Origin: an uncultured Candidatus Saccharibacteria bacterium
Lineage (GTDB): Bacteria; Patescibacteriota; Minisyncoccia; Phycocordibacterales; UBA918
NCBI GenBank assembly: GCA_964353135.1
Contig: CAYGTV010000001.1
Coordinates: 309,497-373,496 of the forward strand
Length of the DNA stretch: 64,000 bases
Reading direction: 5' to 3'
Part shown: in pieces, positions 1 to 64,000 of the stretch
How positions within the stretch are numbered: the first letter of the stretch is position 1
Layout of the letters: each line of letters starts with the position of its first letter
Program-made: the position numbers and the translations under genes
The notes under the pieces: model-generated
What the model was told of the DNA's origin: nothing
The model's database searches: none
What the model saw: the letters and a program-made list of their open reading frames with translations, nothing else

Positions 1-2760
1 CGTAGCCATACTTATGTCATATGGACTGCCAGGACTACTCTCAGTGGCACTAAACGGACTGGTTGCAAACCCAAGACTTGACGTCGCTACCCACTGCACA
101 CCTGAACCAGTGGTTTGCATCACCATCCCTGCTGTACCACGTGACGCAGTGTTGTCGTAGATACCACCGGTGAGCGCAAGGTCACCAGCGACTGATAGTC
201 GAGCGTATGGTGAGGTGGTGCCGATGCCGACGTTGCCAAGACCTCCATCTAAACGCATAAGTTCTGCTCCGGCTACATCAAAAGTAATATCATCTTCGGT
301 TTTTATTTCAACATCTACGTTTGAACCAGTGGCTAGATTTTCAATCAGTAGCGTACGATTATTTAAAAAGCCTAAATTAGCATACTGCCCATTAGTGCTT
401 GTTCGCCATCTGATTGCACCCCCATGGGTGTCAGATGTGCCAGCATTATCAGAATCAGATAAGAATATATTTGGGGCAATATCACTTAAGTCGAGCAAGC
501 TGTTTGGAGAGTCTGTACCAATCCCAAACTCTCCAGTTTCGTTAAACCGAGCAACCTCTGTACCTGATGCCGAGAATGCAAGATTGCCGCCAGTTGGTGC
601 ATACATACCAGTATTGTTGTATCCTAAGCCACTCCCCGTCTCATAAAAAGAATAGGTCGGGACAGATTCGCTGCCAGCAGTGTTGTCACGACGGATTGCA
701 AATGCACCATTACTAATCCGGTTCGCAAAATACGTGCTATTAAAATATGTCCACATTCCACCAGCGGTAACTCCGATATCATCCGCTCCTTCCAGCCAGA
801 ATCCTGCATCTCGGTCACTAGCGAACGTGATTCCTGGAGCATCAAATGTACCATCACTCATAACAACTTGTTGAGCGGCGTTATCTACTAAGAGGGTTGC
901 AACACTACTCGTTCCCACTCTAAAGTTACCCCAAACGTCGAGTTTTGCTGATGGTGAAGTGGTGCCGATACCGACGTTGCCACTTGAAAGTGTGGTGCCG
1001 GTGCCGTCAATCCCTGTTCCAAAGATTAGGTTTCCGAGGTTAAGTTGGTTTGAACCAGTGTTTGATGGAGCTTCGATGTCATACCCGATGATGAGGTTGT
1101 TTGCACCGGTGGTAAGACTGTCCGCTGCTCGATATCCTATCAAAATGTTGTTAGTTCCAGTAGTTATGGTGTTTGCAGCTTGATAGCCTAATGCCACTGA
1201 CCTACTTCCACCAGTCGCGCCCACCTGACCGTTTAAAGCATTTGATCCAAGTGCTACGCTGTAGTTTGCTTGTTCAAGATTTAGCCCAGCATAATACCCA
1301 AGGAACGTGTTCGCATCTCCTGTGACGTTTTCTAATCCAGCTCTGAACCCTACATAAGTGTTGAAGCCACCGCTGATATTTGAACCTCCGGCATTATCAC
1401 CTATGAATACTTGTCTTCCACCAGTAGTATTGGCTGAACCTGCTGCTTCTCCTATCATTACAGACCTGTCACCACTTGTATTAGAGAGTCCAGCCAGGTT
1501 TCCAATGAAAATACTGTCATATCCACCCGTGGTACCAACCCCATTTGTGTAACCAGCTCTATAACCGATATAAATACCTGATTCATCAGAGAGTGCTCCG
1601 GCTTGGTTTCCAATTGCAACTGCATTATTTGAAAAAGTACCACTAGCATTTGCAAATGCTTGATATCCTAGTGCTACGACGTTGTCTACGGAAGGCCCAG
1701 CTAAATTGAGAGCTTGATATCCAATTGCAACGTTATTATTACTTGTGTTGGTCAGGTTTAATCCAGCTCCTTCACCTATAGCAATACTGTCATTGGTTGT
1801 CGAAGCATAAAACATTCGCACCCCCTGGAGTGCTAGTCCTGTGTTAGACCCAGCTAGATTCAAATCAGTCCCATCAAACGTCAAATCAGCACTGTCAGTC
1901 ACTGCATCACCCGTTCCATTGGTGAAAAACAGTCGGTTGGCGTTAAATGACCCGGGAGTATCGGTGAGAGAGAGGAAGTCAGTGGCACCAGTGTCGATAA
2001 ACCCAAGCGAACTTGTCGCCACGTTCACCCACTCCCCACCCACAAACGAAAACAAATCACCTTCGTTTGGACTCGTGAGGTTTGTGTCAGTCAGTCCAGC
2101 CAGGGTGAGGTTCAAAGATGATGATGATACTGACAGTGCATTGCCGGTGATGGTGAGTCCGACGCCGGTCAGGCTCGAGATAAAGTCAGAGCCAACCACT
2201 AGGTTAGTGGTGGTAGCAGTGCCGGTGACGATCAGGTCAGAGGTCTGTGCGCCGGCGGTGAGGGTGAGAAAGGCGTCCATTGAGTCTGGGACGTCAGAGC
2301 GTAGGAATGAGGTTGAAGCCACTCCACCGAGGGTTTGAGCGTTGTTGGCTTCTTCGGCTTGGAAGGCTGCTGGGACGGTGCCTAGTGGTTTTCTAGGGAG
2401 CATTTCCCCATCCCAGGTTGGTGTACCAGTGCCACCGATCTCGACCCCAAGATATAGGGGTTGATTGAAATCAACGCTGGTCAGGGGTGAGGTTGATCCG
2501 AGCATCACTGAGAAAAGACCGTTTACCACTGATACTTGGTTAGCTCCGGTGAGGGACTCAGTCCAGATGGCGCTCGTGGTTGCTTGAGCAGTGTTCTGGA
2601 ATAACCAGAAGCGAACGTTATAGTCACCATCGACGACTGCTGCTCCGGTGTTGTCTGAGAGTTTTCCTTGGTAGTTGACGGTGGGGGTTGGTTGGGCGTG
2701 GGTGGTAGCTGCGAACGAAAATAGTATGAAAACAAAGGCTAGAATAAGAATGAGAGACAT
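1..2760 (-). CDS. Secreted repeat protein, 5'-complete and running off the left edge (C-terminus missing). It has an N-terminal signal peptide, dozens of '(I/L)G(Y/N)xAG/AL' tail-fibre/YadA-head-like repeats and three 'G(N)VGIGTTSP..(K/R)L.V' motifs.
   Basis: Manual reverse-complement translation from the ATG at 2760..2758 gives MSLILILAFVFILFSFAATTHA|QPTPTVNYQGK... with no stop down to position 1. It is absent from the ORF track only because there is no in-window stop. Opposite-strand ORFs 170..646 and 1841..2338 are antisense artefacts. Confidence 0.6.
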   Translation of the reverse strand, partial: MSLILILAFVFILFSFAATTHAQPTPTVNYQGKLSDNTGAAVVDGDYNVRFWLFQNTAQATTSAIWTESLTGANQVSVVNGLFSVMLGSTSPLTSVDFNQPLYLGVEIGGTGTPTWDGEMLPRKPLGTVPAAFQAEEANNAQTLGGVASTSFLRSDVPDSMDAFLTLTAGAQTSDLIVTGTATTTNLVVGSDFISSLTGVGLTITGNALSVSSSSLNLTLAGLTDTNLTSPNEGDLFSFVGGEWVNVATSSLGFIDTGATDFLSLTDTPGSFNANRLFFTNGTGDAVTDSADLTFDGTDLNLAGSNTGLALQGVRMFYASTTNDSIAIGEGAGLNLTNTSNNNVAIGYQALNLAGPSVDNVVALGYQAFANASGTFSNNAVAIGNQAGALSDESGIYIGYRAGYTNGVGTTGGYDSIFIGNLAGLSNTSGDRSVMIGEAAGSANTTGGRQVFIGDNAGGSNISGGFNTYVGFRAGLENVTGDANTFLGYYAGLNLEQANYSVALGSNALNGQVGATGGSRSVALGYQAANTITTGTNNILIGYRAADSLTTGANNLIIGYDIEAPSNTGSNQLNLGNLIFGTGIDGTGTTLSSGNVGIGTTSPSAKLDVWGNFRVGTSSVATLLVDNAAQQVVMSDGTFDAPGITFASDRDAGFWLEGADDIGVTAGGMWTYFNSTYFANRISNGAFAIRRDNTAGSESVPTYSFYETGSGLGYNNTGMYAPTGGNLAFSASGTEVARFNETGEFGIGTDSPNSLLDLSDIAPNIFLSDSDNAGTSDTHGGAIRWRTSTNGQYANLGFLNNRTLLIENLATGSNVDVEIKTEDDITFDVAGAELMRLDGGLGNVGIGTTSPYARLSVAGDLALTGGIYDNTASRGTAGMVMQTTGSGVQWVATSSLGFATSPFSATESSPGSPYDISMAT

Positions 2761-2889
2761 CAAATATACCCTGCCAGGGTTCATCAAAAAAAACAGCAAA
2801 TTATCGAAAGTTTGCTTAAACAATGGTACGTTTATTACCTCGTATTTCGTCTCTTCCACAACCGCGAGAATGTCTCTTGGTGTAATTGT

Positions 2890-2920
2890 ATTATACAGGT
2901 TTTATAAGGCTATTTTTCAA
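2890..2920 (-). promoter_or_regulatory. Candidate sigma70-like promoter for the 1..2760 gene: TTGAAA, 19-nt spacer, TATAAT (read on the minus strand).
   Basis: The reverse complement of 2890-2920 reads TTGAAAaatagccttataaaacctgTATAAT, about 125 nt upstream of the ATG at 2760. The spacer is long, so the call is weak. Confidence 0.3.
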
Positions 2921-2960
2921 TAGTTATGCCCGTTTTTTTGTTGAAAAGCTACTGAGATCA

Positions 2961-5456
2961 CTAAATCCTCGTGCCTCCCCGCAACCGCACTCCACCGTTG
3001 AGACGATACGTTGGGAATGGTGGCTCAAATGAAATATTGGTGTTATTACCACCATCGACACAGTCAAACTCATAACAATTGATTGCCAGGGTATTGACGT
3101 TATTACCATCAGATACAGATATAAAATCAATCGTGCGGCTACCCTGGGGGTCAATCAACCACTGACTACTGCCAGTAGACGACTCGAGCGTGAGTCGGTT
3201 GCCGGCGTCGAGGCCAGTCAGGGTCAAGTTACCGCCGACCGTCTGTGTGTCGCCCGCTGCAAACGTGAGAGTCGAGGCAGCTGACGCTGTTTTTGCTAGG
3301 TTATAAAACGTATTGTCACCAGTGATAGTGTTGGCAGTACCAGAAAACGTAGTAGTCCCAGCGGTCTGATTAAAAACGGCACCAGTATTAGTAAAGTTTC
3401 GGGCTACAGCAATGTCAGCTGTCAGGTTATAGGTACCAGCACTAAAGGCGAGGTTGCTGTAGTTGTATGCACCGATAGTGGTATAGGAGCTAGGTCCGTA
3501 GTATTCAACGGTGGAGCCGACTTCGAGGGTTGGAGTGGTCAGAGTCTGTTCAGGATACACCGCCAACACACCGCCATCTTGCACGGTCACAAAGAACCCA
3601 ACTAACGGATTGCCGTCAGTCCGGAGGGTGCCAAATATTCTGATTTGTCCCAGGTTTCCAGTGGTGTCAGCGGTGAAAATAGTGGCGCCTGCTGCTAGGT
3701 TAAATCGACCATTGGCCCCGCTTTTATCTATATCGACGATGCCTGGAAACACTCCGCTGTAGGTAAAGGTTGTCAGATCATCAAAGGCACCACCATCAAA
3801 CACAAAGGTAATCCCGGTCTCGTCGAACGTTCCGCCGTTGTCGGTGTAGTTACCACCGGCAAATATCGTGGTGCCGTCAAAGTAAAACTCACCACCAGAG
3901 TTAAGTGTGAAGTCGCGACTTAAATCAATAGTGGTGCTCGCGTAGAGAGCGCCAGAAATGGTGAGTGCAAGAGCATCAAGGACGTTGTTGCCGACGTGCA
4001 TGGTGGTGCCAGCGTTGATGACCACAGAACCTTGATTGGTAGACATGTCAGCCATGGTACTAATGGTGCCAGCAGCTAGTGTAAACCGGCCGTTGGTTCC
4101 ACTTTTGTCGATATCAACTATACCTGGAAACACACCGTTGGTGTAGGTAAACGTTGTAAAGTCATCAAACGTACTACCATCAAATACAAAGGTAATCCCG
4201 GTTTCATCAAATGTCGCACCGGTATCGGTGTAGTTAGCACCAGTAAAGATGGTATTGCCGTCATAATAGACCTCTCCGGTTGGGTTCAAAGTAAGGTTAC
4301 GTCGTACGTCGATAGTTGAGCTGGCGTAGAGGGTGCCAGAAACATTAAAATCAAGCGCGTTAAGTGCATTATCAGCGACGTGCATGGTGGCACCAGCGTT
4401 GATGGTAATTGGACCTTGACTGGTCGACAGATCAACTATGCTAATGGTACCAGCGGCTAAGGTAAATGAAGAATTCACGTCAGTTTTCTCAATATCAACC
4501 GACCCCGGAAACACACCCGTAAAGGTAAAAATGGTGTCAGCGTCTGAATCAGCACCATCAAACACAAAGGTAATCCCGGTCTCGTCGAACGTTCCGCCGT
4601 TGTCGGTGTAGTTACCACCGGCAAATATCGTGGTGCCGTCAAAGTAAAACTCACCACCAGAGTTAAGGATGAAGCTGCGCCGTAAATCAATAGTGGTGCT
4701 CGCGTAGAGAGCGCCAGAAATAGTAAGATCAAGCCCATCAAGGACGTTATTGGCGACGTGCATGGTGGTGCCCGAGTTGATAGTTATACGACCCTGATTG
4801 GTGGAGAGGTCAGTTACGTTGTTTAGTATAGCAGTACCAGCCAACGTGAAGAGAGCATTGGCGTTTAATTTTGTGATACCCACCGTGCCGGGGAAGGCAC
4901 CGGTGTAGGTAAACGTTGTATCGTCAATCGCATCACCAAAAAATTCCCATACGCGAGTAGATGAACTAGTCAGACTAGCACTAGCCCCGATGTTGAAATT
5001 GCGCTCTATCCGGTTGTTTGACCCGGCAGCAGCAGTAAAAGAGCCGGCTGTCATCACAAAGGACGCGTCATTAATTTGAAAATTGGTGGTACCTTGAGAA
5101 TACGTCCCATCACCTTGGACAAACCCGGCAGTTCCAATTGTGATATCGCGCTGCTGAGTAATAGTGCCGGTGTAGCCAGAATCAATCTGGATCCCTTGCA
5201 CACTGCCGGCAAACAGTGAGTCGATAAAAGCATCATCGGTGGTGGCACTCGTAAACCGCGCAACATCCCCCGCTCCCGGGCAGATGTCAGACGACCAGTT
5301 GGTGCAGGTGCTCCAGAGGTTATCTGCCCCGCCATTGTCCCAGGTATAGACAGCGGCAGACGTCATTTGAGCGTAGATAATACCGAACAGCACAAAAGCT
5401 AACGCTAAAGAAACCAACCAACGTTTTCTGTTCGACTGTGATTGCAAAATACTCAT
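2961..5456 (-). CDS. Secreted 831-aa repeat protein. The N-terminus carries an autotransporter-passenger/PATR-like motif (YTWDNGGADNLWSTCTNWS), followed by four tandem ~125-aa repeats (TFTYTG.FPG...ITINSGTTMHVANNVLD...LYASTTIDLRR...GNYTDNGGTFDETGITFVFDG).
   Basis: Long ORF with a signal peptide (MSILQSQSNRKRWLVSLALAFVLFGIIYAQMTSAA). The internal protein repeats are evident in the translation. Confidence 0.8.
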   Translation of the reverse strand: MSILQSQSNRKRWLVSLALAFVLFGIIYAQMTSAAVYTWDNGGADNLWSTCTNWSSDICPGAGDVARFTSATTDDAFIDSLFAGSVQGIQIDSGYTGTITQQRDITIGTAGFVQGDGTYSQGTTNFQINDASFVMTAGSFTAAAGSNNRIERNFNIGASASLTSSSTRVWEFFGDAIDDTTFTYTGAFPGTVGITKLNANALFTLAGTAILNNVTDLSTNQGRITINSGTTMHVANNVLDGLDLTISGALYASTTIDLRRSFILNSGGEFYFDGTTIFAGGNYTDNGGTFDETGITFVFDGADSDADTIFTFTGVFPGSVDIEKTDVNSSFTLAAGTISIVDLSTSQGPITINAGATMHVADNALNALDFNVSGTLYASSTIDVRRNLTLNPTGEVYYDGNTIFTGANYTDTGATFDETGITFVFDGSTFDDFTTFTYTNGVFPGIVDIDKSGTNGRFTLAAGTISTMADMSTNQGSVVINAGTTMHVGNNVLDALALTISGALYASTTIDLSRDFTLNSGGEFYFDGTTIFAGGNYTDNGGTFDETGITFVFDGGAFDDLTTFTYSGVFPGIVDIDKSGANGRFNLAAGATIFTADTTGNLGQIRIFGTLRTDGNPLVGFFVTVQDGGVLAVYPEQTLTTPTLEVGSTVEYYGPSSYTTIGAYNYSNLAFSAGTYNLTADIAVARNFTNTGAVFNQTAGTTTFSGTANTITGDNTFYNLAKTASAASTLTFAAGDTQTVGGNLTLTGLDAGNRLTLESSTGSSQWLIDPQGSRTIDFISVSDGNNVNTLAINCYEFDCVDGGNNTNISFEPPFPTYRLNGGVRLRGGTRI
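3700..5000 (-). repeat. Intragenic tandem DNA repeats of about 380 bp, with alternate copies near-identical (about 760-bp periodicity).
   Basis: The 100-nt stretch ggtaatcccggtctcgtcgaacgttccgccgttgtcggtgtagttaccaccggcaaatatcgtggtgccgtcaaagtaaaactcaccaccagagttaag occurs identically at about 3810-3910 and 4570-4670. Diverged copies lie at about 4190-4300 and 4900-5000. Confidence 0.7.
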
Positions 5457-5491
5457 AACCGCAAGAAATTGATACCAATTTGTGCTCGCAT

Positions 5492-5500
5492 ATTATAGCA
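5492..5500 (-). promoter_or_regulatory. Candidate extended -10 element (TGcTATAAT on the minus strand) upstream of the 2961..5456 gene.
   Basis: The reverse complement of 5492-5500 is TGCTATAAT, about 35 nt upstream of the ATG at 5456. The -35 is weak (..AAAAAG..). Confidence 0.3.
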
Positions 5501-5528
5501 ATTTAAATTACCTACTTTTTTGCTGTAC

Positions 5529-6737
5529 CTAACTCAGCAAGATTTCTTCTCGTAAACGTTTGGTAAAATTCACGATGTAATACAGGTTATGTAGTGATGC
5601 TAGATGAGGACCAAGCATTTCTCCGGCGCGGAATAAGTGTGCTAGGTAGGCTTTAGTATAATTTTGACACACATAACAATCACATGACTCATCTGGTTTG
5701 CTGAAATCACGAGTGTACTTGGCGTTTTTGAGGTTGATGCGTTGGTGGCCGCTCTGGGTGCGCTCGTAGATCGTTCCAGTTCGGGCAATTCGGGTCGGCG
5801 CGACACAATCAAATGTGTCACAACCATGAGCGACGCCAGCCACGATGTCAGCCGGCTCACCGATCCCCAGCAAGTGTCGTGGTTTATCTTCCGGGAGGAT
5901 TTCGTTTACTACGCGCAGACTATCGCCCAAGTCTTCTTTAGTGAAACTACCACCAATTCCAAACCCGTCAAAATCCATATTTGACAGCGTGCGGGCACTT
6001 TCCTGTCGTAGGTCGAGGTGACGACCACCTTGCACCACACCATAAATTCCCTGTTTTTTTAACGCTTCGTAGTTTTGTTTATGCGCTAGAATACTTCGTT
6101 TGGCCCACCGGTGGGTGCGCTCCATCGCTTCGCGCTGGTAGGCTTTATCTGCGGTTGGGCTCGTGCACTCATCAAACGCGATGATGATGTCGGCTCCAAT
6201 GTTTTGCTGAATCTCAATAGATCGCTCGGCTGTAAAGCGGTGCATGCTGCCGTCAATATGAGACGTAAAGGTAACACCCTCCTCGTCGATCACACAAAGT
6301 TTGCCGTGCTCACTGGCTAGTTCTTTACTATAGACATTGAGACCGCTATTCTCTGCAGCCTTTTCCGCCTCTTCAGCATTTTGAGCAAATTTGGTCACCC
6401 CTTTTCCAAACGCAGCACCTAGTGAGAACACTTGAAACCCGCCACTGTCAGTGATTGTTGGCATGTCCCAGTTAGAGAACTTATGTAGTCCACCAGCTTC
6501 TTTTACTACGTCGTCTCCTGGTTGTAGAAACAGGTGATAGGTATTTGCTAGCGCTACTTGGTTCCCGACGTAGTCTCGCATGTCTTCTGGTTTGATACTC
6601 TTTACTGTGCCTTTAGTGCCCACCACTACAAACGCTGGTGTTTCAATATCACCATGCGGGGTATGTATAACACCAGCCCGACCTAGTGTGCCGGGCTGTC
6701 GTTTAACAATAGAGAATGTTACGGGCTTGTCTGACAT
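5529..6737 (-). CDS. tgt: Queuine tRNA-ribosyltransferase (tRNA-guanine transglycosylase).
   Basis: The translation has family-typical segments (TPAFVVVGTKGTVKS, ANTYHL, DSGGFQVFSL) and the C-terminal zinc site CDCYVCQNY...AHLF (CxCxxC...H). Confidence 0.9.
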   Translation of the reverse strand: MSDKPVTFSIVKRQPGTLGRAGVIHTPHGDIETPAFVVVGTKGTVKSIKPEDMRDYVGNQVALANTYHLFLQPGDDVVKEAGGLHKFSNWDMPTITDSGGFQVFSLGAAFGKGVTKFAQNAEEAEKAAENSGLNVYSKELASEHGKLCVIDEEGVTFTSHIDGSMHRFTAERSIEIQQNIGADIIIAFDECTSPTADKAYQREAMERTHRWAKRSILAHKQNYEALKKQGIYGVVQGGRHLDLRQESARTLSNMDFDGFGIGGSFTKEDLGDSLRVVNEILPEDKPRHLLGIGEPADIVAGVAHGCDTFDCVAPTRIARTGTIYERTQSGHQRINLKNAKYTRDFSKPDESCDCYVCQNYTKAYLAHLFRAGEMLGPHLASLHNLYYIVNFTKRLREEILLS

Positions 6738-6739
6738 TA

Positions 6740-7279
6740 CTAGTTGATTGCAACGAGTTCTATCGAGAAGATGAGTGTAGCACCGCCTGGAATCGGGCCG
6801 ATACCCTGATCACCATACGCCATCTCTGGTGGAATAACTAAAATTCGCTCTCCACCAACCTTCATACCAACCAGGCCTTCTTCCCAACCTTTAATAACTT
6901 GGCCGCCACCAACTTTAAATTCAAACGGCTCACCTCGCTTTTTAGAGTTATCAAATTCTGTACCGTCCTGCAGCCGACCAGCGTAATGAACACTTACTAC
7001 GTCGCCGTCTTGCACTGCAGCTCCTTCCCCTACTTTAATATCATCAATTACCATACGATTTAAATTACCTCGATTATCAGTCGCTTCTAGCAAAGCTGAT
7101 GTTTGAGCAGATCGCTCATCGCCTGCATCGGACACCACTACCGCACCAGACTCTATAACTGTTGCCGGCTGACCATCTGTTGCCGCATCAAAAGTTGTTT
7201 GAGCTTGTACAAGATAAATCGCACTTGCCATAAGCGCAACACATACCCCAGCTCCAATTAGTTCGAATTTACTAAACAT
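6740..7279 (-). CDS. FKBP-type peptidyl-prolyl cis-trans isomerase (secreted or membrane-anchored).
   Basis: N-terminal hydrophobic segment plus the canonical FKBP core: [80 protein letters not shown]. Confidence 0.85.
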
Positions 7280-7330
7280 AGATTAAAATTATCTGTTCAT
7301 GATAGTCATAAATGGTCGATGATGCAAGGT

Positions 7331-7741
7331 TTACTGGTACACGCTTGGATGAAAGATCCCTACACTGTTCATATGCATAAACAACAAAATTCCGATCAGT
7401 GCAAACACGAGTGAGAACAACCAGATGATTACAATCGTTGCTAACCCAATCCTTTGTTTCTCTGCTGACTCAGGAATAAACTGGTTAAGGTCGACATCAA
7501 TCCCTAGCAACTGTGAAATTTCTTTTGGTTGTAGCGAATCGTTGGTGCGAAAGACTTTATGGAGACCCTCAACTCGAATCTGTTTAGTTTCAGCATCTTC
7601 TCGCAGAATCATGAGCGCTGTATCAATCTCGTCTTTATCATACCTAGCACTTAGCAAAACAGAACGGATCATCTCATCAGGCTCAGCCGGTGACATGCCG
7701 TTTATTTTAAGGATTTTTTCGATGTGGTTACGATCTATCAT
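7331..7741 (-). CDS. Hypothetical small protein with a C-terminal TM helix.
   Basis: 136-aa ORF with a TM segment (LATIVIIWLFSLVFALIGILLF). It overlaps the stop of the upstream transporter gene by 14 nt; an alternative start at the internal Met (7696) is possible. Confidence 0.5.
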   Translation of the reverse strand: MIDRNHIEKILKINGMSPAEPDEMIRSVLLSARYDKDEIDTALMILREDAETKQIRVEGLHKVFRTNDSLQPKEISQLLGIDVDLNQFIPESAEKQRIGLATIVIIWLFSLVFALIGILLFMHMNSVGIFHPSVYQ

Positions 7742-8822
7742 TTGAATCTTCCATATCAGAAATTCTTTGTTCCTGAACTATGTAATGATTATATATCTCG
7801 AGTAACACCAAAAATAGAGTTACTACCACCGGCCCAATCAAAAAGCCGATTGGGCCAAACAATGCTAGTCCACCAAGTACTGAAATCAAGATTATGAATG
7901 GGTGCATATTATTACCCCTGCTCATAAGTTGCGGTCCGATGAAATTATCAACGAGACCGACAGCTAATACGGACCAGATTAGCAGACCTATCGCGGGAAT
8001 AACATTGCCGGTTAAAAAGAGTACAATGACCACCGGAAACATAACTACTCCAGTTCCAAGACCAGGGATCATGGCAGCTATTGCCACAATTCCCCCGATC
8101 AGAACAGCTCGGTCAACTCCTGCGACCGTCATACCAATTGTTGCGAGAACTGCTTGGATTATTGCCACCAGAAGCGTACCTGTAGCAACCGCACGCACCG
8201 CTCTAGCTAGGCGATCGAGGATTTCCTGATCTTCTTCGTCTGGTAGCGGACTAGCCTTAACTACGAGCTTTATCAGCTCTTTACCATCGCGGAAAAAGTA
8301 AAACGAAGCAATTAAAGCAATAAAAAATAGAAAAAACGTTGTAACCGTGCCCGTAAATATCGAGGCAAGATTCCCGGTGAACCATTCAGCACTCAGCTTG
8401 ATCTGATCCTCAACATTAATCTCAAAGCCAGGCACTACACGTTGCACTTGTGACTCAATGCTGTTTGTTACTGTGGTTATTGACAGACCTTCGGGTGAAT
8501 CCATATCCTGATAGAAATCGACAATTTCATTTACAACCAGAGTAGTCATCAAGACAATTGGTAAAATCCCGACCACAAACACAATCGCGGTCGAAAAGAA
8601 CGCCGCCAGAGATGGACTCTGCCTGGGCATGTACGGCACAATTGCTTTATATAGCGGACTAGAGATAGTCACTATCACAGCAGCTAGTGCCAAAGCACTC
8701 AAAAATGGCGACATAATCTGCCACACCATGTAACCTGATAATAAAAGCAGTCCAAAAAAGAAAACGTACTCAACTACTCGACTTAATGACATATAGTAAT
8801 AGTATACACAAAGGCCGCGCAA
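7728..8822 (-). CDS. AI-2E family transporter (UPF0118/PerM-like permease).
   Basis: Multi-TM protein with the family-typical C-terminal region (LIGGIVAIAAMIPGLGTGVVMFPVVIVLFLTG...GLVDNFIGPQLMSRGNNMHPFIILISVLGGLALFGPIGFLIGPVV). The true start may be one of the downstream Mets. Confidence 0.8.
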   Translation of the reverse strand: MRGLCVYYYYMSLSRVVEYVFFFGLLLLSGYMVWQIMSPFLSALALAAVIVTISSPLYKAIVPYMPRQSPSLAAFFSTAIVFVVGILPIVLMTTLVVNEIVDFYQDMDSPEGLSITTVTNSIESQVQRVVPGFEINVEDQIKLSAEWFTGNLASIFTGTVTTFFLFFIALIASFYFFRDGKELIKLVVKASPLPDEEDQEILDRLARAVRAVATGTLLVAIIQAVLATIGMTVAGVDRAVLIGGIVAIAAMIPGLGTGVVMFPVVIVLFLTGNVIPAIGLLIWSVLAVGLVDNFIGPQLMSRGNNMHPFIILISVLGGLALFGPIGFLIGPVVVTLFLVLLEIYNHYIVQEQRISDMEDSNDRS

Positions 8823-8842
8823 ATGCGTGGCCTAGTTTCGGA

Positions 8843-9007
8843 TTAGATGTTTTGCAATTGGATTTGGGATGTGATGGCGGCTGCTTCGATCGTTTTAAAC
8901 GATTGTGCTGCGGCGCTATCTAGTGCTTGAAATGAACTCGTAAAGAATTGCGACAAGCCCCAAAGAACAATTAAAAAACCAATACCTGATCTGATTCCTT
9001 TACGCAT
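8843..9007 (-). CDS. Possible small membrane protein (54 aa) missed by the >=60-aa ORF track.
   Basis: Manual translation from the ATG at 9007..9005: MRKGIRSGIGFLIVLWGLSQFFTSSFQALDSAAAQSFKTIEAAAITSQIQLQNI*, with one predicted TM. It sits in an otherwise empty 300-bp intergenic gap. Confidence 0.3.
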   Translation of the reverse strand: MRKGIRSGIGFLIVLWGLSQFFTSSFQALDSAAAQSFKTIEAAAITSQIQLQNI

Positions 9008-9035
9008 AAATTATTACGTTAATGTCCCGGCTGCT

Positions 9036-9097
9036 TTTCTTATAAAGAAAAGCCATAAAAAAGCACGGAACGTAGGAATCAGACGAATGTTCGTCTG
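9036..9097 (-). promoter_or_regulatory. Two hairpins in the intergenic region downstream of the thioredoxin-like gene.
   Basis: Hairpin 9080-9097: cagacgaa-tg-ttcgtctg. Hairpin 9036-9054: cttttct-tataa-agaaaag. On the minus transcript a U-rich stretch (gugcuuuuuuaug) lies between them. This could be a weak terminator or attenuator before the small ORF. Confidence 0.25.
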
Positions 9098-9128
9098 TAT
9101 ATACAGTAACACAAATTTATTAAACTGT

Positions 9129-9685
9129 CTAATCTACGTTAGACAAAGCTGTGTCGAGCACTTGTGTCAGCTCAGCTGAGGTAATAGCACCACGTTTATG
9201 GTGTATAACATCACCCTTTGTGTCATAGATAACTGTTTCAGGCATTGTGTACCCTTCGATTGCTTTATAGTAACGATCATCCTTATCAACAATCAAAAGG
9301 ACCTCATCTGTGAGACCAAGCGTAGACAAAAATGCCTCTGCTGTTGAACGTGGTTCAGCCCGATTGATGGCTATAACCACGACACCCTTGTCTCGGTAAT
9401 TTTTAGCAACGTTGGTTAATAATTGTAATTCAGAAACACTAGAGGGTGCCCAACTCGCCCAACTGTTAACTATCAGTGTCTGGCCCAGAAATTGTTCAAG
9501 ATCAGCTTCATTACCATCAAAATCTGTAAAATTGGCTGTTGTGGTGCTTGATTTCAATACAGTAGACGCTGGGCTTTGATCTAGACTACGTTCCGCTGAG
9601 CGTTTCTGAACAAGGTGTACCGTAAACGCGGCCACTGCCAGAACTACTACCAAAACAAACAAGGTGACGATTGAACTTTTTTTCA
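9129..9685 (-). CDS. Membrane-anchored TlpA/ResA-like thioredoxin-fold protein lacking the CxxC active site (WASWAPSS instead of WxxWCxPC); no cysteine anywhere in the protein.
   Basis: Start verified at the ATG 9685..9683 (MKKSSIVTLFVLVVVLAVAAF), 2 nt after the upstream gene's stop. The ORF track's 9851 start overlaps that upstream gene. Redoxin-like region: LGQTLIVNSWASWAPSSVSELQLL...GVVVIAINRAEP...TMPETVIYDTKGDVIHHKRGAITSAELTQVL. Confidence 0.75.
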
Positions 9686-9687
9686 TA

Positions 9688-11265
9688 CTAGTTGATTTGA
9701 TCAGTACCAAGATACACAGTGATTGGTGCTTCAGACGCGTCATCAGAAATAAAGGACGACAAGAGAGCATCAGCGAAATATTCTTGCAAACGGACTGCTG
9801 ATTCAGCGTAGCTTGGATTGTAAACAATAACAGTTCGATCCTCACTAACATCAGTGTCCGCGCGGTTCACCTGTACTTTGTATCCCTTACTCTCCAAATC
9901 TTGTGCTCGCAACTCATCAAGACCAGCGATTCCACTACGATTTACAATCGTAATCGCAGGCTGATCAATCACAGCTGTTGAATCTCCTTGCAACGGCGGT
10001 AGGTCGGCTTGATCAGGCAAAGCCACCATCGCTCCGTCTTGTTCGTAGCGCACTTCGTACCCATGCTCACTACTGAGAGCTAGTATCAAGTACCACGCAA
10101 ACAAACCAACAAAGATACATACTGCTAAAAGAACGATTAAAAATAGTCTATATTTCTGCACCAGGGGCAGAATACGCGAAATCAATGAACCTTCACCAGA
10201 GGTTAGTTCTGCTCGCAGATCCAAAATACCTTCTTCCAGAGGAGCGGTTACAGAGATAGTACGTTTTGAGCGATGATTCCCATTGTGTAATTCAGGAGTA
10301 ATTCCTGCCATCTGTAGCATTCTGCGAATATATAACTTAACTCCCCAAATGATAAGCCATAGTAGCCCACCAAAGACGAACATAAATAAGAGCAGCGTGC
10401 GCCAAGGAATAACCCAAAAAGAGGTCTCAGCGGTAACAAATTGTCTTGTTAAGTCACCGTAAGCGAGAGTTACTTCAGCTGTGTAGCGCCCCATATCAGC
10501 AAAAGACCAATCACCGACCCATTCGAAATTATATTTCCGGATACTGTTCGGAAGAACATTTCCGAATTGGGACGTTTGGTTAATTGGAATAGTGCCGCGC
10601 TCTCTACCCCACATATTTTTAATAGTAATATTTCCTTGGGGCTGAACGTGAACATTTCCTGCATTTTCAAACCTGATTGAGAATGCAGCTTTTGGTGATT
10701 CACTAACAAATTGTTCAGTAACGAAGTCACGAATCGAACCTCTTTCAACAATGTCACCGGCCACACTTAGAAACACCAATGCCGTCACAACTTGCGACGT
10801 TTCCACTTGCGCCGGCGTCTCTGAATTAGTTAGAGATCGTGTCCCTACAAGAATCGCTGAAAAATGACCACCTGGCGCCGCATCATCAGGAACATTGATT
10901 GAAAATGGTACCGAAACAGTCTGCTCAGCAGGAATAATAATTTCTTCTGTCGGTAACGTAAACCATTCGGCTAAGGTTGTGCCATTTGATTCAGTCTCTA
11001 AGACCGGAATCATAGTTCCCTGCCCAGACTCACCAGATGGTTCAAAATTGACCGCGTTAACATACACCTTCAAAGGGAATGGGTTGGTGTTGATGACTCG
11101 AACAGCACTAGACCAAGCCTGGCTTTTACTGGCAGACATTTCAAACAAAGTTGGTGATACACTCAGGGCAACCGAACCTTGCGCGACAGCAATAGTCGGA
11201 AACAGCCCAAGTAGTAATACCGCAGCCAGCGAAAGTCTTACTTTATTGAGTGAGGTCAATATCAT
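9688..11265 (-). CDS. Fusion protein: signal peptide + DUF916/DUF3324-like beta-rich surface domain + TM helix (KLYIRR) + second TM + C-terminal LytR_C (LCP C-terminal) domain.
   Basis: ATG verified at 11265..11263 (MILTSLNKVRLSLAAVLLLGLFPTIAVAQG). Family core: FSIRFENAGNVHVQPQGNITIKN...GRYTAEVTLAYGD...FWVIPWRTLLLFMFVFGGLLWLIIWGVKLYIRR. LytR_C-like tail: ITIVNRSGIAGLDELRAQDLESKGYKVQVNRADTDVSEDRTVIVYNPSYAESAVRLQEYFADAL...ITVYLGTDQIN. Overlaps the upstream gene by 23 nt. Confidence 0.7.
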   Translation of the reverse strand: MILTSLNKVRLSLAAVLLLGLFPTIAVAQGSVALSVSPTLFEMSASKSQAWSSAVRVINTNPFPLKVYVNAVNFEPSGESGQGTMIPVLETESNGTTLAEWFTLPTEEIIIPAEQTVSVPFSINVPDDAAPGGHFSAILVGTRSLTNSETPAQVETSQVVTALVFLSVAGDIVERGSIRDFVTEQFVSESPKAAFSIRFENAGNVHVQPQGNITIKNMWGRERGTIPINQTSQFGNVLPNSIRKYNFEWVGDWSFADMGRYTAEVTLAYGDLTRQFVTAETSFWVIPWRTLLLFMFVFGGLLWLIIWGVKLYIRRMLQMAGITPELHNGNHRSKRTISVTAPLEEGILDLRAELTSGEGSLISRILPLVQKYRLFLIVLLAVCIFVGLFAWYLILALSSEHGYEVRYEQDGAMVALPDQADLPPLQGDSTAVIDQPAITIVNRSGIAGLDELRAQDLESKGYKVQVNRADTDVSEDRTVIVYNPSYAESAVRLQEYFADALLSSFISDDASEAPITVYLGTDQIN

Positions 11266-12232
11266 GATCTTTTGGTTGAGGCTTATGGCCATCACGAATA
11301 AACAGCGGCACATCGTCGCCAGCTTCAGCAGATTGAACAAAGGTGCTACCGCGGCGCATGAGTAGAAACACTACTAACAACAGTACTGAGAGTAGTCCAA
11401 TAGCAATATAGAGATAGTACAGTGGGAGCATGTAAAATCCGGCAGAATCAAATAGATTAGCACGTTGGTTTGTGCCGTACACCAGGTTTGCGTTTGCCTT
11501 ATAACGTCCCACACTGGCACCCAGTGGAATGTTTGTTGTATATGTTTTAGTTTCAGAAGGTGCAATGGAAACACCTTCAGTGTTGAACGGTAGAGCTGAA
11601 ACTTCTTGACCACGATTATTATAAAAAATAATTTCGCCCGCGGGGGTAGACTCCAGTTCACCTGAATTTTCCACTGTAATTAGAAGCTGCTGCTGATCAC
11701 TGTTAGTAATAAATCGGTCTACAGTCATACTGCTAATTCGCATACTATCTACTCGCTCATCAGCAACAGTCACAGTAACAATAATCCCATCAGCTGCACC
11801 ACGCAGGGCCATCGCTTCTGCATCTTGACGTTTTTTCACTTCTGAAAATCCTACAAAAGCATGGTATACACCAGGCTCTGCGAAGGGGTGAATTTTGATG
11901 TTTAGGGGCAATTCAACCGTCTCATTGGCAGGCACTTCTATTCGTCCTCGAGTGATCTCTATCCAGCTGGTAATACTGTTGGTGCGATCTGACATTACTG
12001 ACGGAACAAACTCTAGAATCTCACCGGCGGTACCAACCGTGATTTCATTAACAGTAGCATATAAGATTGACGTCCTATCTGGATAGGTACTTTTTAAAAC
12101 TACCGTCTCGTCAGCTGCTTCTCGGGGAACCATCGTAACATCAATCAGGAACGGTCTAATGGTTACCTCGCTTGCTTGTGCAAAAGCGGGTAGAAAGAGT
12201 AACGTAAAAATGAGTGTCGATAGCAACTTCAT
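11243..12232 (-). CDS. DUF916/DUF3324-like surface protein: signal peptide, beta-rich ectodomain, single C-terminal TM helix followed by a basic tail. Paralog of 9688..11265, 27450..28394 and 63371..64000.
   Basis: MKLLSTLIFTLLFLPAFAQA signal. ...ITVENSGELESTPAGEIIFYNNRGQEV...GRYKANANLVYG...LPLYYLYIAIGLLSVLLLVVFLLMRRGS. Confidence 0.7.
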   Translation of the reverse strand: MKLLSTLIFTLLFLPAFAQASEVTIRPFLIDVTMVPREAADETVVLKSTYPDRTSILYATVNEITVGTAGEILEFVPSVMSDRTNSITSWIEITRGRIEVPANETVELPLNIKIHPFAEPGVYHAFVGFSEVKKRQDAEAMALRGAADGIIVTVTVADERVDSMRISSMTVDRFITNSDQQQLLITVENSGELESTPAGEIIFYNNRGQEVSALPFNTEGVSIAPSETKTYTTNIPLGASVGRYKANANLVYGTNQRANLFDSAGFYMLPLYYLYIAIGLLSVLLLVVFLLMRRGSTFVQSAEAGDDVPLFIRDGHKPQPKDHDIDLTQ

Positions 12233-12248
12233 ATAGTAATCATACCAT

Positions 12249-15200
12249 CTAAAAGACCGGTGTAGCGATGTACGTTATGTTGGCAATGTAATCACCTTGC
12301 GCCTGATCTTCGGTGACTTTAATTCTGTATACAACGTCGTGTGCCTCATCTACTGGTATAGAGCTATACATCACTTCTGACACGGTCGTATCAAACGCTG
12401 CATACGTGTCTGTAGCTGCAAACCGAGGTGAACCACCTGCTAACGTAGCGTCTGTCGTATGGTATCCAACGCAACTTGCAGCCAGTGCCGTGCAAACTGT
12501 CGACCAACCTCCTGGCGAGGCATTAGTAGAAGCAATGGGTAAAATTTCTGATCCACCACCGTTTGTCAGCTGCTGTCCAGCTAACTTCCATACCTGATAC
12601 CCTTCAACTGCGTTAGTGTCTACTGACAACCTCTGAGCTGCGATAACATCAGTTCCAAATGGAAGCACACCAAAATCCACTGAGGTAGCCGTGGTTGTGA
12701 CACCAGTTGTAACACCAGCTGTTGATGTGGCGGCTGGTAGACCCTCTATGGTAAATACCAAACGTGCACTTTCGGCGACTGCTGCTGGATAGCTTGCGGT
12801 GCTAAATAAAGCTACCGGCTTAGCAGACGCGACGTCAAACAAGCGGAAGTAATATACTGCACTGGATCGTAGCCTTTGGGACTGAATTGTAAATGAATAC
12901 TCTTGTGCAGCTAGAGCCGGGTGGTCATGACCTGCTACATAGTCAGCAGAGCTATTGTGGGTACCACAACCACCGCCACCAGCAGCCACACAAGTGTCCG
13001 AGATCCCTGTGATTGCTGTGGTAATAGTAGCGTTATTGGCACCACCACCGTCTATGTAGCACCACTCATTACTGATCGTACATGAAGATGAGGCTACAAC
13101 ATCTATCGGATTACTGAATGTAATCTCATCAGAAAACTGTAGTTTGAACTTAACGTTTTCGCCAGTCACACTTTTTTGTTCGTCTAGCACTACTCGTAAT
13201 GCCAATGTGTCTTGTGAGATGATCTCGGTCGGTGCTGAATTGAGCGCTTCTAGGGGTGTAGACGGAGTCTCATTTTGTATATCGTCGTACCATCTCCACC
13301 CAATCACTTCTGGTGTAAAATCAGCGGTGCGAAGTTGCGGGTATTGCAAATAGCCAGACAAAGCGCTACCGTCAGACTCAACAACCCGAAAACAATATAC
13401 GGTGTCTGCGGCGGCGCCATTGTGCTCTAGGTACCAGTCGTACTCAACATCCTCGCCATCAAAGGCAATATAGGTGTTTGTTGCTGACTGGTTTTGATGC
13501 TCGAGTGACCCAGCTACATCAGATACCGAGATCAACAGGTCACCTGGAGTCGGTGGATCACCAGAGAGCACGGTACCGTCAGTCGTACCAGTGGCAGCAT
13601 ACCCTCGCCAGATTTCACCAGATCCAGCCTGACCAACATCAGTCCATGAACCAATGGCTGTACAAGTGCTCACTCGCTCGGCATACTGCAGTTTAAACGC
13701 ATAAAAATCAGCTGGCCAGTTAGCGTTTTTTGCCCGTAGTGTCATTCGTAGACGCAGAATTTCACCTACTCCGGGTGGATCGTCAAACTCAGTGATGGAG
13801 GTGTTCTCTCCTAGATCCTCTAAGCCCGCTGGCCAGGCATCATCTGGAGTTAACTGGTTGTTGCCTGTATAAAACCGATAGTAATTTTGTCGGATCGCTA
13901 AATCAGCAACCGGCCACTGAACAATTTCTGCTCGATACTGCAATTGAGTTCCAGTATCACTTCGCCAAAGTTCGTACCGTAATGGATTAACGATCCGTAG
14001 ACCGGCAATTGCTCGCGGGTGAGCGTTGTTGTTTCCGTTGGCTGATGAGTTTCCAAAAATCGAACTGTTATTGATTGCGTCCAATGCATTGACAATTACC
14101 AAAGAGAGGGTTGTAGGTTCCGCCCCTCCTATAGTAGTTCCATTTTGCCTTTCAACCCGCATCGCACCAGCACCAGCCTGTAAATTTTCGATCACCCACG
14201 CAACAGACGTGTGGACTACTCCCATATTTGCAGCCGCGTTTAACTCAAAAGAAACTGCTCCGATACTTGATAAGTAAACTTGGTGACCAAGGGTAGCCAC
14301 TGTCGTTTGCGCTCCAACTCTTTTTTGAGAATGAATGAATGCCTGATCAAGTGAGGTGACCGGGGTTATAGTTTCGGTCTCTATGACGCCGGCTGCTGTG
14401 TATGTGTGCTCAACTCGTTGAATATTCCAGTTTATACCGGTGTATTCCACTACTGCATAGCTGATATTAATATTTGAACCTCCAGTAGCTTCTCGCGTAA
14501 ATACCGGTCGGTTATTAGCACCATCCCAATCCGCGGTAACTTGAGCCGCATAAAAATCGTTTGCAGCATCGTCTCCGGACACGCCAGTTACAAACACCAC
14601 AACATCGGCATCATCTGTAACTGAAACTGCGGGTCCTGAGATAGTCACTTGTCCAGTATTCATACTCACTGTATTGGCATCTCGAACCAACATTTCATTA
14701 TCTGTGTTTGGTTGGGCTATGAACTCTATAATCTCCCAGTCAACATACGTATCAGCAACAACAGCGTTACGAGCAAAGGTAATGCTGGATACAATATTGT
14801 CAGGATTCTGCACATAAGCAGTCACACCAAGCACGTCCTGGGATCCACCACCGGTAGTATTACCAGCCCCAGTATTGTTGGTATTTGTAATACGAATAAA
14901 CGCCAAACTCGAGGAAGCTGGGGCTGTATAATCCACTCCAGCTGTGATTGTTTGCGTAGTACCAGTTAGGACACTATTACCTTGCTGCACCTTGAAATCT
15001 CGCTTGGCTGCAATGCTAACCTCGGGATACTGATCATACTGATTGATGTCGATTCCTTGTCTTGATAGGCGAAAACAGTACGTAGTATTAAACGCAGACG
15101 CAACGGTAGAGGTGAGGCTAAACTCAAATTCAGCAAATTCTAACTCCGTGATAGTTGTGCTCGCTGTTGCACTACTGGTTTCCCGAATACCACTATTTGG

Positions 15201-18200
15201 ATTTATTAGCGATACATTCTCATCTGCAACTCCACCATCTACCTCTGGTATGTTTGTCACATCAGCACCGTGTACGAGGTTTGTTGAATCGTACATATCC
15301 CACGCATCACCGAGCTCCGCATTGACATCTGTCCACACGGCGATCGCCGAACAGCTTGTCACTCGTTCTGCGTATTCCAAATTAAACACCCGCTCAACTG
15401 ACGTTGTGGCGCCCTCGTTACTTACCTGCATGCGTAACCTGATAGGAGTTGCAATTTGGTGGTCGGGTAAGAGTGTGTCCTGTGAACCTGCAGTTGCAGA
15501 TGTGGCACCAGTTTCTGAACCATCATCGTTACGCCAGTGGTAGTGCGTCTGAGTAAGGATGGCACCCTGCAAGGTTGTGACGCCACCAAGCTCAACCGGT
15601 GTAGATGGTGAAACTGATGCTCCAGGGACAATAACGTCACTATTGGCTGACAGGATTGCGAAGCTCACTGTGTCACCATTTAGCGCCGCATCGGTAACAT
15701 CAGCTACTACATACACACACATGGCTTGGGTGGTTAGAATCGTGACACTACCACTAAACGTAGAGCTACCGTTTATATCGCTCATACCATCTGTATCAGT
15801 ACTACCAAACTGTGGCTCTAGTCCACTGTATGTTTCACTGACACAGTTATACGGAGCTGTAGTATCTAAGTCATACAACAGGCGGATATTAGTTAATCCA
15901 GTAGTTGCATCAATAGACCCAGATTCAGCAATAGTTATATCGGTAACGGTATTGCTAGCTGTGTTTTCTCGAATCACAAATGCCCCACCAAAATATAAAT
16001 CGGCTGAAGGAATATCCACTGTGGCTTGCTGTGTACCAGTCTGAGAGACTGTTACTTCTGCGTTGATTGTGGCTTGTGCATACACATCGTATGCATTAAG
16101 ATCAGCCCCACTATTTGAAAGTCTAAAGCAGTAAGTTGCTCCCTCTGTTGCACTAGTTGAAGCAACCAGCGAAAACTCTAGCTCAAGGAATTCGTTGGTT
16201 GCTAGTGTAATCGACCCTGTAGTGTCAGTTGAGTCTCGCACCCCTGCGTTTGGTGTTTTAAAAACGGCATTTTCATCTGTCACTCCTCCAATTCCGTTAG
16301 CGATGTTAGTTGTGTCAGAACCTTCGGTTAGGTTAACCGTTGGCTGCATGTTGAACTGATCATCGGCAGCTCCGACGGCTGTCCACACCGTCACATCAGT
16401 ACAGGTTGGAGCCGCTTCTGCGAACTCTAGTTGATAGATAATTGGGCTAGAACTGGTTGAACCCTCTACTGAGACACCCATCCTAAGTCTAGTAGTTTGC
16501 CCAATCGGTAACGCTCCACGCGGAGTATCTTGGTTTCCAGCCGTCGCTGAAGTAGCACCAGCTTCTGAACCATCGTCGTTTCGCCAGTGATAGTGAGTTT
16601 GGGTTACGTCGGGACTGATTACAGTGGTCGTGTCAGTCAGGGTAACCGGGAAATTTGGTGCAATGTCAGACCCAGTAACTACCACGTCATTTGGTGGGTC
16701 TGTGATTTCGATTTCGATAGTTTGACCATCCCCTGCACTGCTGGTGATATCGGTCACGACATAGAGACAAATTGCTTGGGTCGGACCGACACCGACTGAA
16801 CTACCAGTAAACAATATCTGACCATCTGCGGCATCAAATCCATCGGTATCGGTGCTGCCAAATTGTGATTCACCACCACTATAGGACTCACTAGCGCAAT
16901 TATATGGTGCAGATGAGTCCAAATCATACAGCAGCCGTACATTAGCAAACGCTGTCGAACCATCAACCGTTCCATTTTCACGTATTGTAATATCTGACAC
17001 AGTGTTTGATGTCAAACTGTTGATCACAAATTGTCCACCAATGTAGTTGTTAGTAGTTTCTGACCTCAGCGTTGCAACCTGAGTACCCAGCGTCGACAGG
17101 TTAGAATCAGGACCAATGTTAGCGAGAGTTTCTCCAAATCTGTCGCTGACAGACCCCTCCCACCAGGCTACATACAAACGGTCATAGTTACTAGGATCCA
17201 ACGCTGGTTTTCTGATGTCACCTGGCGTGGTATTTAACGGACCAGTTTCAGTTCCCCAACTTGTCATAGCATCAGTTGATTCCTTGAAATATATATTTCC
17301 CGTACCGGCAGAACCCGGTGTATCCTGTACTGCGTATGCAACATACACGTCACCATTATTTTGATCAATCGCTATGGCTGTATCTAAAATCCCCCGACCA
17401 GTAATGTTTGTTACGACATCAGTCATAAGCGTCCACACCGAGCCGTCGTAAATCGCTGTTCTGACGTCGTCGTTATTATCAGTCAACAAGTTGTTATCAG
17501 CAACATAGGCAAAGTAGATGTTGTTGGTACTTAGATCAACCGTAGCTGACATAGCACCATCGTATTCACTGTTTTCTGGAGCGTTGTTATCGATGGATGT
17601 CCAGGTACCAGACCAAGTGGAACCATTCCAGACTTTTGAGCGGACTTCATTAGCAGAAATGTCTTGGTTAATCAGTAGCACATTGCCACCAGCTAGCGGC
17701 ATAAGCAGGTTGTGGTCGTTTCGTGCATCCAAGGGTGAGGTTCCCACTTCGATCCAGTTAGTTCCAGTCCCACAGGAAGCAGCGCAAGACACGACGTACG
17801 AATCAGAGTTGTCGTTACTGGTCAGATAAATGTCACCATCGGTCGCTTTTGTGATTGCGTGCGTGTTGATTGCGTCAGTGAATGTTGGAGTTTGTCCCGA
17901 GCTTACGGTCGCATTTACTGGCGAACTACCAAGGAGTAATGTGTCAGTCGACGTATCAAGGGCATTATAAAATAAATCATCATCAGACGTATCCATTGTT
18001 GCGATATGAATTGTGGATCCACTGTCACCAGGGGTCCAACGGTCGTACCACACGACAATGCGGATACAGTCAGTTTGGGCGTCAATAGTAACTGCAGCTG
18101 TCCATGTGCTTCCGGCGTCGGTGGTTTTACTATAAACACACGAGCCAGGACTATCTTGGTAAAAGGTATACCCTACTGTGTCCGAAATAAATACAGTTTG

Positions 18201-18392
18201 CGCACCGGTATGGTTGTTTCCTCGAGCAGACCCGTTTGCTGTACTATCAATCACCACCACGGCAGCATCAGCTATTTGAGGTGAAAATAGTCGGGAAAAA
18301 GTTGTTACCCCAAGTAAATCAAACAACAAAACTATCAGCAGAAAACTACTGAGTAATGTGCGTACATGAGTAAAATTGCGCAGTTGTTTCAT
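12249..18392 (-). CDS. Giant secreted or surface protein (2047 aa). It carries two ~340-aa internal repeat modules containing 'THYHWRNDDGSE.GATSATAG.QDT', and a conserved C-terminal domain ending ...VVYRIKVTEDQAQGDYIANITYIATPVF.
   Basis: 6.1-kb ORF with an N-terminal hydrophobic segment (LLSSFLLIVLLFDLLGVTTF). The C-terminal ~180 aa are homologous to the C-terminus of the 24604..25743 protein. Confidence 0.85.
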   Translation of the reverse strand: MKQLRNFTHVRTLLSSFLLIVLLFDLLGVTTFSRLFSPQIADAAVVVIDSTANGSARGNNHTGAQTVFISDTVGYTFYQDSPGSCVYSKTTDAGSTWTAAVTIDAQTDCIRIVVWYDRWTPGDSGSTIHIATMDTSDDDLFYNALDTSTDTLLLGSSPVNATVSSGQTPTFTDAINTHAITKATDGDIYLTSNDNSDSYVVSCAASCGTGTNWIEVGTSPLDARNDHNLLMPLAGGNVLLINQDISANEVRSKVWNGSTWSGTWTSIDNNAPENSEYDGAMSATVDLSTNNIYFAYVADNNLLTDNNDDVRTAIYDGSVWTLMTDVVTNITGRGILDTAIAIDQNNGDVYVAYAVQDTPGSAGTGNIYFKESTDAMTSWGTETGPLNTTPGDIRKPALDPSNYDRLYVAWWEGSVSDRFGETLANIGPDSNLSTLGTQVATLRSETTNNYIGGQFVINSLTSNTVSDITIRENGTVDGSTAFANVRLLYDLDSSAPYNCASESYSGGESQFGSTDTDGFDAADGQILFTGSSVGVGPTQAICLYVVTDITSSAGDGQTIEIEITDPPNDVVVTGSDIAPNFPVTLTDTTTVISPDVTQTHYHWRNDDGSEAGATSATAGNQDTPRGALPIGQTTRLRMGVSVEGSTSSSPIIYQLEFAEAAPTCTDVTVWTAVGAADDQFNMQPTVNLTEGSDTTNIANGIGGVTDENAVFKTPNAGVRDSTDTTGSITLATNEFLELEFSLVASTSATEGATYCFRLSNSGADLNAYDVYAQATINAEVTVSQTGTQQATVDIPSADLYFGGAFVIRENTASNTVTDITIAESGSIDATTGLTNIRLLYDLDTTAPYNCVSETYSGLEPQFGSTDTDGMSDINGSSTFSGSVTILTTQAMCVYVVADVTDAALNGDTVSFAILSANSDVIVPGASVSPSTPVELGGVTTLQGAILTQTHYHWRNDDGSETGATSATAGSQDTLLPDHQIATPIRLRMQVSNEGATTSVERVFNLEYAERVTSCSAIAVWTDVNAELGDAWDMYDSTNLVHGADVTNIPEVDGGVADENVSLINPNSGIRETSSATASTTITELEFAEFEFSLTSTVASAFNTTYCFRLSRQGIDINQYDQYPEVSIAAKRDFKVQQGNSVLTGTTQTITAGVDYTAPASSSLAFIRITNTNNTGAGNTTGGGSQDVLGVTAYVQNPDNIVSSITFARNAVVADTYVDWEIIEFIAQPNTDNEMLVRDANTVSMNTGQVTISGPAVSVTDDADVVVFVTGVSGDDAANDFYAAQVTADWDGANNRPVFTREATGGSNINISYAVVEYTGINWNIQRVEHTYTAAGVIETETITPVTSLDQAFIHSQKRVGAQTTVATLGHQVYLSSIGAVSFELNAAANMGVVHTSVAWVIENLQAGAGAMRVERQNGTTIGGAEPTTLSLVIVNALDAINNSSIFGNSSANGNNNAHPRAIAGLRIVNPLRYELWRSDTGTQLQYRAEIVQWPVADLAIRQNYYRFYTGNNQLTPDDAWPAGLEDLGENTSITEFDDPPGVGEILRLRMTLRAKNANWPADFYAFKLQYAERVSTCTAIGSWTDVGQAGSGEIWRGYAATGTTDGTVLSGDPPTPGDLLISVSDVAGSLEHQNQSATNTYIAFDGEDVEYDWYLEHNGAAADTVYCFRVVESDGSALSGYLQYPQLRTADFTPEVIGWRWYDDIQNETPSTPLEALNSAPTEIISQDTLALRVVLDEQKSVTGENVKFKLQFSDEITFSNPIDVVASSSCTISNEWCYIDGGGANNATITTAITGISDTCVAAGGGGCGTHNSSADYVAGHDHPALAAQEYSFTIQSQRLRSSAVYYFRLFDVASAKPVALFSTASYPAAVAESARLVFTIEGLPAATSTAGVTTGVTTTATSVDFGVLPFGTDVIAAQRLSVDTNAVEGYQVWKLAGQQLTNGGGSEILPIASTNASPGGWSTVCTALAASCVGYHTTDATLAGGSPRFAATDTYAAFDTTVSEVMYSSIPVDEAHDVVYRIKVTEDQAQGDYIANITYIATPVF
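14950..17050 (-). repeat. Two diverged tandem ~1.05-kb intragenic repeat units inside the 2047-aa gene.
   Basis: Compare gcaccagcttctgaaccatcgtcgtttcgccagtgatagtg (~16557-16597) with gcaccagtttctgaaccatcatcgttacgccagtggtagtg (~15500-15545). Both encode ...DDGSEAGATS/THYHWR in the translation. Confidence 0.5.
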
Positions 18393-18433
18393 AACTCCGG
18401 TCTTCTTATAATACCTTACTCAGTATGGTTGAA

Positions 18434-20032
18434 TCACGAGTCCTGTGTACTGGATGCGGTAGCTTTAGCTGTTGTTTTCTCAAAGGCAGGGATCACAACA
18501 TCTGGTATGGTGGCTTGCTGCACGACGAGGTCCGAAGCAATCGCAACTGGGGTAGAAGTTGGGCGCAAATCGAGGTCTGCACTAACCTCTACTGTAGTGG
18601 TAGATACTACTGGGGTAGAGCTGGCAGTTGGTGTTGGAGGCTCGTCACCAACAGGCTTGGAATCTTGCTGTTCTAGATCGTCCTCATCCTGAAGACTGGT
18701 TGGGAGCGCTCTAGTTTCGCCTGTAGCATCTGGTTTAGGCAGCTCTGTAGGTAGCTCTCTTGGCAAGTGCTCTAGAGGGACAACTTCCCCGGTTATCAAG
18801 TCAAACCCCTTCATGACACTGTCACCATTTTGATACCGCGCTTCATATGTGACTAGCATACGAGGATTAACAACACTCACACCCTCTGTGTCAGCAATCA
18901 GGTTAAAGTTTTCAGTACTTATTTCGTATGTCATCAGAGACTGAGTGCCGTCGTTTGAACGGACATTCCAAATAATCATGTCGCCGTGAATGTGTGGTGC
19001 TATATCATGTTTTTGCGAAGTGGTTAGTTGCATCTCTGTTTCTCCATCAAACAGCACGATCTCCCAGTTATTTGTTACCCAGCGTTGCCAGACAGTATAA
19101 TCACCACTCCTGGTTGGTTCCATATTATTAACACGGGTATTTGTGAGCTGAACCTCCTTTCCTGAGTCGATATCGTACGACATAATCTGGTATCGGTCGT
19201 TGATTAAGCGATGCCAAACTATAGTGTTTGAACGTGAATCAAAGTACGGCGAAGCATCTTCCAACTCGTTGTCTGTAAGTTTTGACTCAACACCATTTTG
19301 AACTACATAGATTTCCATGTCACCGGTACTATCTGGAGCAGCAAATAATGCGTCATCAGGTAGATCATCCAGGTTCATCTTCTGACAATAGAAACTGCCA
19401 TCTGCTACTTCGGTACATTCATTGCGATTAAATGCGATGGCTTGATCAGAGTTCATAACGGTTATCTCTTGGACTACTCCTTGAACGTTAACCTCGTCTG
19501 TAGTGATCCCAGTATTATCAGTAGGCTGTAAATCTGGTTGCGGTTGAGCGTCGTCAGAAGTAGCAGAATTAGAATCAGTTTCAACCCCAGATTCTGTGCT
19601 GTCAACATCGTCTCCTGCCTCACCAGTGCCTGACTGACTAGCGGGCTCTTCTCCTGTTTGGCTGGTAGTTGTTGCAGTCGAAGAACTCACAACCTCACCT
19701 GTTGTAGTCTGCTCATTTTCAAACAGCTCGGTTGTTGTAGCGACCGCAGAAGAGTCGGCTAGATTGCTTTCATCTGTAGTATTTAAAATTTCCTCGGTCT
19801 CTATTGTGGTGTCTGACTGTACGTCTTCTTGAACATCATCAGGAACCTCGACCACCTCATCGTCCGCACTAGTGTTTATGGAGACGACCTCGGTAGTGCT
19901 TGGTACCGTGCTGACAGTTTCAGGTACTGGTTCCTGTGCATAGGCATTTGCAACCGGGTGCATAAGCAAACTGGTGCACAACATGAAAGCAGCGACCAGT
20001 GTCACCCTTGAAGTAAAGGTATATCGATACAT
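18434..20032 (-). CDS. Secreted protein: signal peptide, long acidic T/S/E/D-rich low-complexity stalk, then a beta-propeller-like (PD40/TolB-like) W-containing repeat domain.
   Basis: Signal-peptide-compatible start at the internal ATG 20032..20030 (MYRYTFTSRVTLVAAFMLCTSLLMHPVANAYAQ); the track's ATG at 20149 is an alternative. Repeats: ...TIVWHRLINDRYQIMSYDIDSGKEVQLT / YTVWQRWVTNNWEIVLFDGETEMQLT / MIIWNVRSNDGTQSLMTYEIST. Confidence 0.65.
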   Translation of the reverse strand: MYRYTFTSRVTLVAAFMLCTSLLMHPVANAYAQEPVPETVSTVPSTTEVVSINTSADDEVVEVPDDVQEDVQSDTTIETEEILNTTDESNLADSSAVATTTELFENEQTTTGEVVSSSTATTTSQTGEEPASQSGTGEAGDDVDSTESGVETDSNSATSDDAQPQPDLQPTDNTGITTDEVNVQGVVQEITVMNSDQAIAFNRNECTEVADGSFYCQKMNLDDLPDDALFAAPDSTGDMEIYVVQNGVESKLTDNELEDASPYFDSRSNTIVWHRLINDRYQIMSYDIDSGKEVQLTNTRVNNMEPTRSGDYTVWQRWVTNNWEIVLFDGETEMQLTTSQKHDIAPHIHGDMIIWNVRSNDGTQSLMTYEISTENFNLIADTEGVSVVNPRMLVTYEARYQNGDSVMKGFDLITGEVVPLEHLPRELPTELPKPDATGETRALPTSLQDEDDLEQQDSKPVGDEPPTPTASSTPVVSTTTVEVSADLDLRPTSTPVAIASDLVVQQATIPDVVIPAFEKTTAKATASSTQDS

Positions 20033-20255
20033 CAACGAATTAACATACAGCTCTGAGTCAGAACCCGAGCTATTGCTTGTTGTTTTTGGAGGTCTGTATG
20101 TCGAATATACGTTGTAATATAAGGTTTTTTGAGTGCTTCTACGTTTCATTTGTTGGCTTGACTTCGTTCAGTCAAAAAGCCTGTTATTCCCATCACAATA
20201 TAATTTTATCAATCTTTCAAGAGGTTTGAAGGTGTTATCAACACAAACAAGGGCA

Positions 20256-21011
20256 TTATTGGAGGAAGAAATCTGCCAGAATTATTGAAAAATCTTTAAA
20301 CGTCATGCGTCCGTCATTATCAAAATCGAATAGTTGCGCTTGATTCTGCCAAGCCCCCATAAAAGCACTGATGTCTTGGAGGGTGACTTTTCCATCTTTG
20401 TTTAAGTCAGTAGTAATCCCGCTTGCTATTGCAACCCTAATTTCTTCAGGTGAGGTGTTTTCGTCAAAGTTAAATAGGCTTACTTTGTTTGCATCGTTTG
20501 TTGAAGGGGTAATTTTTTTACCTGTTCCATCACCCGCAACCAAGGTAATATCTTGTGAGCGGATCTCGTACTGTCCGGCTTTGAGAGCTCTAAATTTTAT
20601 AGATGCTACTGGATGCTTTCCTATAAAACCACGACGAAATGTTCCGCCGGTTAATTGTACGTAATCATTGGCAATAATCGGGTCTTCGGTCCATAAGGTT
20701 AGTACTGATGTACCACGGTCAACACTAAACACCTCGACTTTATCAGGTGGAAACACGACTGTAATATCTACAGCATTGACTGGCGCATGTGCCGACACGC
20801 CAACTTGTAGAGTTAAAATTTGACCAACTTCGACCGTGCGCACATCTGGAGTTAGATAAACGTAAGATTTACTTGTACTAGTTATAGTTGTGGCTCCTAA
20901 CAACAATACAGTTCCAAGCACAGCTGGAAACATATATTTAACTGTCGCAGACGACACGCGCTTGCTGCGGTAGACTTTAACTGTAGTAATAATCCAAGTA
21001 AAAGCGCTCAT
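20256..21011 (-). CDS. Small secreted adaptor-like protein with a cohesin-like beta-sandwich domain and a C-terminal dockerin (two Ca-binding-type repeats).
   Basis: Dockerin repeats: DLNKDGKVTLQDISAFMGAW ... FDFDNDGRMTFKDFSIILADFF. Cohesin-like region: TVEVGQILTLQVGVSAHAPVNAVDITVVFPPDKVEVFSVD...IKFRALKAGQYEI. Confidence 0.65.
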   Translation of the reverse strand: MSAFTWIITTVKVYRSKRVSSATVKYMFPAVLGTVLLLGATTITSTSKSYVYLTPDVRTVEVGQILTLQVGVSAHAPVNAVDITVVFPPDKVEVFSVDRGTSVLTLWTEDPIIANDYVQLTGGTFRRGFIGKHPVASIKFRALKAGQYEIRSQDITLVAGDGTGKKITPSTNDANKVSLFNFDENTSPEEIRVAIASGITTDLNKDGKVTLQDISAFMGAWQNQAQLFDFDNDGRMTFKDFSIILADFFLQ

Positions 21012-21014
21012 TGT

Positions 21015-21695
21015 TTACAAAGACGTTACCGTGTTCCTGATTTGCTCTGCCTGTAGACGTGAGAATGCTAGTGCTTCTCGTGTTTCATTCACGTTTGTTA
21101 ATATTGACAAAATTTCTTCTGAACTCGCGGACTTTCCTGCAATAAGAGCGTCGATGATATTCTTTTGTGCTAAGACTAGCTCAGCAAATAATTCACTCTG
21201 TTTTTGCTCTTCGGTCGCTAGTGCTCGCCACTGCTCTACCTTAGCCTTCTCAAACTCATCGCCAGCAGTTAGCGTGTTGAGCAGAGCAACTTGCTCTTCG
21301 TAAGCTTCAATTTCTCGATTAAACCGAGCAGACATGAGCGATTTACGATCTGAATAGAAACTTGCGCATGAACGGAATAGAACATCGAGCTCACGCAGCT
21401 CGGCTTGAGCAAGTCCACTATCAAGACGTCCAAGTAAACTATCAAACCGCATTCGTTCAGACATAGGACAGTCCCTAATAACGGATTCGGTCACACTATC
21501 AGCTCCATTACGTGCGATTGTTTCAGCAATCGTATTTAGAACTGCCTCTTGTTCTGCAACCTGTACCCGTGAAGCGCTTGTAAAAGAATCAACTCGCTCA
21601 GAGGCGATATACATCCCGAGCAAGATAGACAGAATTAGCAGTCCTGCAACAATGATAAAATTTTCACTTTTTTTGAGTACTGGGATATTAGTCAT
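21015..21695 (-). CDS. Hypothetical N-terminally membrane-anchored, mostly alpha-helical protein.
   Basis: 226-aa ORF with an N-terminal TM (FIIVAGLLILSILLGMYIA). Stop and start abut the flanking genes. Confidence 0.55.
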   Translation of the reverse strand: MTNIPVLKKSENFIIVAGLLILSILLGMYIASERVDSFTSASRVQVAEQEAVLNTIAETIARNGADSVTESVIRDCPMSERMRFDSLLGRLDSGLAQAELRELDVLFRSCASFYSDRKSLMSARFNREIEAYEEQVALLNTLTAGDEFEKAKVEQWRALATEEQKQSELFAELVLAQKNIIDALIAGKSASSEEILSILTNVNETREALAFSRLQAEQIRNTVTSL

Positions 21696-21702
21696 AGGTA
21701 TA

Positions 21703-23454
21703 TTAGCTATCTTTGGTTAATGATGTGACGTCTTTGATTTCCTTCTCTACTGCCTTTTGTGAGGCTTCAAGTGAAGCACCAAACACTGCTAGTGTATCAG
21801 CTTCAGCTTTTGTAAGCTTGTTAGTTTTGCGTGATGCCATAAGCAGTGCTCGTTGTTCTGCAACTGTCTGGTGTAGTGAGGTGAATTCACGCTGCAGAAT
21901 AGTCAACGCTTCGTTTGATTCTACTCCTACCACACCTCTAAATCGACGGTATACAAATAGCATGTACCAGACACCAAACACCAACAATAGAGACAACAGT
22001 ATAAGAGGTACGATGACTGACATTGCATTTACAACTTGTGTTCCGATCCTAATGTAGCCAGGTTCTTGGACAGCGATCCGATACACCTCAGATATTTCTG
22101 ATTGGGCTCCAAACTGATCGGTTGCACGCGCTGATAATTCATATACCCCAGTATATAACGACCCATCGGGGATGAAGGTGAACGTTCCAATTTCGTCACT
22201 TACAGTCTCATATACGTTTTGCTCACTACCAACTCGATTAAAGAAAATTTGTACAGCGGAATTTGGTCTAGTTGAACCTGTAATTACTGGTACAACATTT
22301 ACACTCATGTCAGTTGGAACATCCACAAATACTGGTCGTTCAAAGGACTCAATTGTAAATGAGAAGGTCCCAATGACACTATTGCCAGCGCGATCAAATG
22401 CCTCTACGATCACTGTGTGATAGCCAGGTTCAAGAGCCTCGAGTGTATGCGTTGTTGCCCCAGCTTCGGGTACATACTCATAAGGCTCATTGGCATCAAC
22501 CTTGATTAAATACTTTTCGATACCAGAAGTTTCCTCATCAATTTCAAATTGCAGAGTTTTTGCTGGATTTGATGGATCCGAGCTAGTGGCCAAACTTATT
22601 TTAAAGTTTGTCGGCACTAGAGTATCTACCCCCAGTCGATAGTGCTGTACACCACCCCAACCGTCTGAGTTCTGGAATTGTAAATGGAAATACGACACCC
22701 CTTCCTCTAAATCAGCCAGAGTAATAGAGCTGATAGGGTTCTCATAAACGCGTGTTGGTATACTAGAAGGACTGCTGTTTAAAAGCGTACGCACTGAAGT
22801 GACACCAGCTGGCAGCGTCCACGATAGTTCTGCAGTAGTTTGGTTTGACCAACCATCTGGATTTGGGTGGGTTGTTGACTGAATGTTAGGTGTCGCAGGT
22901 GTATTTGCTGACGGCACATACTCTACAATTACTTCAGGTGCTGGAGCCTCTGTTGCCGCACTAACAGTATATGAACCACCATTCATAGAGGTGAGGATGT
23001 TAGTTCCTCTACCGTCATTAGCTAAAACGGAACCATTAGAAAAAGACACTTGTGATGCCCCAGCCCCTTTGGTTCTAAAAGTTACTGTCACAATTCGTCC
23101 AACTGAGCCTGCAAACCCACTTGGTACTCCGCCGCTAAACGTCACAGTTCCAGCTGAATTCGAAAAGGCCGGTTCAGCTGTCCAAAGATTAAAAATTGAG
23201 CTATTTCTATTGACTGCCACTACAGACAGTTGGTTTGGATTGAATTTAAGTGTACCCTCTGCAGCGTTAACCGACTCTCCGTTGGTGCGAATTTGTACAT
23301 CGACAGAAAATGTTGCTCCAGCTTGGTAGACACCAGTGCTTGGCGATACTTGCATGACCGCCGCTTGAGCAAAACCAACAAAGCACATCCACAGCGCTAG
23401 AACAAAAATGGTTTTAAACAATGTTTGTGGAGTAATAAAGCAAGATTTAGTCAT
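21703..23454 (-). CDS. Surface protein: signal peptide, cohesin-like N-terminal domain, Ig-like middle region, C-terminal TM helix and cytoplasmic coiled-coil tail.
   Basis: ATG verified at 23454..23452 (MTKSCFITPQTLFKTIFVLALWMCFVGFAQAA). Cohesin-like: VSPSTGVYQAGATFSVDVQIRTNGESVNAAEGTLKFNPNQLSVVAVNRNSSIFNLWTAEP...TVTFRTKGAGASQVSF. TM: VIVPLILLSLLLVFGVWYMLFVYRRF. Paralog of 58916..60448. Confidence 0.7.
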   Translation of the reverse strand: MTKSCFITPQTLFKTIFVLALWMCFVGFAQAAVMQVSPSTGVYQAGATFSVDVQIRTNGESVNAAEGTLKFNPNQLSVVAVNRNSSIFNLWTAEPAFSNSAGTVTFSGGVPSGFAGSVGRIVTVTFRTKGAGASQVSFSNGSVLANDGRGTNILTSMNGGSYTVSAATEAPAPEVIVEYVPSANTPATPNIQSTTHPNPDGWSNQTTAELSWTLPAGVTSVRTLLNSSPSSIPTRVYENPISSITLADLEEGVSYFHLQFQNSDGWGGVQHYRLGVDTLVPTNFKISLATSSDPSNPAKTLQFEIDEETSGIEKYLIKVDANEPYEYVPEAGATTHTLEALEPGYHTVIVEAFDRAGNSVIGTFSFTIESFERPVFVDVPTDMSVNVVPVITGSTRPNSAVQIFFNRVGSEQNVYETVSDEIGTFTFIPDGSLYTGVYELSARATDQFGAQSEISEVYRIAVQEPGYIRIGTQVVNAMSVIVPLILLSLLLVFGVWYMLFVYRRFRGVVGVESNEALTILQREFTSLHQTVAEQRALLMASRKTNKLTKAEADTLAVFGASLEASQKAVEKEIKDVTSLTKDS

Positions 23455-24499
23455 GATGAATTTGGGTGTAATTAGCCTCAATTGCCTCTATCTCTGCCTG
23501 ACGTTTTAGGATTGATCGTCGGCGCACAATGAACCACGCACCAACTGCAGCCAGCAGCACCAACATTACAAATAGGACATATGATAAGAATTGTTCAAAC
23601 GAAAGTGTGCGTAGTTCAGCGTCTGGAACCAGAGTTGCAATGTATTCATTACCAGCTTTATCAATCGCACGTACACGGATGATGCTGTTGAGGGACTGAT
23701 CCTCAAGCACATATGGGCTTCTGGCCTCTACCCATGATACGTTTGCTCGACCCCAGATAAACGCGTCAAATTGAGTGAGGGATTCTTCCCGTACTTCATA
23801 GCGATCAATTCCTGTTTGCTTGTCAGTTGTAGTAAACGCTATGTAGTATTTACCAGCAAAGGCTAAGGCGTCCTTTTCCAACTGCAAGCTAAACGGCTGA
23901 GGTGGGACGGTATCAGCATCGATTTCTTCAGTCCATGGATCCTGGGTAATTGCTCCTAACTCTGGTAGAACTGTTATTTTGTTTGGAAACAATTCTAGGT
24001 CGGCTTCTGTTCCAAAACCGTCGTTTAGGTATGCTACGGTTTGCGAAGTAAATTGAACTGAGGCTTCGACAGTTTGACCGTCTTGTGCCAGTACAGAATC
24101 AGCCCTTATAATGACATCAAACAAGTTATTGGTCAGACGTGGATCACCTTCAATCCGTCCACAGTATCCATTTGGAATCCCACCGGCAAACGTGACCTGG
24201 GTTTTATCCTCGTTCAAAGCGGGTGTTTCAACCCAAATGCTAAAAATAGAGTCACCAAGCGACACATCGACAGGCTCAATCGGTCCACTAAAGGTTAAGA
24301 CCCCTTGGACAGCATTAACGCACTCCTCTAACTCTTCGTTTGTGTCTAGTCTAACACTTACCTTGAGGGCATCTCCGCGGGCAATTGTAGTTACACCCGG
24401 ATCAAGGTACAACGAGGCTGCTTGGCCGGCACTAGGAAAAAGTAAAACCAGAAGAAAAAATATCCCCACGGAACGTTTCATATAAATGTAGTATATCAA
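23447..24499 (-). CDS. Surface protein: signal peptide, cohesin-like domain, C-terminal TM anchor + basic tail.
   Basis: MKRSVGIFFLLVLLFPSAGQAASLYLDPGVTTIARGDALKVSVRLDTNEELEECVNAVQGVLTFSGP... C-terminal LSYVLFVMLVLLAAVGAWFIVRRRS. Its last 8 nt overlap the downstream gene's start. Confidence 0.7.
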   Translation of the reverse strand: MIYYIYMKRSVGIFFLLVLLFPSAGQAASLYLDPGVTTIARGDALKVSVRLDTNEELEECVNAVQGVLTFSGPIEPVDVSLGDSIFSIWVETPALNEDKTQVTFAGGIPNGYCGRIEGDPRLTNNLFDVIIRADSVLAQDGQTVEASVQFTSQTVAYLNDGFGTEADLELFPNKITVLPELGAITQDPWTEEIDADTVPPQPFSLQLEKDALAFAGKYYIAFTTTDKQTGIDRYEVREESLTQFDAFIWGRANVSWVEARSPYVLEDQSLNSIIRVRAIDKAGNEYIATLVPDAELRTLSFEQFLSYVLFVMLVLLAAVGAWFIVRRRSILKRQAEIEAIEANYTQIHHD

Positions 24500-24530
24500 C
24501 CGATTTCAGTTGATACCGACTATATACACA

Positions 24531-24555
24531 AACAAAAAACCCACCTCGTGGTGGG
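24531..24555 (-). terminator. Rho-independent terminator downstream of the 24604..25743 gene.
   Basis: Minus-strand transcript: hairpin CCCACC-ACGA-GGUGGG (24555-24540) followed immediately by UUUUUUGUUUGUGU (24539-24526). Confidence 0.5.
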
Positions 24556-24603
24556 AGATAGGGTCTTTTGTGTTATAACTCCAAGCTTAGAGTCCAGTTT
24601 CGA

Positions 24604-25743
24604 TTAGAAAACTGGGGTTGCTACGTATGTCAGCGTAGCAGTGTAATCGTCAGCAGCTTCCTGAAGAGAAGTCACTTCGATTTTGTACAGCACCTCAGCA
24701 GTTCCTTCTCCAGGATTGGTCGCATCTGCTGGACCATCATGTCGAAAGACTTCTACTGGTGTAGTTGAGGCAGAAACAAAGTTTACTCCCCCACTGTACA
24801 GATCTGACAGACCAGCTGTCAGCGTATCATCACTAGATGTTAGTGCCCAGTGACCAGCTTCATTTTCAGCTCCAAGAGAACCACTAGGTGATGCCCAAGG
24901 TGCAGGTGTCGATGTAAAGTCACCGTCGGCGAATCCATCGATATCTGCTCCGTTTGAAGATGTTAGCTGTTGATCTGCAGCAACTGTTACAACAAAGCCG
25001 TTTGCGGCGTTAGTTGAAACTGTTAGTGATTGCGCTGCAGTTGTTGCGTTGTCTGCTACCAGTTCACCGAAAGGAATTTCAGTGGCTGTAGACGTTTTAC
25101 CAACTGGATCTGATCCAATGGTTGTCACATCACCTCCAGCAATACCAGATACCGTAAAGGTAAAGATGGTATCAACTGTGGCAGTGACGGTAACAGCGTC
25201 AACGATTGCTACTCGAGTTTCACCAGAGTCAACTGATCCCGCAGTAACATTGATTTCGTAAGAAATCCCGGCTGTTGCTGGATTAGTGATCTGGTTTACA
25301 CCACTATCAGCGTTTAGACCGATCTGGATGATAACTTCCTGTCCTGCTCCAACTGTACCTGTACCGGAGGTAAAGGTAATGCCGGTTGCAGAGGTTGTTG
25401 CTCCCCAGGTTGCACCAGACGGTGCAGCTGCCAGAGTTACATCTGACCCATTGATGTTGAGATCGAGATCTCCTTCATCTAGAGCAGCGATTCCTGTGAA
25501 AGCGGCATCAAACGTAAGTGTGATGGTTTCACCAGCAGCTACTCCGGTTGGAGTAACAAATTCGATTGTGTGATCTGACACAACACTCGGTGCTGAGTCA
25601 GTCAACGTGTTGCTAAAAGTAGTGACATTTGCCGCCTGCGCGAATTGCAGGGTTGGAAAGCCAAGTGACCACATAATGATCGCAAGACTTGCAACTAAGG
25701 CGGTTGCTTGGAGTACAGAGAACGCATAGTTATTGCGTGACAT
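24604..25743 (-). CDS. Secreted 379-aa T/S/G-rich surface protein whose C-terminal ~180 aa are homologous to the C-terminus of the 2047-aa protein (ends ...VLYKIEVTSLQEAADDYTATLTYVATPVF).
   Basis: Signal anchor: MSRNNYAFSVLQATALVASLAIIMWSLGFPTLQFAQAA. Its N-terminal region (TFSNTLTDSAPSVVSDHTIEF) resembles the N-terminus of the 60993..62885 protein (QFSDTLSDSGPNEQSNHTMRF). Confidence 0.75.
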   Translation of the reverse strand: MSRNNYAFSVLQATALVASLAIIMWSLGFPTLQFAQAANVTTFSNTLTDSAPSVVSDHTIEFVTPTGVAAGETITLTFDAAFTGIAALDEGDLDLNINGSDVTLAAAPSGATWGATTSATGITFTSGTGTVGAGQEVIIQIGLNADSGVNQITNPATAGISYEINVTAGSVDSGETRVAIVDAVTVTATVDTIFTFTVSGIAGGDVTTIGSDPVGKTSTATEIPFGELVADNATTAAQSLTVSTNAANGFVVTVAADQQLTSSNGADIDGFADGDFTSTPAPWASPSGSLGAENEAGHWALTSSDDTLTAGLSDLYSGGVNFVSASTTPVEVFRHDGPADATNPGEGTAEVLYKIEVTSLQEAADDYTATLTYVATPVF

Positions 25744-25978
25744 ATACTCTACGTTGTATTAGCTTACAGTGCCCTTTAGCGTGGTGTGCCTCAGGGATGC
25801 GCCATATTGCTACAGCACATTGTAGTTGAGTCTCCACACTCTATCTACAAAAGATCTACTGTAAACATACCCGCTCTGACACAGGCGGCTGACCTGTATG
25901 CGTACACAAAAAACTGCGTACACTCGGCAATTACTAACTGAATTACCTCCATTGCGGATACTCTACCATTGTACTCTG

Positions 25979-26001
25979 CTCGGCTAGCCGAGATTTTGTT
26001 T
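25979..26001 (+). promoter_or_regulatory. GC hairpin plus T-run (plus-strand terminator-like) inside a 600-bp non-coding gap.
   Basis: ctcggc-ta-gccgag (25979-25992) followed by attttgttta. There is no plus-strand gene to terminate, so it could end an antisense or small RNA. Confidence 0.25.
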
Positions 26002-26300
26002 ATACACAAAAATAAAATTTTTTACCAAAATACACTCTCGCTACTGTTGAAATTTCCAAACTTTGGGTAGGAACTGGTAACAAGTGCTACAGCTAACCTA
26101 GCAAGTGAGTCACACAAAGCTGAACCTTTTGAGCTAAGTCCCACCTCGCTCTGCTTTCGTTTCGCTACAGATCGGGTGTTCTCACTTTCGTTCGAAACGG
26201 ATAAAACCTAGCGGACATCATCCATTACTTACTCAACCAACATGCCTGAAGTACAAACCTGAGCCCCACCTATTTTCTTGCCTAGACGGCATAGAAAATT

Positions 26301-26351
26301 CTGGACTCTCGTCCAGAACGGCTAAAAAGCAAAGCCTTTTGCTTTTTAGCC
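26301..26351 (-). terminator. Probable terminator region of the 26346..27446 gene: two hairpins followed on the minus transcript by AAUUUUCUAU.
   Basis: 14-bp A/T-tract stem ggctaaaaagcaaa-gcct-tttgctttttagcc (26320-26351, overlapping the TAA stop). Then ctggac-tctc-gtccag (26301-26316). Confidence 0.35.
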
Positions 26352-27446
26352 AGTCCAGTTAAAGAGTAGGATCGAGAAATCTTCTAGTCCTACATTCCCA
26401 TTTTGATTAATGTCAGCTGGCGGATCAGAATCGCCACCATTTGTTTGCCACCAAAAAATAAGGATTGAAAAGTCGATCAAGTTCACTGACCCATCTCGGT
26501 TCAAGTCAGACGGCTGGCTGGCAGAACCATCCACTCCAACAAACAACTGGAGGGTAGAGCTAAAATTACTTTCTGTAGTGAGCGGTGAGCGTCCGACGAC
26601 CGCTCGCGCTCGTAGTGTATGCTCTGCTACACTCAGAGTGGCTGTATTAAGCTGGTAAGACCACTGTCCATCGCCACCAGCAGTAACCACCTCCACCCGA
26701 GAACTGTTGTCGATATGCAACTCTACTCGTGCCCCAGCTGCTGCTTGTCCTGATACGGTAATAACATCTCCAGGATCAACCCTCTGGTTAACAACACTAA
26801 TAGTTGGAGGGATAATGATACCTGTAACATTCGTAATAGCTCCCTGAGTTACATCGAACGTGTTGTTGATGGTGATAGATCGGTTACCTCTACTGTCAGT
26901 TGTCCAAATACCCATGGTTGCAGTACCAGGATCTGCATCAACTGAGAATTGGAAATCACCATCATTGTCCGCTAAAACTGAACCGACTGAAACTGCATCA
27001 AGCAAAAAGTTTATACGACGACCAGGATAACCCTGACCGCGTACACTAATTAGAGTGTCACCCAACTCTGTGTTACTTCCCCCTCCTCCACCTGAACCAC
27101 CTCCGGAGGAACCACCTCCGCCTGAACCGGCTGGCTCAATGACACAGATCGCCGAACAAAAGTCTCCATCGTCGTTATTTCCGTCGTCGCACTGCTCACC
27201 AAATGCAGTCTGGAGAATACCATCACCACAATACGGACCAAAAAAGCATGACACATTACACTGTCGCCCCGCTATTGTCTGACTGTAGACCCCTGTCTCT
27301 CCAGGCACATCACAGTCTTCATTACCGTCAACAATACTATTGCCGCAGATGCTGAGTTCGAGAGTAGTTGTCGCAACCTGTTGCGCATCAGAAAAGGAAG
27401 GAATTACTATAGCGAATAGGCATAACAAAGCTAGTAAGAACCGCAT
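26346..27446 (-). CDS. Secreted modular protein: signal peptide, myxococcus-type cysteine-rich repeat (CGDG...GEQCDDGN.DDGD.CS..C), Gly/Ser linker, Ig-like domains, C-terminal dockerin.
   Basis: MRFLLALLCLFAIVIPSFSDA. ICGNSIVDGNEDCD...YCGDGILQTAFGEQCDDGNNDDGDFCSAIC. GSGGGGSSGGGSGGGGGS. C-terminal DLNRDGSVNLIDFSILIFWWQTNGGDSDPPADINQNGNVGLEDFSILLFNWTG, nearly identical to the C-terminus of 60993..62885. Confidence 0.75.
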   Translation of the reverse strand: MRFLLALLCLFAIVIPSFSDAQQVATTTLELSICGNSIVDGNEDCDVPGETGVYSQTIAGRQCNVSCFFGPYCGDGILQTAFGEQCDDGNNDDGDFCSAICVIEPAGSGGGGSSGGGSGGGGGSNTELGDTLISVRGQGYPGRRINFLLDAVSVGSVLADNDGDFQFSVDADPGTATMGIWTTDSRGNRSITINNTFDVTQGAITNVTGIIIPPTISVVNQRVDPGDVITVSGQAAAGARVELHIDNSSRVEVVTAGGDGQWSYQLNTATLSVAEHTLRARAVVGRSPLTTESNFSSTLQLFVGVDGSASQPSDLNRDGSVNLIDFSILIFWWQTNGGDSDPPADINQNGNVGLEDFSILLFNWTG

Positions 27447-27449
27447 AGA

Positions 27450-28394
27450 TTACCCTAACCGCTTACGTCTCATAAAGAGGAAGTACAGCACAGCAATCAA
27501 CAATGCAAAGATCGGTAGAAGTAGCGAGACCTTGTGAGCTATAGACAACCCTGCAAAGCCAAATCCTGCAGCTTGGACGGTACCATATGGCTGCACACTA
27601 AGAGTAAGGTCGCCTTCTTGCTTTAAATCGTCACCGTTAAACACACGATAGCGTGCAATGTAGCTTCCAGCCGGCAGCCTAGTTGGCAGTTCAGCAGTTA
27701 CTGTATCTGTATCGTATGGTGAGACTTTTGCTATTTTACCTATGTTTTGCACTTCTTCGAGCAGAGCTTGGCCTGAGCGATCAAATATCCTAAATTCAAC
27801 TCGTGACGGAGAAATGTCAACGTTACCAGTATTTTCAATCAGCATATCAAACCGGATTTTACCTGGGAAAAACAACCAACCAAATTTAGTTCCTTCATTG
27901 AGTTCAGCAACCGAGATTTTTCTAACCCTGAAGTCTTCTATCTGCCTATCAATAACAGTCAAGGCAATGTCTACACGAGCACCAAGCGAGATGTTAACTG
28001 AACCACGAGCGATGTCTTCATTCGCTGGCAGAGTTCTAATACGGATCGAACCAGTATATTCTTTGAATTCAGCGTCAGCTGGTACAAGCACACGTACGGT
28101 CATAGGAACTTTCTGTAGTCCTGAGGGTAGCTGTATCGGTGTTCCTTCAACAATCTCAAGCCATCCAGCTAGCTCCGGAGCGTCGATGACTATCTCCGCT
28201 TGCTGAGGAGCGGTTGGATCGCTACGAACCAAAAGAATCTGTTGTTCGTAGATTGAATTTCGTGTAAGGCTAGTATTCTTTACGTAGGGCGGTGTAATAC
28301 CAAATCCGGCGTGCACCTTAGCTACCCCCAGGCTCGCAAAGAGAACAGGTACAAGACAAAAAAGCACTAGGAACGTACGGAGTAACCCATTCAT
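27450..28394 (-). CDS. DUF916/DUF3324-like surface protein paralog: signal peptide, beta-rich ectodomain, C-terminal TM + RRKR tail.
   Basis: MNGLLRTFLVLFCLVPVLFASLGVAKVHA. ...FDMLIENTGNVDISPSRVEFRIFDRSG...GSYIARYRVFNGD...VSLLLPIFALLIAVLYFLFMRRKRLG. Its stop lies 3 nt before the next gene's start. Confidence 0.7.
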   Translation of the reverse strand: MNGLLRTFLVLFCLVPVLFASLGVAKVHAGFGITPPYVKNTSLTRNSIYEQQILLVRSDPTAPQQAEIVIDAPELAGWLEIVEGTPIQLPSGLQKVPMTVRVLVPADAEFKEYTGSIRIRTLPANEDIARGSVNISLGARVDIALTVIDRQIEDFRVRKISVAELNEGTKFGWLFFPGKIRFDMLIENTGNVDISPSRVEFRIFDRSGQALLEEVQNIGKIAKVSPYDTDTVTAELPTRLPAGSYIARYRVFNGDDLKQEGDLTLSVQPYGTVQAAGFGFAGLSIAHKVSLLLPIFALLIAVLYFLFMRRKRLG

Positions 28395-28432
28395 ATCAGT
28401 CCTACCATTATCCGCAAAAAAACCTTAAATAG

Positions 28433-28481
28433 CAACAACCTCCGTTGGGATAACGGAGGTTGTTTTTCTGCTTTTTTGTTG
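28433..28481. terminator. Strong 13-bp hairpin between two minus-strand genes. The T-tract is on the plus-strand side, so it could be an antisense-blocking terminator or a leaky attenuator.
   Basis: caacaacctccgtt-gggat-aacggaggttgtt (28433-28464) followed on the plus strand by tttctgcttttttgttgc. On the minus transcript the hairpin is preceded by an A-tract and followed after 11 nt by GGUUUUUUUGCGG. Confidence 0.4.
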
Positions 28482-28485
28482 CTTA

Positions 28486-30420
28486 TTATTGCCAGTCGAC
28501 TGCTTCAGCTGTCACACCAAAGAATGTGTTGAGTCCTGTATAGGCCCCGGCCACATTAATCGCACTCGGTACCGCGATACCCCAGAATGTTTCATCTGTC
28601 TCTGGTGTTGTCGTACTAGTAGACTTGATTACGTTAAGTTCTAGCTCGGCTGGTAGAGCAACCGTTGTGGTTGGTAGGGTTTGAGCAAACGGACTGATGT
28701 AGGATACGGCTGTTGTGGCAAATTTTTGGTTTGAAGTAAAGATAGTCGACGTACCATTCAAAGAACAGTCAGACGATGAGGATACAAAACCTGGACACAT
28801 CGCTGAACCATCCAACAATTGGTCAATCCCGGTGTTACCAATGTTGATGATTGTTGTAGAGGTACTTAATGTTCCTGTGTTATCACCTGGAGCTAGTGCT
28901 CCATATGGGATAACCGCTGTTAGCAAATCAATATACGGTGCACTAGTTAAATCTACCGGGAAATCAGTAGCCACTTGAGAACTTGTTGCAAAGTTATCAT
29001 CTGCGCCTGCAACAGCTGCGATCCATGCGTCTCCAGCAAACGAAGCGGGGGTATTTGGCCCAGCGTCTGTTGGATCAGCCAAGAACCAAAGTGGGAACGT
29101 ACAGTTAAATACTTGGGTCTCATCTGTTGGACCGGTACAACTTGTGCTAGATGCTGTACACGATAGCTGCCAGACATCAAACGGTACTCCGTTAGTGTAA
29201 CAACCGTTTGGGTTGTAATCAGCATTTTGCGGATTACAGTTAGTTGATGTTGAGTAAGCACCAGATGGACCAGAGCGTAATACAGATACCTCAAACCCTA
29301 CAATTTCATCACCCGCAGAGGCATTTTCACAACTGTTCGCGTCTGAGACTGTAAAGTCTAATCTAAAGCCAGTCGTTGTACCTCCTGGTGACGTTAATGT
29401 TAGATCACCAACTCCATCAGTGTCTGCAAGGAAGATGTCACTACCCTGGAGCGTCGGTGCGACGTTTGCTACTTCAAAGTTGGCTTGAATTGGGTTTGCT
29501 GCAGCTTCATGTCCATGCTCATCAAGTAGGAATACAAATGCGTCATACACACGGTCACGAACTGGAATTGCTATGGTTGTTGTAGCGGTAACGTTAGGGT
29601 TTGCTGGTACAGAAGTTGAGGCAATAAAGTTAGCATCACAGTCGTTTGTCACAGGATTATAGTCGATAGCGGCACCACAAACTACGATTGTCATAGTGTC
29701 TGTTCCACCAACAGTGTCAGGATCCGATGAGGTTGAGAGGAATGTTAGAAGTGCACCAGGATCTACTGGTCCATCGTTGTACGCGTTAGTTAGTACCGGA
29801 CGGCTGTTTACGTTAAATGGTGAAGAACTTGATGCTCCAGGTCCAAATAGCCCTTGTGATGGCGTTGGGTTACATTCAGCTTGTACCGGATCGTCATCAC
29901 ATACCCACGCGTACCATTCGTTACTTTCAGCAAACAGTGACGCTGTGGCAGCATCAACTGTAGTTGTTGCAGCAAAGGCAGCTTGCAGGTTAGTGGTTGA
30001 GGCAGATACGGCCCATTGAATTGCTCCTACCCCACATTCAGGAGGTGCAGTTCCAAGAGAGCTTGGGTTAGCAGCTTCATTTGCAGTAGGTGTCGCGTTT
30101 GTACTACACACCAAGAGGAAGTATGGTGCGCCGTTACTGTCGTTGCCTACTGCTGTCCACTGAATCACATCACCAGAGTTAGTTGGACTTGTCGTCGAAG
30201 AAGGTATTACCTCTGTTGGAAGAGTATCAAACGTTGGAGGTGTGTTTAGCACAGTCAAACTGGTGGTTGCAGTCTGTGCGGATACTCGTTGGAATTCTTG
30301 TTGACCAACATCCACCATAAAGGCAAATAGAAAGACAGCTAGACCAGCGACGGCTGCTAGGACTGATATTTTACCGGCTGTTTTCATATAATGTGGGAAG
30401 GCTTCTTTGTTGTACGACAT
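28486..30420 (-). CDS. 644-aa Cys-containing surface protein with an N-terminal signal anchor. Its C-terminal ~250 aa are homologous to the C-terminus of the 8058-aa giant (ends ...TFWGIAVPSAINVAGAYTGLNTFFGVTAEAVDWQ).
   Basis: TM: ISVLAAVAGLAVFLFAFMV. Shared blocks with the giant's C-terminus: ADPTD.., LD(V/L)..AI.YG.., (Y/F)WGI(E/A)VP...TG.N.FF. Possible alternative start at the internal Met (30387). Confidence 0.75.
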   Translation of the reverse strand: MSYNKEAFPHYMKTAGKISVLAAVAGLAVFLFAFMVDVGQQEFQRVSAQTATTSLTVLNTPPTFDTLPTEVIPSSTTSPTNSGDVIQWTAVGNDSNGAPYFLLVCSTNATPTANEAANPSSLGTAPPECGVGAIQWAVSASTTNLQAAFAATTTVDAATASLFAESNEWYAWVCDDDPVQAECNPTPSQGLFGPGASSSSPFNVNSRPVLTNAYNDGPVDPGALLTFLSTSSDPDTVGGTDTMTIVVCGAAIDYNPVTNDCDANFIASTSVPANPNVTATTTIAIPVRDRVYDAFVFLLDEHGHEAAANPIQANFEVANVAPTLQGSDIFLADTDGVGDLTLTSPGGTTTGFRLDFTVSDANSCENASAGDEIVGFEVSVLRSGPSGAYSTSTNCNPQNADYNPNGCYTNGVPFDVWQLSCTASSTSCTGPTDETQVFNCTFPLWFLADPTDAGPNTPASFAGDAWIAAVAGADDNFATSSQVATDFPVDLTSAPYIDLLTAVIPYGALAPGDNTGTLSTSTTIINIGNTGIDQLLDGSAMCPGFVSSSSDCSLNGTSTIFTSNQKFATTAVSYISPFAQTLPTTTVALPAELELNVIKSTSTTTPETDETFWGIAVPSAINVAGAYTGLNTFFGVTAEAVDWQ

Positions 30421-30513
30421 ATAATAAATATTACTAATTTCCTACTAATTGTACCGTTACTTTTGTGTACTGCTAGTGGTTATACACACGTTGTACACAG
30501 TACATAACAGCGA

Positions 30514-31728
30514 TTACTCATACCGGATTGCGTCGAGCGGGTTGAGAGTGGAAGCTCGCCTAGCGGGGAAAATTCCGGTTAAATACCCAACCCCGGCCGA
30601 GAAAATAGCAATAAATGCTAGGAAGTCTAGTGGAAATGAGAATAAACTCACGGCCTGACCCCCAAATTGACTTGCGACAATATTAAGGAATATATTTATA
30701 GCTAATCCGAACCCAACCCCCATGAGTATCCCTGTCACGCCCCCTAAGAACCCCACCACAACTGATTCAGACACAAACAGGTATTTAACATCATTTGGTG
30801 ATGCACCAATTGTCCTCATGATTCCGATCTCTTTGGTTCGCTCAAGCAACGTCACCGTCATGGTGTTAAACATTCCAATAGCAGACACAACTAAAGCAAT
30901 ACCTCCGAACGTGGCCAGAACTGCCTGCACCCCCTGAAAGATTTTTGAGGCTTGTTCAACAGTTTTAGAAAGTGCCGTAACGCGGAACCCTTGCTCTACC
31001 AATGCAGCTTCAACTAAGGGAAGACTCTCATTGTCTATGACATTAACCTGGACTCGTTCATATTCATCGATACCAACGTAGTTACGCAGTTCTGGAAGCA
31101 TCATCATAGCGTTAAGTGTTCCAGCTTCTTTGGTAATACCACGTACGATATATTCTTTCTCAAGGATAATCTCATTCACATCGTCACTACCATCATCAGC
31201 TGGTACCAACAATCTGAACGCTACCCGCTCTCCGATAAATGCCTCTGCGTCCTCGTCGGCAATCCCAAACAATTTGAGTGTAGCCGGAGAGAGCATCACT
31301 GAGGTGGTATCCTCAATATCCTCTTCTTCAAACACCTCACCATAACTTGCAGTAATACCGGCATACCTCAGGTACGGTGGCTCTACTCCCTGAATAAACA
31401 CATTACCAGTTAAGCCTTTGTAGGTTACTAGGGCTGGGAAACGTGCCAACGGTGCGGCGTCAACCACAGCCTCATTGTCTTCAAATCGACGCACCACGTC
31501 TGGTGTCAACGCTAAACCTTGAGCACCGGTTGCTGATACACCTAAAGACAACAATGAATCTCCAAACACGATCTGCTCTAGAATAATCTGCTGCAAACCA
31601 AAGCCAAGTCCTACTAAAATTACTACCGCAGCAGTTCCCACCCCCATACCTAAAATCGTTAACCACGTACGAAGTGGGTTAGTTTTAAACATTCGGGTAG
31701 ACAATTGTGCTAAATCTTGAACTCTCAT
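30514..31728 (-). CDS. ABC transporter permease, MacB/FtsX-like (N-terminal TM, large extracytoplasmic domain, three C-terminal TMs).
   Basis: LRTWLTILGMGVGTAAVVILVGLGFG ... C-terminal FtsX region: ALSKTVEQASKIFQGVQAVLATFGGIALVVSAIGMFNTMTVTLLERTKEIGIMRTIGASPNDV...YLTGIFPARRASTLNPLDAIRYE. Confidence 0.85.
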   Translation of the reverse strand: MRVQDLAQLSTRMFKTNPLRTWLTILGMGVGTAAVVILVGLGFGLQQIILEQIVFGDSLLSLGVSATGAQGLALTPDVVRRFEDNEAVVDAAPLARFPALVTYKGLTGNVFIQGVEPPYLRYAGITASYGEVFEEEDIEDTTSVMLSPATLKLFGIADEDAEAFIGERVAFRLLVPADDGSDDVNEIILEKEYIVRGITKEAGTLNAMMMLPELRNYVGIDEYERVQVNVIDNESLPLVEAALVEQGFRVTALSKTVEQASKIFQGVQAVLATFGGIALVVSAIGMFNTMTVTLLERTKEIGIMRTIGASPNDVKYLFVSESVVVGFLGGVTGILMGVGFGLAINIFLNIVASQFGGQAVSLFSFPLDFLAFIAIFSAGVGYLTGIFPARRASTLNPLDAIRYE

Positions 31729-31729
31729 A

Positions 31730-33052
31730 TTATCCTTTGTAACTTACGTCTACTCCCTGGGCAATAATTTTTTCAAAGTAACGAGTCATATCGTCTGCTT
31801 CGGACTCACTGAGGCCTAAACCTTTTGACCTAACCCCTTTCATCAACCTCTCGTTTAATTCAGATTCATCAGCCACACCAGTCACGCGGTCAGCGATTAG
31901 TTCGGTCATATTGTCTTGTTGCTGCTTACTCATCTTGATTCGATGTTCCTGAGCCAAATGTTCTTGCATTCGTTCGGCTAGTTTATCCTGGGTAAAGAAT
32001 ACTGCGTCGTTATCTTTTTTAGCCCGGAATCGGCGGATATCATCAGCAGTATGAATCACTTTCTCTACCACGCCGGCCATGTGTCGCGCCTCTTTTTCAG
32101 ACACCTCTACCCCGCCACGCTCCATTGGTAGGATGAGGCTCTTGATGAAGTGTTCGCGATCAATTCGACCCTGCAAAAAGAGATCAACTGCGTGTTCAAG
32201 TCGACCAATTTGGTCAAAACTATAGTCCTGAGTCAAGAAATTGACCATACTTTTCACCCGCCAGGTTTCTACCGAGTCATACGGATATAACCGTGCAAGT
32301 TGTTCTAGTTCAGTGACAATCGTTTCGCCTTCGCGGACTGGTTTAATTTGCTTTCGCTGCGGGTTCACCACCTCGCGCAAAATTCGGCCGTCTTTTAGGT
32401 AGTACACCCGGTGAGCGTAACTGAGGTGAGCAGCGTTGTGAGACACCATAATAATCGTTCGCTTATCAAACGTATTAATCTCGTCAATCTTGTCCATCAC
32501 CTGCTGAGTAGATACTGAGTCAAGGTTACCGGTAGGTTCGTCTGCTAAGAGAATTTTAGGGTCATTAACCATTGACCTGGCTACCGATACACGCTGTTGC
32601 TGCCCCCCTGACAGCATCGCTGGGATCTTGTGGGAGACGTGCCCTACACCAAAGCGGTCGAGTAGTGATTGAGCTCGACGCTCTCGTGTCGCTCGGTCGG
32701 CATTACAAAAAATCATCGGCAGCGCTACGTTGTCGAGCACTGACAAAGACATAATCAGGTTGAAAGACTGGAAAATAATACCCATCACGTGACGCTGGAA
32801 ATATACCCGCTCTGAAGGTGGATAAGAATACACGTCATCTCCTTTCACGAGCAGAGTCCCCTCACCTGGCGGCAATGATCCCTGGATCGAATACATGAGT
32901 GTGGATTTACCACAACCAGACGGCCCAAACAAAATAATGTACTCACCCTCAAAAATATCAGTGTTAACCCCAGTAAGAGCCTTGAATTCATTGGACTTTC
33001 CTTGGTTATAAATGATCGAAAGATCACGTGCTACGATGAAAGGTTTTGCCAT
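31730..33052 (-). CDS. ABC transporter ATP-binding protein (MacB-type partner) with an unusual ~210-aa C-terminal helical extension.
   Basis: Walker A: [14 protein letters not shown]. Signature: [14 protein letters not shown]. Walker B: [13 protein letters not shown]-loop: [10 protein letters not shown] verified at 33052..33050 ([15 protein letters not shown]), 1 nt after the upstream stop. The extension from ~aa 245 to the end has no recognisable motif. Confidence 0.85.
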
Positions 33053-33053
33053 A

Positions 33054-34652
33054 CTACGCGCCGATGTTTTGAACCCATCCGAAGGTCGCTTCGAAGTTTT
33101 CAAGGATTAAGTCAATAATGTTTTTTTCCTGTATTGGTGTAAACAACACAAAGTTCTCAGACTGAATACTATTGCCAGCCTCATCGCTACATGTGATGTA
33201 GAACTGGTATACAGTGGCCGGTCCAAAATCAACTACTACTTCCACGTGTGACGTACTGTATTGAATCAATTCCTTCTCAACCGTAAACGGTTCGGTACCG
33301 CCAGCTACACCCTCCTGGTATGTCAGCAGACAGGACGATGGTTCATCGGTATCCCACTCTATAATGGTCTGAATGCGAGACTCACTACCAGGAAATAGAG
33401 TCGATTCGTTAGTCACATTAGTAATAATAGGCGCCGCAATGTCACGCACTGTAATAAACTGAATTGGCTGACTTTTTACTCGGTCACCACCTGAGTTTTC
33501 AGACGTAACAAATGCTACGTACCGCGTTCCCAGAGTCAGGTCAGCCAGCCGCATTTGGTGAGTCGTAGCGAGCGTTGGGCGACCAACCGAGTTCTGAGCA
33601 CCAGTGGTTAAATCCTGGAATTCCACGAGTGCCTTGGCTGGTACAGTGGTTTCCCACGCTAGGGTGGCAGCGTCTTCTTCAACTTTGACTACTCGTAGGT
33701 TTCGAATATCAGGAGCGGTGGCTTTGGTTTGAAAGGTAAAGTTTCGACTTTCCCCGGTTATGCCCACTTCGTCAGTAGAAATGACCTTGAAGCTGTAGTC
33801 AGTAAAGGGATCTAGTCCAATGAGGCGAATTTCGTGCTCAGTTGTATTCCCGCCGGTAGATGACTGAGAAAATTCATAATTTACACCATCAAACCCATTG
33901 GAGGCTGAAAAGCGCACTTCTGAGCTGGCTGCGCGGTCAGTCGTCCATTTGACTAGCGCCGAAGTAGTTTCAGGAATAACAGTTGGTGGACCGACGATCG
34001 TCAGGTCTTCGGTAATTCCTTGGATGGCTTTGACTGTTTCATTTATAATTTCTTGTAACTTTTGTGGGTCTGTAATTTGGTTAATTTGTTCGATAATCCG
34101 TAGTGTTGCCAAAGAGTCATTATTGAGCTCTTCGGTAGTAATTTGTGACTCTGGATCAGGTCGATTACCATCACCCTGCCCAGTACCATCATTTGGACCA
34201 TTTCCATTATTTTCTCCGGTTCCAGCTTGTGGTGGACCACTGGTTTCAATTCTGTAGTCAGCTGAGATTCCTTGGTTTCCGTTTTCGTCTGCCGAGACAA
34301 CCCGAAAATAGTAGGTTCGACCAGCCTCTAGTCCGTCGAGAGTGACTGAGTGTTCTGTTCGGTCAGTTTCGGGAATACGGACAATACCGTAGTTTGGCTG
34401 CAAGCCATAGTTAACAGCTGAGTCAGCCTCTTCATCAGTTTCCCAGGTAATAGTGACGCTCGTTTCGGTAACGTTTGTAATTTGCAGGTTGTCAATTTCA
34501 GGAGCTTCTCGATCGTTTGACTGAGCAATTACAAATTGCGGCATTAAACTCGCCATCAGCAATGTGACACAGAGAAGAGGTGTGATTAAAGATCGAGTTT
34601 GCATTACTGTAATCGTATCACGGACAGCTCGTTGTTTAGTTGAGTAATTCAT
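33054..34652 (-). CDS. Secreted protein with four fibronectin type III (FN3) domains and a Gly/Asn/Thr linker.
   Basis: Signal: MQTRSLITPLLCVTLLMASLMPQFVIAQS (alternative start at 34604). FN3 units: ITNVTETSVTITWETDEEADSAVNYGL...TYYFRVVSAD; ...ALVKWTTDRAASSEVRF...YSFKVISTD; ...ATLAWETTVPAKALVEF...RYVAFVTSE; ...IIEWDTDEPSSCLLTY...YQFYITCSD. Confidence 0.75.
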   Translation of the reverse strand: MNYSTKQRAVRDTITVMQTRSLITPLLCVTLLMASLMPQFVIAQSNDREAPEIDNLQITNVTETSVTITWETDEEADSAVNYGLQPNYGIVRIPETDRTEHSVTLDGLEAGRTYYFRVVSADENGNQGISADYRIETSGPPQAGTGENNGNGPNDGTGQGDGNRPDPESQITTEELNNDSLATLRIIEQINQITDPQKLQEIINETVKAIQGITEDLTIVGPPTVIPETTSALVKWTTDRAASSEVRFSASNGFDGVNYEFSQSSTGGNTTEHEIRLIGLDPFTDYSFKVISTDEVGITGESRNFTFQTKATAPDIRNLRVVKVEEDAATLAWETTVPAKALVEFQDLTTGAQNSVGRPTLATTHQMRLADLTLGTRYVAFVTSENSGGDRVKSQPIQFITVRDIAAPIITNVTNESTLFPGSESRIQTIIEWDTDEPSSCLLTYQEGVAGGTEPFTVEKELIQYSTSHVEVVVDFGPATVYQFYITCSDEAGNSIQSENFVLFTPIQEKNIIDLILENFEATFGWVQNIGA

Positions 34653-34655
34653 AGG

Positions 34656-37600
34656 TTAATCAGTGATAGCCATAAAGAAGTTGGTTCCTGTATGTGGTGA
34701 ACTTGCTGTACCAAACGGAACCTCAATCCCCCAGTAAATTTGATCACTAACAACCGGAGTGCTGGCTACAGGTTTTTGTAGGTCAACTTCTAAATCAGCC
34801 CCTGTCACAGCTAGTGTTGAGCATCCGATACACGCAGCATAGTCAAACGTTGAGGTTGAGTAGCGCTGTTGAGCTGCTGGGATAACCGAGGTAATACCAT
34901 CAGTCATGTCGGTTCCAGCAACCTGTACGTCAAGTGATTCGTTACCCAGGTTGACTAGCGTCACAAATGGATTGAACGCTCCCGTGTTCTGGTTGATGTC
35001 TACAGTCCCATAAGCAATGGCATTTTGAACATCGAGAGCTCGAAGTGTTAGGACATCAACCCCAACTGAACTACCAAAGGTATTTGCTCCAGAAAGATCT
35101 TCAACCTCCATAAATGCAAACCACTCTTGAGCACCATCCTCATCTGTAGGGTCTGCGTGGTAAGCAAACGGCGCTTCACAGATCAGTGAACATGAGTTGC
35201 CAGAACAATTAACGTAGCTACATGAGCTGGTGGCGATATAACAGTTGTTGTCATCGGGTGTACAGGCTGCCCCAACAGATGTCTTGTAGAAGGTAGTGGT
35301 GGCTGAACCAAGATCGGCAAATCCGTTAAAGTCAGTCACTGTACTTGAAGCTATAATCGTGGTTGTGGCACCTGGAGTCAGACTGATGTCAAATCCATCA
35401 TTGAGTGTTACGGCTGAAATAATTGGATCAAATGCCAGCGTTAACTCTGGGAGATTGCTGTATGAATCCAGGGTAGAGCCATCATCAGTCACCCGGAAGC
35501 AGTATGCGTCATTGCTGGCATTAGCAGTCAGTTGCAAGGCGTATTCTAGCTCTGTGTATCGGTTTTGATCGAGGTCATAGAGAGATGTTTGGTTACTTGG
35601 ACTAGTTACAATTTCTCCAGCTGCAAAATCACCAGCATCAGTGACTAGGTGGTCTGTGGTCGGGTCACCGTTGGTGACGTTTGGCGAAGTAGCCATACAA
35701 ATTGCGCTACTTCCACAGCTTGCAATGTTAGGAACTTCTATGTAATTAGCCGGATTAACTGCTTCACAGGTTGGAGCGGTCAGCTTAGGAGCGAATTCTA
35801 GCTGGAACCGTTGGTTTTCAATCGGCAGTCCTGAGTTTTCAATCGCAAGTCGCAAACGGGCAGTCTCTCCAATCAAGTACCCCCCAGTTGGAGTGTTTTG
35901 AGGATTTGCCCATGTAGCACCTCCATCAACTTGTTTATCTCCCACATATACCCGCGGCCTGGTTTCGGTACGAGGATACGCTACATAGCTATCCCAACCA
36001 CCATTTTGGAACCAGTATGCAAATCCGATGCCACCAGATGTATATGTACTGTCAGTTGCAGTTGTGGTTGCAACCAATTGCCCGGTTGATTCAAAGTACA
36101 CTGCGACGTCGATTGTGTCGTCAGTTTCCCAATCAACGTAGAACTCATACCAACCAGATCCAAACGATCCACTGGTAAAGTTTGCTGGTGATGTGCCTAG
36201 AATTGTTCCAGAGAACTCTGTATTGGCTACGTTACGTACTATAGAGATTCGGTCAGTTCCGATCTGATCAGTACAAATTGCATAGTTTTGATTACTTGCA
36301 ACGGATCCATTTGATGCAAAGATAGTACAAACTTCATCTCCGGTTCCAGAAACAGTATCGATATACTGCATAAATCTAATCGTTTGACCTTGTGAGACAG
36401 TTACATCACTTCGTGCGATTCCGTCAGTTGTTCGATCACCAGTGTTCACAGCTCGCAATGCAAACCCTCCACCATAGGCAGGAGCACCGTTATCAAGCGC
36501 ACTTTCAGTCTCAAAACGAGCAATGTCTCCAGTACCACCGGTGTATTCAGCAATATCATTGTCTTCAAAATCTTCTATCACATCAAAGACGTTTGCACCA
36601 TTACTAGTTGAGGTTGCAGAAACATTTCCGAAATACATGTAGAACTCTGACACACTGTCAGCAGGAAGAGTTGGAGCTTTGATCCAAACAACTGCGTCAG
36701 TGCCGCTGTTGAATGCTTCAATCCAATGGTCAACCAAGGTTACTCCATCCGCAGCTGTAAACCGCAGATCTTCAAAGTCTGACTGCATATCTGCATCATA
36801 TGCTACCGGAATTTTTACAGCGGTGTTTGTGTAAGTCGCAGGATCATCGTTTACGACTCGCACTCGTTGACGAGCTGACCAGTCAGTATCAAACCACTCA
36901 CTATCTAGAGCACCTTCACCTCCGTCATCGTTGCGCCAACGGTAGTTTGTTTGTTCAGTTAGTAGACATTCACTGTCGTCCCAACGGATTGAACTACAAT
37001 CATCCACCCCGTCAACATCAAACGCCTCACCCCAAAGGTTACCGAGCGAACCAGTAAAGCTCCAACTGTTAGTAGTAGTTGCATCAAGCGAAACGTTTAC
37101 TCCGCCAGTGAAGCCACCAGTAGCAAATCCGGTGTTGGCTACCACTACCGAAGCATTGTTATTGATAACACCTGAGACGAGTGTAATGAGGTTTGTGTTA
37201 TTAGCCGCCTGCGTAAAGTAGCCGTTACTGAGTGAAGTAACATTGGTCGTACCAGATATATCTAGTCCGTTTGCAGTTAAATCAGTGATGTTATAGAAGT
37301 TCGCGTTGAGTGTTCCGCTAGTAGCTATCAGATCATATGCGCCGACTCCCTGGTTTTGTACTGACGTGCTAGCCGTTAGAGTACCAACTATCTGCAGACT
37401 GCCACCAGCTAGAGTCACCGCTGAACTACTTGCAATGTACACATTGGCTTGTCGTGGTGACCCGATCACAGCACCGTCAAAGTCAGTAGCAGCGCTCCAG
37501 TATTCGGTTGTGGTTCCAATACGGTAATCGCCATAAATGTAGAGATCGCCATCAACCCCTGCATGATCCTGAGAGTAGAACGACGAAGTTACTGGCACAT

Positions 37601-40600
37601 TGAGCGTAGTTGCACTAGTGTTCCAACTACTGACATCGGTATTCTCGCCCAACGTTAGGATATCGTATGACTCGGTGGCTGTAACTTTGACGTTTGTTTC
37701 GTACTGATTGCCCCCATCAAGCACCAAGGTTGTCCCGGTCCAGGTAGTAGCAGCACCGCCAACCGTGTTTGTAAATACATTCCCTACGTATACCCGTGAC
37801 CCTGGATTTACCGTAAATGTCCCGGCATTTGTGATTGCAAAGTTATTGGTGGTAGTTGCATTGTCGATCAGTGTCCAACCACCAGCCCCAGCAATCACTA
37901 GGTTGTAGAGGTCGTTTGCGCCTGGGTCGATAAACTCACCACCATCGGCTGAGTTAAACAACAGTGTACCCAAACCGTTGTTGTATACCCCACCAGACAC
38001 ATCAAACGACCCGCCAATTGACACGGTTCCAGTACCGACAGTAAGTGCACCGTCAGAAAGAGTGAGGTTGCCAAGTAATGCGGCAGAAGGATCGGTCAGG
38101 GTGTAATCGCCACCAGTAGCAGTAACAGTCAGGTTTGTCAGGTCGTTGCCGCTCAGAGTAATGATATTTCCGCCAGTGGTACCAACCACTTGAACTGTAC
38201 CGCCATTGTGTGTGATCGTGTCAGTAACCACAAAGTCTTCTCCCACAATCAGCGTACCGCTAGGCAACGTTACAGTCCCGGTTGCAACGGTAAATGATTG
38301 CGTGGTAGTCGCAACAACGTCTGCAAAACTCCACGCACCGACGCCTGAGAATAGAACCGTATCTGCGGTTGACCCCCCAAATCGAACGACGTTACCAAGG
38401 TCAGTCGCAGTAAAGTACAGCACACCACCATTAGCATCAAATGACCCACCAGTGTTTTCAAACGATCCGGCTACCGTTGAAGTTCCAGTTGGTAAAGTCA
38501 GATCACCATTACTAATGACAACATCATTACCGGCAGTAAAGGTTGGATCGGTAATTGTCCAATCACCCGAACCAGAGAAAGTAACATCGAACAGTACCGC
38601 TTCGTTAAAGTCTAGGGTTCGGCCAGCACCGGCAGCTGTAAAGTCAAAGGCTGATTGAGCTGGGGCCAACAGTGATCCGGCTGCGGTAACAATGTCTCCA
38701 CCAACACTATGAGTTTCTCCATTTGCAGCTATGTAATCAGCGCCTGTTAGCAACTCGAGCGAGCCATCATACGACGAACCACTTCCCCCACCACTAATGG
38801 TTACATCACCACCTGGCTGGAAATTTTTGTTTGCCCACACCAAGAGAGTAAAGTCAGCTGGCAAAGTCAATGTATCGGTTCCAGCGTCAACCGCAGTAAA
38901 CGGAATATCAGCATCGTCACTACTGTCGTAGACCGACATAGCTGCAATCGTTTGCGCCCCTGCACTCTCATGTCGAACAATCACGTGATTTTCGTACAAA
39001 TCCATGTCACCAATCAGTGAGATCGGGTCTTTGGAAACTGTTGCCGCCTGAATCGCCTCACCATCAATGTACACAGTTAGAGTGTCACTTGGACCAAAAC
39101 CAATATCGGTAAAGGTGTAATCCCCTGTACCGACCGCACAAGAAGTTGAAGCAAAGGTTAGACCTTGGATACTCAATCGTAGATTGTTAGTAACACCATC
39201 ACAGATAGTTGAAATGGCTGATCGATCGTTTTGGTACACCGTACCTGAGATATCAATAATAGCGGCTGAGTCTGTCCACACAAGATATCCTGGATCTCCT
39301 CCTGGGTCGACGTCTTTTGCTTCACCATCAAGGTTACCGTCAACGTTTACAAACCGCCACGAACTGATACTGGTTCCTGTTGCCGTCACGTTGAAGGCGT
39401 TAATGGTAGTGGTTGTCGCAAACCGGTTATTAGTAAAGTTTTTAGCTGGATTTGCCCCAATCACACTACCACCAACCGTCATCGCAGACCCACCTGCAAA
39501 TGCGACCTCAAAGTCTCCCCGTGAGAGATCAACGACGTTTGGTGTCCCGGTAAGAACCAGTCCGTCAGACACAATGTCGCGTACTGTGTAGTACTGCATA
39601 TCGACAGTTGCGGTTCCTCCAATAGTCATACTGTATGGACCAGCACCTTGAGCCATAATTGTTGTACTGGCGGTTGAAGTACCAAGCACCGTCAATGATC
39701 CGCCGGTATACAGCACACTACCCCCATCCTCAATGCGAACATCTGCTATACGAGGTACCCCGAGAGTTGCTCCATCAAAGTCAGTCGCATAACTCCAATG
39801 ATCAGCTCCAGCAGCACTAATGAAATCACCATAAATAAGCAGATTTCCATCAACCCTTTGATGATCCATTGAATACAATGAACTGTTTGGTGCCGTAGTT
39901 ACTACAGTTGTAGTTGAGTTCCAGAGTCTTGGGTGTGTACCCGCCTCAGTCACGATAGTGTCATAGGTATCACCAGTTGCTTTTGTGTTGATTGTAAACG
40001 CAGTGCCACTGGTTAGTTTAAGGGTAGATCCAGTCCAAGTTGTAGCTGCGTCAGGCATCAAGTTACTAAAGTTACCGGCAACAGATAGAGTCAGACCAGG
40101 GTTCAAGGTAAACCCAGTCACAGAAGCACCAAGTGAGGTGCGTCCAGTGGTAGTAGCACTTTCAACAATTGAGTAATTTGCAGCACCAGTGATGTTGAGC
40201 TTTCCAAATGGTGAATTTCCGGCAGCAATAGTAGCGCTTCCACTAGTGCGCGCAAAGGTGGTGGTTCCGTTATTTGCAGTAAATACACCGTCATTATTCC
40301 AACTTCCATTAACTGTCATTGTTCGGATATCACTAGCAATCAACGTACCAAGCGTTCCAATTGACACATTTGCACCCACCGACACGGCTGGATCATTGAT
40401 CGTTGCATTCAAGGTAGATGTACCAAGCACACCAACCCTCAAGTTATTGAGTACCTGTAGTCCGGTAATTGGTGCCGTAGCATTAACGACACCACCCCGA
40501 TCAGTATCAATCACTAAGTTGTAATAAGGAGTTTGGCGTACATTTGGAGTTGCTCCACTGTAACGGATGGTACTGATGTCTTCGAGAAACGAACCAGTTT

Positions 40601-43600
40601 CAACCAGCACGTTACCGTTTCCTTGCAGATCAAACACACTATTATTAGCATCAAGGAAGTGACCTGCGGCAATAGTCAGCACACTTCGCACTGAAGTTGT
40701 GGCAGTTCCAGCTGGAGTTGTGATTCCTGCTGCAACTCCATTTCCGAGCGTGAGACTGTTAAATGTCCACGGTCGCACTCCACCCAACGTGTTGGTACTG
40801 AGAATACGAGTTAACCCACCAGTCAGGTTCACAGTTCCGTCACCACCAAATGAACCACTATTTACTGTTATATTGGCCACTCCACTCACGGTACCAGTCG
40901 CAACTGTGATGCCGGTTTGTGAGATAATCGGTGTTTGCACAGCCCATCCACCATTTGTACCAGTAAAGGTCAAACTGTTGAATGTAATAGTTGAACTTGC
41001 GGCTGAGCCAATTTGCTGCCCTGGGTTGTTTGCGGTAAAGGTAATTGGGCTCGTAGCTCCAGAGAACGTTGCTCCGGTTTCGAGATAGAGTGAACCACCA
41101 ACTGTAATCGGGTCTGAGCCATTAGCCTGCAGCACAGAACCAGCCTTTTGTAGGATTGAGCCATCAGCTGCAGTTGTACCCGAGCCGAGCAAGTCAATCA
41201 CTCCACCTGGTGCAAAAGTCCGGTTATTCCAAACCACTAGCCCTGACCCGTCAGCTACAGTCAATGTATCTGGCGCACCAAGGGTGGCGGTGAACGGTAG
41301 ATCACTTTCGGTAGTCGAGTCAAAGATACTCATGTCGAAAATAGTCAGCGGATCGATATTTGAGTGTCGCACGACTACTCGATCCTGGTAGAGATCCATG
41401 TCATTGATAGCGTTTGCTACTGAAACAGCTGCTGGTCGCAACGCAAACTGACCAACGTTAACATCATCAGTACTACCACCAGTGAGCGTCGCAGCACCGG
41501 TAGCACCGGCAGTCACCATTGATCGTCCAGAGACAGCGAGCAGCCGGTTGTTTGTCACAATATCTTGTCCAAGCGTTTTCCATGGTGCTGCTGGCATATC
41601 CATTGCTCCATCGTCGATTACATACCAACCAGCCAAAACATAGGCGCCTGGCGTCAGTGTAGTGACACTTGGTGCTGCTGGTGTAGAAGTATTTTGTAGG
41701 TTACTCCATACCGGAGCAACGTCAAATACGTTCGTTGCGTCTACGCCATCAAACGAACCAATCCAGTATGAATACTCTTCGGAATTGGTATCGTTACTTG
41801 TAAACGGATAGGTAGTCGGCTCAGCTCCAGCATTAGTGACAACCTTGTACCACAAACTGGTATACATCTGGTTTCCAATCACTTGTAGCTGTTCAGCTGC
41901 AGCAATCCAACCACTTGGCGGTGTGAAATTGAAATCATCTTCTTTTGCTAGCATCATCACCAACACATCACCATTTTCAACTGCAGGACGTTCCACGTTC
42001 ACATCAGCTGCATTGAGTACGTTACCGGTCTCAACTCGATAGTCTCGGAGTGACACTTGCTCAAACGGTGAACCATTATTCCCTAGTGGTGTCTTGGTGA
42101 CTGCGGCTGCCACAATTGAACTCGTTGCAGTTGGGCTGCTAGCTGGACGGAAAGCAAACTGACCAGCGTGAGGATCACGGCTTGAAATCACACCGGTCAT
42201 AGTTGAGCTACCGGTTGGACCTGCAGTTTTCATCAAGCGTGACGCGACACTTAGGTTGTTGTTAGCAGCACTGACGATATTGTCTGCTCGAACGTCCCAG
42301 TTATAGCTTGGCACTACAGTCGTATCGTCATTATCGACATACCACGCAGACAGGACAAGTGATCCGTTAGTGACAGTTGTTAGTTGAGGTGCGTTCGGCG
42401 CCTGTTCATTTTGATACTTAGTCCACACACTCGCCACATCAATCGGCGTAACCGGGTCAACATTAGTAAGTGCACCCATCCAGTAACTAAAGTTTTCACC
42501 GTTATCGTTAAGTGGGAAATCGTAAGTTGCTGGCTCACCCGCGGCAGTAGCTACTCGTCGATACCAAATACCAGTACCAATCTGATCACCGGTTGCGTTA
42601 CCAAGGATATCAACCGCAGTCCAACCAGCTGGTACTGCTCCAAACGCAGTATCATCGTCCTTCCCAACGATCAACACGAGCGTTGTATCATCAATCAAAG
42701 CCGGACGATTTACGGTCAAAAGGTTGCTTGCTACTGATCCGATCCCAGTTGTTTCAGCATAGATACCCACATTAGTTTGAGGTGTAAGTGCACTACTCTC
42801 GATATAGGTCGTAATTTGTGGTTCACCGGTATAGGCAATTCCTGTCACTTCATACGATCCATCTGCAGCACTACATGCAGCCGTGTAACTAGTAACGCCA
42901 TCGAGCACTACAGTAACCACTTCGGTAGAATCGTTACAGACTGGCGCACCCATTGGGGTCACGCCGTCATCTTGGTATACCACCCCTGAAATGGTTACAG
43001 CGAAGTTACTGTCATCCCACTGGACTGACCCCGGATCACCATCATCGTTATCAAACGCTTCTCCATACAAATTACCTGAACCTGCTGAGAAGAGCCAGAA
43101 GGTGCTTGGCACTCCATCTGCGGTCACGTTGTACGTCACCGTCTCAGCTGAAGTTGTGGCATACAGACTAGTTGGATCAGTGAGGTTTTTATACTCGGTA
43201 TCAATCCAGTTCGTACTAGGAATCACGGTGGTGAATCGAAGTTCATCAACATCTATGTCCATATAAGTGCCGCCACCATAGCGTCCAATTTGCAATCCAG
43301 TTTGCGATGGATTCTCACCGGTAGGAGTTTGAGTGTACGAATCACGTAACTGATTATCTTCATAGATCTCAACTGTCTCTCCGTCAATTGCTCGACCTAA
43401 CGTTGTAAAGTGGTGCCAGATTGCTGGGTTTCGGGTGAAGTTGTAGTCATTACCAGATGATTCACCAAACCGGTGATACCCCCGGGTTGCGTTGTCGTAC
43501 CACGGCATAAACGCCAGACAGTTATCATTCACACAGCCAGGGCCAAACTGCCAGAGTGCACCAGTATCAAAAGCAGACTGAAAGTAGAGCCCAGAAGATA

Positions 43601-46600
43601 CTAAGTCGTCGCCAGCTTCCCAAGTCCAACCGCTGTTGGCTAACATCACGTTTGTTGCCGTAGTATCAAGTGCAGTACCGAGCTGACCTGACGTGGTCGC
43701 TGGCGTTCCAACTGTCGGGAAGAGGTCTCGCTGATTTCCTGAAACGTCAGTAATGCGTACCGTTGGATCCTCGTTAAAGTGATACACCGCTTCGTAGTTG
43801 ACCCACACTGCCTGCGCGCCAAATTCATCAGTCGGTGCGTACGCCACCGCTGCTGGGTTAGCAAAGTGAATGTAAAATGCTGTATTTTCAACCGACGACA
43901 ACGTAGGTGCCAAGAGATGTAACTCTCCAGTTTGATTAGCGGTGTTGATTTCAACTAGGTCAAATGGCAGTTCAACTCCGTTACTTGTAGTGACTCTGAT
44001 ATCTCGTCCATCACTTTGTACACCAGCCCAGAAGCCAGCCCCTAGAGTCGACAGGTCTACGTATAGCGGGAACTGCTCGAGCGTTTCATTAATTTCAGAC
44101 GCCAGAACTGTCACCACTACTTGATCAGCCCAGGCTGGTTCATAGATACTATTTGCAGAAGAAGTACTAAAGACCATATTGGTGTACTCAGCAGACGGCT
44201 GCAGATTAATAGTTGCAGCATCAGCTGTGATACCTGTTCTACCTCCCGCAACTGCAAACGCACTGTTTGCAAGGGTGTCAATTGTAGTTCCACTACGCAA
44301 CTCTAACCCTGCAGGACCAATGTTACTGAACGAAGCGTAGTCAATTGCAACTGTACCAGCAGTAACACCGAGCGTATAAATACCAGAGAGAGATGACACC
44401 GTAGTTTCATTGCCACTAACGCCTACCACATTAAGTGTCGTGCTCGTTCCAAATGAAAGCTCTGCACCACGACCCATTTGCACAGTAACCGCTCGCTCAA
44501 CACCAGTTAAATCTGTTCCGTCGAAATCAGTGGCGTAGCTCCAGTGTTCAGTACCAGTTGTACGCTCATATTGACCGTAGATCTGCAACGTACCGTCAAT
44601 ATCCGCGTAATCAGGCATATAGAGTGACGATGTATCACGTACCGTAGAGGTACTCACTGTTGAGTTCCATAACACAAGATCAGAGTCGTTTGACACAATC
44701 ATTCGGGCATAGTCATCCCCTTCATCAAGCCGACCAGTAATCGTGTAATCTCCTCCAGTTAGTACGAGTGTACTGCCGGCCCATGTGGTCGCCGCTGATG
44801 CAAAAGTGTTGGTAAACTGACCACCTACTGTCATTGTGTTGCCTGATTGCAGTGTGAAATCAGCTCCAGTTACAAGTGACGCATTATTAGTTACGGTAGT
44901 AGTAGCAATACTCCACCCACCACCTACACCATTAAAGCTGAGGTTATAAAAAGCACCTTTTCCAAACTCTACCGTTTCTCCTGTATCAGTACTGTTAAAA
45001 GTAGTAGTAGCACTGTTTGGATCAAACGTTCCGCCAGTGTTAAGGGCTGAACCACCAATCAAAAGATTACTAGTTGGTGCAACCAGGTTGGCAAAATTAA
45101 CTGTCAAATCACCAAGTACCGTCGTTACTGACTCATCGAGTGTGAATGATGAGGCAACATCTAGGTAACTTTCTGAACTCGTACTGTAGAAGTTAACCGC
45201 ATTGGTGAAGTTCTCAAACTCTGTAGTGATCCACTCATTAGAACGAGTAGTAGTCGCGAATCGAAGCTCATCAATTAGAATTTGACCATAGTTTCCAGTG
45301 TTGTACCGTCCAATCTGCAATCCTGTCTGAGATGGATTTTGACCCGTAGCAGTCTGGGCGTAGAAGTCTCGGATAACACCGTCCTCGTAGATTTCTACCT
45401 GTGCACCGTCAGTTGCTCGTCCAAGGGTCGTGAAGTGGTGCCAGTTTAGTGAATCACGAGTAAAGCGGTAATCGTTACCAGAAGTCTCACCAAAGCGATT
45501 ATATCCCCGATCAACACTATCGTACCAAGGTAAAAATGCTAGACAGTTATCTCCAGTACAGGTGGTACCAAACTGCCACAGAGCGACGTCGTCAACGGTA
45601 GACATGAAATAGAGCCCTGAAGACACCAAGTCTTCACCAGCAGTCCAAGTCCAATCAGCATCACCTACCATGACGTTACCAGTGGTTGTATCAAGCGCTG
45701 TACCCATCAGACCAGTTGCCTGATCTGCCAGACCAACCAGTGGCGCTAGATCCTTACCATTACCAGTCACATCGACAAACCCAACCGCTGGGTCACGCAC
45801 AAAGTGGTATACAGCCTCATACTCTCGCCAAACTGCATTACGTCCATATGGATCAGTCACATCATACGCAACGGCGTCCGGGTTGTTGTAATACACATAG
45901 AAGGTTGTGTCTGCAAAACTACTCACAGCTGGTGCCAAGAAGTGGATTTCTCCGCTATCATCACCCGTACTAACATCAACCACTTCAACTGGTACTTCAG
46001 TTACACCATCAGCTGTTGTCACTCTGATATCGTTTCCACTGTTACCTACTCCAGACCAGAACGTAGATCCAAGATGAGCCAAGTTCACATAGACCGGATA
46101 ATTAGTGAGGTCAGCATCGACCATACCCGCATCAATAGTCACCTCGATCCGATTATTCCAATCAGTGTTGTACCATCCAGAACCAGCAGACAGATCGCCA
46201 AAGATAACGTTATTAAATGTCGATCCATTAGTAGAAATTAACTCACTTTCTGACGAAGTAAAGGTAACCGTTCCACCATTGGCGTTAAATCCTCCTCCAT
46301 TAACATCAAGCCTTCCACCGATGGTCAACCCATCACTCGGGAACACAACCGAACCAGCATTAATAATCATGTTATTAGAGGTGGTTGCATTTACTTCAGT
46401 AAAGGTATACGTCCCTACACCATTAAACGTCACATTATTGAATGCGTTGAGGAATTCTGTTCCACTTAGAGTGATACTTTCTGGACCAGTACTTGAGAAT
46501 CGCACTTCACCATTATTGTGCATAAAGACACCTGTATTAGTAAACGATCCACCAATGGTCAGCGTTCCAGTTGGTAGAGCAATGGTACCTGTAGCCACAG

Positions 46601-49600
46601 TGAAGTCGTTATTGACTGACACAGATGTGCTTAAAAAGGCTGCTGTGGTGACCGAGTCATCCATTGTGAAGTTGTAGAAGCTCGCACCACCGGCAGTAAT
46701 GTTATGAGTTGCTTCATCTAGCAGCACGTCAGGCTGATACGTCTGTGGTGAAGTTGTACTGTAAAACAGATTCGGTCGGAACTGATTGAGATACTCTGCC
46801 TCTATCCAGGCTTGCGACCGAGTTTCTGTTGTTACCCGGAATTCATCCAAAATGGCGTTGATTGAACCACCAGTTCCCTCTCGCCCGACCTTTAATCCAG
46901 TGAGGGTGTTTTGTGGGTTTGCGACTGACTGCGCTACTCGTTCAACTTCGATTGCATTTTGATACACAAGGTTATCAGCCGAGGTTGAAGTAGCACCAAG
47001 AGTTGTAAAGTGATACCAACGAGTAGTGTCACGTGGGTTAATTGAGTAGGTTGCACCTCCGGTTTGACCAAAGTAATGGAGACCGTTAGTAGTTTGGTAC
47101 CAAGGACGGAACTCAATATTGTCCGGCTGTGCGTTGTCTCCCCACTCCCAGTATGCCTCGTTGCTGGCGGCACTCATGAAGTACCACCCAGAAGTTGTCA
47201 GTGGATCACCAGCCGTCCAGAAGAAGTCAGGGTCACTGAGGTACCCAGTTGAACCGTTAAAGTCAAAAGCAGTACCCAACTGACCGGTTGAGGTAGCTAG
47301 ACCTTCAATTAACACAGTCAGGTTAAAGCCATTTCCAGTAGCGTCGACTATGGTGTTAGAAACAGCTGTTGGATCATCGGCAAAGTGATACACCGCTTTG
47401 TAGTCGACCCACACATTGTCACGTCCGTAGGTGGCCGCATTAGCGTAGCGATTGGCAGCTGGGTTGTCAAAGTAAATATAAAACGTAGTATCAGCAATAT
47501 CACTAACACTATCAGCTAGGAAGTGAAGCTCACCGGTTTGTGCTGTTGTATCAATTGCAACTAGATCAATTGGCAACTCGGTCTGACCATCACTTGCAGT
47601 CACGCGAATGTCCCCACCATCACTTTTCACATCACTCCAAAATGCTGCACCCAGTGTACTAAGGTCAACAAACATCGGGAAATTAGTCAAAGGCGCGTTA
47701 ACCTCAGCACTATCAACCACTACTGCTACTCGTTTATCAAACGCATTGTCGCCATACCAGTCAGATGAGCCTGGGATAATTGGTGGGTAGACGCGGTCGT
47801 CTGCCACTAATCGTACGGTACTGGTCTGTGCCGAGAAGTTACCTTGATTCAACCAATCACCTCCTACGTTAATAGTGTTCCCAGTCCCACCAACCAACGT
47901 ATCATTAGCACCAATTCGGATATCGTACGCCGACACGTCTGTGGTGACACTGAGCACTGTACTTGGACCATCAATGACCACATTTCCGATATTTTGTAGT
48001 CCAGCAGACCGATCAGTCCAGCTGCGTGCACCGGCTCCGTCAAACGTAGTAGTACCAGTACCAAACCACACCCCACCAAACTCAGTGACGAGACTGCCAG
48101 CGATAGAAATATCAAAACCTGTGCGATCCAGCGTACCAGTAGCCACCGTCAAACTACCAGACAAATCGAGTCCAACACTTGGGGTAAAGGTAGCAGTCCC
48201 AAACCCACCAAAACCAAGGTTATGGAACCGCAAAGGACTTTCAGTTGAAGATATTGTCTCAGCGCCGGTTGATGCGATCAGGTTAACGGTTGAGGTATCA
48301 GCTGATGATGTAGCATTGTTCGTCCATGATCCGGTCAAATTAAACGTATTGGCATCAAGCTCAATCGTCCCATCATTCACAAAATCGTGAGTATTGATAG
48401 TTACTGTCGTAGACGTCGCAGGAATGTAGGTTTGACCTGGCCCAACATACAGATTTGAGTTATCACACGTTCCTACCGCACAGATTGTTAGATTATTTGA
48501 CCCATCAACATCAAAGAAGATATCTTCATCACCAGAGACACTGTTGTCATATAGCCCAAATTGTAGGTTAGATAGTGTACCGATCTCGTTGGCGTCAATT
48601 GCAACATGCTGTTCATGTAGTTTTACACCAGTAATATCACCCAAACCATCATAGCGAAACACTGTTACTGCTTCTTTATCGTCTGCTGCATCATCAATCC
48701 AAACAGTGATCGTATCGCCAGCAAAGGCTGTAACGTTTGTTAGATTCCAAGTACCATCAATAGCAATAGTACCCACACTAGCCAGCGGTACTGCATTAAC
48801 CGCTGCCCTAATCTGACCAACAATTAATGATGCAGCTGAACTGGTCGCATAGAAAGTAGTCGGATCAAGCTGATTGGCGTACTCAGTAGTAATCCATCCA
48901 TCACTACGCTTTACGTTTGCAAATCGGAGTTCATCAAGATCACCTTGGAAGCCTTGTGATGTTTGCCCACCAAAGTTCTCCCAGGTTGAATTTCCAACCT
49001 GAGCCGCATCAGAAAACATTCGAGTCCTGGTGCCATCAATATAGACATCAACTTTGTTTGCACTATCGCGGGTTAGTACCACATGTGACCACGTACCATC
49101 AGTTGGACTATTGACTGACGTATCGCTTGCGCCACCTGCAATCACTCGGGCAAAATTTCGACCAGCTGGACTACTCCATGGACCAAACTTCTCATCAGCA
49201 CCAGCGTTTTTTGATATAGCAAATCCATCTCCAGTCGATCGCCACCACATCGATGCTGAAAATTCGCCAGAGTATGTGAGTGCACTACCAAAGATACCTC
49301 CATCATTACCATCATGGTTTATAGCTTGACCGATTTGCCCAGTGACCACGTCACCTGCAGTCATACCGGTGTAAGAAACGGCGTCGTTTCCATTATCGGT
49401 ACTATCTAGCTGCAACCCACTTGAAGTTGGATCATCATCAAGAGCGTAGCGAAGGTCATAGCCGTTGACCCATACATTCTCTGAACCATACGTACTTGCG
49501 GCAGCATATGCTGTGGCGGTGGCGTTATTGTAATAAATATAAAATGTATTATCTGTCACGCTGCTCAAGGTTGGAGCCAAGAAGTGCAACTCACCAGTAT

Positions 49601-52600
49601 CAGTAGCCGTATTTATAGACACCAAATCAAATGGTGTTTCAGTACTCCCATCACCAAGAGTCACCCGTATATCACGACCATCACTTTGTACACCAGACCA
49701 GAAATCAGGCCCCAGGTCAGCCAGATCAACATAGATCGGGTAATCAGTCAGAGTCTCATCGACGTTCGCTGCTGGTATTACAAGCTCAAGACTACCAAGC
49801 CAAGCTGGATCATACAGCGATGCACCAGAAAGTGGAGTCTGGCGATTGGGTTGGAAGATGCGCCCAGACATGTTTACACCTTCACTCCACTCAACCTGCC
49901 ACTCATTAATCTGTGGACAGTTACCACTTGCACATTCAAGGGTCGCAAATGGTCGAATTTGGTCATACACATCGATATCGATTGTAGTGAGGTCAATTGG
50001 ACTCGAAGTAAAGCCAGTACTGTTACCTGGTAGAGCAACGTCTGGGATCAGAGCGTACTCGCCTTCACTAACTCGATACTGCATTTGATACGTAATCTCA
50101 CTCGCACCAGGAGTAGTATCAACCCATGAGAAGTTTTCAAATTTTGGTCCAGCACCATCGCTAAAGATGATGTCTTCCCCAGCTATGGTACTCACGAGTC
50201 CACCAGTTGTAATGTCCCGTTTAATCAAACCTGAAGCATCTTCAAAGGCAACGATCGATATGATGTTGGCAGCATGGTTGTCTGCCGTTGGTCCCATTTC
50301 TGAAATACTTGTAAATAGGTTGACGTTAGTACTAGCGGTACCCAAGTCTTTTTGAGCGAACCCTCCTTCTGCTCCGTCATCTCCGTTGTTGTGCACCACT
50401 GTAACCGCTGGTGCGGTAGTAAACCCAGTAAGTGCAGTTGCTGATTCAATATGAGTGATGGCATCAGCCGAATTACGAGCCTGGAATCTTGTACCATCAA
50501 CCACACCGGTAGCAACCTCAAATAGCATATAGTCAATGTCTTCGGCCCCGATATGCGTACTGCCAGTAAACTTACTGATAGCGAGCGAGAGACGTAACTG
50601 CGATGTGGTCACCTCACTTTGGAATGAACCGCCACCGTCGACGTGACTGGCGACCCAGTCACTATCATTATCACTCGCAACTGTTGCTAGTACAGTAGGT
50701 GGAGCAGAAAAGGCTGGTGAAATTGGCACCACAGTACCAACCACATCAGAATACGCATTTACTTGCTTATCAGTTACTGACTCTTGGGTTGCTGCAACTA
50801 CACGAAAACCGCCAGCCCCATTATTGATTACCCAGTCCCCCGCTTCCATTACAATGTAATCAACTTCCGTACTACCAGTAAATGAATTGAGATAGTTGTC
50901 GACTTTAATCTCGAAACTATTCTCAGTTTTATTTCGAATACGAGCCGTTCGAGAGTTATCCGTGGTATTAAAGTTAAACTCTGGTGAGGCAACCACAACC
51001 ATGTCGGTATAATCAAGCGATGTCACAACTGTTTGCCACTCGTTGTTAGTAGCGGTTACTCGGCCGTATTCTCCGATATCCTCACTCACCACCACCGAAC
51101 CACCTGAAACAGCAGTTGTTCCGTCCAGGAACCCTTGATTGAACTGGTCACGAGTAGTTTGGAACCAGGTTGAAAGCGTGACACCGGTGTCAACAGTAAA
51201 GGAATCAGGTACTGACCACGGACTCCAAGCGTCTCCACCGGCCGGGTCTTTGGCCCGTACTCGCCACCAGTAAGTAGTCCCGTCTGCAAACGGTGATCCA
51301 GCTTGAGTGGTGTAAGTCAATCGATCGCCGGAAACAAATGGACTCGTGTCTGCACCATTGGCGGTATTAGCAAAGCCAGCGTCAACTCCTGAATTGAAGG
51401 TTGAGGTTGCAGCGGTGAAGTTAAAGCTAGTACTAAAGGAAATTTCATATTCCAGATCGTCACCCTGAGGATCTGATGATACAAAATCAAACACAGGCAA
51501 TGTATTGGCTGTTTTTTGGTTATCAAACGGATCACCAAGGTCTGGTGTTTCAACACGCTGACCCCAAGTCACCTTCCAGTCTTGTAGTGACACAGTAGTC
51601 CCGGTCAAAGTAGCGACCAGTCTGATTTCGTTATAGATACTAGTGTCCAAACCAAGAATACTCACTGGAGATGAGGCGATACCTATATCGTTACCTGGAA
51701 TCAGGGTCGCTGGAACCAGGGTCCATGTTCCATTATTGTTGTATTCAATTTGCACCGACAAACTACCCGATGTTTCAGTCTCATTCCAAGACACTTCTCC
51801 CCAAGCATTACCAACTGTCGCGTCATCAAAGTCTATTGGAGTACTAGTAATGATTCCGGTACCACCTGAAAGATTAGCCTGTCCAGCCGCTACAGTAATA
51901 TTACTTAGACCATTAGTAGCAAACTGATCTCCAGTGGTTTGTAGCCATTCGCTAACAGTCACGTTTGTATCGATTGTAAAGCTATACGGTGTTGACCAGT
52001 CACTACTTGTTGCAGAACCTTCGGGATCACTAGCTCGGACTCGCCACCAGTAGGTAGTGGTTGCAGGTAGGGGTGTTGCCGCAGTAAATCGAATAACCTC
52101 ACCAGATACAAACGGAGATTTATCCGCTCCACCATCTGCTTCTTCAAACAAAAGGAAGTTAGTCTCAGAGTCTCGCTGTAGTTCTACTGAGCTAAAATCA
52201 GCGTCATTATCAATCTGTATTTCGTAGTTCACATCATCACCAGCGATATCACTGGCAACAAAGGTTAACGTTGGGATGATCGCCGGAGTGTTTTCATTAT
52301 CGAAAAATGAAATCGGTAATGGTGTATTTGGTGGCCCCACAGTCTCTAACTCTGGATACACTGTGTAGTTCGTAAAATCACCTTCTTCGACCCGCACCAT
52401 TCGGAAACAGTAATTTGTGTTTACTTCTATATTACTTGCAGTAATCACCCAATCCCATTCAGCCACTTGCCCGGTGCCGATATCAACCGGAACAAAGTCC
52501 GAGAAGTTACGTTCTTCATAGGTTGCTAGCACTGTCGTAGAAGCCAGGAGACTTGTTGGAATCTGTGAACCATCAGCAACAGTAGTGTTATTAAAACCTG

Positions 52601-55600
52601 AAAACGCTGCGGTAGTACTACCGACCTGACCAACTTCATACCACTCAGGTGCAAGAGAACACTGCCCAGCCAAAGCACTGGTGTACTCTAACGTGAACGC
52701 GTCTGTCCCCGCAGTTGAGGTAGCATTTAGCAATCTAGCATTCATGCGCAGTCGTAGAACATCACCCTCGGTAACAGCGGCGGCTCCAGTAATGGGCTGC
52801 CCTTCTACAGTTGACTCACTATCACCAACAGACCACGTTGAGGTTGGGGTAAGACTAAGGGCATTTTGATACCACCAGTATGATAACTGCTCATACTCAA
52901 GACCATTGGCTTCTTCCTGTTCTCCAAAAACAGCCGTGACTGCACCACTACCAAATTTACGAGCCTGGACTGCAGTTTGAATATTCTTCTCATCTTGATC
53001 ATCAGCAACATCTTCAAAAATTGCGTAAAATGGTACACCATTGGTGGACACCACCATTGTCCCAGGATCAAAGTTTACAGTATCACCATCACCTGTCCCA
53101 TTTGTAAAGTAAGCCTTACCCGGAGTTAACGCTCCCGGAGTACATGTGCCCGACTCGATCGTTATTCCTAGCGGACTGACCATCTCTAAATCAACTGAAC
53201 CATTATCAGGAGAGCAAACTACTGCTACATAAGCGGCCGAACGAGTGACCGCATAGCGAGTACCAAACTCTTTTTTTGGCCAATAAACCGTCGATTCATT
53301 TCCGTCAGCATCAGCCTGCTGGATAGCTGCAATTGGACCAGTTGCGGCACTCAAACGTACTGCACTACCTGCACCTTCTGCTACCGCAGTACATGAGGTA
53401 TCAACCTCATGATCTCCTCTGGTAATACCAGTGATAGACGCTCCAGATCCAGCCGAACAGGTCATGGTGAGATTTGTACTAGGATCAACCCCACTCATGA
53501 TCATATTGTTCGAAACAATTCCATAAAGTGGGTCTGTAGTTGGAGGGTACGCAACTAAACCGTCTCCTGGATTGGAGCTGCGATGCGAAACTAAGATTGG
53601 AGACGTTGCTTCTACCACTATTCCGTCACCATCAACAATACTAGTGTCTGATCCCCCAGGATTTGTTGTGGAAGTTTCTGAACCATTTTCCAAAATATTA
53701 AATGTTTGATCAGCGACTCCTGAAGCACCAATATATGTACGCACAGTTGTACTCGCAAACGGTGCATACAAATAGGTAATATTATTGGACCGTCTAGTTG
53801 GAAGGGTAAAAGTAGTTGTCGCAAAACTAATCGGTGCCAACATATCGCTACTGTCTGTACCTGCTCCATTAACCGTTGCGGATACTGGTCCGAGGATAGA
53901 CAGTACGCTAGTACCAATCGGACTTGGGCTTGTGATGGTAGTAGTCTCTCCTTGATTAAGATCGATCACTGAACCACCAGACAGCTGCACTTGATTATTA
54001 TCAACGAGACTGGTGACTGAAATAGAATCAGCACCATGATCATCAACTACATAATAGATCTCTGTCAGTTCACTGTAACTAAAGGTCGCTAGTTCGTCAC
54101 TGGTTGATTCAGCCGAACTATTGCCGTAGTACATGTAGATAGTTGTGGTACCAGACGCTGGCAGATCTTTAATCTGCACCCACACCTCTGCCTCTTCTGC
54201 GCCCGAGTCCCAACTAGTAAACCAGTGATCGAGCTCGACTGAATCAATTGGAGCCAATGACTCAACCGTAGAGGTCGCAAAAAACGTAGCTACGTTCGCC
54301 ATGTTTTCATACTCAGTTTCAGCCCACGCCGCTGATCGAACAACGCTGGCAATACGCAACTCATCCAACAACCCTTCAAAGTTCTCACCAGTACTAAAGT
54401 TTCCACCGACAGTATCTTGATCTTGTCCAACCACTAAACCACCAGATGAAATATCGAGCGCGGTGATAGCTTGCGGGTCTGGGTTTTCATTATCTCCGAC
54501 ACCGTTTATATAAATGTTCATCTCATCAATATCATCTTGGGATGTGGTGATGTAATGCTGCCACGTATTGTTAGCATAATTAACAACTGAATCTGACAGG
54601 TTAAATTCTTCAGCGCTACCTTGTGAGTACAAGTACATTCGAATGTTGTTGTCGAAACGAACCCAGAATTCATTAGCCTGAGAAGCATTTGCACCGCTTA
54701 AAATTGTCATGTCATCAGTTGTAGATGCGATGTGCCACCAAGACACACTGTTGTCAGTGAGTCCATCCATCACTTCCGACGGCAAACTAATATAGTCGAT
54801 TGAGTTTAAACCAAACTCCTGCCCAGCTCCAAACAAACCAGTTTTGCCAGTAGCACTAATCTCATCGTTTCCGTGATACCGATTACTAGTTGAGTCGATG
54901 TACGCATTGAGATTACCAGTACCGGCCAGATTCTCCTCTAAGTGATATACCGCCTGGAAGCCATTGGTCCAAACATTTTCGGAGCCAAAGGTATCGTCAC
55001 GATCGTATGCAATTGCATCTTGGTTATCAAAATAAATATAAAACTCATTATCTTCACCGTCAGTTAGATCAGTTTTGAAATACAGCTCACCGGTTTGAGC
55101 TCCCGTATTAATATTTACTAGTTCGTGCGGAACTTCTGTAAAACCATTCCCAAGCGTCACCCGAATATCACGTCCGTCAGTTGCTACACGATTAAAGAAG
55201 TCAGCACCAAGGAGTGACAAATCAAGGTATACCGGGAAATCTGCAATTGAAGCCGTGATATCTGCGTCAGCGATCGTAAACAGTTGTCTGCCATCCCAAC
55301 TAGTACTGTACCAGCGTAAATCATCACCAAGGATGGTGGTAGAAATCAAAGCTGTCGAAGTTGCGTAAAATGTATTAGGGGTGTTTTGGTTATCAAATTC
55401 AGTTGCAATCCACGAACTACTGCGAACCACGTTAGAGAAGCGGATCTCATCAATTAACCCATCATAGTGCTGGTTAGCTGCTCCAGAGTTCAGACAGCTG
55501 GTATCTTGTTCAAGCCCTGCCAACGTACAGTTGGCTGGTACAGATAGAGCACTCATGGTTTCTGGTAATGGGTTTTGATTATCAGCCACACCGTCAATAT

Positions 55601-58600
55601 ATAGTCGCCACCCATCAGTGACAGCATCTCGAATTACTGTCATGTGCTTCCAGCCAGCACCTACTACTGCACTATCCAAGGCAAATGTATCGCTTGTACC
55701 TCCGTTAAATAGCGTCAGGTTGTTGTTCTGTAAAAATACAATCAATTCATTATTGGCGCCGGCGTTCAAAATCGCCTGATCTCCAGTCTGTGACGTATTG
55801 ATCCAGAATGACATCGACAACTCATCATGAGCATTGACCACTGCACTCGGGAATAAAATATAATCGTCAAGGGTGGCTTCGCGTGCTCGAATTTCTTGCC
55901 CACTACCCACCTTACCAGTTTTACCTGTTGAGTTAATTTCGTCATCTGCATCGTAATTATTACTAGTGGAGTCAACATATAGTCCAGCATTACCTAGACC
56001 AGCCGCATCCTCTTCTAAGTGGTAAGTAGCCACAAAGTTGTTGGTCCACACATTTTGTGCACCATAGGTATCAGTGTCAACATACGCCGTTGCAGCTGCA
56101 TTATTATAATAAATATGGAACGTATTATCAGATGACGCACTCAACGAAGGTGCCAAGAAGTGCAATTCCCCAGTATCACTACCGGTATCGATAGATACTA
56201 AATCAAATGGTGTTTCGGTAGCCCCATCAGCTAGAGTAACGCGGATATCTCGCCCATCTGACTGTACGCCAGCCCAGAAATCAGGCCCCAGGTCAGCGAG
56301 ATCAACAAAGACCGGGAAGTCAGTCAGGGTTGAATCAACGCTACTGGCTGGGATCGTCACAGCTACTCGGCCAAGCCAGCTTGGGTCATAGTTGTTATCA
56401 ACATCAGCTATAGAGTTGCCTTCAGCAAAGAGGTTTCCAGCATTTATCTCCTGGATAAACCGCACGTCTCCCCCGTCTGCCTTAACATTAGCCCAGAAAT
56501 CTGTCATTGTACTGTCAAGCTGAAGCTGTACTTGGAACTCGGTTTGATCAGCGCCGGTCGGGTTAGTGATTTCAATTGGCATTTTATACTGCCACTGTGA
56601 TGACCAAAATGGATCAAGTAGTCCGTACTCATTATCTCCAATTGCTTCAATCCAATACTCTCCAGTTGAAAAGGCTGGGAAGCTGATATCCATTTTGAAA
56701 TACACTGTTTCACCCGGATCAATAGTAAACTCTTGATCAGCGTGCACTCGGCCTTCAAAATTATCAGGAATCTCTTTGCGATCCGGTCCAAAACCAAGAA
56801 GGGCTGCCGCTCGCCTAAAGATACTGCCACGACTAATCGTACCATCATTGATTTCAACCGGATCCCAACCTCGAGCATAGCGAGTCACCTCGTGATCTTT
56901 GACTTTCTGAGTGACAACACAGGCTGTACCATCACCTTCGATTGATTCACAAGCACGGACCACACTTGTCTGACTACAGCTAAATGTTTCTGTCGCTACT
57001 TCAACCTGCTCCTCGGCTGTAGTTGTGGCAAGCCCTGTAGTCGTCGAAGCAGCCGTAGTGCTACTAGATGCCAGGTCGGCTGAAAGTGTCTCAATTGTGT
57101 CAGCTGTAGGAGCTGTAACCTCACTTGGACTCCACCCAGCTTCACAGTGGTACACGTATGGTCGGTACTCTGGAATGACAGCTTGGCGAGGCTTGTTAAG
57201 ATTAAACACTTCAAGGTTAGTTACCTCTCCTAAATCATTAGGGAAATAGGTTTGTACCGAGAAATCATCTTGCTGGCCACTAGTGTTTGTGACACTAAAA
57301 TAGGTAGTTGCCTCAGATAGACCTTCGTATGTTTTTTGATCAGACTTTATGATCAGTGTCTCGTCTGTGTTGTTATCAGTAAAGGTGAATTCAATCTCAG
57401 TACCGTCTCCAAGAACCAAAATATCACCAGACAAGTTTGACGCTTCGAATCCGTCGTCTGCCAGCAACTCTTCAAATAGTGGATCAACTGGATCAACTGG
57501 TGGTTCAAGCACAAACAGCTCTAACCAGACACTTTCAACAAACAGGTCGGCCAACAAGTCAGGATCAGCATCGTACCGAAGTTCTACTTGCAAATTGCCT
57601 AATGTAGCAGGATCAGTAATAGTTGGTAGTGCAAACAAGAAATACCCACCATTGATACTGTTTGAAACCTCGTCTTCAATTACAATCGATCCACCAGTAC
57701 TCCATGACTCTCCTCCATCAAACGAGTAATTCATTGTGAATGACGGGATCAGTTCACGAGTTTCGCGCTGCTTGGCTGCAAATGACATCCGTAGCTGGGC
57801 TCCTGAAAGTTCCGAACCTTCTTCGATCGGGTAACCAAAATTTCCAACCCGCAGAACATACCCTTCGCAATCGGTATCGCAGTTTACTGCCGCTGCCTCC
57901 ACCACTTCCACTTCGGTTGATGTGGCTGCGTTGTCACTCATTCCTGTTTCTGCCGTAGTGGTCGAGGGAGAGCTGGTCGCTGTTGATTCTGGTTCAGCAA
58001 CCACCTCAGGTACAACTTCAAGTGAATCCTGTGTCGTACTGGTCATATCAAGTACCTGCTCTGGTGTATTTGTTGCGACTTCACTATCAGCCGTAAATCC
58101 AAACACAACTTCTGCTTCTGACTGTACATCATCAACTGGTGGAAGATCATTCGCCTCCGAGACATCTTCTTCTGGCTCAGCATTTGATGTTGCAGATGTA
58201 CTTGAGAACGTCTGCGTAAGAGTATCAATTGCAAGCCTGAAAAGACCTCGCACTTCTTTTAGTACGGTGGTGGTTGCAGATTCTTGTGACTCATCGGCGC
58301 CCACTTCCTCTTCGCCTACCACTTCAGGTTCAGCGGTTTCAGCCGACTGCACAGGAGCTTCAGTTGAAGTTACCTCTTCTGATGACTGCCCAGTAGTAGT
58401 TGTTGCTACTGCTTCTGGCGCAAGAGTCTCGACTGTTGATGAAGGAGTCGAAGAAGCTGGCTGTGAATTATCTGGAGTCACTTGTCTATCGACGCCAAAC
58501 TCACTTTCAACGTCAGAAGATTCATCTGGGGTTTGATTGTTTGTATCTCCAGCGATGGTTCGCAGTTTGCCAAGTGTGGCAGAGTTGATTGCATTAAAAT

Positions 58601-58832
58601 CTTGTAACAGCGCGTACTCGTCCAAGTTTTGAAAGTTTAGAGTTTCAACGTTCTCCCAGCCATTTGAACTGATTTCGCTTGGGAAAATATGAACAGTTCG
58701 AACCACATACGCGTCGTTTGAAAGTTGTGCATACGACGAAATACCCACCCCAAAGATAAGGGCGCTAACAACAGCATAAAGCATTGTTTTTTTGCGCTGT
58801 TTTAGTAGCTGTAACATTCGTAATATCCACAA
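34656..58832 (-). CDS. Giant surface protein (8058 aa; 24.2 kb). Signal peptide, acidic S/T/E-rich stalk, about nine DUF2341-like modules each followed by a LamG/ConA-like lectin-fold domain, beta-helix-like G/T-rich repeat tracts, one 'YRWRNDDGGEG' module, and a Cys-rich conserved C-terminal domain shared with the 644-aa protein.
   Basis: Uninterrupted ORF. Example DUF2341-like module: WLGRVAVTIPASSVDSTLTDFPVFVDLADLGPDFWAGVQSDGRDIRVTLADGATETPFDLVSIDTGSDTGELHFLAPSLSASSDNTFHIYYNN. Another: DLRFTAADGVTLVDHWIEAFNSGTDAVVWIKAPTLPADSVSEFYMYFGN. LamG-like module ends: LDELRFSNVVRSSSWIATEFDNQ, LDELRIASVVRSAAWAETEYEN. The start is 83 nt downstream of the previous gene; the stop is 4 nt before the FN3 gene. 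Confidence 0.85.
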   Translation of the reverse strand: MWILRMLQLLKQRKKTMLYAVVSALIFGVGISSYAQLSNDAYVVRTVHIFPSEISSNGWENVETLNFQNLDEYALLQDFNAINSATLGKLRTIAGDTNNQTPDESSDVESEFGVDRQVTPDNSQPASSTPSSTVETLAPEAVATTTTGQSSEEVTSTEAPVQSAETAEPEVVGEEEVGADESQESATTTVLKEVRGLFRLAIDTLTQTFSSTSATSNAEPEEDVSEANDLPPVDDVQSEAEVVFGFTADSEVATNTPEQVLDMTSTTQDSLEVVPEVVAEPESTATSSPSTTTAETGMSDNAATSTEVEVVEAAAVNCDTDCEGYVLRVGNFGYPIEEGSELSGAQLRMSFAAKQRETRELIPSFTMNYSFDGGESWSTGGSIVIEDEVSNSINGGYFLFALPTITDPATLGNLQVELRYDADPDLLADLFVESVWLELFVLEPPVDPVDPLFEELLADDGFEASNLSGDILVLGDGTEIEFTFTDNNTDETLIIKSDQKTYEGLSEATTYFSVTNTSGQQDDFSVQTYFPNDLGEVTNLEVFNLNKPRQAVIPEYRPYVYHCEAGWSPSEVTAPTADTIETLSADLASSSTTAASTTTGLATTTAEEQVEVATETFSCSQTSVVRACESIEGDGTACVVTQKVKDHEVTRYARGWDPVEINDGTISRGSIFRRAAALLGFGPDRKEIPDNFEGRVHADQEFTIDPGETVYFKMDISFPAFSTGEYWIEAIGDNEYGLLDPFWSSQWQYKMPIEITNPTGADQTEFQVQLQLDSTMTDFWANVKADGGDVRFIQEINAGNLFAEGNSIADVDNNYDPSWLGRVAVTIPASSVDSTLTDFPVFVDLADLGPDFWAGVQSDGRDIRVTLADGATETPFDLVSIDTGSDTGELHFLAPSLSASSDNTFHIYYNNAAATAYVDTDTYGAQNVWTNNFVATYHLEEDAAGLGNAGLYVDSTSNNYDADDEINSTGKTGKVGSGQEIRAREATLDDYILFPSAVVNAHDELSMSFWINTSQTGDQAILNAGANNELIVFLQNNNLTLFNGGTSDTFALDSAVVGAGWKHMTVIRDAVTDGWRLYIDGVADNQNPLPETMSALSVPANCTLAGLEQDTSCLNSGAANQHYDGLIDEIRFSNVVRSSSWIATEFDNQNTPNTFYATSTALISTTILGDDLRWYSTSWDGRQLFTIADADITASIADFPVYLDLSLLGADFFNRVATDGRDIRVTLGNGFTEVPHELVNINTGAQTGELYFKTDLTDGEDNEFYIYFDNQDAIAYDRDDTFGSENVWTNGFQAVYHLEENLAGTGNLNAYIDSTSNRYHGNDEISATGKTGLFGAGQEFGLNSIDYISLPSEVMDGLTDNSVSWWHIASTTDDMTILSGANASQANEFWVRFDNNIRMYLYSQGSAEEFNLSDSVVNYANNTWQHYITTSQDDIDEMNIYINGVGDNENPDPQAITALDISSGGLVVGQDQDTVGGNFSTGENFEGLLDELRIASVVRSAAWAETEYENMANVATFFATSTVESLAPIDSVELDHWFTSWDSGAEEAEVWVQIKDLPASGTTTIYMYYGNSSAESTSDELATFSYSELTEIYYVVDDHGADSISVTSLVDNNQVQLSGGSVIDLNQGETTTITSPSPIGTSVLSILGPVSATVNGAGTDSSDMLAPISFATTTFTLPTRRSNNITYLYAPFASTTVRTYIGASGVADQTFNILENGSETSTTNPGGSDTSIVDGDGIVVEATSPILVSHRSSNPGDGLVAYPPTTDPLYGIVSNNMIMSGVDPSTNLTMTCSAGSGASITGITRGDHEVDTSCTAVAEGAGSAVRLSAATGPIAAIQQADADGNESTVYWPKKEFGTRYAVTRSAAYVAVVCSPDNGSVDLEMVSPLGITIESGTCTPGALTPGKAYFTNGTGDGDTVNFDPGTMVVSTNGVPFYAIFEDVADDQDEKNIQTAVQARKFGSGAVTAVFGEQEEANGLEYEQLSYWWYQNALSLTPTSTWSVGDSESTVEGQPITGAAAVTEGDVLRLRMNARLLNATSTAGTDAFTLEYTSALAGQCSLAPEWYEVGQVGSTTAAFSGFNNTTVADGSQIPTSLLASTTVLATYEERNFSDFVPVDIGTGQVAEWDWVITASNIEVNTNYCFRMVRVEEGDFTNYTVYPELETVGPPNTPLPISFFDNENTPAIIPTLTFVASDIAGDDVNYEIQIDNDADFSSVELQRDSETNFLLFEEADGGADKSPFVSGEVIRFTAATPLPATTTYWWRVRASDPEGSATSSDWSTPYSFTIDTNVTVSEWLQTTGDQFATNGLSNITVAAGQANLSGGTGIITSTPIDFDDATVGNAWGEVSWNETETSGSLSVQIEYNNNGTWTLVPATLIPGNDIGIASSPVSILGLDTSIYNEIRLVATLTGTTVSLQDWKVTWGQRVETPDLGDPFDNQKTANTLPVFDFVSSDPQGDDLEYEISFSTSFNFTAATSTFNSGVDAGFANTANGADTSPFVSGDRLTYTTQAGSPFADGTTYWWRVRAKDPAGGDAWSPWSVPDSFTVDTGVTLSTWFQTTRDQFNQGFLDGTTAVSGGSVVVSEDIGEYGRVTATNNEWQTVVTSLDYTDMVVVASPEFNFNTTDNSRTARIRNKTENSFEIKVDNYLNSFTGSTEVDYIVMEAGDWVINNGAGGFRVVAATQESVTDKQVNAYSDVVGTVVPISPAFSAPPTVLATVASDNDSDWVASHVDGGGSFQSEVTTSQLRLSLAISKFTGSTHIGAEDIDYMLFEVATGVVDGTRFQARNSADAITHIESATALTGFTTAPAVTVVHNNGDDGAEGGFAQKDLGTASTNVNLFTSISEMGPTADNHAANIISIVAFEDASGLIKRDITTGGLVSTIAGEDIIFSDGAGPKFENFSWVDTTPGASEITYQMQYRVSEGEYALIPDVALPGNSTGFTSSPIDLTTIDIDVYDQIRPFATLECASGNCPQINEWQVEWSEGVNMSGRIFQPNRQTPLSGASLYDPAWLGSLELVIPAANVDETLTDYPIYVDLADLGPDFWSGVQSDGRDIRVTLGDGSTETPFDLVSINTATDTGELHFLAPTLSSVTDNTFYIYYNNATATAYAAASTYGSENVWVNGYDLRYALDDDPTSSGLQLDSTDNGNDAVSYTGMTAGDVVTGQIGQAINHDGNDGGIFGSALTYSGEFSASMWWRSTGDGFAISKNAGADEKFGPWSSPAGRNFARVIAGGASDTSVNSPTDGTWSHVVLTRDSANKVDVYIDGTRTRMFSDAAQVGNSTWENFGGQTSQGFQGDLDELRFANVKRSDGWITTEYANQLDPTTFYATSSAASLIVGQIRAAVNAVPLASVGTIAIDGTWNLTNVTAFAGDTITVWIDDAADDKEAVTVFRYDGLGDITGVKLHEQHVAIDANEIGTLSNLQFGLYDNSVSGDEDIFFDVDGSNNLTICAVGTCDNSNLYVGPGQTYIPATSTTVTINTHDFVNDGTIELDANTFNLTGSWTNNATSSADTSTVNLIASTGAETISSTESPLRFHNLGFGGFGTATFTPSVGLDLSGSLTVATGTLDRTGFDISIAGSLVTEFGGVWFGTGTTTFDGAGARSWTDRSAGLQNIGNVVIDGPSTVLSVTTDVSAYDIRIGANDTLVGGTGNTINVGGDWLNQGNFSAQTSTVRLVADDRVYPPIIPGSSDWYGDNAFDKRVAVVVDSAEVNAPLTNFPMFVDLSTLGAAFWSDVKSDGGDIRVTASDGQTELPIDLVAIDTTAQTGELHFLADSVSDIADTTFYIYFDNPAANRYANAATYGRDNVWVDYKAVYHFADDPTAVSNTIVDATGNGFNLTVLIEGLATSTGQLGTAFDFNGSTGYLSDPDFFWTAGDPLTTSGWYFMSAASNEAYWEWGDNAQPDNIEFRPWYQTTNGLHYFGQTGGATYSINPRDTTRWYHFTTLGATSTSADNLVYQNAIEVERVAQSVANPQNTLTGLKVGREGTGGSINAILDEFRVTTETRSQAWIEAEYLNQFRPNLFYSTTSPQTYQPDVLLDEATHNITAGGASFYNFTMDDSVTTAAFLSTSVSVNNDFTVATGTIALPTGTLTIGGSFTNTGVFMHNNGEVRFSSTGPESITLSGTEFLNAFNNVTFNGVGTYTFTEVNATTSNNMIINAGSVVFPSDGLTIGGRLDVNGGGFNANGGTVTFTSSESELISTNGSTFNNVIFGDLSAGSGWYNTDWNNRIEVTIDAGMVDADLTNYPVYVNLAHLGSTFWSGVGNSGNDIRVTTADGVTEVPVEVVDVSTGDDSGEIHFLAPAVSSFADTTFYVYYNNPDAVAYDVTDPYGRNAVWREYEAVYHFVRDPAVGFVDVTGNGKDLAPLVGLADQATGLMGTALDTTTGNVMVGDADWTWTAGEDLVSSGLYFMSTVDDVALWQFGTTCTGDNCLAFLPWYDSVDRGYNRFGETSGNDYRFTRDSLNWHHFTTLGRATDGAQVEIYEDGVIRDFYAQTATGQNPSQTGLQIGRYNTGNYGQILIDELRFATTTRSNEWITTEFENFTNAVNFYSTSSESYLDVASSFTLDESVTTVLGDLTVNFANLVAPTSNLLIGGSALNTGGTFDPNSATTTFNSTDTGETVEFGKGAFYNLSFNGVGGGWSIATTTVTNNASLVTGADFTLQSGNTMTVGGQFTNTFASAATTWAGSTLVLTGGDYTITGRLDEGDDYARMIVSNDSDLVLWNSTVSTSTVRDTSSLYMPDYADIDGTLQIYGQYERTTGTEHWSYATDFDGTDLTGVERAVTVQMGRGAELSFGTSTTLNVVGVSGNETTVSSLSGIYTLGVTAGTVAIDYASFSNIGPAGLELRSGTTIDTLANSAFAVAGGRTGITADAATINLQPSAEYTNMVFSTSSANSIYEPAWADQVVVTVLASEINETLEQFPLYVDLSTLGAGFWAGVQSDGRDIRVTTSNGVELPFDLVEINTANQTGELHLLAPTLSSVENTAFYIHFANPAAVAYAPTDEFGAQAVWVNYEAVYHFNEDPTVRITDVSGNQRDLFPTVGTPATTSGQLGTALDTTATNVMLANSGWTWEAGDDLVSSGLYFQSAFDTGALWQFGPGCVNDNCLAFMPWYDNATRGYHRFGESSGNDYNFTRNPAIWHHFTTLGRAIDGETVEIYEDNQLRDSYTQTPTGENPSQTGLQIGRYGGGTYMDIDVDELRFTTVIPSTNWIDTEYKNLTDPTSLYATTSAETVTYNVTADGVPSTFWLFSAGSGNLYGEAFDNDDGDPGSVQWDDSNFAVTISGVVYQDDGVTPMGAPVCNDSTEVVTVVLDGVTSYTAACSAADGSYEVTGIAYTGEPQITTYIESSALTPQTNVGIYAETTGIGSVASNLLTVNRPALIDDTTLVLIVGKDDDTAFGAVPAGWTAVDILGNATGDQIGTGIWYRRVATAAGEPATYDFPLNDNGENFSYWMGALTNVDPVTPIDVASVWTKYQNEQAPNAPQLTTVTNGSLVLSAWYVDNDDTTVVPSYNWDVRADNIVSAANNNLSVASRLMKTAGPTGSSTMTGVISSRDPHAGQFAFRPASSPTATSSIVAAAVTKTPLGNNGSPFEQVSLRDYRVETGNVLNAADVNVERPAVENGDVLVMMLAKEDDFNFTPPSGWIAAAEQLQVIGNQMYTSLWYKVVTNAGAEPTTYPFTSNDTNSEEYSYWIGSFDGVDATNVFDVAPVWSNLQNTSTPAAPSVTTLTPGAYVLAGWYVIDDGAMDMPAAPWKTLGQDIVTNNRLLAVSGRSMVTAGATGAATLTGGSTDDVNVGQFALRPAAVSVANAINDMDLYQDRVVVRHSNIDPLTIFDMSIFDSTTESDLPFTATLGAPDTLTVADGSGLVVWNNRTFAPGGVIDLLGSGTTAADGSILQKAGSVLQANGSDPITVGGSLYLETGATFSGATSPITFTANNPGQQIGSAASSTITFNSLTFTGTNGGWAVQTPIISQTGITVATGTVSGVANITVNSGSFGGDGTVNLTGGLTRILSTNTLGGVRPWTFNSLTLGNGVAAGITTPAGTATTSVRSVLTIAAGHFLDANNSVFDLQGNGNVLVETGSFLEDISTIRYSGATPNVRQTPYYNLVIDTDRGGVVNATAPITGLQVLNNLRVGVLGTSTLNATINDPAVSVGANVSIGTLGTLIASDIRTMTVNGSWNNDGVFTANNGTTTFARTSGSATIAAGNSPFGKLNITGAANYSIVESATTTGRTSLGASVTGFTLNPGLTLSVAGNFSNLMPDAATTWTGSTLKLTSGTAFTINTKATGDTYDTIVTEAGTHPRLWNSTTTVVTTAPNSSLYSMDHQRVDGNLLIYGDFISAAGADHWSYATDFDGATLGVPRIADVRIEDGGSVLYTGGSLTVLGTSTASTTIMAQGAGPYSMTIGGTATVDMQYYTVRDIVSDGLVLTGTPNVVDLSRGDFEVAFAGGSAMTVGGSVIGANPAKNFTNNRFATTTTINAFNVTATGTSISSWRFVNVDGNLDGEAKDVDPGGDPGYLVWTDSAAIIDISGTVYQNDRSAISTICDGVTNNLRLSIQGLTFASTSCAVGTGDYTFTDIGFGPSDTLTVYIDGEAIQAATVSKDPISLIGDMDLYENHVIVRHESAGAQTIAAMSVYDSSDDADIPFTAVDAGTDTLTLPADFTLLVWANKNFQPGGDVTISGGGSGSSYDGSLELLTGADYIAANGETHSVGGDIVTAAGSLLAPAQSAFDFTAAGAGRTLDFNEAVLFDVTFSGSGDWTITDPTFTAGNDVVISNGDLTLPTGTSTVAGSFENTGGSFDANGGVLYFTATDLGNVVRFGGSTADTVLFSGVGAWSFADVVATTTQSFTVATGTVTLPSGTLIVGEDFVVTDTITHNGGTVQVVGTTGGNIITLSGNDLTNLTVTATGGDYTLTDPSAALLGNLTLSDGALTVGTGTVSIGGSFDVSGGVYNNGLGTLLFNSADGGEFIDPGANDLYNLVIAGAGGWTLIDNATTTNNFAITNAGTFTVNPGSRVYVGNVFTNTVGGAATTWTGTTLVLDGGNQYETNVKVTATESYDILTLGENTDVSSWNTSATTLNVPVTSSFYSQDHAGVDGDLYIYGDYRIGTTTEYWSAATDFDGAVIGSPRQANVYIASSSAVTLAGGSLQIVGTLTASTSVQNQGVGAYDLIATSGTLNANFYNITDLTANGLDISGTTNVTSLSNGYFTQAANNTNLITLVSGVINNNASVVVANTGFATGGFTGGVNVSLDATTTNSWSFTGSLGNLWGEAFDVDGVDDCSSIRWDDSECLLTEQTNYRWRNDDGGEGALDSEWFDTDWSARQRVRVVNDDPATYTNTAVKIPVAYDADMQSDFEDLRFTAADGVTLVDHWIEAFNSGTDAVVWIKAPTLPADSVSEFYMYFGNVSATSTSNGANVFDVIEDFEDNDIAEYTGGTGDIARFETESALDNGAPAYGGGFALRAVNTGDRTTDGIARSDVTVSQGQTIRFMQYIDTVSGTGDEVCTIFASNGSVASNQNYAICTDQIGTDRISIVRNVANTEFSGTILGTSPANFTSGSFGSGWYEFYVDWETDDTIDVAVYFESTGQLVATTTATDSTYTSGGIGFAYWFQNGGWDSYVAYPRTETRPRVYVGDKQVDGGATWANPQNTPTGGYLIGETARLRLAIENSGLPIENQRFQLEFAPKLTAPTCEAVNPANYIEVPNIASCGSSAICMATSPNVTNGDPTTDHLVTDAGDFAAGEIVTSPSNQTSLYDLDQNRYTELEYALQLTANASNDAYCFRVTDDGSTLDSYSNLPELTLAFDPIISAVTLNDGFDISLTPGATTTIIASSTVTDFNGFADLGSATTTFYKTSVGAACTPDDNNCYIATSSCSYVNCSGNSCSLICEAPFAYHADPTDEDGAQEWFAFMEVEDLSGANTFGSSVGVDVLTLRALDVQNAIAYGTVDINQNTGAFNPFVTLVNLGNESLDVQVAGTDMTDGITSVIPAAQQRYSTSTFDYAACIGCSTLAVTGADLEVDLQKPVASTPVVSDQIYWGIEVPFGTASSPHTGTNFFMAITD

Positions 58833-58863
58833 CTCAACAAGAGCTTGCGGCGTAGCTAAAGTA

Positions 58864-58918
58864 TAACGCGCGCCCCCTTGCGGAAGCGCGCGTTATCCTC
58901 TATTTTCTGTTGTTTTTA
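58864..58918. promoter_or_regulatory. GC-rich hairpin with a plus-side T-tract between the cohesin-like gene and the giant gene.
   Basis: taacgcgcgc-(12-nt loop)-gcgcgcgtta (58864-58895), then atcctctattttctgttgttttt on the plus strand. There is no U-tract on the minus transcript, so it is not a canonical terminator for the flanking genes. Confidence 0.3.
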
Positions 58919-60448
58919 ACGAAGAATTGACTTTACATCACTGATTTCTTTCTCTATCAAGGTCTCTGATACTTCAAGAGCTTGAGTGAGACTTTCAACC
59001 GCCTCTTTTTCTTTAGCTGACATTCGTTTTCGTTTAGTTATGTGGTTGATTTGGTCATAGATTTCATCTCGGAGGGCCGAGAAAATCTTTTCCATTTGGT
59101 CCTGAATTTCGCGTGTCTCACGTCGAAGTTTTTCCTCTTTGTCCTTCAACACTCTCTTCTCGTACCAGATGTACACCAACATCAGAGCAATCAGTAATGA
59201 TAGGAAGAAGATGAGAATGTTAGTACCAGTGAAGAAATCCCAGAAACTACCTTCTTCGAGGTTCTCTACCGGCTTGGTCCAACCGGCAGTGATCAACACG
59301 GCCGCACTTGATTCACGAGTATTGCCGGCCATATCATGCGCAATGACACTCACAGTGTACGTTCCATCCTCTAACTCACCAAGTAGATAGCCAAGCGCAG
59401 CCTCGTCAGGGGTAACTGTAAATGGTTCCTTATCTGCAATAGTCATTTCATAGAAATCGATTCCTGACGTGACATCATTGGCTGCAAAATTGAGTAACGG
59501 AAAGGCGTTAGCAGATGACCCCGGGGTAACATTTATTTTGAATGGTTCTGGAGCTGTCGTGTCGATCTTTAGTTGTCGATTCAGTACGGCACCCCAGCCA
59601 ACCTGGTTCTCAAAGTTAATACTGATGTACTGTATTCCGTCGGACACATTTTCTGCAGTGATAGCAAACTCTTCACCTGGCGGTTCAACAATCGCATCAG
59701 GATTATCTTGCGGTACGTTTTCTGGATCGTCAGTCACTTCGACTGCTACTGCGGTTACATCAAATGGAAGTGTCCAGGTAAAAAATCCGTTAACTGCGTT
59801 ATACCAGACGGCAGGGTCAAGAAACACCTGCGAACCAATCTCGGGTGCCCGAGGTGGGTCACCAAAAATAATTGCTTCTTCACCGTTATTTCCACTTTCC
59901 TCGGGTTGCGGAGTTGGGGTCGGAGTGGGGGTTGGGGTTGGAGTAGGTGCTGTGGATGCTGCAACGGTGTAGGTTGCACCCGTTCCATTGTTGTAAACAT
60001 CCGTCCCACGGCCATCAGCAGCTAAAACAGATGCGCGTGTAAAGTTAACAGAACCATCGCCATCACCAACGGTTCTAAAAGTAACGGTAAGCAGGTTGGA
60101 CGTCGTAGTAAAAGGAGTGGGGCTTCCTCCACCAAAAGAAATGGTTCCAGCGGCATTTGAAAAGGTCGGTTCAGTGGTCCAAAGAGAGAAAACGGAACCA
60201 GTTTTACTGACACTTACTACAGCCAGGTTATCTGCATCAAAGCCAAGTGTGGCCTCAACTGCGTTCACGCTATCACTACCTGGAACCGCTCGTATGGTTG
60301 CTGTAAATGTCTGCCCAGCCGAGAAACTTCCAGTAGCCGGGGAAATGACTAGGTCAGCGGCGTAGGTATATGCAAATGAGCCGATAAACAACCCTGTAAC
60401 AACTAGGGCTTTTGTGAGGAACTGAAGGTACTGTTTGTGTGTAGTCAT
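58916..60448 (-). CDS. Surface protein: signal peptide, cohesin-like domain, (TP)7 linker, Ig-like region, C-terminal TM helix and cytoplasmic coiled-coil. Paralog of 21703..23454.
   Basis: ISPATGSFSAGQTFTATIRAVPGSDSVNAVEATLGFDADNLAVVSVSKTGSVFSLWTTEP...TVTFRTVGDGDGSVNF. TPTPTPTPTPTPTPQPEE. TM: ILIFFLSLLIALMLVYIWY. KE-rich tail. Confidence 0.75.
   Translation of the reverse strand: MTTHKQYLQFLTKALVVTGLFIGSFAYTYAADLVISPATGSFSAGQTFTATIRAVPGSDSVNAVEATLGFDADNLAVVSVSKTGSVFSLWTTEPTFSNAAGTISFGGGSPTPFTTTSNLLTVTFRTVGDGDGSVNFTRASVLAADGRGTDVYNNGTGATYTVAASTAPTPTPTPTPTPTPQPEESGNNGEEAIIFGDPPRAPEIGSQVFLDPAVWYNAVNGFFTWTLPFDVTAVAVEVTDDPENVPQDNPDAIVEPPGEEFAITAENVSDGIQYISINFENQVGWGAVLNRQLKIDTTAPEPFKINVTPGSSANAFPLLNFAANDVTSGIDFYEMTIADKEPFTVTPDEAALGYLLGELEDGTYTVSVIAHDMAGNTRESSAAVLITAGWTKPVENLEEGSFWDFFTGTNILIFFLSLLIALMLVYIWYEKRVLKDKEEKLRRETREIQDQMEKIFSALRDEIYDQINHITKRKRMSAKEKEAVESLTQALEVSETLIEKEISDVKSILR
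59905..59950 (-). repeat. In-frame (ACN-CCN)n microsatellite-like tract encoding the (TP)7 linker.
   Basis: Plus strand: gggttgcggagttggggtcggagtgggggttggggttggagtaggtg. Confidence 0.5.
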
Positions 60449-60450
60449 AA

Positions 60451-60942
60451 TTACGAACTTTTTCTACGTGATACTGGTTTTGATGTTGTCTTTCTTCCTC
60501 CTTTTATCTGCAACGTTACTTTCTCTTTTTCATTAGGTTTAAGTAGCGGGAGTATGAGTATGAGTACACCATTTTTTATTTTTGCATCAGCCTCTTGGAT
60601 ATTGACACTTTCGGGTAAGATTATCCGCCGGTAAAAATCACCCCACACGCACTCCTCGGCGACGTAGGAGCCGGCTACTTTTTTTCTTGGGAATGCTATA
60701 TATTCTGGACGGATTCGTTTACCTTCTATGAGTACAATATCGGCGTCACCTTCGATGGATACATGCACATCATTCATATCTGCCCCAGCAGACTGCGCGT
60801 ACACAACGATCATACGCTCGGTTTGATATACGTCTACGTGCAGTTGCGCAATCCTGTCTGCGGCCGTCTCTTCAGCTTCAGACAGTAGCCCCGAATCTTC
60901 GTTGCGAACACCTCGCGTTTTGAGTCTTTGGAGAAAGGCCAT
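60451..60942 (-). CDS. Hsp20/alpha-crystallin family small heat-shock protein.
   Basis: VDVYQTERMIVVYAQSAGADMNDVHVSIEGDADIVLIEGKRIRPEY...YVAEECVWGDFYRRIILPESVNIQEADAKIKNGVLILILPLL matches the ACD core (VDVYE..LPG...I.V....L.I.GER; G.F.R...LP..VD....A...NGVL.I.LPK). Confidence 0.85.
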   Translation of the reverse strand: MAFLQRLKTRGVRNEDSGLLSEAEETAADRIAQLHVDVYQTERMIVVYAQSAGADMNDVHVSIEGDADIVLIEGKRIRPEYIAFPRKKVAGSYVAEECVWGDFYRRIILPESVNIQEADAKIKNGVLILILPLLKPNEKEKVTLQIKGGRKTTSKPVSRRKSS

Positions 60943-60992
60943 ACATTAATATTATACGTAGCTCAACTGTTAAAAACCATCATTACCCACAG

Positions 60993-62885
60993 CTACCCAG
61001 TCCAGTTAAATAACAAGATCGAAAAATCTGTCAAACTAACATTTCCATCTTGGTTAATGTCTGCTGGTGGATCTGAATCACCACCATTGGTCTGCCACCA
61101 AAACAGCATGATAGAAAAGTCGATCAGGTTGACAGAACCGTCTCGGTTCAAATCCGGTGCCAAGGGTGTGTCTGCATCTTGGCCAATACCATAAAACTCG
61201 TAGTCCGAGAATCCTGACTTTCGACCACCAGCTTGCTCAGCGTTTGCGCGCACACGGTATGTGTCGCGACCAAGACCAGCTGTGTTATATGTAACTCGCC
61301 ACTCGCCATCGCCATCAGAAAACGCAGTCAACACCTCTGTACCAGTGCCGTCAGCCCGACCGGTCTGGATATTCACCGTCGCATCAGGCAGTGCGTACCC
61401 AGAAAACGTAATGATTTCTCCCGGCTCTGCTGGGTTTGGCGACACTAAAATAGATGGGGCTATATTGATGTTAGATAGCCGTGAAGCTCTAGCTCCACTC
61501 ACTGTAAAAGAAGTGCTAAAGGTACTGGAACGCTCCCCTTCTAAGTCCTCTGCATACACACCAAACGTATAGGCTCCTCGAGCAATCTGATCAAGCAAGA
61601 CTGAATATGCACCATCATTATTAGCACTTCGGGTAGCAGCGATTTGTCCGTCAACCATAATGGTTACTCTCGCCCCCGGGTAGGCATACCCAGAAATTGT
61701 TACCTGACCATCACCACTTTCATATGGCCCGTCAGATGACTCAAATCCGCCACCGCTGGTATCACCGTTATCTCTACCACCACCACCACCACCTCCTCCT
61801 CCAGAACCACCGGAACCGCTAGTGCTTCCTTCAAGCGGTTCTTCTCCGTCAGAATCACCAGCCGTTCCTCCACCACCGGACCCTGAACCAGTACCACTAT
61901 CCCCAGATCCGGTTCCATCTCCACTGTTATCCCCCTCCTCGTTAGCTGTACCAGTTGGTGTGTCGTTTACCGTGAACTGAATTAGGTAGTCATCAATGTT
62001 AAAGTTTCCTTCATCATCGACGCAGCGTACATAATATGAAGCCACCGTACCAGGTGTAACAGCTACAATGGTTGAATGTTGCAAAAAACCAGTATTACTA
62101 AAGAAATTTGGTTGCGCTAAATAGTCAGTATCAGGGACGGTATCAAACCGACAGATTGCCAACTCGTCAGTTTCTAGTGAGATCTCTACATTTAGTGTCG
62201 TTCCACCTACCGTACTAGTTGGTGATCCGTTAAACCGAACTGGCGGAATTTCCTCCGTAGTGTCAACTGGACCAATGGTGACTTTTTCATTTATAAAAAT
62301 GACAAAATCTGTGTTCGCGACCAATACTCCATCGATGACTACTAAAGGTATCTCGTGCACACCAAGTGTGCCAGGATTGCTGACTGGCTCTATGTCTGCC
62401 GGGAGCGTTGTGGTTCCAGTAGTTGTGCTGAACTCAAAGCGTGTTCCAAATGAACCCGTCGTATGGTTCCCAACCCTCAGTTCTAGCTCACTCTCTGGTG
62501 CAATTGTCACATCCGGACCTAGTGCATACCGCACAGTTCCCCCGCTACCGCGGGTAATAGAAACTGCATCCACACCAACAGCAGTCGTAGTTCCAGCAGT
62601 CCTTGGGACCCCATCTATCCTCAGTTCAACATTGCGCTCAGAAAACGTGGAGGTAGCACTAGTAACAATGAAGTCAGCTGGGAATCGCACCTCCAGATAC
62701 GCCCCTGGATCAATTGTCACTTTGGGCGTAAAGCGCATCGTGTGGTTTGACTGCTCGTTGGGACCCGAATCACTAAGTGTATCGCTAAACTGACCAATAT
62801 TGATTGCTTGGGTTGTGTTCGGATACACATACCCCACAAACAAGACAACAAAACATATCAGCAGCCAGTTACGCAAAGCGGTCAT
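60993..62885 (-). CDS. Secreted modular protein: signal anchor, N-terminal domain related to that of 24604..25743, Ig-like domains, long Gly/Ser/Asp linker, C-terminal dockerin. Domain paralog of 26346..27446.
   Basis: ATG verified at 62885..62883 (MTALRNWLLICFVVLFVGYVYPNTTQA). GSGSGGGGTAGDSDGEEPLEGSTSGSGGSGGGGGGGGG. C-terminal DLNRDGSVNLIDFSIMLFWWQTNGGDSDPPADINQDGNVSLTDFSILLFNWTG. Confidence 0.75.
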   Translation of the reverse strand: MTALRNWLLICFVVLFVGYVYPNTTQAINIGQFSDTLSDSGPNEQSNHTMRFTPKVTIDPGAYLEVRFPADFIVTSATSTFSERNVELRIDGVPRTAGTTTAVGVDAVSITRGSGGTVRYALGPDVTIAPESELELRVGNHTTGSFGTRFEFSTTTGTTTLPADIEPVSNPGTLGVHEIPLVVIDGVLVANTDFVIFINEKVTIGPVDTTEEIPPVRFNGSPTSTVGGTTLNVEISLETDELAICRFDTVPDTDYLAQPNFFSNTGFLQHSTIVAVTPGTVASYYVRCVDDEGNFNIDDYLIQFTVNDTPTGTANEEGDNSGDGTGSGDSGTGSGSGGGGTAGDSDGEEPLEGSTSGSGGSGGGGGGGGGRDNGDTSGGGFESSDGPYESGDGQVTISGYAYPGARVTIMVDGQIAATRSANNDGAYSVLLDQIARGAYTFGVYAEDLEGERSSTFSTSFTVSGARASRLSNINIAPSILVSPNPAEPGEIITFSGYALPDATVNIQTGRADGTGTEVLTAFSDGDGEWRVTYNTAGLGRDTYRVRANAEQAGGRKSGFSDYEFYGIGQDADTPLAPDLNRDGSVNLIDFSIMLFWWQTNGGDSDPPADINQDGNVSLTDFSILLFNWTG

Positions 62886-62934
62886 AGCACTATTGTACTG
62901 CACAGTCTGGATGTTTTTTGCTTGATTCCACGGT

Positions 62935-63378
62935 TTACACTGGGAGACCTTGTCGTTCTTTTGTACGGAGATAATCCAGCACGTAGTTAAGCACAAGCAA
63001 TATCAGCTGTATCAATAGGATTGCCGCCAACAGGTAGGTGGTTGCTTGGTTGCTAGACTGAGTCGAGCCTTGCGCCAGACCTAGTTCTATCTCTCTTTCA
63101 GCAACCACCTGTTCTCTTGACGCCAACAACTGCTGCTGCTTGGTTAGTTCGGCTGTGATTTGATTAATCTCGGTGGGACGAACTGACGCTGATGCCCCAA
63201 CTACTGTCGCGTAGAGACTATCAGTCGCTTCGGTAAACACCACCGCTGTCCGCTCATCAACCAAGCCACTTTGAAACACGAGAATACAAGCTGTTACTAC
63301 AACTGATACTCTCAGCACACTTCTGTACAATAACGACTGGTCCATGGTCCACTGATTATACCAAATATTTCTAGGCAA
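62935..63378 (-). CDS. Hypothetical membrane protein (two TM segments; QQ/coiled-coil central region).
   Basis: 147-aa ORF. The likely true start is the internal Met (MDQSLLYRSVLRVSVVVTACILVF). C-terminal TM: TYLLAAILLIQLILLVLNYVL. Confidence 0.5.
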   Translation of the reverse strand: MPRNIWYNQWTMDQSLLYRSVLRVSVVVTACILVFQSGLVDERTAVVFTEATDSLYATVVGASASVRPTEINQITAELTKQQQLLASREQVVAEREIELGLAQGSTQSSNQATTYLLAAILLIQLILLVLNYVLDYLRTKERQGLPV

Positions 63379-64000
63379 ACAGAACTAGCATGACCAGCAT
63401 AAACAGAGCAAGTACAGTCAGTACAGCAACAACCAGTAGTAGTGTGTTTGACGAACTTGGCTGCCGTCGGCGGTTCAATCGGCGGCCGGTTGTCATTTGT
63501 GCCAAAGTTCGACGAATGTAAATCTTGACACCAATGATTGTAGACACCAGGAGCACTCCAAGGACTGCAGCGGCTGGACCAATGATGTTTAGTGGTAACA
63601 CCCAAAACGTAACAGTACTACTCATAGTTTTACGCGCGCCTTCCTCGCCATAGACAGGAGTCACTCTTGCCTCATATCGACCAAAACCAACACCATCGCC
63701 AAGCCAATTTACTTCACCAAACTCTCTTGTTTCACCAGGAAAGATGCCCGCCCGTTCTGCGTTAAAATTAATCGTGCCTACAGTCCGCCCAAGTGAGTTA
63801 GTGATCTCTAGCGGTCCAGTTGGTCGCACGAGCACATCCCCATTGTTTTCGATTCGCACATTGAAATCGACGTTTTGTGAACCATACAGGAACTTGCCGG
63901 TTGAGAACTGGCGAATGCTGGCTGACTCTTCACAATCCCCATTAATTCTGATACTGACAATGTTTGCGACTTGGTAACCTATCGCCGCTCCACTTCTTTC
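63371..64000 (-). CDS. DUF916/DUF3324-like surface protein paralog, 5'-truncated by the window edge. C-terminal TM + RRTLAQM...RRRQ tail.
   Basis: The track 'M' at 63859 is a GTG. I translated the frame by hand and it stays open to position 64000 (...ERSGAAIGYQVANIVSIRINGDCEESASIRQFSTGKFLYGSQNVDFN-V-RIENNGDVLVRPTGP...). Homologous to the other three paralogs (NVRIENNGDV.., GRYEARVTPVYGEE.., FWVLPLNIIGPAAAVLGVLLVSTIIGVKIYIRR). Confidence 0.65.
   Translation of the reverse strand, partial: ERSGAAIGYQVANIVSIRINGDCEESASIRQFSTGKFLYGSQNVDFNVRIENNGDVLVRPTGPLEITNSLGRTVGTINFNAERAGIFPGETREFGEVNWLGDGVGFGRYEARVTPVYGEEGARKTMSSTVTFWVLPLNIIGPAAAVLGVLLVSTIIGVKIYIRRTLAQMTTGRRLNRRRQPSSSNTLLLVVAVLTVLALFMLVMLVLFA

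Follow-up and report, generated by a model that had tools for sequence, protein, structure and literature searches.

The window, i.e., the whole stretch of 64,000 nucleotides that was analysed, contains four cohesin domains, in proteins of 251, 583 (or 592), 350 and 510 aa, and exactly three dockerins, in proteins of 251, 366 and 630 (or 667) aa. These are six distinct proteins and not the seven surface proteins of the preliminary description, in which the 251-aa protein was counted twice. Their genes and those of their neighbours are as follows:

12249-18392, minus strand: 2047-aa giant protein; its C-terminal ~170 residues (12252-12761) show homology to the C-terminal domain (CTD) of the pilin-like protein
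20256-21011, minus strand: 251-aa protein with an N-terminal signal/anchor segment, a cohesin (~20466-20870) and a class-B dockerin (~20259-20414)
21015-21695, minus strand: 226-aa protein whose gene sits between those of the 592- and 251-aa proteins; it has a TM helix near the N-terminus (residues 13-31) and a helical domain
21703-23454, minus strand: 583-aa protein with a signal peptide, a class-A cohesin (~22948-23364), an Ig-like stalk with Big_13, a TM helix (~21961-22017) and an 85-aa cytoplasmic tail
23447-24499, minus strand: 350-aa protein with a signal peptide, a divergent cohesin (~23960-24421), a stalk, a TM helix (~23525-23581) and a 25-aa tail
24604-25743, minus strand: 379-aa pilin-like protein with an N-terminal beta-sandwich domain, a linker strand VTVTATVDT (residues 184-192) and a CTD
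26346-27446, minus strand: 366-aa secreted protein with a Cys-rich DUF4215 repeat, two Ig domains and a class-A dockerin (26349-26510)
27450-28394, minus strand: 314-aa candidate membrane-anchored chaperone, in which a signal peptide is followed by Ig-like domains and, at the C-terminus, a TM helix
30514-33103, minus strand: MacB/FtsX-type permease (404 aa) and ABC ATPase (457 aa), matching Pfam FtsX, MacB_PCD and ABC_tran and conserved in synteny
34656-58832, minus strand: 8058-aa giant surface protein in which Pfam finds repeated lectin-type modules (DUF2341, Laminin_G_3 and Pentaxin)
58916-60448, minus strand: 510-aa protein, paralogous to the 592-aa protein over its full length and composed of a signal peptide, a class-A cohesin (~59945-60364), a stalk, a TM helix (~59162-59218) and a cytoplasmic tail
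60451-60942, minus strand: HSP20-family small heat-shock protein (Pfam HSP20, 37.7 bits)
60993-62885, minus strand: 630-aa protein with a signal peptide, a pilin-like N-terminal domain and linker strand (~62274-62810), a middle domain, a Gly-rich linker, two Ig domains and a class-A dockerin (60996-61157)

The 583-aa protein is the database gene call and becomes 592 aa if started at the TTG at 23481; likewise, the 630-aa protein becomes 667 aa if started at the TTG at 62996.

Cohesin-like N-terminal domains had been proposed for four open reading frames, all on the minus strand, and sequence and structure comparisons agree with that assignment. The Pfam Cohesin model (PF00963; gathering cut-off 24.1 bits) matches the 251-aa protein (20256-21011) with 30.1 bits and the 592-aa protein (21703-23481) with 27.4 bits, both above the cut-off. 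The 350-aa (23447-24499) and 510-aa (58916-60448) proteins have no PF00963 match; these two of the four are tied in by profile-profile comparison. BLAST relates the four domains to one another, and an HMM built from them retrieved only those four in a six-frame scan of the window (E <= 5e-50; next best 0.49), with one cohesin per protein in all carriers. Comparisons of the cohesin families with hhalign gave probabilities of 97-100%; the 350-aa family, also linked by BLAST, matches the 592-aa family with E 1.7e-28 and a probability of 99.8%, and the 510-aa family does so with E 1.2e-92. The cohesin fold is a beta-sandwich (jelly-roll) of about 140 residues. Structure was compared for one of the four cohesins, that of the 251-aa protein, whose AF2 model forms a beta-sandwich at residues 50-182 with a pLDDT of ~90. 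The top 50 PDB matches found by Foldseek with this model are all cohesins (E down to 1.8e-8), the best being 2xdh and 2jh2 (target TM-scores 0.76-0.81), at a sequence identity of 15-16%. The class-A cohesins of the 583- and 510-aa proteins are 47% identical, compared with 23-36% for the rest of those proteins and with 25-33% when they are set against the other cohesins.

A type I dockerin has duplicated Ca loops (D/N at positions 1, 3 and 5; D/E at position 12), each with a helix and without an entering helix (F-hand). The three C-terminal dockerins, assigned earlier to the same three open reading frames, each possess a canonical 12-residue Ca loop with a helix after it, twice over, so that the three proteins have six loops in total; from the start of one loop to that of the next there are 27-31 residues, which leaves space for one helix. 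The Pfam Dockerin_1 model (PF00404; gathering cut-off 22.9 bits) scores above its cut-off in the 366-aa (26.9 bits) and 667-aa (28.5 bits) ORFs and just under it, at 21.4 bits, at the C-terminus of the 251-aa protein, many orthologues of which have a precomputed PF00404 match. In the 251-aa model, helices are placed at residues 211-222 and 238-249, although model confidence in this dockerin is just 55-66 and it scores equally well as an EF-hand pair. Thirty dockerins were aligned; the dockerin profile has solved type I dockerins as its first match (E 9e-5), ahead of EF-hand proteins, and the class-A dockerin displays internal two-fold symmetry, with DFSIL(I/L)F.W in both repeats. The cohesin and dockerin modules in the window are genuine, and the 251-aa protein, as had been claimed, combines both types: a Pfam-supported cohesin and two dockerin Ca loops.

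The two similar dockerins (26349-26510 and 60996-61157; 54 aa) had been described as ~95% identical in protein and ~75% in DNA. High protein and lower DNA identity is indeed what we find, but the figures are 88.9% and 78.4%, respectively. At the DNA level, the longest stretch without a mismatch measures 14 nt, and the regions flanking the dockerins are 25-45% identical. With pS = 0.73 (saturated), pN = 0.075 and omega about 0.03, the earlier view that purifying selection rather than recent copying accounts for the likeness is upheld. This conservation is class-wide and not peculiar to the present genome. In the 366-aa family, the class-A dockerin is nearly invariant in 50 species and is the most conserved segment (87-88% majority residue), with a mean p-distance of 0.16 versus 0.46 (about 55% identity) for the adjacent Ig region. 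Such near-invariance amid diverging domains implies a conserved protein partner. In a representative library, the invariant dockerin occurs on few head types and always behind the same Ig-Ig cassette. The dockerin carriers are Ig, DUF4215 or pilin-like proteins, and their matches among the other ORFs of the window are limited to pilin-like, fn3 and giant-protein segments.

The proteins bearing these modules fall into recognisable architectures. The 350-, 583- and 510-aa proteins are single-pass membrane proteins, composed of an N-terminal cohesin, an Ig-like stalk (with Big_13 at 49.1 bits in the 583/592-aa protein; Pfam), a TM helix and a cytoplasmic tail. Their signal peptides, TM helices and positive-inside tails together place the cohesins outside the cell. 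All three had been credited with a TM helix and a coiled-coil tail; the TM helix is present in each, but a crude shuffle-controlled test of heptad periodicity (500 shuffles) was significant only for the 510-aa tail, which is highly conserved and heptad-patterned and whose value was reached by 0.4% of the shuffles. For the 592-aa tail, 12% of the shuffles reach its value, and the 350-aa tail has only 25 aa. The secreted 366- and 630-aa proteins share a C-terminal Ig-Ig-dockerin cassette: the C-terminal two-thirds of the latter match the 366-aa family with E 1.4e-69 in profile comparison, and Pfam detects Big_6 in both (36.1 bits in the 366-aa protein, along with DUF4215 at 34.5 bits; 37.4 bits in the 667-aa ORF).

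The cohesin/dockerin genes have fixed, collinear places in an invariant supercluster that spans at least 53 kb and whose gene order and protein lengths are kept in about 80 species-level Patescibacteria genomes. Further products of the supercluster are a MacB-type ABC transporter, lectin-rich giant proteins, membrane-anchored proteins with Ig-like domains and the pilin-like protein. It should be noted that this context, of at least 53 kb and ~80 species, was missed in the preliminary description. Orthologues of the 251-aa protein are present in 80 of 80 loci, the 583/592-aa protein in 79, the 350-aa protein in 73 and the 226-aa protein, an invariant neighbour without any match in Pfam and further family searches, in 77. 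The order and the protein lengths of the second gene set are kept in 37 metagenome loci of at least 9 kb, in which the HSP20 gene always lies between the dockerin and the cohesin gene; the 510-aa gene has 80 related metagenome loci. Directly downstream of the 510-aa gene, in a conserved adjacency, lies the gene of the 8058-aa giant. The C-terminal ~170 aa of this giant resemble a 644-aa protein (BLAST), and profile comparison detects no relation between this shared C-terminal domain and the pilin CTD. The 314-aa protein has paralogues at 11243-12232, at 63371-64000+ and in part of 9688-11340 (BLAST, hhalign), and all four share the signal peptide, the Ig-like domains and the TM helix. Its family gives weak Ig-like/E-set matches, including WxLIP_PGBD in nine of 63 members, and one member matches a fimbrial chaperone model (E 0.012); proteins of this signal-peptide-to-TM type have no PDB sequence match. 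Judged by their Ig-like domain matches, these proteins are candidates that may have a chaperone-like role.

The 379-aa protein is of special interest for the interpretation. Its family contains 43 members, 31 of which match the NF058581 model (CPR_Pam_pilin_C), with a best E of 1e-7 and all below the cut-off; the window protein itself scores 18.4 bits and does not reach the curated cut-off of 55 bits. It thus appears to be distantly similar, below that cut-off, to the Pam pilins of CPR bacteria. The AF2 model (pLDDT 85) has two beta domains joined by a linker that is of low confidence (unstructured) in the monomer, and the linker residues are at least 96% conserved in an alternating pattern. 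Parts of this protein recur elsewhere in the window. Residues 1878-2047 of the 2047-aa giant match residues 194-379 of the pilin-like protein (BLAST E 6e-15); this giant, which has no Pfam or NCBIfam match, occurs in 57 loci and keeps a length of ~2050 aa across species. Conversely, the N-terminal ~200 residues of the 630-aa protein match the 379-aa family (hhalign probability 99.1%, E 4e-19), and this protein has no pilin CTD.

Given that the modules are genuine and their genes co-inherited, a non-covalent assembly of surface proteins, as proposed earlier, is the most economical reading. We regard, with moderate confidence, the non-cellulosomal cohesins and dockerins as plug-and-socket joints in a conserved cell-surface apparatus of ultrasmall, Paceibacteria-type CPR bacteria. 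The modules most likely fasten secreted parts to membrane anchors, for which we infer both the binding and the pairing. Dockerins would bind cohesins in a Ca-dependent manner, tethering secreted components to the membrane, such that membrane cohesin sockets would hold Ig-Ig-dockerin plugs and, with them, surface filaments or adhesins. By the logic of subtypes (89% identical dockerins and 47% identical cohesins), the class-A dockerins of the 366- and 630-aa proteins would plug into the class-A cohesins of the 583- and 510-aa proteins. The 251-aa protein, earlier proposed as a possible adaptor, would attach by its class-B dockerin, perhaps to the 350-aa cohesin, and its own cohesin would provide one more socket. 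We found no published description of this CPR cohesin-dockerin system in the literature.

Pairing is also the point at which the strongest alternative departs. The dockerin ends could be Ca-binding stabilisers of EF-hand type, or bind host glycans or wall ligands, and the cohesins could be generic adhesin or spacer domains, the two co-occurring only because they belong to the same apparatus. A mirror-tree test of co-evolution singled out no cohesin-dockerin pair, the C-terminus of the 251-aa protein scores as EF-hand as well as dockerin, and for many non-cellulosomal dockerin-like modules no cohesin partner is known (Peer et al. 2009, in the summary given by PMC9012536). Nevertheless, cohesins and dockerins lie within a few genes of each other in every one of the ~80 genomes, their subtypes match, the class-A dockerin stays near-invariant while other domains diverge to about 55% identity, and the dockerin profile prefers cohesin-binding type I dockerins over EF-hand proteins. 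We consequently consider unpaired modules rather unlikely.

What the joints would hold is a separate matter. Paceibacteria are the largest CPR class, and a tentative proposal, which we think doubtful in its full form, is that they build a donor-strand-exchange fibre distantly akin to Pam pili. The fibre would consist of 379-aa pilin-like subunits, with a giant lectin-rich adhesin at the tip (that of ~2050 aa, and possibly also that of ~8000 aa) ending in an acceptor domain, i.e., the pilin CTD. The 630-aa protein, in which the pilin-like head is joined to a conserved linker (donor) strand but an acceptor domain is missing, could therefore cap the cell-proximal end, in a role perhaps analogous to that of PamR in Pam pili. 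This donor-only base would be held by its dockerin in a membrane-spanning cohesin protein instead of by a TM helix or sortase, and the conserved cytoplasmic tail of the latter would couple the fibre to an intracellular partner. If true, this would be the first cohesin-dockerin joint used for pilus anchoring. The 366-aa dockerin protein has no pilin-like part in profile comparison, so anchoring of fibres is unable to cover all dockerins. That absence also fits the view that the cohesin-dockerin links give order to a surface layer or sheath, or display adhesins directly, the 379-aa protein being of adhesin or S-layer type and not a pilin. The lectin-type modules of the giants and the sub-threshold similarity to Pam point the same way, as do the Foldseek matches of the 379-aa model, which are generic tandem-Ig MSCRAMM-type adhesins with low global TM-scores, from a PDB copy without a Pam structure. 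However, the linker, conserved in an alternating pattern and lacking structure in the monomer model, the pilin-like CTD at the end of a giant and the 630-aa head and linker without a CTD fit a donor/acceptor logic better than a lattice, and we judge the surface-layer view to be distinctly unlikely.

The preliminary description also drew an analogy with the cellulosome, the cellulose-degrading complex from which cohesins and dockerins are best known. This analogy holds only in part, and a cellulosome-like organisation is not supported. A cellulosome-like scaffold, in which cohesin proteins recruit varied dockerin-bearing catalytic or binding proteins into a large extracellular complex, would agree with the genuine modules, with a protein bearing both types like adaptor scaffoldins and with an invariant type of dockerin on several head types in the representative library. 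But every carrier has a single cohesin, and hence there is no scaffoldin. Pfam searches of all ORFs of the window, the 8058-aa giant included, found no glycoside hydrolase, as had been stated, and no other catalytic, CBM or SLH domain. In a comparison with the ORFs of the window rather than with enzyme-domain models, the dockerin carriers form few families that share one Ig-Ig cassette. In addition, gene content and order are fixed across species, whereas cellulosome repertoires are variable, which makes such a scaffold very improbable. Finally, that the two similar dockerins are an assembly duplicate or a recent-duplication artefact has nothing but their high protein identity in its favour and is ruled out by 78% DNA identity with no run beyond 14 nt, saturated synonymous sites, divergent flanks and the independent conservation of both loci in other genomes.

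The plug-and-socket arrangement that we favour has counterparts in several known systems. It shares with the type I/II system of the cellulosome (Clostridium/Acetivibrio thermocellum and relatives) the module folds and the duplicated F-hand dockerin and, with anchoring scaffoldins, a cell-bound cohesin that holds a secreted dockerin protein, as well as an adaptor-like protein with both modules. It differs in having no multi-cohesin scaffoldin, dockerin-bearing enzyme, CBM or SLH/sortase anchor; anchoring is through a TM helix with a cytoplasmic tail, and the cargo repertoire is small. Closer counterparts are non-cellulosomal pairs, since the best structural matches of the 251-aa cohesin model are from Archaeoglobus fulgidus (2xdh) and Clostridium perfringens (2jh2, 2vo8, 2w1n). 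As in the window, these pairs have one cohesin per protein and no link to cellulose degradation, and the A. fulgidus protein, like the 251-aa protein, has both a cohesin and a dockerin on a single chain. For archaeal non-cellulosomal pairs, binding is verified to be specific (PMC9012536). In contrast to these pairs, the cohesins of the window stand on TM-anchored Ig stalks, its dockerins follow an Ig-Ig cassette and pilin-like or Cys-rich heads, and all modules have a set place in a conserved supercluster that is confined to CPR bacteria.

The Pam pilus system of CPR bacteria comprises the pilins PamA/B, the TM-anchored chaperones PamC/D and the anchor PamR, and its description contains nothing on cohesins, dockerins, a MacB transporter or giant proteins (Troman et al. 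2026, bioRxiv 10.64898/2026.03.03.709456). A Pam pilin consists of a beta-sandwich NTD, one linker (donor) strand and, as CTD, an incomplete Ig-like acceptor, and the chaperones of the operon are PapD-like with a TM helix at the C-terminus. Like the window, it belongs to the CPR lineage and has a two-domain pilin (pilin-like in the window) with a conserved linker strand and neighbours that run from a signal peptide through Ig-like domains to a C-terminal TM helix. Applied to the window, Pam logic would make the protein with only a CTD, here a giant, the tip and the protein with only head and strand the base. The differences are that Pam is from Saccharimonadia/Microgenomatia and not from the Paceibacteria-type class, that the curated cut-off of NF058581 is not reached in the window, and that the proposed anchor is a dockerin-cohesin joint rather than a TM helix on the terminator. 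In ANME archaea, dockerin/cohesin proteins have been proposed to function in extracellular complexes and cell-cell interaction (PMC9012536). There, as in the window, the modules occur in non-cellulolytic, partner-dependent microbes, with a role deduced from genomics alone (PMC9012536). The ANME set differs from strain to strain and contains multi-cohesin, scaffoldin-like proteins, whereas that in the window is small, single-cohesin and strictly conserved.

All ORFs named in the preliminary description are present on the minus strand, and the seven proteins counted there come down to six distinct ones, which carry four cohesins and three dockerins. These six, and three further proteins on which the argument turns, are as follows:

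20256-21011, minus strand: 251-aa protein with a cohesin and a dockerin
21703-23481, minus strand: 592-aa cohesin protein (583 aa when read as 21703-23454)
23447-24499, minus strand: 350-aa cohesin protein
58916-60448, minus strand: 510-aa cohesin protein
26346-27446, minus strand: 366-aa dockerin protein
60993-62996, minus strand: 667-aa dockerin protein (630 aa when read as 60993-62885)
24604-25743, minus strand: 379-aa pilin-like protein
12249-18392, minus strand: 2047-aa giant protein
34656-58832, minus strand: 8058-aa giant protein

Cohesins had been proposed in four ORFs. The Pfam Cohesin profile (PF00963, cut-off 24.1 bits) matches two of them above the gathering score, the 251-aa ORF with 30.1 bits and the 592-aa ORF with 27.4 bits, whereas it has no match in 23447-24499 or 58916-60448. 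By BLAST, the four N-terminal cohesin domains are mutually related; an HMM made from them recovers those four alone in the six frames of the window (E <= 5e-50, runner-up 0.49), and the cohesin orthologue families reach 97-100% probability in profile-profile comparison. Comparison of the 592- and 251-aa proteins with PDB chains by phmmer gave no match, and links to PDB entries were obtained by profile and fold searches only. The model of the 251-aa protein, built with a 62-sequence alignment, has a confident beta-sandwich at residues 50-182 (pLDDT about 90) and, at lower confidence, a C-terminal two-helix module. All 50 of its top 50 PDB matches are cohesins; the closest (target TM-scores of 0.76-0.81) are non-cellulosomal ones, from Archaeoglobus fulgidus (2xdh) and Clostridium perfringens (2jh2, 2vo8).

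Of the three C-termini described as dockerins, those of 26346-27446 (26.9 bits) and 60993-62996 (28.5 bits) pass the Pfam Dockerin_1 cut-off of 22.9 bits, and that of the 251-aa protein, with 21.4 bits, falls just below it. A motif scan finds six Ca-binding loops, two in each dockerin C-terminus and none elsewhere. The dockerins of the 366- and 630-aa proteins form one class, class A, with the sequence DLNRDGxVNLIDFSILIFWWQTNGGDSDPPADINxNGxVxLEDFSILLFNWTG. This is the best-conserved segment within its family and is near-invariant in 50 orthologues of other species, so that its conservation is not confined to this genome; with its profile, solved cellulosomal type I dockerins rank before EF-hand proteins. 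A second class, class B, is represented by the dockerin in the 251-aa family; it has about 36% identity to class A, and its profile scores EF-hands on a par with dockerins. Its loops lie 27 residues apart, which leaves space for one intervening helix only, a spacing that fits the F-hand dockerin pattern.

When the two class-A dockerins were compared over 54 aligned residues (26349-26510 vs 60996-61157), their identity was 88.9% in protein and 78.4% in DNA, which replaces the earlier figures of ~95% and ~75%. The longest identical DNA run is 14 nt, and the dN/dS comparison that had been proposed gives a pS of 0.73 (saturated), a pN of 0.075 and an omega of about 0.03. These values rule out an assembly duplicate and bear out the earlier claim of purifying selection, here strong, rather than recent copying. 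The Ig regions upstream of the two dockerins are merely 25-45% identical. In a representative library of 1.84 billion proteins, the class-A dockerin mostly stands behind the same Ig-Ig cassette, with few types of head: DUF4215, pilin-head, a type of about 440-470 aa and a few fn3 types. This recurrent cassette and the small number of head types, which have no resemblance to the window's other ORFs, point to a dedicated joint and not to a versatile enzyme scaffold.

The 592-, 350- and 510-aa cohesin proteins have a signal peptide and a C-terminal TM helix followed by basic residues, with post-TM tails of 85, 25 and 81 aa, respectively. All three had been credited with a TM helix and a cytoplasmic coiled-coil tail; the helix is found in each, but in a crude shuffle-controlled test heptad periodicity is significant in the 510-aa protein's tail alone. 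The last ~60 residues of this tail (58916-59160) show the top conservation of the family, with 85-98% majority residue among 34 relatives. Such a conserved, heptad-periodic tail suggests that there may be a cytoplasmic partner, itself conserved.

Homologues below the E-value thresholds used numbered 909 for the 592-aa protein and 216 for the 251-aa protein; they are nearly constant in length, are annotated as hypothetical, and belong to Candidatus Paceibacteria, Kaiserbacteria, Nomurabacteria and Parcubacteria. A complete Nomurabacteria genome and a JGI metagenome contig share the gene order of the window. Among species-representative genomes, a scan yielded 80 loci in which the order of a first set of genes is essentially unaltered, the absences falling mostly at contig or flank ends: fn3 protein, ABC ATPase, MacB/FtsX permease, and then proteins of 62x, 317, 366 (dockerin), 38x, 35x (cohesin), 587 (cohesin), 228, 248 (cohesin and dockerin), about 600, 2045 and 337 aa. 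A second set is likewise invariant in 37 longer metagenome loci: a pilin-like protein (~380 aa), an SP-to-TM protein (signal peptide, Ig-like domains and C-terminal TM helix; ~355 aa), a protein of ~138 aa, a pilin-head-to-dockerin protein (~640 aa), HSP20, a cohesin-TM protein (~510 aa) and the giant. Given the invariant order of both sets, the stretch between about 11.2 kb and the window end at 64 kb forms a single conserved supercluster, at least 53 kb long. Neither the gene order nor the lengths of the proteins vary among about 80 species-level genomes and many metagenome contigs, and this constancy in about 80 species indicates that the cluster is probably central to the biology of its carriers; one complete relative that has it possesses a genome of about 1 Mb. 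The minus-strand genes that begin with the 329-aa ORF (11243-64000) all belong to the cluster, which reaches beyond the window. This cluster of Paceibacteria type also occurs, at 40-54% identity, in records labelled Acidimicrobiales, Azotimanducaceae or Saccharibacteria (L043, L083 and many 'uncultured Candidatus Saccharibacteria' loci among L004-L083); these MAGs have probably been mis-binned or given a generic label. No Rfam family or tRNA was found within the window.

The other members of the cluster include four SP-to-TM paralogues (314, 329, about 355 and part of 550 aa). In the 550-aa ORF (9688-11340), an SP-to-TM-like region with a weak WxLIP_PGBD match is joined to a C-terminal LytR_C domain. 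As called, this ORF begins about 160 nt inside the neighbouring redoxin gene (9129-9851), and its true start probably lies further downstream. The window end interrupts a gene and leaves the 162-aa ORF at 63371-64000 as its C-terminal portion; in relatives this gene encodes about 355 aa and is preceded by another pilin-like gene of ~380 aa. The genes of the 251-aa protein and the 2047-aa giant flank that of a conserved 571-aa protein (18434-20149), with an acidic/Thr-rich low-complexity N-terminal half and a TolB-like beta-propeller in its C-terminal half. The HSP20-family gene (60451-60942) stands between the second-set dockerin and cohesin genes in all loci examined, a position that is odd for a cytoplasmic chaperone, yet conserved. 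The 8058-aa giant has repeated DUF2341, Laminin_G_3 and Pentaxin modules and contains no catalytic domain; over its final ~170 aa it resembles the C-terminal end of a 644-aa protein (28486-30420) that starts with a Tad-like hydrophobic segment. The cluster presumably bears some likeness to WxL/Csc-type clusters, but assignment to that type was rejected: WxLIP_PGBD is weak and found in 9 of 63 SP-to-TM members, and the pilin-like CTD has no WxL match.

The 379-aa protein weakly matches NCBIfam NF058581, "Pam pilus system pilin subunit", as do 31 of the 43 members of its family (best E 1e-7), all under the curated cut-off. Its AF2 model (pLDDT 85) comprises two beta domains, 40-180 and 194-379, joined by a linker with alternating V184, V186, A188, V190 and T192, each at least 96% conserved. 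The linker is the sole internal low-confidence segment of the model, as would be expected of a donor strand without its partner. The Foldseek matches, in which no Pam structure appears, are tandem-Ig strand-complementation adhesins (ClfB, SdrG, FnBPA and the CFA/I tip) whose global TM-scores are low; the predicted fold would thus be compatible with a Pam-like pilin, but is not decisive. Parts of this protein recur: its CTD has a homologue in the final ~170 residues of the 2047-aa giant, and its NTD and linker have one in the N-terminal ~200 residues of the 630-aa dockerin protein (probability 99.1%, E 4e-19). The 630-aa protein has no pilin CTD, and its other two-thirds correspond to the 366-aa protein (E 1.4e-69), whose own N-terminus has no pilin-like or donor-strand similarity. 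Kinship of the pilin-like NTD or CTD with cohesins was rejected (probability below 3%), and none was detected between this CTD and the C-terminal domain of the 644- and 8058-aa proteins (below 2%). Consensus matches place terminator-like hairpins with T-runs after the 379-aa gene (24540-24562) and the 366-aa gene (26298-26319), and promoter-like sites (25819-25865) within the 602 bp that separate the 379-aa gene from its upstream neighbour; the 379-aa gene may form its own, possibly highly expressed, transcription unit.

Within the genome, the class-A dockerins are 89% identical, and the 583- and 510-aa proteins share 47% identity in their cohesins, compared with 23-36% outside them and 25-33% between these cohesins and the others. 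The 583-aa cohesin is also the most conserved across species of three cohesins compared (p-distance 0.36). Together, these sequence relationships suggest that the class-A dockerin may pair with the 583/510 cohesins; the class-B dockerin would then be left for the cohesin of the 350-aa or the 251-aa protein. From 45 species, a mirror-tree analysis (partial Mantel with phylogenetic background) was unable to assign cohesin-dockerin pairs; the class-A dockerin varies too little for this, and the class-B dockerin correlates with nearly all domains. The best correlate of the class-A dockerin (26349-26510) is a fast-evolving 226-aa TM/helical protein (21015-21695; partial r 0.39, p 0.001); a rate artefact may lie behind this correlation.

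Module identity, topology, co-inheritance and constraint are established; from these we infer that the dockerins would bind the cohesins, and we consider the chances of the resulting general tethering model to be even. The most specific model builds on the 630-aa protein being "donor only" and the 2047-aa giant "acceptor only": the 379-aa subunits would form a fibre with the giant at its tip, and the 630-aa protein would close the base and plug its dockerin into a membrane cohesin. We consider this fibre-anchor version rather unlikely.

A large share of bacterial diversity belongs to the CPR/Patescibacteria, which apparently have a host-attached lifestyle; to our knowledge, hardly anything is known of their attachment machinery outside Saccharibacteria. 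The proposed cohesin-dockerin joints, whose modules are genuine, belong to a conserved and notable surface apparatus in Paceibacteria and provide concrete hypotheses that are cheaply testable with modules of 60-150 residues. If the binding is true, it would explain how a cell without an outer membrane holds on to secreted fibres and giant adhesins, and would extend cohesin-dockerin biology past enzyme scaffolding. In addition, the near-invariant dockerin and its cohesin could be an orthogonal affinity pair for protein engineering.

The preliminary description was largely right, with numbers in need of correction, and its analogy with the cellulosome is apt in part only. The system is not a cellulosome: a multi-cohesin scaffoldin, a dockerin-bearing enzyme, a CBM and an SLH domain are all absent. 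Our search of the literature on cohesin or dockerin with CPR, Patescibacteria or Parcubacteria found no publication describing it. The Pam pili of a Saccharimonadia parasite, reported in 2026, have a working logic similar to the one proposed here: the pilin has an N-terminal beta-sandwich and a linker strand given to the incomplete C-terminal Ig domain of the next subunit, and the PapD-like chaperones and the terminator PamR are TM-anchored (bioRxiv 10.64898/2026.03.03.709456). Cohesins, dockerins, Paceibacteria, MacB transporters and giant proteins go unmentioned in that paper, and the present cluster is not assigned to the Pam system because its matches stay below the curated threshold and its SP-to-TM proteins are putative chaperones only. 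We group it with the non-cellulosomal cohesin-dockerin systems, known from A. fulgidus and C. perfringens and surveyed by Peer et al. 2009 (as summarised in PMC9012536). It differs from these in having its cohesins on TM-anchored Ig stalks, in its pilin-like dockerin carrier, and in its strict conservation inside a CPR supercluster.

What the first reader, a model, noticed from the sequence alone, without database searches (positions are those of the whole stretch)
28486..29240. Conserved Cys-containing C-terminal domain type 1 shared by the 8058-aa giant and the 644-aa protein
The C-terminal ~250 aa align in several blocks: ADPTDEDGAQEWFAF/ADPTDAGPNTPASFAG; LDVQNAIAYGTVDINQNTG/IDLLTAVIPYGALAPGDNTG; IYWGIEVPFGTASSPHTGTNFFMAITD/TFWGIAVPSAINVAGAYTGLNTFFGVTAEAVDWQ. 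The 644-aa gene lies immediately downstream of the giant's operon. This is a second cargo-type C-terminal module, distinct from type 2.
Basis: seen in the sequence. Interest (0 to 1): 0.55.

Follow-up and report, generated by a model that had tools for sequence, protein, structure and literature searches.

The report
Shared pilin-like C-terminal docking module
The giant 8058-aa surface protein and the nearby 644-aa protein end in the same unannotated two-domain module, which recurs in ultra-small bacteria and archaea next to a membrane-anchored partner and probably docks these proteins on the cell surface.

Summary
The two tails align at 27% identity over 199 aa (BLASTP E=2e-13), and the Smith-Waterman score is about 17 SD above composition-matched shuffles.

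The shared unit is about 300 aa and has two domains. D1 is a Cys-rich cadherin-like Ig domain. D2 is a 165-aa beta-sandwich.

It matches no Pfam, NCBIfam or PDB sequence. It is nonetheless a large family: 1,725 clusters at 50% identity, and in 206 of 210 proteins checked it ends at the extreme C-terminus.

Forty of the 50 best PDB fold matches of D2 are donor-strand-exchange fibre subunits (CfaB, Caf1, Pap, Fim, Csu, TasA, archaeal CanA).

Module proteins come as a larger and a smaller one beside a conserved protein built as signal peptide + two Ig-like domains + C-terminal transmembrane helix (window ORF 27450-28394). This holds in 80 of 80 Paceibacteria loci and in 5 of 7 divergent loci, including Woesearchaeota archaea.

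A second parallel set in the window uses a domain resembling the Pam-pilin C-terminal domain.

Best reading (0.5): a surface docking or assembly module that works by beta-strand complementation, analogous to WxL/WxLIP and chaperone-usher/Pam systems. I could not test the complementation step. The "cargo tag" reading is not supported.

The parts
28489..28995 (-). D2 of the 644-aa protein (residues 476-644): C-terminal beta-sandwich with a pilin-like fold. This is the core of the finding.
   Evidence: HMM hit E=8.6e-64. AF2 model of D2 alone has pLDDT 90.1. Forty of the top 50 Foldseek PDB hits are donor-strand-exchange fibre subunits.
28996..29409 (-). D1 of the 644-aa protein (residues 338-475): Cys-rich cadherin/Big-like Ig domain that ends in the near-invariant ADPTD...W...D motif.
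   Evidence: HMM hit E=5.8e-54. AF2 model of the two-domain module has pLDDT 89.4. ADPTD is the most conserved segment of the family. Members give weak Big_9 and Cadherin_5 hits.
34659..35087 (-). D2 at the extreme C-terminus of the 8058-aa giant (residues 7916-8058).
   Evidence: HMM hit E=4.8e-39. BLASTP to the 644 tail E=2e-13.
35097..35396 (-). D1 of the giant (residues 7813-7912).
   Evidence: HMM hit E=1.8e-18.
28486..30420 (-). 644-aa gene: N-terminal hydrophobic anchor (residues 14-32), two further Cys-containing Ig-like domains, then D1-D2. This is the 'small' partner of the pair, expanded in this lineage.
   Evidence: Orthologues are present in 80 of 80 Paceibacteria loci.
34656..58832 (-). 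8058-aa giant surface protein: N-terminal signal-like segment, LamG/pentaxin/DUF2341 domains, and a C-terminal D1-D2. This is the 'large' partner.
27450..28394 (-). p314: signal peptide, near-invariant mature N-terminus GFGITPPYV, two E-set/Ig-like domains, C-terminal transmembrane helix and basic tail. Proposed membrane-anchored partner of the module.
   Evidence: It lies directly downstream of the 644-like gene in 80 of 80 loci. Homologues lie next to module proteins in L002, L087, L088, L089 and L090.
30514..34652 (-). fn3 protein (33054-34652), ABC ATPase (31730-33103) and MacB/FtsX-type permease (30514-31728), between the giant and the 644-aa gene. They are lineage-specific companions, not part of the core.
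   Evidence: Pfam hits. Present in 62-74 of 80 Paceibacteria loci, at about 79% identity for ABC and FtsX. Absent from the divergent loci.
28434..28464 (-). Stem-loop with a 13-14 bp stem just after the 644-aa stop codon, followed by a U-run. It is a terminator or attenuator between the 644 and p314 genes.
   Evidence: In 70 of 80 related loci the best hairpin has dG <= -15 kcal/mol, and stem sequences differ between loci while pairing is kept (read by eye, not counted). No Rfam family matches.
11243..18392 (-). Parallel 'type 2' set. The 2047-aa protein (12249-18392) has a C-terminal domain that matches CPR_Pam_pilin_C. It is followed by a 329-aa paralogue of p314 (11243-12232).
24604..25743 (-). 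p379: small protein whose C-terminal domain is homologous to that of the 2047-aa protein (type 2; resembles the Pam-pilin C-terminal domain).
   Evidence: BLASTP E=3e-17. NF058581 hits in p379 and its orthologues, E from 6e-6 to 2e-3, all below the curated cut-off.

Best explanation
The shared tail is a previously unannotated two-domain C-terminal module of secreted surface proteins. D1 is a disulfide-rich cadherin-like Ig domain. D2 is a beta-sandwich with the fold of donor-strand-exchange fibre subunits.

I propose it is the cell-proximal docking or assembly end of these proteins. The giant adhesin and the smaller 644-aa protein would use it to join each other and/or the adjacent membrane-anchored protein p314 (signal peptide, two Ig-like domains, C-terminal transmembrane helix), through edge-strand (beta-strand) complementation. 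The rest of the giant would then project away from the cell.

Functionally this is the same logic as three known systems: the small WxL / large WxL / WxLIP clusters of Firmicutes; the C-terminal pilin domain of chaperone-usher tip adhesins; and the Pam pili of CPR (Candidate Phyla Radiation) bacteria.

Shown here: the homology, the two-domain fold, the C-terminal position, the size of the family, the gene triad and its recurrence across distant lineages.

Inferred, not shown: the physical interaction with p314, the strand-complementation mechanism, and which end of the giant faces the cell.
For: 1. Real homology, found only at the two C-termini.

2. The family is large and position-specific. 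There are 1,725 clusters at 50% identity with E<=1e-3 and 773 with E<=1e-30. In 206 of 210 proteins D2 ends within 12 aa of the C-terminus, in proteins of 189-2645 aa.

3. Fold. The D2 model has pLDDT 90. Forty of the top 50 PDB matches are donor-strand-exchange fibre subunits: CfaB 4y2n_C (E=1.6e-3, probability 1.0), CS17, CS20, Caf1, PapA/PapE, Fim subunits, Csu (TM 0.47/0.51), CupE, the TasA fibre, TLP-1 and archaeal cannulae CanA. The whole module best superposes (highest TM-score among the hits) on the tandem pilin fusion CfaB-CfaB 3f84_B (TM 0.39/0.40, probability 0.99) and on other pilus adhesins.

4. Triad. In 80 of 80 Paceibacteria loci the 644-like gene is followed directly by a p314 homologue, and 56 of 80 loci show both D2 copies; most of the remaining 24 loci appear to be cut short upstream by the contig or flank limit, which I did not tally.

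5. In unrelated gene contexts, a small protein (signal peptide + D1-D2 only, about 300 aa), a larger protein ending in D1-D2, and one or two p314 homologues again lie together. This holds for the Woesearchaeota loci L002 and L087 and for the bacterial loci L088, L089 and L090.

6. In L087 one called gene encodes a p314-like ectodomain, two hydrophobic segments and then D1-D2. That places the module next to the membrane and next to p314-type domains.

7. The window has a parallel set: a 2047-aa protein and a 379-aa protein share a different C-terminal domain, and a p314 paralogue follows the 2047-aa gene. That domain matches the Pam-pilin C-terminal model over its full length (E=1.1e-8). In Pam pili this domain accepts a donor strand (preprint 10.64898/2026.03.03.709456).

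8. The giant's N-terminus looks like a cleavable Sec signal (KQRKK, a hydrophobic core, then SYA/Q; my reading of the sequence). A mature giant would therefore need another means of attachment.
Against: - No interaction was modelled or measured.
- The fold matches are weak (TM 0.41-0.51, E from 1e-3 to 0.2). Whether D2 lacks a strand or has an open groove could not be inspected.
- D2 does not match NF058581, WxL, TasA or any fimbrial Pfam model. Profile-profile comparison with the Pam-like type 2 domain is not significant (P=0.011, probability 3.8%).
- The D1-D2 linker is not especially conserved, unlike the donated linker of Pam pilins.
- p314 gives only generic E-set hits (CopC, CARDB, Wzt_C). 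It matches no PapD-like or WxLIP model.
- Two divergent loci, L091 and L092, show no p314 homologue beside the module protein, though both contigs are short.
- The 644-aa protein has an N-terminal anchor of its own, so its module could equally be the distal end.
Confidence: 0.5

Rival explanations
1. It is a true usher-less pilus. The small module protein polymerises head-to-tail by donor-strand exchange into a shaft. The giant, through its C-terminal pilin-like D2, is the tip adhesin incorporated first. p314 is the membrane-anchored chaperone or terminator, like PamC/PamD/PamR.
For: - D2's structural neighbours are pilus shaft subunits, and the two-domain model resembles CfaB-CfaB and CfaE-CfaB.
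- The N-terminal sandwich + linker + C-terminal Ig-like domain architecture, with paired cysteines, is that described for PamA and PamB.
- p314 has the architecture described for PamC/PamD/PamR: Ig-like domains plus a C-terminal transmembrane helix.
- Small proteins begin, right after the signal peptide, with a conserved orphan strand-like segment ([ST]x[ST]VTVGN[SA]xP) that resembles the CfaB donor strand (my reading of the sequences).
- A conserved terminator-like hairpin follows the 644-like gene, as after major-pilin genes in pap/fim operons (the pap/fim comparison is from my own knowledge).
Against: - In this window the 'small' protein is 644 aa with an N-terminal membrane anchor, which is awkward for a polymerising shaft subunit.
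- The linker is not conserved.
- There is no sequence relation to Pam pilins.
- No oligomer was modelled.
Confidence: 0.2
2. The module is the distal, host-binding tip. Both proteins are held by their N-terminal hydrophobic segments, and D1-D2 is the adhesive end that contacts the host cell. p314 is an unrelated neighbour or a co-receptor.
For: - Both proteins have N-terminal hydrophobic segments. The 644-aa one is followed by a long spacer before any Ala-x-Ala site, which suggests an uncleaved anchor.
- The tails evolve faster (about 46% identity) than ABC/FtsX (79%) or p314 (61%) across the same 80 genomes, as expected for exposed surfaces.
Against: - The same module would then have to bind hosts in organisms as different as Paceibacteria and Woesearchaeota, yet its most conserved motifs (ADPTD, GNxGLD, WGIxxP, GxYxGxN) are shared by all.
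- Small proteins consist of nothing but a signal peptide and the module, so they would have no anchor.
- The L087 fusion puts the module next to the membrane.
- The linkage with a transmembrane partner recurs.
Confidence: 0.12
3. D1-D2 is just a pair of structural Ig-type stalk domains spread by domain shuffling among surface proteins. It has no specific docking role, and the neighbourhood conservation reflects vertical inheritance of one cluster.
For: - D1 is a generic cadherin/Big-like domain, and related Ig domains recur inside the 2047-aa protein.
- The 80 syntenic loci are orthologous, so they amount to one observation.
- L091 and L092 lack a p314 neighbour.
Against: - D2 occurs once per protein and ends within 12 aa of the C-terminus in 98% of cases. 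It is never seen as an internal repeat.
- The small + large + p314 arrangement recurs in five loci with otherwise unrelated gene content, across bacteria and archaea.
Confidence: 0.1
4. It is a C-terminal secretion or sorting tag ('cargo' domain) recognised by the adjacent ABC/FtsX transporter, in the manner of T1SS or T9SS C-terminal signals.
For: - The ABC ATPase and the MacB/FtsX permease lie between the two module genes.
- They are the most conserved genes of the cluster.
Against: - The transporter is MacB/FtsX-type, not a T1SS exporter.
- Both proteins have N-terminal Sec-type segments.
- ABC/FtsX genes are absent from L002, L087, L088, L089 and L090, which keep the module pair and p314.
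- These organisms are thought to have a single membrane, so no outer-membrane step is needed (from established knowledge of these lineages).
- The module is far larger than known tags.
Confidence: 0.05

Closest known systems
WxL / WxLIP cell-surface clusters of Lactobacillales and Bacillales (PMC10599100)
   Same: - Gene-cluster logic. A small protein is only a signal peptide plus the domain. A large protein carries the same domain at its C-terminus behind functional N-terminal domains. A partner protein has two Ig-like domains and a C-terminal transmembrane helix.
- In WxL the partner is predicted to insert a strand into a gap of the WxL sandwich.
- The C-terminal pattern WGIxVP...GxYTGxNTF loosely recalls the distal WxL motif.
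   Different: - No match to Pfam WxL, WxLIP_PGBD or WxLIP_HBD.
- There is only one W-x-[IL] motif.
- The module has an extra Cys-rich D1.
- Hosts are CPR bacteria and DPANN archaea rather than Firmicutes.
- The archaeal hosts make peptidoglycan binding unlikely as the common function (my inference).
- No WxL chain appears among the top 50 fold matches of D2.
Pam pili of CPR bacteria (PamA/PamB pilins, PamC/PamD chaperones, PamR anchor; bioRxiv 10.64898/2026.03.03.709456)
   Same: - Same kind of host: CPR bacteria.
- Two-domain subunits: an N-terminal sandwich with paired cysteines, then a C-terminal Ig-like domain resembling chaperone-usher pilins.
- No usher or trans-envelope machine.
- Partners with Ig-like domains and a C-terminal transmembrane helix.
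- The window's 'type 2' C-terminal domain does match the NCBIfam Pam-pilin C-terminal model.
   Different: - D2 (type 1) does not match NF058581. HHalign against the type 2 domain is not significant.
- Pam pilins are reported mainly from Saccharimonadia and Microgenomatia, with conserved ATP-synthase neighbours. This cluster is in Paceibacteria and has fn3/ABC/FtsX and cohesin/dockerin neighbours.
- Here the module sits on proteins of up to 8058 aa, and it also occurs in archaea.
Chaperone-usher pilins and two-domain tip adhesins (class 5 CfaB/CfaE, Caf1, PapA/E/G, FimA/H, Csu)
   Same: - These are the best structural neighbours of D2.
- A C-terminal pilin-type domain that joins an adhesin to the fibre is the chaperone-usher rule (FimH, PapG, CfaE; established knowledge).
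- The C-terminal GxYxG...aromatic strand pattern resembles the pilin F-strand motif (my reading).
   Different: - Only fold-level similarity (TM 0.4-0.5, 7-18% identity).
- No outer membrane, no usher, and no detectable PapD-family chaperone.
- A missing strand in D2 has not been demonstrated.
TasA/TapA fibres of Bacillus, TasA-like proteins, and CanA cannulae of Pyrodictium
   Same: - These are donor-strand-complemented fibres of single-membrane bacteria and of archaea.
- They are among the D2 fold matches (8aur_A probability 0.99; 9ikj; 9h8b; 7uii).
   Different: - No Peptidase_M73/TasA Pfam hit.
- The domain order differs, and in those systems the donor strand is N-terminal.
- Whether a SipW-type peptidase gene lies in the cluster was not examined.

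Membership tests
WxL domain (Pfam PF13731) | Match to the WxL profile | tested here: not met
   No WxL hit for the 644-aa protein, the giant tail or any of 44 family members.
WxL domain (Pfam PF13731) | Two Trp-x-Leu motifs within a C-terminal domain of 160-190 aa | tested here: not met
   There is one conserved W-G-[IL] about 30 aa from the end. The second conserved Trp is a terminal D-W in the 644 type only, and the giant type lacks it.
WxL cluster organisation | A small protein (domain only), a large protein (C-terminal domain) and a partner with two Ig-like domains and a transmembrane helix, all in one locus | tested here: met
   Seen in L002, L087, L088, L089 and L090, and in the window itself. 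The partner does not match the WxLIP Pfam models.
CPR Pam pilin (NCBIfam NF058581 CPR_Pam_pilin_C) | Match to the Pam pilin C-terminal domain model at or above 55 bits | tested here: not met
   D2 proteins give no hit at E<=0.1. For comparison, the window's other C-terminal domain (type 2) scores 35.3 bits, E=1.1e-8, over model positions 2-148 of 148, which is still below the cut-off.
CPR Pam pilin | Linker strand donated to the C-terminal domain of the next subunit | not testable with these tools
   This needs multimer modelling or cryo-EM. The linker is not among the most conserved segments.
Chaperone-usher pilin fold | Ig-like pilin fold | tested here: inconclusive
   Forty of the top 50 Foldseek PDB hits are donor-strand-exchange fibre subunits with probability up to 1.0, but TM is only 0.41-0.51 and E from 1.6e-3 to 0.2.
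Chaperone-usher pilin fold | Incomplete sandwich (missing G strand) completed by a donor strand | not testable with these tools
Chaperone-usher system | PapD-family chaperone and outer-membrane usher encoded nearby | tested here: not met
   There are no PapD or usher Pfam hits among the cluster proteins. p314 gives only generic E-set hits, plus one weak ASH (PapD-like) hit at E=0.0076 in an archaeal homologue.
TasA / camelysin (Peptidase_M73) | Profile match | tested here: not met
   No Pfam hit. There is only a fold-level match to the TasA fibre 8aur_A (E=7.8e-3, TM 0.47/0.36).
C-terminal secretion tags (T1SS signal, T9SS CTD) | Dependence on, and co-occurrence with, the cognate transporter | tested here: not met
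   The neighbouring transporter is MacB/FtsX-type. It is absent from five divergent loci that keep the module.

The most novel reading that the evidence does not exclude
D1-D2 plus the p314 family define a previously unrecognised surface-assembly system that has no usher and works by strand complementation. It is shared across the bacteria/archaea divide by the two great radiations of ultra-small episymbionts, CPR/Patescibacteria and DPANN/Woesearchaeota. It would be the means by which their giant adhesins are mounted on the cell. Together with the Pam-like 'type 2' set in the same window, it would show that p314-type membrane-anchored Ig proteins are the common chaperone or anchor of a whole superfamily of such systems.
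Probability: 0.35. Interest if true: 0.8.

Novelty: new variant of a known kind. Interest (0 to 1): 0.62.

Why it matters
CPR bacteria and DPANN archaea live attached to other cells, and many encode enormous surface proteins. How those proteins are held on a cell that is thought to have a single membrane is unknown.

This work gives a concrete and testable handle:
- a defined 300-aa module, present in more than 1,700 protein clusters;
- a defined partner gene;
- a recurring three-gene arrangement found in both domains of life.

If the docking model holds, the module could serve several purposes. It would be a marker for adhesins and host-interaction loci in metagenomes. It would be a target for localisation and pull-down experiments in the few cultivated episymbionts. 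It would also be evidence for exchange, or common ancestry, of surface machinery between CPR and DPANN.

Finally, it extends the very recent discovery of donor-strand pili in CPR to Paceibacteria, and possibly to archaea.

Tried and rejected
- phmmer with default filters missed the pair, probably because of the bias filter. With --max it gave E of 6e-9 to 8e-8.
- Pfam, NCBIfam, single-sequence PDB search and profile PDB search gave no family for the module.
- My impression from sequence patterns that D2 is homologous to the C-terminal domain of p379 or to WxL was not borne out. HHalign of D2 against p379 gave probability 1.8%. A broader D2 profile against the type 2 domain gave P=0.011 and probability 3.8%, with only the IPYGxLxPG / IPFGxL motif aligned with any confidence.
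- HHalign of D2 against p314 and against p350 found nothing.
- I tested the idea that the D1-D2 linker is a conserved donor strand, as in Pam pilins. The linker is among the less conserved segments.
- p314 against PDB sequences and Pfam gave only generic E-set hits. It could not be assigned to PapD-like chaperones or to WxLIP.
- A search for further p314-D2 fusion proteins among 348 collected proteins found none. L087 remains a single case.
- Foldseek of D2 against viral structures was uninformative.
- Rfam search on the hairpin after the 644-aa gene found nothing near any gathering score.
- Two further divergent loci, L091 and L092, had no p314 homologue next to the module gene. The association is therefore frequent, not universal.
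- The small locus L006 showed two adjacent module proteins but was cut by the contig end.
Full report
**1. The observation**

The window carries a long run of minus-strand genes. The 644-aa ORF is 28486..30420 and the 8058-aa ORF is 34656..58832. The finding's coordinates cover the last 251 codons of the 644-aa ORF.

BLASTP of the 644-aa protein against the last 699 aa of the giant gives one strong local alignment: 59.7 bits, E=2e-13, 27% identity over 199 aa.

The Smith-Waterman score is 184. Full shuffles give 46 +/- 8 and shuffles within 20-aa blocks give the same, so z is about 16-17. When the 644 tail is slid along the giant, the best match is at the giant's C-terminus only.

**2. Anatomy**

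Alignment with homologues shows that the shared unit is longer than reported, about 300 aa.

AlphaFold2 on a 44-sequence alignment gives a confident two-domain model (pLDDT 89.4, pTM 0.84).

- D1 (644-aa protein residues 338-475; giant 7813-7912) is an Ig-like sandwich. It has six cysteines in long loops and ends in the near-invariant motif ADPTD...W...D.
- D2 (residues 476-644; giant 7916-8058) is a beta-sandwich of about 165 aa. Its conserved motifs are IxYG, GNxGLD, Q-x-[FY], K, WG[IL]xxP and GxY[TS]GxN.

HMMs built for each domain find them once in each of the two proteins and nowhere else in the window.

**3. A large, unannotated family**

Pfam, NCBIfam and PDB sequence searches, with single sequences and with profiles, return nothing for the module.

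- A word-indexed search finds 52 relatives. All are hypothetical proteins, and those that carry a source name are from Paceibacterota or Kaiserbacteria.
- An exhaustive profile search over 1.84 billion cluster representatives finds 1,725 proteins at E<=1e-3 and 773 at E<=1e-30.
- Among 210 collected proteins whose D2 is complete, 206 have D2 ending within 12 aa of the C-terminus (median distance 0). Those proteins range from 189 to 2645 aa.

The module is therefore a dedicated C-terminal unit, not a repeat.

**4. Fold**

The whole-module model gives moderate matches to many tandem-Ig structures. The best superposition (highest TM-score, though ninth by E-value) is the CfaB-CfaB pilin fusion 3f84_B (TM 0.39/0.40, probability 0.99). 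Other pilus adhesins (CfaE-CfaB, CupB6, FimH, Saf) and WxLIP also appear.

D2 modelled alone (pLDDT 90.1) gives a much more specific list. Forty of the top 50 PDB matches are subunits of fibres assembled by donor-strand exchange:

- class 5 pilins CfaB, CS17 and CS20;
- Caf1, PapA, PapE, Fim subunits, Csu, CupE, SafA and HdaB;
- the TasA fibre and TasA-like proteins;
- the archaeal cannulae protein CanA.

The scores are modest (best E=1.6e-3; TM 0.41-0.51). I therefore treat this as a fold-class assignment, not as proof of homology. A search of viral structures was uninformative.

**5. Genomic context near and far**

In 80 species-level genomes of Patescibacteria (most of those whose records give a finer name are Paceibacteria, Kaiserbacteria, Nomurabacteria or Parcubacteria; many are labelled only 'Patescibacteria group', 'bacterium' or 'uncultured Candidatus Saccharibacteria') the order of genes is conserved: giant(...D1-D2), fn3, ABC ATPase, FtsX/MacB permease, 644-like(...D1-D2), p314, a dockerin protein, p379, p350, a cohesin protein (also L001 and L005).

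The p314 homologue follows the 644-like gene in 80 of 80 loci. Both D2 copies are seen in 56 of 80; most of the remaining 24 appear to be cut short upstream by the contig or flank limit, which I did not tally.

These loci are orthologous, so they count as one lineage. The decisive evidence comes from divergent loci:

- **L002.** This contig is archaeal. It encodes RNA polymerase subunit L above the NCBIfam cut-off, and homologues of its module protein are named Woesearchaeota. It encodes a 307-aa protein that is only a signal peptide plus D1-D2, then two p314 homologues (E=2e-22 and 5e-16 to the window protein), then a 793-aa protein ending in D1-D2.
- **L087** (Woesearchaeota), **L088, L089 and L090** (bacterial). 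These repeat the pattern of a small protein, a larger protein and a p314 homologue, among otherwise unrelated genes.
- **L006.** Two adjacent module proteins, before the contig ends.
- **L087 fusion.** One called 601-aa product consists of a p314-like ectodomain, two hydrophobic segments and D1-D2.
- **L091 and L092.** These short contigs show no p314 homologue beside the module gene. The link is frequent but not universal.

The ABC and FtsX genes are absent from all the divergent loci.

**6. The partner, p314**

It has more than 1,600 relatives. Across the 80 genomes it is more conserved (median 61% identity) than the module tails (about 46%). Sequence methods give only generic E-set hits.

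**7. A second, parallel set in the same window**

The C-terminal 160-186 aa of the 2047-aa protein (12249-18392) are homologous to the C-terminal domain of p379 (24604-25743), at E=3e-17.

That domain matches NCBIfam NF058581, the C-terminal domain of Pam pilins of CPR bacteria, over the whole model. The 2047-aa tail scores E=1.1e-8 and 35 bits. The p379 orthologues score E from 6e-6 to 2e-3. All are below the curated 55-bit cut-off.

The gene directly downstream of the 2047-aa gene (11243-12232, 329 aa) is a paralogue of p314 with the same architecture (BLAST E=3e-7, HMM E=4e-6).

So two different C-terminal domains, each shared by a large and a small protein, are each paired with a p314-family protein. 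One of those domains belongs, distantly, to a family for which donor-strand acceptance has been shown by cryo-EM (preprint 10.64898/2026.03.03.709456).

Profile-profile comparison of type 1 D2 with type 2 is collinear in its motifs but not significant. I leave their relationship open.

**8. Mechanism proposed**

I commit to the following. D1-D2 is a docking or assembly module at the cell-proximal end of these proteins. It joins the giant and the smaller paralogue to each other and/or to the membrane-anchored p314 by beta-strand complementation.

Three known systems work this way:

- the C-terminal pilin domain of chaperone-usher tip adhesins;
- the Pam pili.

| Status | Statements |
|---|---|
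| Shown here | Homology, fold class, strict C-terminal position, family size, recurrence of the triad across distant lineages, the parallel Pam-like set |
| Inferred | The physical contact, the strand complementation, and the orientation of the giant |

Confidence is about 0.5.

A stricter version, a true polymerising pilus with the giant at the tip, gets 0.2. The alternatives get less, for the reasons listed with each rival: a distal host-binding tip 0.12, generic stalk domains 0.1, and a secretion tag for ABC/FtsX 0.05.

**9. Novelty**

The literature I could search notes large DUF2341-containing proteins in Patescibacteria but does not describe this module or the triad. Pam pili were reported only in 2026 and mainly from other CPR classes.

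The module fails the sequence tests for WxL, Pam pilin, TasA and chaperone-usher families. It shares their fold class and their cluster logic. I therefore rate it a new variant of a known kind.

The presence in both CPR bacteria and DPANN archaea is the most surprising element.

Noticed in passing
window 12249-18392 (-), 24604-25743 (-), 11243-12232 (-): There is a second 'large + small + p314-like' set. The 2047-aa protein and the 379-aa protein share a C-terminal domain (E=3e-17) that matches NCBIfam CPR_Pam_pilin_C over the full model, below the curated cut-off (35 bits, E=1.1e-8). The 329-aa gene just downstream of the 2047-aa gene is a paralogue of p314.
   Followed up: partly
window 28434-28464 (-), between the 644-aa gene and p314: A stem-loop with a 13-14 bp stem lies right after the double stop codon and is followed by a U-run. 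Equivalent hairpins (dG <= -15 kcal/mol) follow the 644-like gene in 70 of 80 related genomes; stem sequences differ between loci while pairing is kept (read by eye, not counted), and a GUUAUCC-type loop recurs. It is probably a terminator or attenuator that sets the ratio of 644 to p314 expression. No Rfam family matches.
   Followed up: partly
L087:12368-14173 (+), Woesearchaeota contig: One called 601-aa gene encodes a p314-like two-Ig ectodomain, two hydrophobic segments and then D1-D2. This may be a 'Rosetta-stone' fusion of partner and module, or two unseparated genes. It is a single case so far.
   Followed up: partly
window 20256-23481, 26346-27446, 60993-62996 (-): A set of cohesin and dockerin proteins surrounds the module genes: cohesin in the 592-aa and 251-aa proteins, and dockerin in the 251-, 366- and 667-aa proteins. 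The 366-aa and 667-aa proteins are paralogues (43% identity over about 260 aa). This suggests a cellulosome-style plug-in surface scaffold in a CPR genome.
   Followed up: no
window 9688-11340 (-): A 550-aa protein combines a LytR_C domain with a region that matches the p314-family HMM (E=1.7e-9). The same region gives a weak WxLIP_PGBD (DUF916) hit (E=0.009). This is the only sequence-level hint linking p314-type domains to WxLIP.
   Followed up: no
window 30514-33103 (-): The MacB/FtsX-type ABC transporter between the giant and the 644-aa gene is the most conserved part of the cluster (about 79% identity across the 69-74 of 80 genomes that have it). It is absent from divergent module loci, and its role here is unexplained.
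   Followed up: partly
window 26320-26351: A perfect 14-nt inverted repeat with a 4-nt loop overlaps the stop-codon end of the 366-aa dockerin gene and extends just beyond it. It is likely another terminator that divides the cluster into transcription units.
   Followed up: no
L088:6340-9927 (+): In this 1195-aa protein D2 is split by an insertion of about 290 aa (HMM positions 10-125 at residues 775-879 and 127-156 at residues 1166-1194). D2 therefore tolerates a large insertion before its last strands.
   Followed up: no

What the first reader, a model, noticed from the sequence alone, without database searches (positions are those of the whole stretch)
30514..58832. Giant protein apparently co-transcribed with an FN3 protein and a MacB/FtsX-type ABC transporter: a candidate dedicated export or mechanotransmission module
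Seen in sequence: the gene order (minus strand) is giant (stop 34656) -> 4xFN3 protein (start 34652; stop 33054) -> ABC ATPase (start 33052; stop 31730) -> FtsX-like permease (start 31728). Stops and starts overlap or sit 1-4 nt apart, with no terminator until the strong hairpin at 28433-28464. Established knowledge: MacB/FtsX-type ABC systems do not translocate substrates across the membrane they sit in; they transmit force to extracytoplasmic partners (LolCDE, MacAB, FtsEX). Inference: this one may process, release or power an extracytoplasmic step for the co-encoded giant or FN3 proteins, rather than being a generic drug exporter.
Basis: inference. Interest (0 to 1): 0.6.

Follow-up and report, generated by a model that had tools for sequence, protein, structure and literature searches.

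The report
FN3 fibre protein with MacB-type motor
In a group of ultra-small (CPR/Patescibacteria) bacteria, a MacB-type ABC motor is repeatedly encoded next to fibronectin-III surface proteins that all end in the same short tail motif, which suggests an undescribed motor-plus-partner pair; the giant adhesin beside it in this window is a later, variable add-on.

Summary
On the minus strand, a giant gene (8058 aa), an FN3 protein (532 aa), an ABC ATPase (440 aa) and a MacB_PCD/FtsX permease (404 aa) sit 1-3 nt apart, and strong hairpins bound the unit.

- The order giant-FN3-ATPase-permease-p644-p314 is kept in about 100 related loci, down to 46-50% ATPase identity.
- The ABC pair belongs to a CPR-wide family whose ATPase carries a roughly 200-aa tandem helical C-terminal extension. 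Most distant members have no giant nearby, and some sit beside ribosomal, SecY or UvrC genes.
- The recurrent partner is the FN3 protein, not the DUF2341 giant. In 32 of 65 CPR loci, spread over many branches of the family, an adjacent FN3 protein of 337 to more than 2700 aa ends in one specific motif (IIDLILENFexTFGW). The motif occurs nowhere else in 764,000 aa scanned.
- The giant varies in size (1522-8128 aa) and is absent from one locus. It shares a C-terminal domain with p644, next to a membrane-anchored protein of two beta-sandwich domains that resembles WxLIP and pilus chaperones.

Best reading: a type VII (mechanotransmission) ABC motor whose outside partner is the FN3 fibre, docked by its C-terminal helix, inside a larger surface-adhesion locus. 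The mechanism is inferred, not shown. I found no description of this pairing in the literature I could search.

The parts
58857..58902 (-). GC-rich hairpin between the upstream gene (p510, stop at 58916) and the start of the giant gene. It is probably a terminator or 5' boundary of the unit.
   Evidence: RNA fold gives dG -31.6 kcal/mol and z -6.56, with 0 of 200 shuffles folding as well. Sequence read.
34656..58832 (-). Giant secreted protein of 8058 aa. It has one N-terminal hydrophobic segment (aa 16-35), six DUF2341+LamG modules, beta-helix-like repeats, and a C-terminal domain of about 200 aa shared with p644.
   Evidence: ORF. Pfam hits to Laminin_G_3, DUF2341 and Pentaxin. Module map and hydropathy. 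C-terminal homology to p644, E 2e-13. The C-terminal part is only 36-62% identical between relatives that share a 48-84% identical ATPase.
33054..34652 (-). FN3-array protein of 532 aa. It has an N-terminal signal-like segment (aa 22-44, ...VIA|QS), FN3 domains, an acidic helical linker, and a conserved C-terminal tail.
   Evidence: Pfam fn3 and Pur_ac_phosph_N. Hydropathy. 72-78% identical in the nearest relatives (L001-L006, L015) and 63-70% in the other close loci.
33057..33128 (-). C-terminal tail motif of the FN3 protein (…TPIQEKNIIDLILENFEATFGWVQNIGA). It reads as an acidic amphipathic helix and is the proposed docking element for the ABC permease.
   Evidence: The same tail appears on 32 FN3 proteins next to ABC pairs of this family: 22 in group A and 10 in group B. 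The pattern has 0 internal matches in 3369 translated segments totalling 764,003 aa. It is the most conserved 20-aa bin of the protein, 0.93 identity over 87 sequences.
31730..33052 (-). ABC ATPase of 440 aa: a MacB-type nucleotide-binding domain (aa 1-230) plus a C-terminal extension.
   Evidence: Pfam ABC_tran. AF2 model with pLDDT 87.6. Foldseek best match is the E. coli MacB ABC domain 5lj9, target-normalised TM 0.95, rmsd 1.5. 82-96% identical in more than 100 protein clusters.
31733..32335 (-). Cytoplasmic C-terminal extension of the ATPase (aa ~240-440). It consists of two tandem four-helix repeats, each with an invariant GGxG-type loop. Its function is unknown.
   Evidence: Alignment A1, with G314, G411 and G413 invariant. 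Helices H248-H433 in the model. The same architecture is seen in dozens of 50%-identity clusters at 31-49% identity. No Pfam or PDB sequence match.
30514..31728 (-). MacB/FtsX-type permease of 404 aa, with 4 TM helices and an extracytoplasmic domain at aa ~47-262.
   Evidence: Pfam MacB_PCD and FtsX, both above gathering score. Hydropathy. NCBIfam scores are far below the equivalog cut-offs for MacB, LolCE and FtsX. The TM regions are more conserved than the outside domain.
30421..30513 (-). Intergenic gap with a conserved promoter-like element: TGTGTATAACC (30478-30488) and TACAAT (30448-30453), upstream of p644.
   Evidence: Alignment of the gap from 19 loci. The two blocks are conserved in about 13 of the close relatives. 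The exact motif is unique in the window.
28486..30420 (-). p644: a 644-aa protein with an N-terminal membrane anchor (aa 14-41). Its C-terminal ~200 aa are homologous to the C-terminus of the giant (…YWGIxVP…GxYxGxNTF…).
   Evidence: BLASTP E 2e-13. Alignment A7. It lies directly after the permease in every group-A locus with enough flank and in 42 of 43 metagenome loci. No Pfam or PDB match for the shared domain.
28434..28464 (-). Palindromic 14-bp hairpin, the likely terminator of the unit.
   Evidence: Terminator scan. Fold dG -21.7 kcal/mol, z -5.38.
27450..28394 (-). p314: signal peptide, two beta-sandwich domains and a C-terminal TM helix with a basic tail. It is a WxLIP-like or chaperone-like membrane-anchored protein and part of the conserved locus.
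   Evidence: AF2 model with pLDDT 69.8. Foldseek top hits are E. faecium WxLIP (E 2e-9, TM only 0.29-0.36), RbmA, and FimC/PapD chaperones. Conserved synteny.
20256..27446 (-). Rest of the conserved downstream block: a dockerin/Big_6 protein (26346-27446), p379, p350 (cohesin-like, C-terminal TM), a cohesin/Big_13 protein (21703-23481), p226, and a cohesin+dockerin protein.
   Evidence: Pfam. Paralogy. TM segments. The same order is seen.

Best explanation
The four genes are the front half of a conserved cell-surface locus in a lineage of Paceibacteria (Parcubacteria, CPR).

The ABC pair is a type VII (MacB/FtsX-type) system. It belongs to a CPR-wide subfamily whose ATPase carries a cytoplasmic tandem helical extension. 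Its conserved extracytoplasmic partner is the FN3-array protein, not the giant.

Proposed mechanism. The FN3 protein is exported by Sec and its signal peptide is removed. Its last element, an acidic amphipathic C-terminal helix (IIDLILENFexTFGW), stays at the membrane and docks into the outside domain of the permease dimer. This would resemble the way the helices of EnvC, PcsB or RipC dock on FtsX. ATP binding and hydrolysis in the cytoplasm would then be passed on as movement to the FN3 stalk, which either holds or actuates a surface fibre. In other CPR lineages the FN3 partner is itself a fibre of more than 2000 aa.

In this clade the module has been joined to a variable giant DUF2341/LamG adhesin and to p644, which share a C-terminal domain. 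That domain is probably held by the membrane-anchored two-domain protein p314, and the locus also encodes membrane-anchored cohesin proteins and dockerin proteins.

Shown: gene order, its conservation, the family relationships, the tail motif and its specificity. Inferred: Sec export, helix docking, force transmission, and the roles of p314 and p644.
For: - Tight packing between two strong hairpins.
- Synteny is kept from 96% down to 46-50% ATPase identity.
- The nucleotide-binding domain is MacB-like, and the permease has MacB_PCD + FtsX and 4 TM segments.
- The family is CPR-wide with the same ATPase extension.
- FN3 proteins carrying one specific C-terminal motif lie next to the pair in 22 of 25 group-A loci and 10 of 40 group-B loci. 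Among group-B loci with at least 3 kb of flank on both sides the figure is 6 of 17. It is 0 of 22 in outgroup loci, which are mostly Firmicutes.
- These FN3 genes lie upstream, downstream or divergently, and are scattered over the permease tree. This argues for selection on linkage rather than inherited synteny.
- The motif is absent from all other translated segments of at least 90 aa in the 93 loci analysed at that stage, and it is the best-conserved part of the FN3 protein.
- L035 and L069 carry a group-B-like and a group-A-like pair in tandem, as expected if the group-A pair is a specialised paralog.
- The ATPase (82-86%) and permease (79-83%) are much more conserved than the giant (45-62%) and p644 (50-54%), as expected for machinery versus exposed cargo.
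- The giant and p644 share a C-terminal domain, and p314 has a fold like WxLIP and pilus chaperones. This parallels WxL clusters, which combine a large and a small protein sharing a domain with a membrane-anchored binder (PMC10599100).
Against: - No physical or structural evidence links the helix to the permease; I could not run a complex prediction.
- 11 of 17 informative distant loci have no motif-bearing FN3 gene within 10 kb, and some pairs sit among housekeeping genes. The partner may be optional or encoded elsewhere.
- L035 and L069 have the group-A pair without an adjacent FN3 gene, and L171 has giant+FN3 followed by another large ORF instead of the ABC pair.
- Very high ATPase conservation also fits a core housekeeping role.
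- The p314 model has only moderate confidence, and its structural matches have low TM-scores.
- That the tail forms a helix is read from the sequence pattern only.
- Co-transcription is not demonstrated.
Confidence: 0.5

Rival explanations
1. A housekeeping ABC system with inherited synteny. The pair would be a core CPR envelope system, for example a counterpart of FtsEX or a lipid, lipoprotein or peptide extractor. It would lie inside a surface-protein island in this clade by descent only, with no functional tie to the FN3 or giant proteins.
For: - The family is CPR-wide.
- Distant members lie next to the ribosomal operon/SecY, UvrC/SecG or NAD kinase/Maf.
- 30 of 40 group-B loci show no FN3 partner.
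- The ATPase is 82-96% identical across many clusters, as is usual for core genes.
Against: - Motif-bearing FN3 genes are adjacent in 10 separate group-B loci, in different positions and orientations, scattered over the tree.
- The motif is found only on those neighbours.
- Tandem group-B-like and group-A-like pairs in L035 and L069 suggest that the group-A pair is a specialised copy.
- NCBIfam scores are far below the FtsE/FtsX and LolCDE cut-offs.
Confidence: 0.2
2. A Lol-like extractor or release factor. The FN3 protein would be held transiently at the outer face of the membrane by its C-terminal helix. The ABC pair would use ATP to pull that helix out and release or hand over the protein to the wall or surface layer, as LolCDE extracts lipoproteins and YbbAP extracts hydrophobic cargo. 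This would be a one-time maturation step rather than a lasting anchor or motor.
For: - The linkage evidence is the same as for the best explanation.
- MacB-type relatives that act as extractors are among the closest structures: LolCDE, YbbAP-TesA and HrtBA.
- The best full-length NCBIfam matches of the permease are MacB (89.7 bits) and LolCE (85.9 bits), above its partial FtsX matches, all far below cut-off.
Against: The tail is acidic (net charge about -4) and only moderately hydrophobic, which is unusual for a membrane-embedded anchor (sequence). No acceptor or carrier protein has been identified. The data here cannot separate this reading from stable docking.
Confidence: 0.17
3. The ABC pair serves the giant and p644 through their shared C-terminal domain, for export, folding or surface attachment of the giant.
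For: The FN3-ABC trio is flanked on both sides by proteins carrying the shared domain. That arrangement is kept in nearly all group-A loci. p644 stays next to the pair even in L035 and L069, and a p644-like gene lies 7.5 kb from a group-B pair in L033.
Against: Apart from that L033 p644-like gene, no shared-domain protein or giant is found near the group-B pairs. L024 has no giant homolog. The giant has a normal N-terminal signal-like segment, so Sec export would be enough. MacB-type systems are not known to move proteins across the membrane they sit in (established knowledge of type VII ABC systems).
Confidence: 0.08
4. A defensive efflux or immunity pump, like MacAB, YknYZ or BceAB, that protects the cell from antimicrobial peptides or host compounds. 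The FN3 neighbour would be unrelated.
For: The nucleotide-binding domain resembles MacB, Spr0694 and BceA, and sources annotate the ATPase generically.
Against: The locus has no membrane-fusion protein, no BceS/R-type sensor and no Bce-type 10-TM permease. The specific FN3 linkage would be left unexplained.
Confidence: 0.05

Closest known systems
Type VII ABC systems (MacB, LolCDE, FtsEX, YbbAP, HrtBA, BceAB): the mechanotransmission superfamily
   Same: The nucleotide-binding domain matches the E. coli MacB ABC domain (target-normalised TM 0.95). The permease has 4 TM segments with a MacB_PCD outside domain between TM1 and TM2, plus the FtsX domain. ATPase and permease are separate genes, as in LolCDE and FtsEX.
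   Different: It scores far below every curated equivalog cut-off: MacB 89.7 vs 966, LolCE 85.9 vs 362, FtsX 40.9 vs 225 and FtsE 169 vs 265 bits. The ATPase has a roughly 200-aa tandem helical C-terminal extension with no counterpart in the PDB hits. The candidate partner is an FN3 array, which I do not know of for any characterised member.
FtsEX with EnvC, PcsB, CwlO or RipC
   Same: As a working model: an outside partner that docks helical elements on the FtsX-type extracytoplasmic domain and is driven by cytoplasmic ATP hydrolysis. It also operates in single-membrane bacteria.
   Different: The partner here has no coiled-coil plus peptidoglycan-hydrolase architecture, and Pfam finds no hydrolase domain. 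The outside domain is of the MacB_PCD type, not the FtsX_ECD type. No cell-division genes lie nearby.
MacAB-TolC and Gram-positive MacAB-like pumps (Spr0693-0695, YknXYZ)
   Same: The folds of the nucleotide-binding domain and of the permease.
   Different: No membrane-fusion (HlyD-type) gene was detected in the Pfam scans of the window ORFs of at least 120 aa. The ATPase and permease are not fused. There is no outer membrane component.
WxL surface-protein clusters of Firmicutes (small WxL + large WxL + WxLIP; PMC10599100)
   Same: A large adhesin and a smaller protein share a C-terminal domain (giant and p644). Next to them is a protein with two Ig-like domains and a C-terminal TM helix (p314), whose best structural match is WxLIP.
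   Different: There is no sequence similarity to WxL, DUF916 or DUF3324. The structural match has a low TM-score (0.29-0.36). WxL clusters contain no ABC pair.
Pam pili of CPR bacteria (bioRxiv 10.64898/2026.03.03.709456)
   Same: A CPR-specific surface filament locus with membrane-anchored two-domain chaperones (PamC/D) and an FnIII-containing membrane anchor (PamR). p379 gives a weak hit to CPR_Pam_pilin_C, and FimC/PapD appear among the fold matches of p314.
   Different: The hit is sub-threshold (18.4 vs 55 bits). Pam is reported mainly in Saccharimonadia and Microgenomatia, and as having no dedicated envelope machinery. PamR ends in a TM helix, not in the tail motif seen here.
Giant DUF2341-containing proteins of Patescibacteria (PMC11809585)
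   Same: The giant is one of the very large (over 4000 aa) DUF2341-bearing proteins already counted in Patescibacteria and proposed to mediate adhesion or host interaction.
   Different: That work does not report linkage to a MacB-type ABC pair or to an FN3 partner. Here the giant turns out to be the least conserved part of the locus.

Membership tests
Type VII (MacB/FtsX-type) ABC superfamily | Nucleotide-binding domain of the MacB/LolD/FtsE type | tested here: met
   AF2 model with pLDDT 87.6. Foldseek best hit is 5lj9, the E. coli MacB ABC domain: E 1e-20, target-normalised TM 0.95, rmsd 1.5 A. FtsE, LolD, BceA and YbbA follow.
Type VII (MacB/FtsX-type) ABC superfamily | Permease with 4 TM helices, a large extracytoplasmic domain between TM1 and TM2, and a C-terminal FtsX domain | tested here: met
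   Pfam MacB_PCD at aa 21-244 (62.7 bits, cut-off 27) and FtsX at aa 273-397 (62.9 bits, cut-off 25.5). Four hydrophobic segments at 21-46, 263-281, 317-336 and 357-381.
Type VII (MacB/FtsX-type) ABC superfamily | Works by mechanotransmission to an outside partner or substrate, not by transport across the membrane it sits in | not testable with these tools
   This needs biochemistry or a structure of the complex.
MacAB-TolC tripartite efflux pump | Adjacent membrane-fusion protein (MacA/HlyD family), and a MacB equivalog score | tested here: not met
   No HlyD-type domain in any scanned window ORF. NCBIfam MacB score is 89.7 bits against a cut-off of 966.
FtsEX cell-division/hydrolase-activating system | FtsE and FtsX equivalog scores, and a partner combining a coiled coil with a peptidoglycan hydrolase | tested here: not met
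   FtsE 169.3 vs 264.85 bits; FtsX_Gpos 40.9 vs 225 bits, covering only the C-terminal TM part. No hydrolase domain in the neighbours.
LolCDE lipoprotein extractor | LolC/E and LolD equivalog scores | tested here: not met
   lolCE TIGR02212 85.9 vs 362.45 bits; LolD 168.7 vs 307.75 bits.
Proposed CPR subfamily: ABC pair plus FN3 partner with the tail motif | ATPase with the tandem helical C-terminal extension (two GGxG loops) | tested here: met
   Alignment A1 with G314, G411 and G413 invariant. Dozens of 50%-identity clusters cover query positions 3-430.
Proposed CPR subfamily: ABC pair plus FN3 partner with the tail motif | Adjacent FN3-array protein ending in [IVL][IVLFA]xN[FL]xx[TSAV]Fx[WF] | tested here: met
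   The window FN3 protein ends in ...IIDLILENFEATFGWVQNIGA. The same tail occurs in 32 other loci and in no other translated segment.
Proposed CPR subfamily: ABC pair plus FN3 partner with the tail motif | Physical interaction between the tail and the permease outside domain | not testable with these tools
WxL cluster | WxL domain on the large and small proteins; DUF916/DUF3324 (WxLIP) protein | tested here: not met
   No Pfam or PDB sequence hit for the shared C-terminal domain or for p314. There is only a low-TM fold resemblance of p314 to WxLIP.
Pam pilus system (CPR) | Pam pilin C-terminal domain; PamC/D-type chaperones | tested here: inconclusive
   p379 scores 18.4 bits against a 55-bit cut-off for CPR_Pam_pilin_C, and no other window protein hits it. 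p314 has two beta-sandwich domains and a TM helix, as described for PamC/D, but I could not compare sequences.
Type I secretion of giant RTX-type adhesins (LapA/LapBCE-like) | ABC exporter with fused transmembrane domain, a membrane-fusion protein, an outer-membrane protein, and a C-terminal RTX secretion signal on the giant | tested here: not met
   The permease is of the FtsX/MacB type, with no ABC_membrane domain, no HlyD and no RTX repeats. The giant has an N-terminal signal-like segment.

The most novel reading that the evidence does not exclude
Across CPR bacteria there may be an undescribed class of surface fibre. It would be built from FN3 arrays (from about 500 to more than 2700 aa) whose C-terminal helix plugs into a MacB-type ABC motor, so that the fibre is anchored to, and mechanically driven or sensed by, an ATPase in the cytoplasm. 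The ATPase's unique tandem helical extension could couple this to something inside the cell. In the lineage of this window the motor-fibre unit has been built into a larger adhesion apparatus with a giant lectin-like adhesin, a shared-domain anchoring system and cohesin-dockerin parts, which may be used to attach to host cells.
Probability: 0.17. Interest if true: 0.85.

Novelty: new variant of a known kind. Interest (0 to 1): 0.6.

Why it matters
CPR/Patescibacteria make up a large share of bacterial diversity, and all members cultivated so far live attached to other microbes. How they attach is mostly unknown beyond type IV pili and the newly described Pam pili.

A conserved three-part module with a simple sequence signature gives a concrete, testable candidate for envelope machinery in these organisms. 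The three parts are the FN3 protein with its specific tail, the MacB-type permease, and the ATPase with its unusual extension.

If the link holds, it would add a new kind of partner to the mechanotransmission ABC family. It would also provide a marker for finding surface fibres in thousands of uncultured genomes.

The result also corrects an easy assumption, that a giant gene is the centre of its operon. Here the giant is the most variable and dispensable part.

Tried and rejected
- **Reciprocal search from the FN3 tail across the whole family.** The narrower one (A4) returned only close-clade loci. So the reverse test, from motif protein to ABC pair, is established only within group A.
- **Structure prediction of p314 with locus-derived sequences.** The resulting model has only moderate confidence.
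- **Profile and Pfam searches of the extension.** They gave nothing significant. My impression that its GGxG loops look like helix-hairpin-helix motifs is untested.
- **Profile and Pfam searches of the giant/p644 shared domain.** They gave nothing. I considered a WxL-like identity and did not adopt it.
- **NCBIfam scan for Pam pilus components.** It gave only one sub-threshold hit, so I did not file the locus as a Pam system.
- **Source record of the window.** The look-up through the identical ATPase found nothing on record. I therefore could not test whether this genome also has a second, group-B-like pair.
- **Rfam.** No RNA family was found in the window.
- **Literature searches.** Searches combining MacB/mechanotransmission with FN3, MacB with Patescibacteria, and cohesin/dockerin with Patescibacteria found nothing on this module.
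- **The motif TGTGTATAACY as a regulon signal.** It is not repeated elsewhere in the window beyond chance, so I rejected the idea of a shared regulon within the window.
- **Type I secretion of the giant.** Rejected on architecture.
Full report
**1. The observation**

The window carries an almost unbroken run of minus-strand genes.
- giant, 34656-58832 (8058 aa);
- FN3 protein, 33054-34652 (532 aa);
- ATPase, 31730-33052 (440 aa from the ATG; homologs are uniformly 440 aa);
- permease, 30514-31728 (404 aa).

The spacers between them are 3, 1 and 1 nt.

Pfam confirms the identities. The permease has MacB_PCD and FtsX, both above gathering score. The ATPase has ABC_tran. The FN3 protein has fn3 and Pur_ac_phosph_N. 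The giant has Laminin_G_3, DUF2341 and Pentaxin.

The giant contains six DUF2341+LamG modules and only one hydrophobic segment, at its N-terminus. The permease has four TM segments with a large loop at aa 47-262.

The hairpin at 28434-28464 is real. A stronger hairpin (58857-58902; dG -31.6 kcal/mol, z -6.6) lies between the upstream gene and the giant. The unit bounded by the two hairpins is therefore giant-FN3-ATPase-permease-p644.

The 93-nt gap before p644 contains a promoter-like element, TGTGTATAACC followed by TACAAT, that is conserved in about 13 related loci. The downstream part may therefore have its own start. Consensus scans gave no excess of promoter-like or terminator-like sites in 26-36 kb. 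Co-transcription of the four genes is plausible from the spacing but is not demonstrated.

**2. Which organism and what kind of locus**

Housekeeping genes in the window (TGT, FKBP, redoxin) and the names attached to homologs (Candidatus Kaiserbacteria, Nomurabacteria, Paceibacterota) place it in the Paceibacteria/Parcubacteria part of the CPR.

Much of the window encodes surface proteins. These include cohesin-like proteins with C-terminal TM helices, dockerin- and Ig-domain proteins, and several paralog families.

**3. Is the neighbourhood conserved?**

The ATPase is remarkably conserved: more than 100 protein clusters are 82-96% identical and all about 440 aa long.

Context look-ups at 82-85%, 75% and 48-49% identity all show the same order. 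A large DUF2341 protein is followed by an FN3 protein of about 500 aa, the ATPase, the permease, a roughly 620-aa protein (p644), a roughly 315-aa protein (p314), a DUF4215/dockerin protein, and cohesin-type proteins.

I scanned the species-representative genomes with a permease alignment and annotated the 80 loci by local BLASTP. Every locus with at least 53% permease identity, which I call group A, has this arrangement where the flank allows. The exceptions are L035 and L069.

A second scan, of metagenomes with the FN3 C-terminus, gave 80 more group-A loci:

| Feature, among loci with enough flank | Count |
|---|---|
| ATPase follows FN3 | 58 of 63 |
| Permease follows | 50 of 51 |
| p644 follows | 42 of 43 |
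| Giant precedes | 53 of 55 |

One clear exception is L171, which has the giant and FN3 followed by a hairpin and another large secreted ORF.

**4. Is the ABC pair dedicated to giants?**

It is not. The search of representative proteins shows dozens of 50%-identity clusters at 31-49% identity with the same two-part ATPase architecture. The alignment shows that the C-terminal extension is two tandem helical repeats, each with an invariant glycine loop.

Distant members with 36-39% ATPase identity, still paired with a MacB_PCD/FtsX permease, lie next to NAD kinase and Maf, next to UvrC and SecG, or at the end of the ribosomal-protein operon after SecY. None has a giant or FN3 gene within 10 kb.

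None of the 40 loci with 30-50% permease identity (group B) has a homolog of the giant.

Within group A, the giant ranges from 1522 aa (L025) to 8128 aa (L003/L004). It has no homolog in L024. Its C-terminal part is only 36-62% identical between genomes whose ATPases are 48-84% identical.

**5. What does recur with the pair**

In group B, 10 of 40 loci have a large FN3-rich protein beside the pair. Among loci with at least 3 kb of flank on both sides, the figure is 6 of 17. These proteins range from 337 aa (cut off by the contig end) to more than 2700 aa.

They lie upstream, downstream or divergently. They are scattered across a neighbour-joining tree of the permeases, within which group A forms one derived clade.

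All of them, like all group-A FN3 proteins, end in the same tail directly after the last FN3 domain. It reads roughly TP-x2-3-(E/K/Q)-x-(S/N/T)-I-I-D-L-I-L-E-N-F-E-x-T-F-G-W-V-x-N-I.

A loose pattern for this tail matches the last 40 residues of only these proteins: 32 distinct CPR loci (22 group A and 10 group B) and none of 22 outgroup loci. It has no internal match in 3369 translated segments totalling 764,003 aa. The tail region is the most conserved part of the FN3 protein, at 0.93 identity over 87 sequences.

The tail reads as an acidic amphipathic helix. That is my reading of the sequence, not a computed result.

L035 and L069 carry a group-B-like pair and a group-A-like pair in tandem. 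This indicates that the group-A pair is a duplicated, specialised copy.

**6. The rest of the locus**

The last roughly 200 aa of the giant are homologous to the last roughly 200 aa of p644, the gene on the other side of the FN3-ABC trio (E 2e-13). The conserved core is YWGIxVP...GxYxGxNTF. It has no match in Pfam or in PDB sequences.

p314 is predicted, with moderate confidence (pLDDT 69.8), to have two beta-sandwich domains and a C-terminal TM helix. Its best structural matches are the WxL-interacting protein of Enterococcus faecium, RbmA, and chaperone-usher chaperones, all with low TM-scores.

The pattern is a large and a small protein sharing a C-terminal domain, with a membrane-anchored two-domain binder next to them. 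This mirrors WxL clusters of Firmicutes. It also recalls the membrane-anchored chaperones of the recently described CPR Pam pili. Sequence evidence for either family is absent or sub-threshold, so I treat these only as working analogies.

**7. Family placement of the ABC pair**

The ATPase model is confident (pLDDT 87.6). Its nucleotide-binding domain superimposes best on the E. coli MacB ABC domain, followed by Spr0694, BceA, FtsE, YbbA, LolD and HrtA.

The pair scores far below the curated cut-offs for MacB, LolCE/LolD and FtsE/FtsX. The Pfam scans of the window found no membrane-fusion protein.

It is therefore a distinct subfamily of the type VII, mechanotransmission-type ABC systems. I found no description of this subfamily, of the FN3 tail motif or of their linkage in the searchable literature. 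The one paper that counts giant DUF2341 proteins in Patescibacteria does not mention an ABC link.

**8. Most likely mechanism**

Shown: conserved linkage, family membership, and the tail signature with its specificity.

Inferred: the FN3 protein is exported by Sec. Its C-terminal helix, the last part to leave the membrane, docks on the outside domain of the permease dimer. The ATPase cycle is then passed on to the FN3 stalk, as in FtsEX with its helical partners.

The alternative within the same frame is Lol-like extraction and release of the tail. The present data cannot separate the two. I lean towards docking because the tail is acidic rather than membrane-seeking.

The giant and p644 are more likely held by p314 through their shared domain than handled by the ABC pair.

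The main rival is that the pair is a core envelope system and that the FN3 linkage is incidental. The scattered, rearranged adjacency and the exclusivity of the motif argue against this. The many unlinked group-B pairs keep it alive.

**9. Verdict**

There is a dedicated-looking module built on a MacB-type pair, but its conserved partner is the FN3 protein, and the giant is a variable, clade-specific addition.

I rate it a new variant of a known kind, with interest 0.6. The finding becomes testable through a genome-wide co-occurrence census, complex prediction and a peptide-binding assay.

Noticed in passing
window 30421-30513 (minus strand); motif at 30478-30488 and 30448-30453: The gap between the permease and p644 holds a conserved TGTGTATAAC[CT] block, followed about 25 nt later by a TACAAT/TAGAAT block. 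Both are shared by about 13 related loci. This is a likely internal promoter or operator. The exact motif is not repeated elsewhere in the window beyond chance.
   Followed up: partly
window 58857-58902 (minus strand): A very stable GC-rich hairpin (dG -31.6 kcal/mol, z -6.6) sits between the stop of the upstream gene and the start of the giant. The terminator scan did not flag it because no T-run follows.
   Followed up: partly
window 12249-18392 and 24604-25743 (minus strand): A second pair of a large and a small protein sharing a C-terminal domain: a 2047-aa protein and p379 (E 6e-15). p379 gives a sub-threshold hit to the NCBIfam model CPR_Pam_pilin_C, so these may be pilin-like subunits.
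   Followed up: partly
window 20256-27446 and 58916-62996 (minus strand): Cohesin-like proteins with C-terminal TM helices (p350, the 592-aa protein and p510) occur alongside dockerin-bearing Ig-domain proteins (366 aa, 667 aa, 251 aa). This suggests a cohesin-dockerin surface assembly in a CPR genome. The literature search found no paper addressing this.
   Followed up: partly
window 9688-11340, 11243-12232, 27450-28394 and 63371-63859 (minus strand): Four paralogs of the p314 type, one of them fused to a LytR_C domain. This protein family is expanded in this surface-protein island.
   Followed up: no
window 31733-32335 (ATPase aa ~240-440): The two helical repeats of the ATPase extension each carry a GGxG-type loop followed by a conserved alanine. 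This looks like a helix-hairpin-helix motif. No Pfam or PDB sequence match supports that, and the function is unknown.
   Followed up: partly
L035 5589-11191 and L069 5680-11188: Two ATPase-permease pairs lie in tandem: one resembles the distant CPR type (36-39% identity), the next the close-clade type (48-54%). p644-type genes follow, but no FN3 or giant gene lies upstream.
   Followed up: partly
L025 2571-7136; L024 1-6744; L171 10425-13925: The gene in the giant's position is only 1522 aa in L025 and is replaced by unrelated ORFs in L024. In L171 the ABC pair is replaced directly after FN3 by another large secreted ORF that runs off the contig.
   Followed up: partly
window 18434-20149 (minus strand): A 571-aa protein gives weak beta-propeller (TolB-like) hits. 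It lies between the 2047-aa protein and the cohesin/dockerin genes.
   Followed up: no
window 1-64000: No Rfam family reaches its gathering score anywhere in the 64-kb window.
   Followed up: yes
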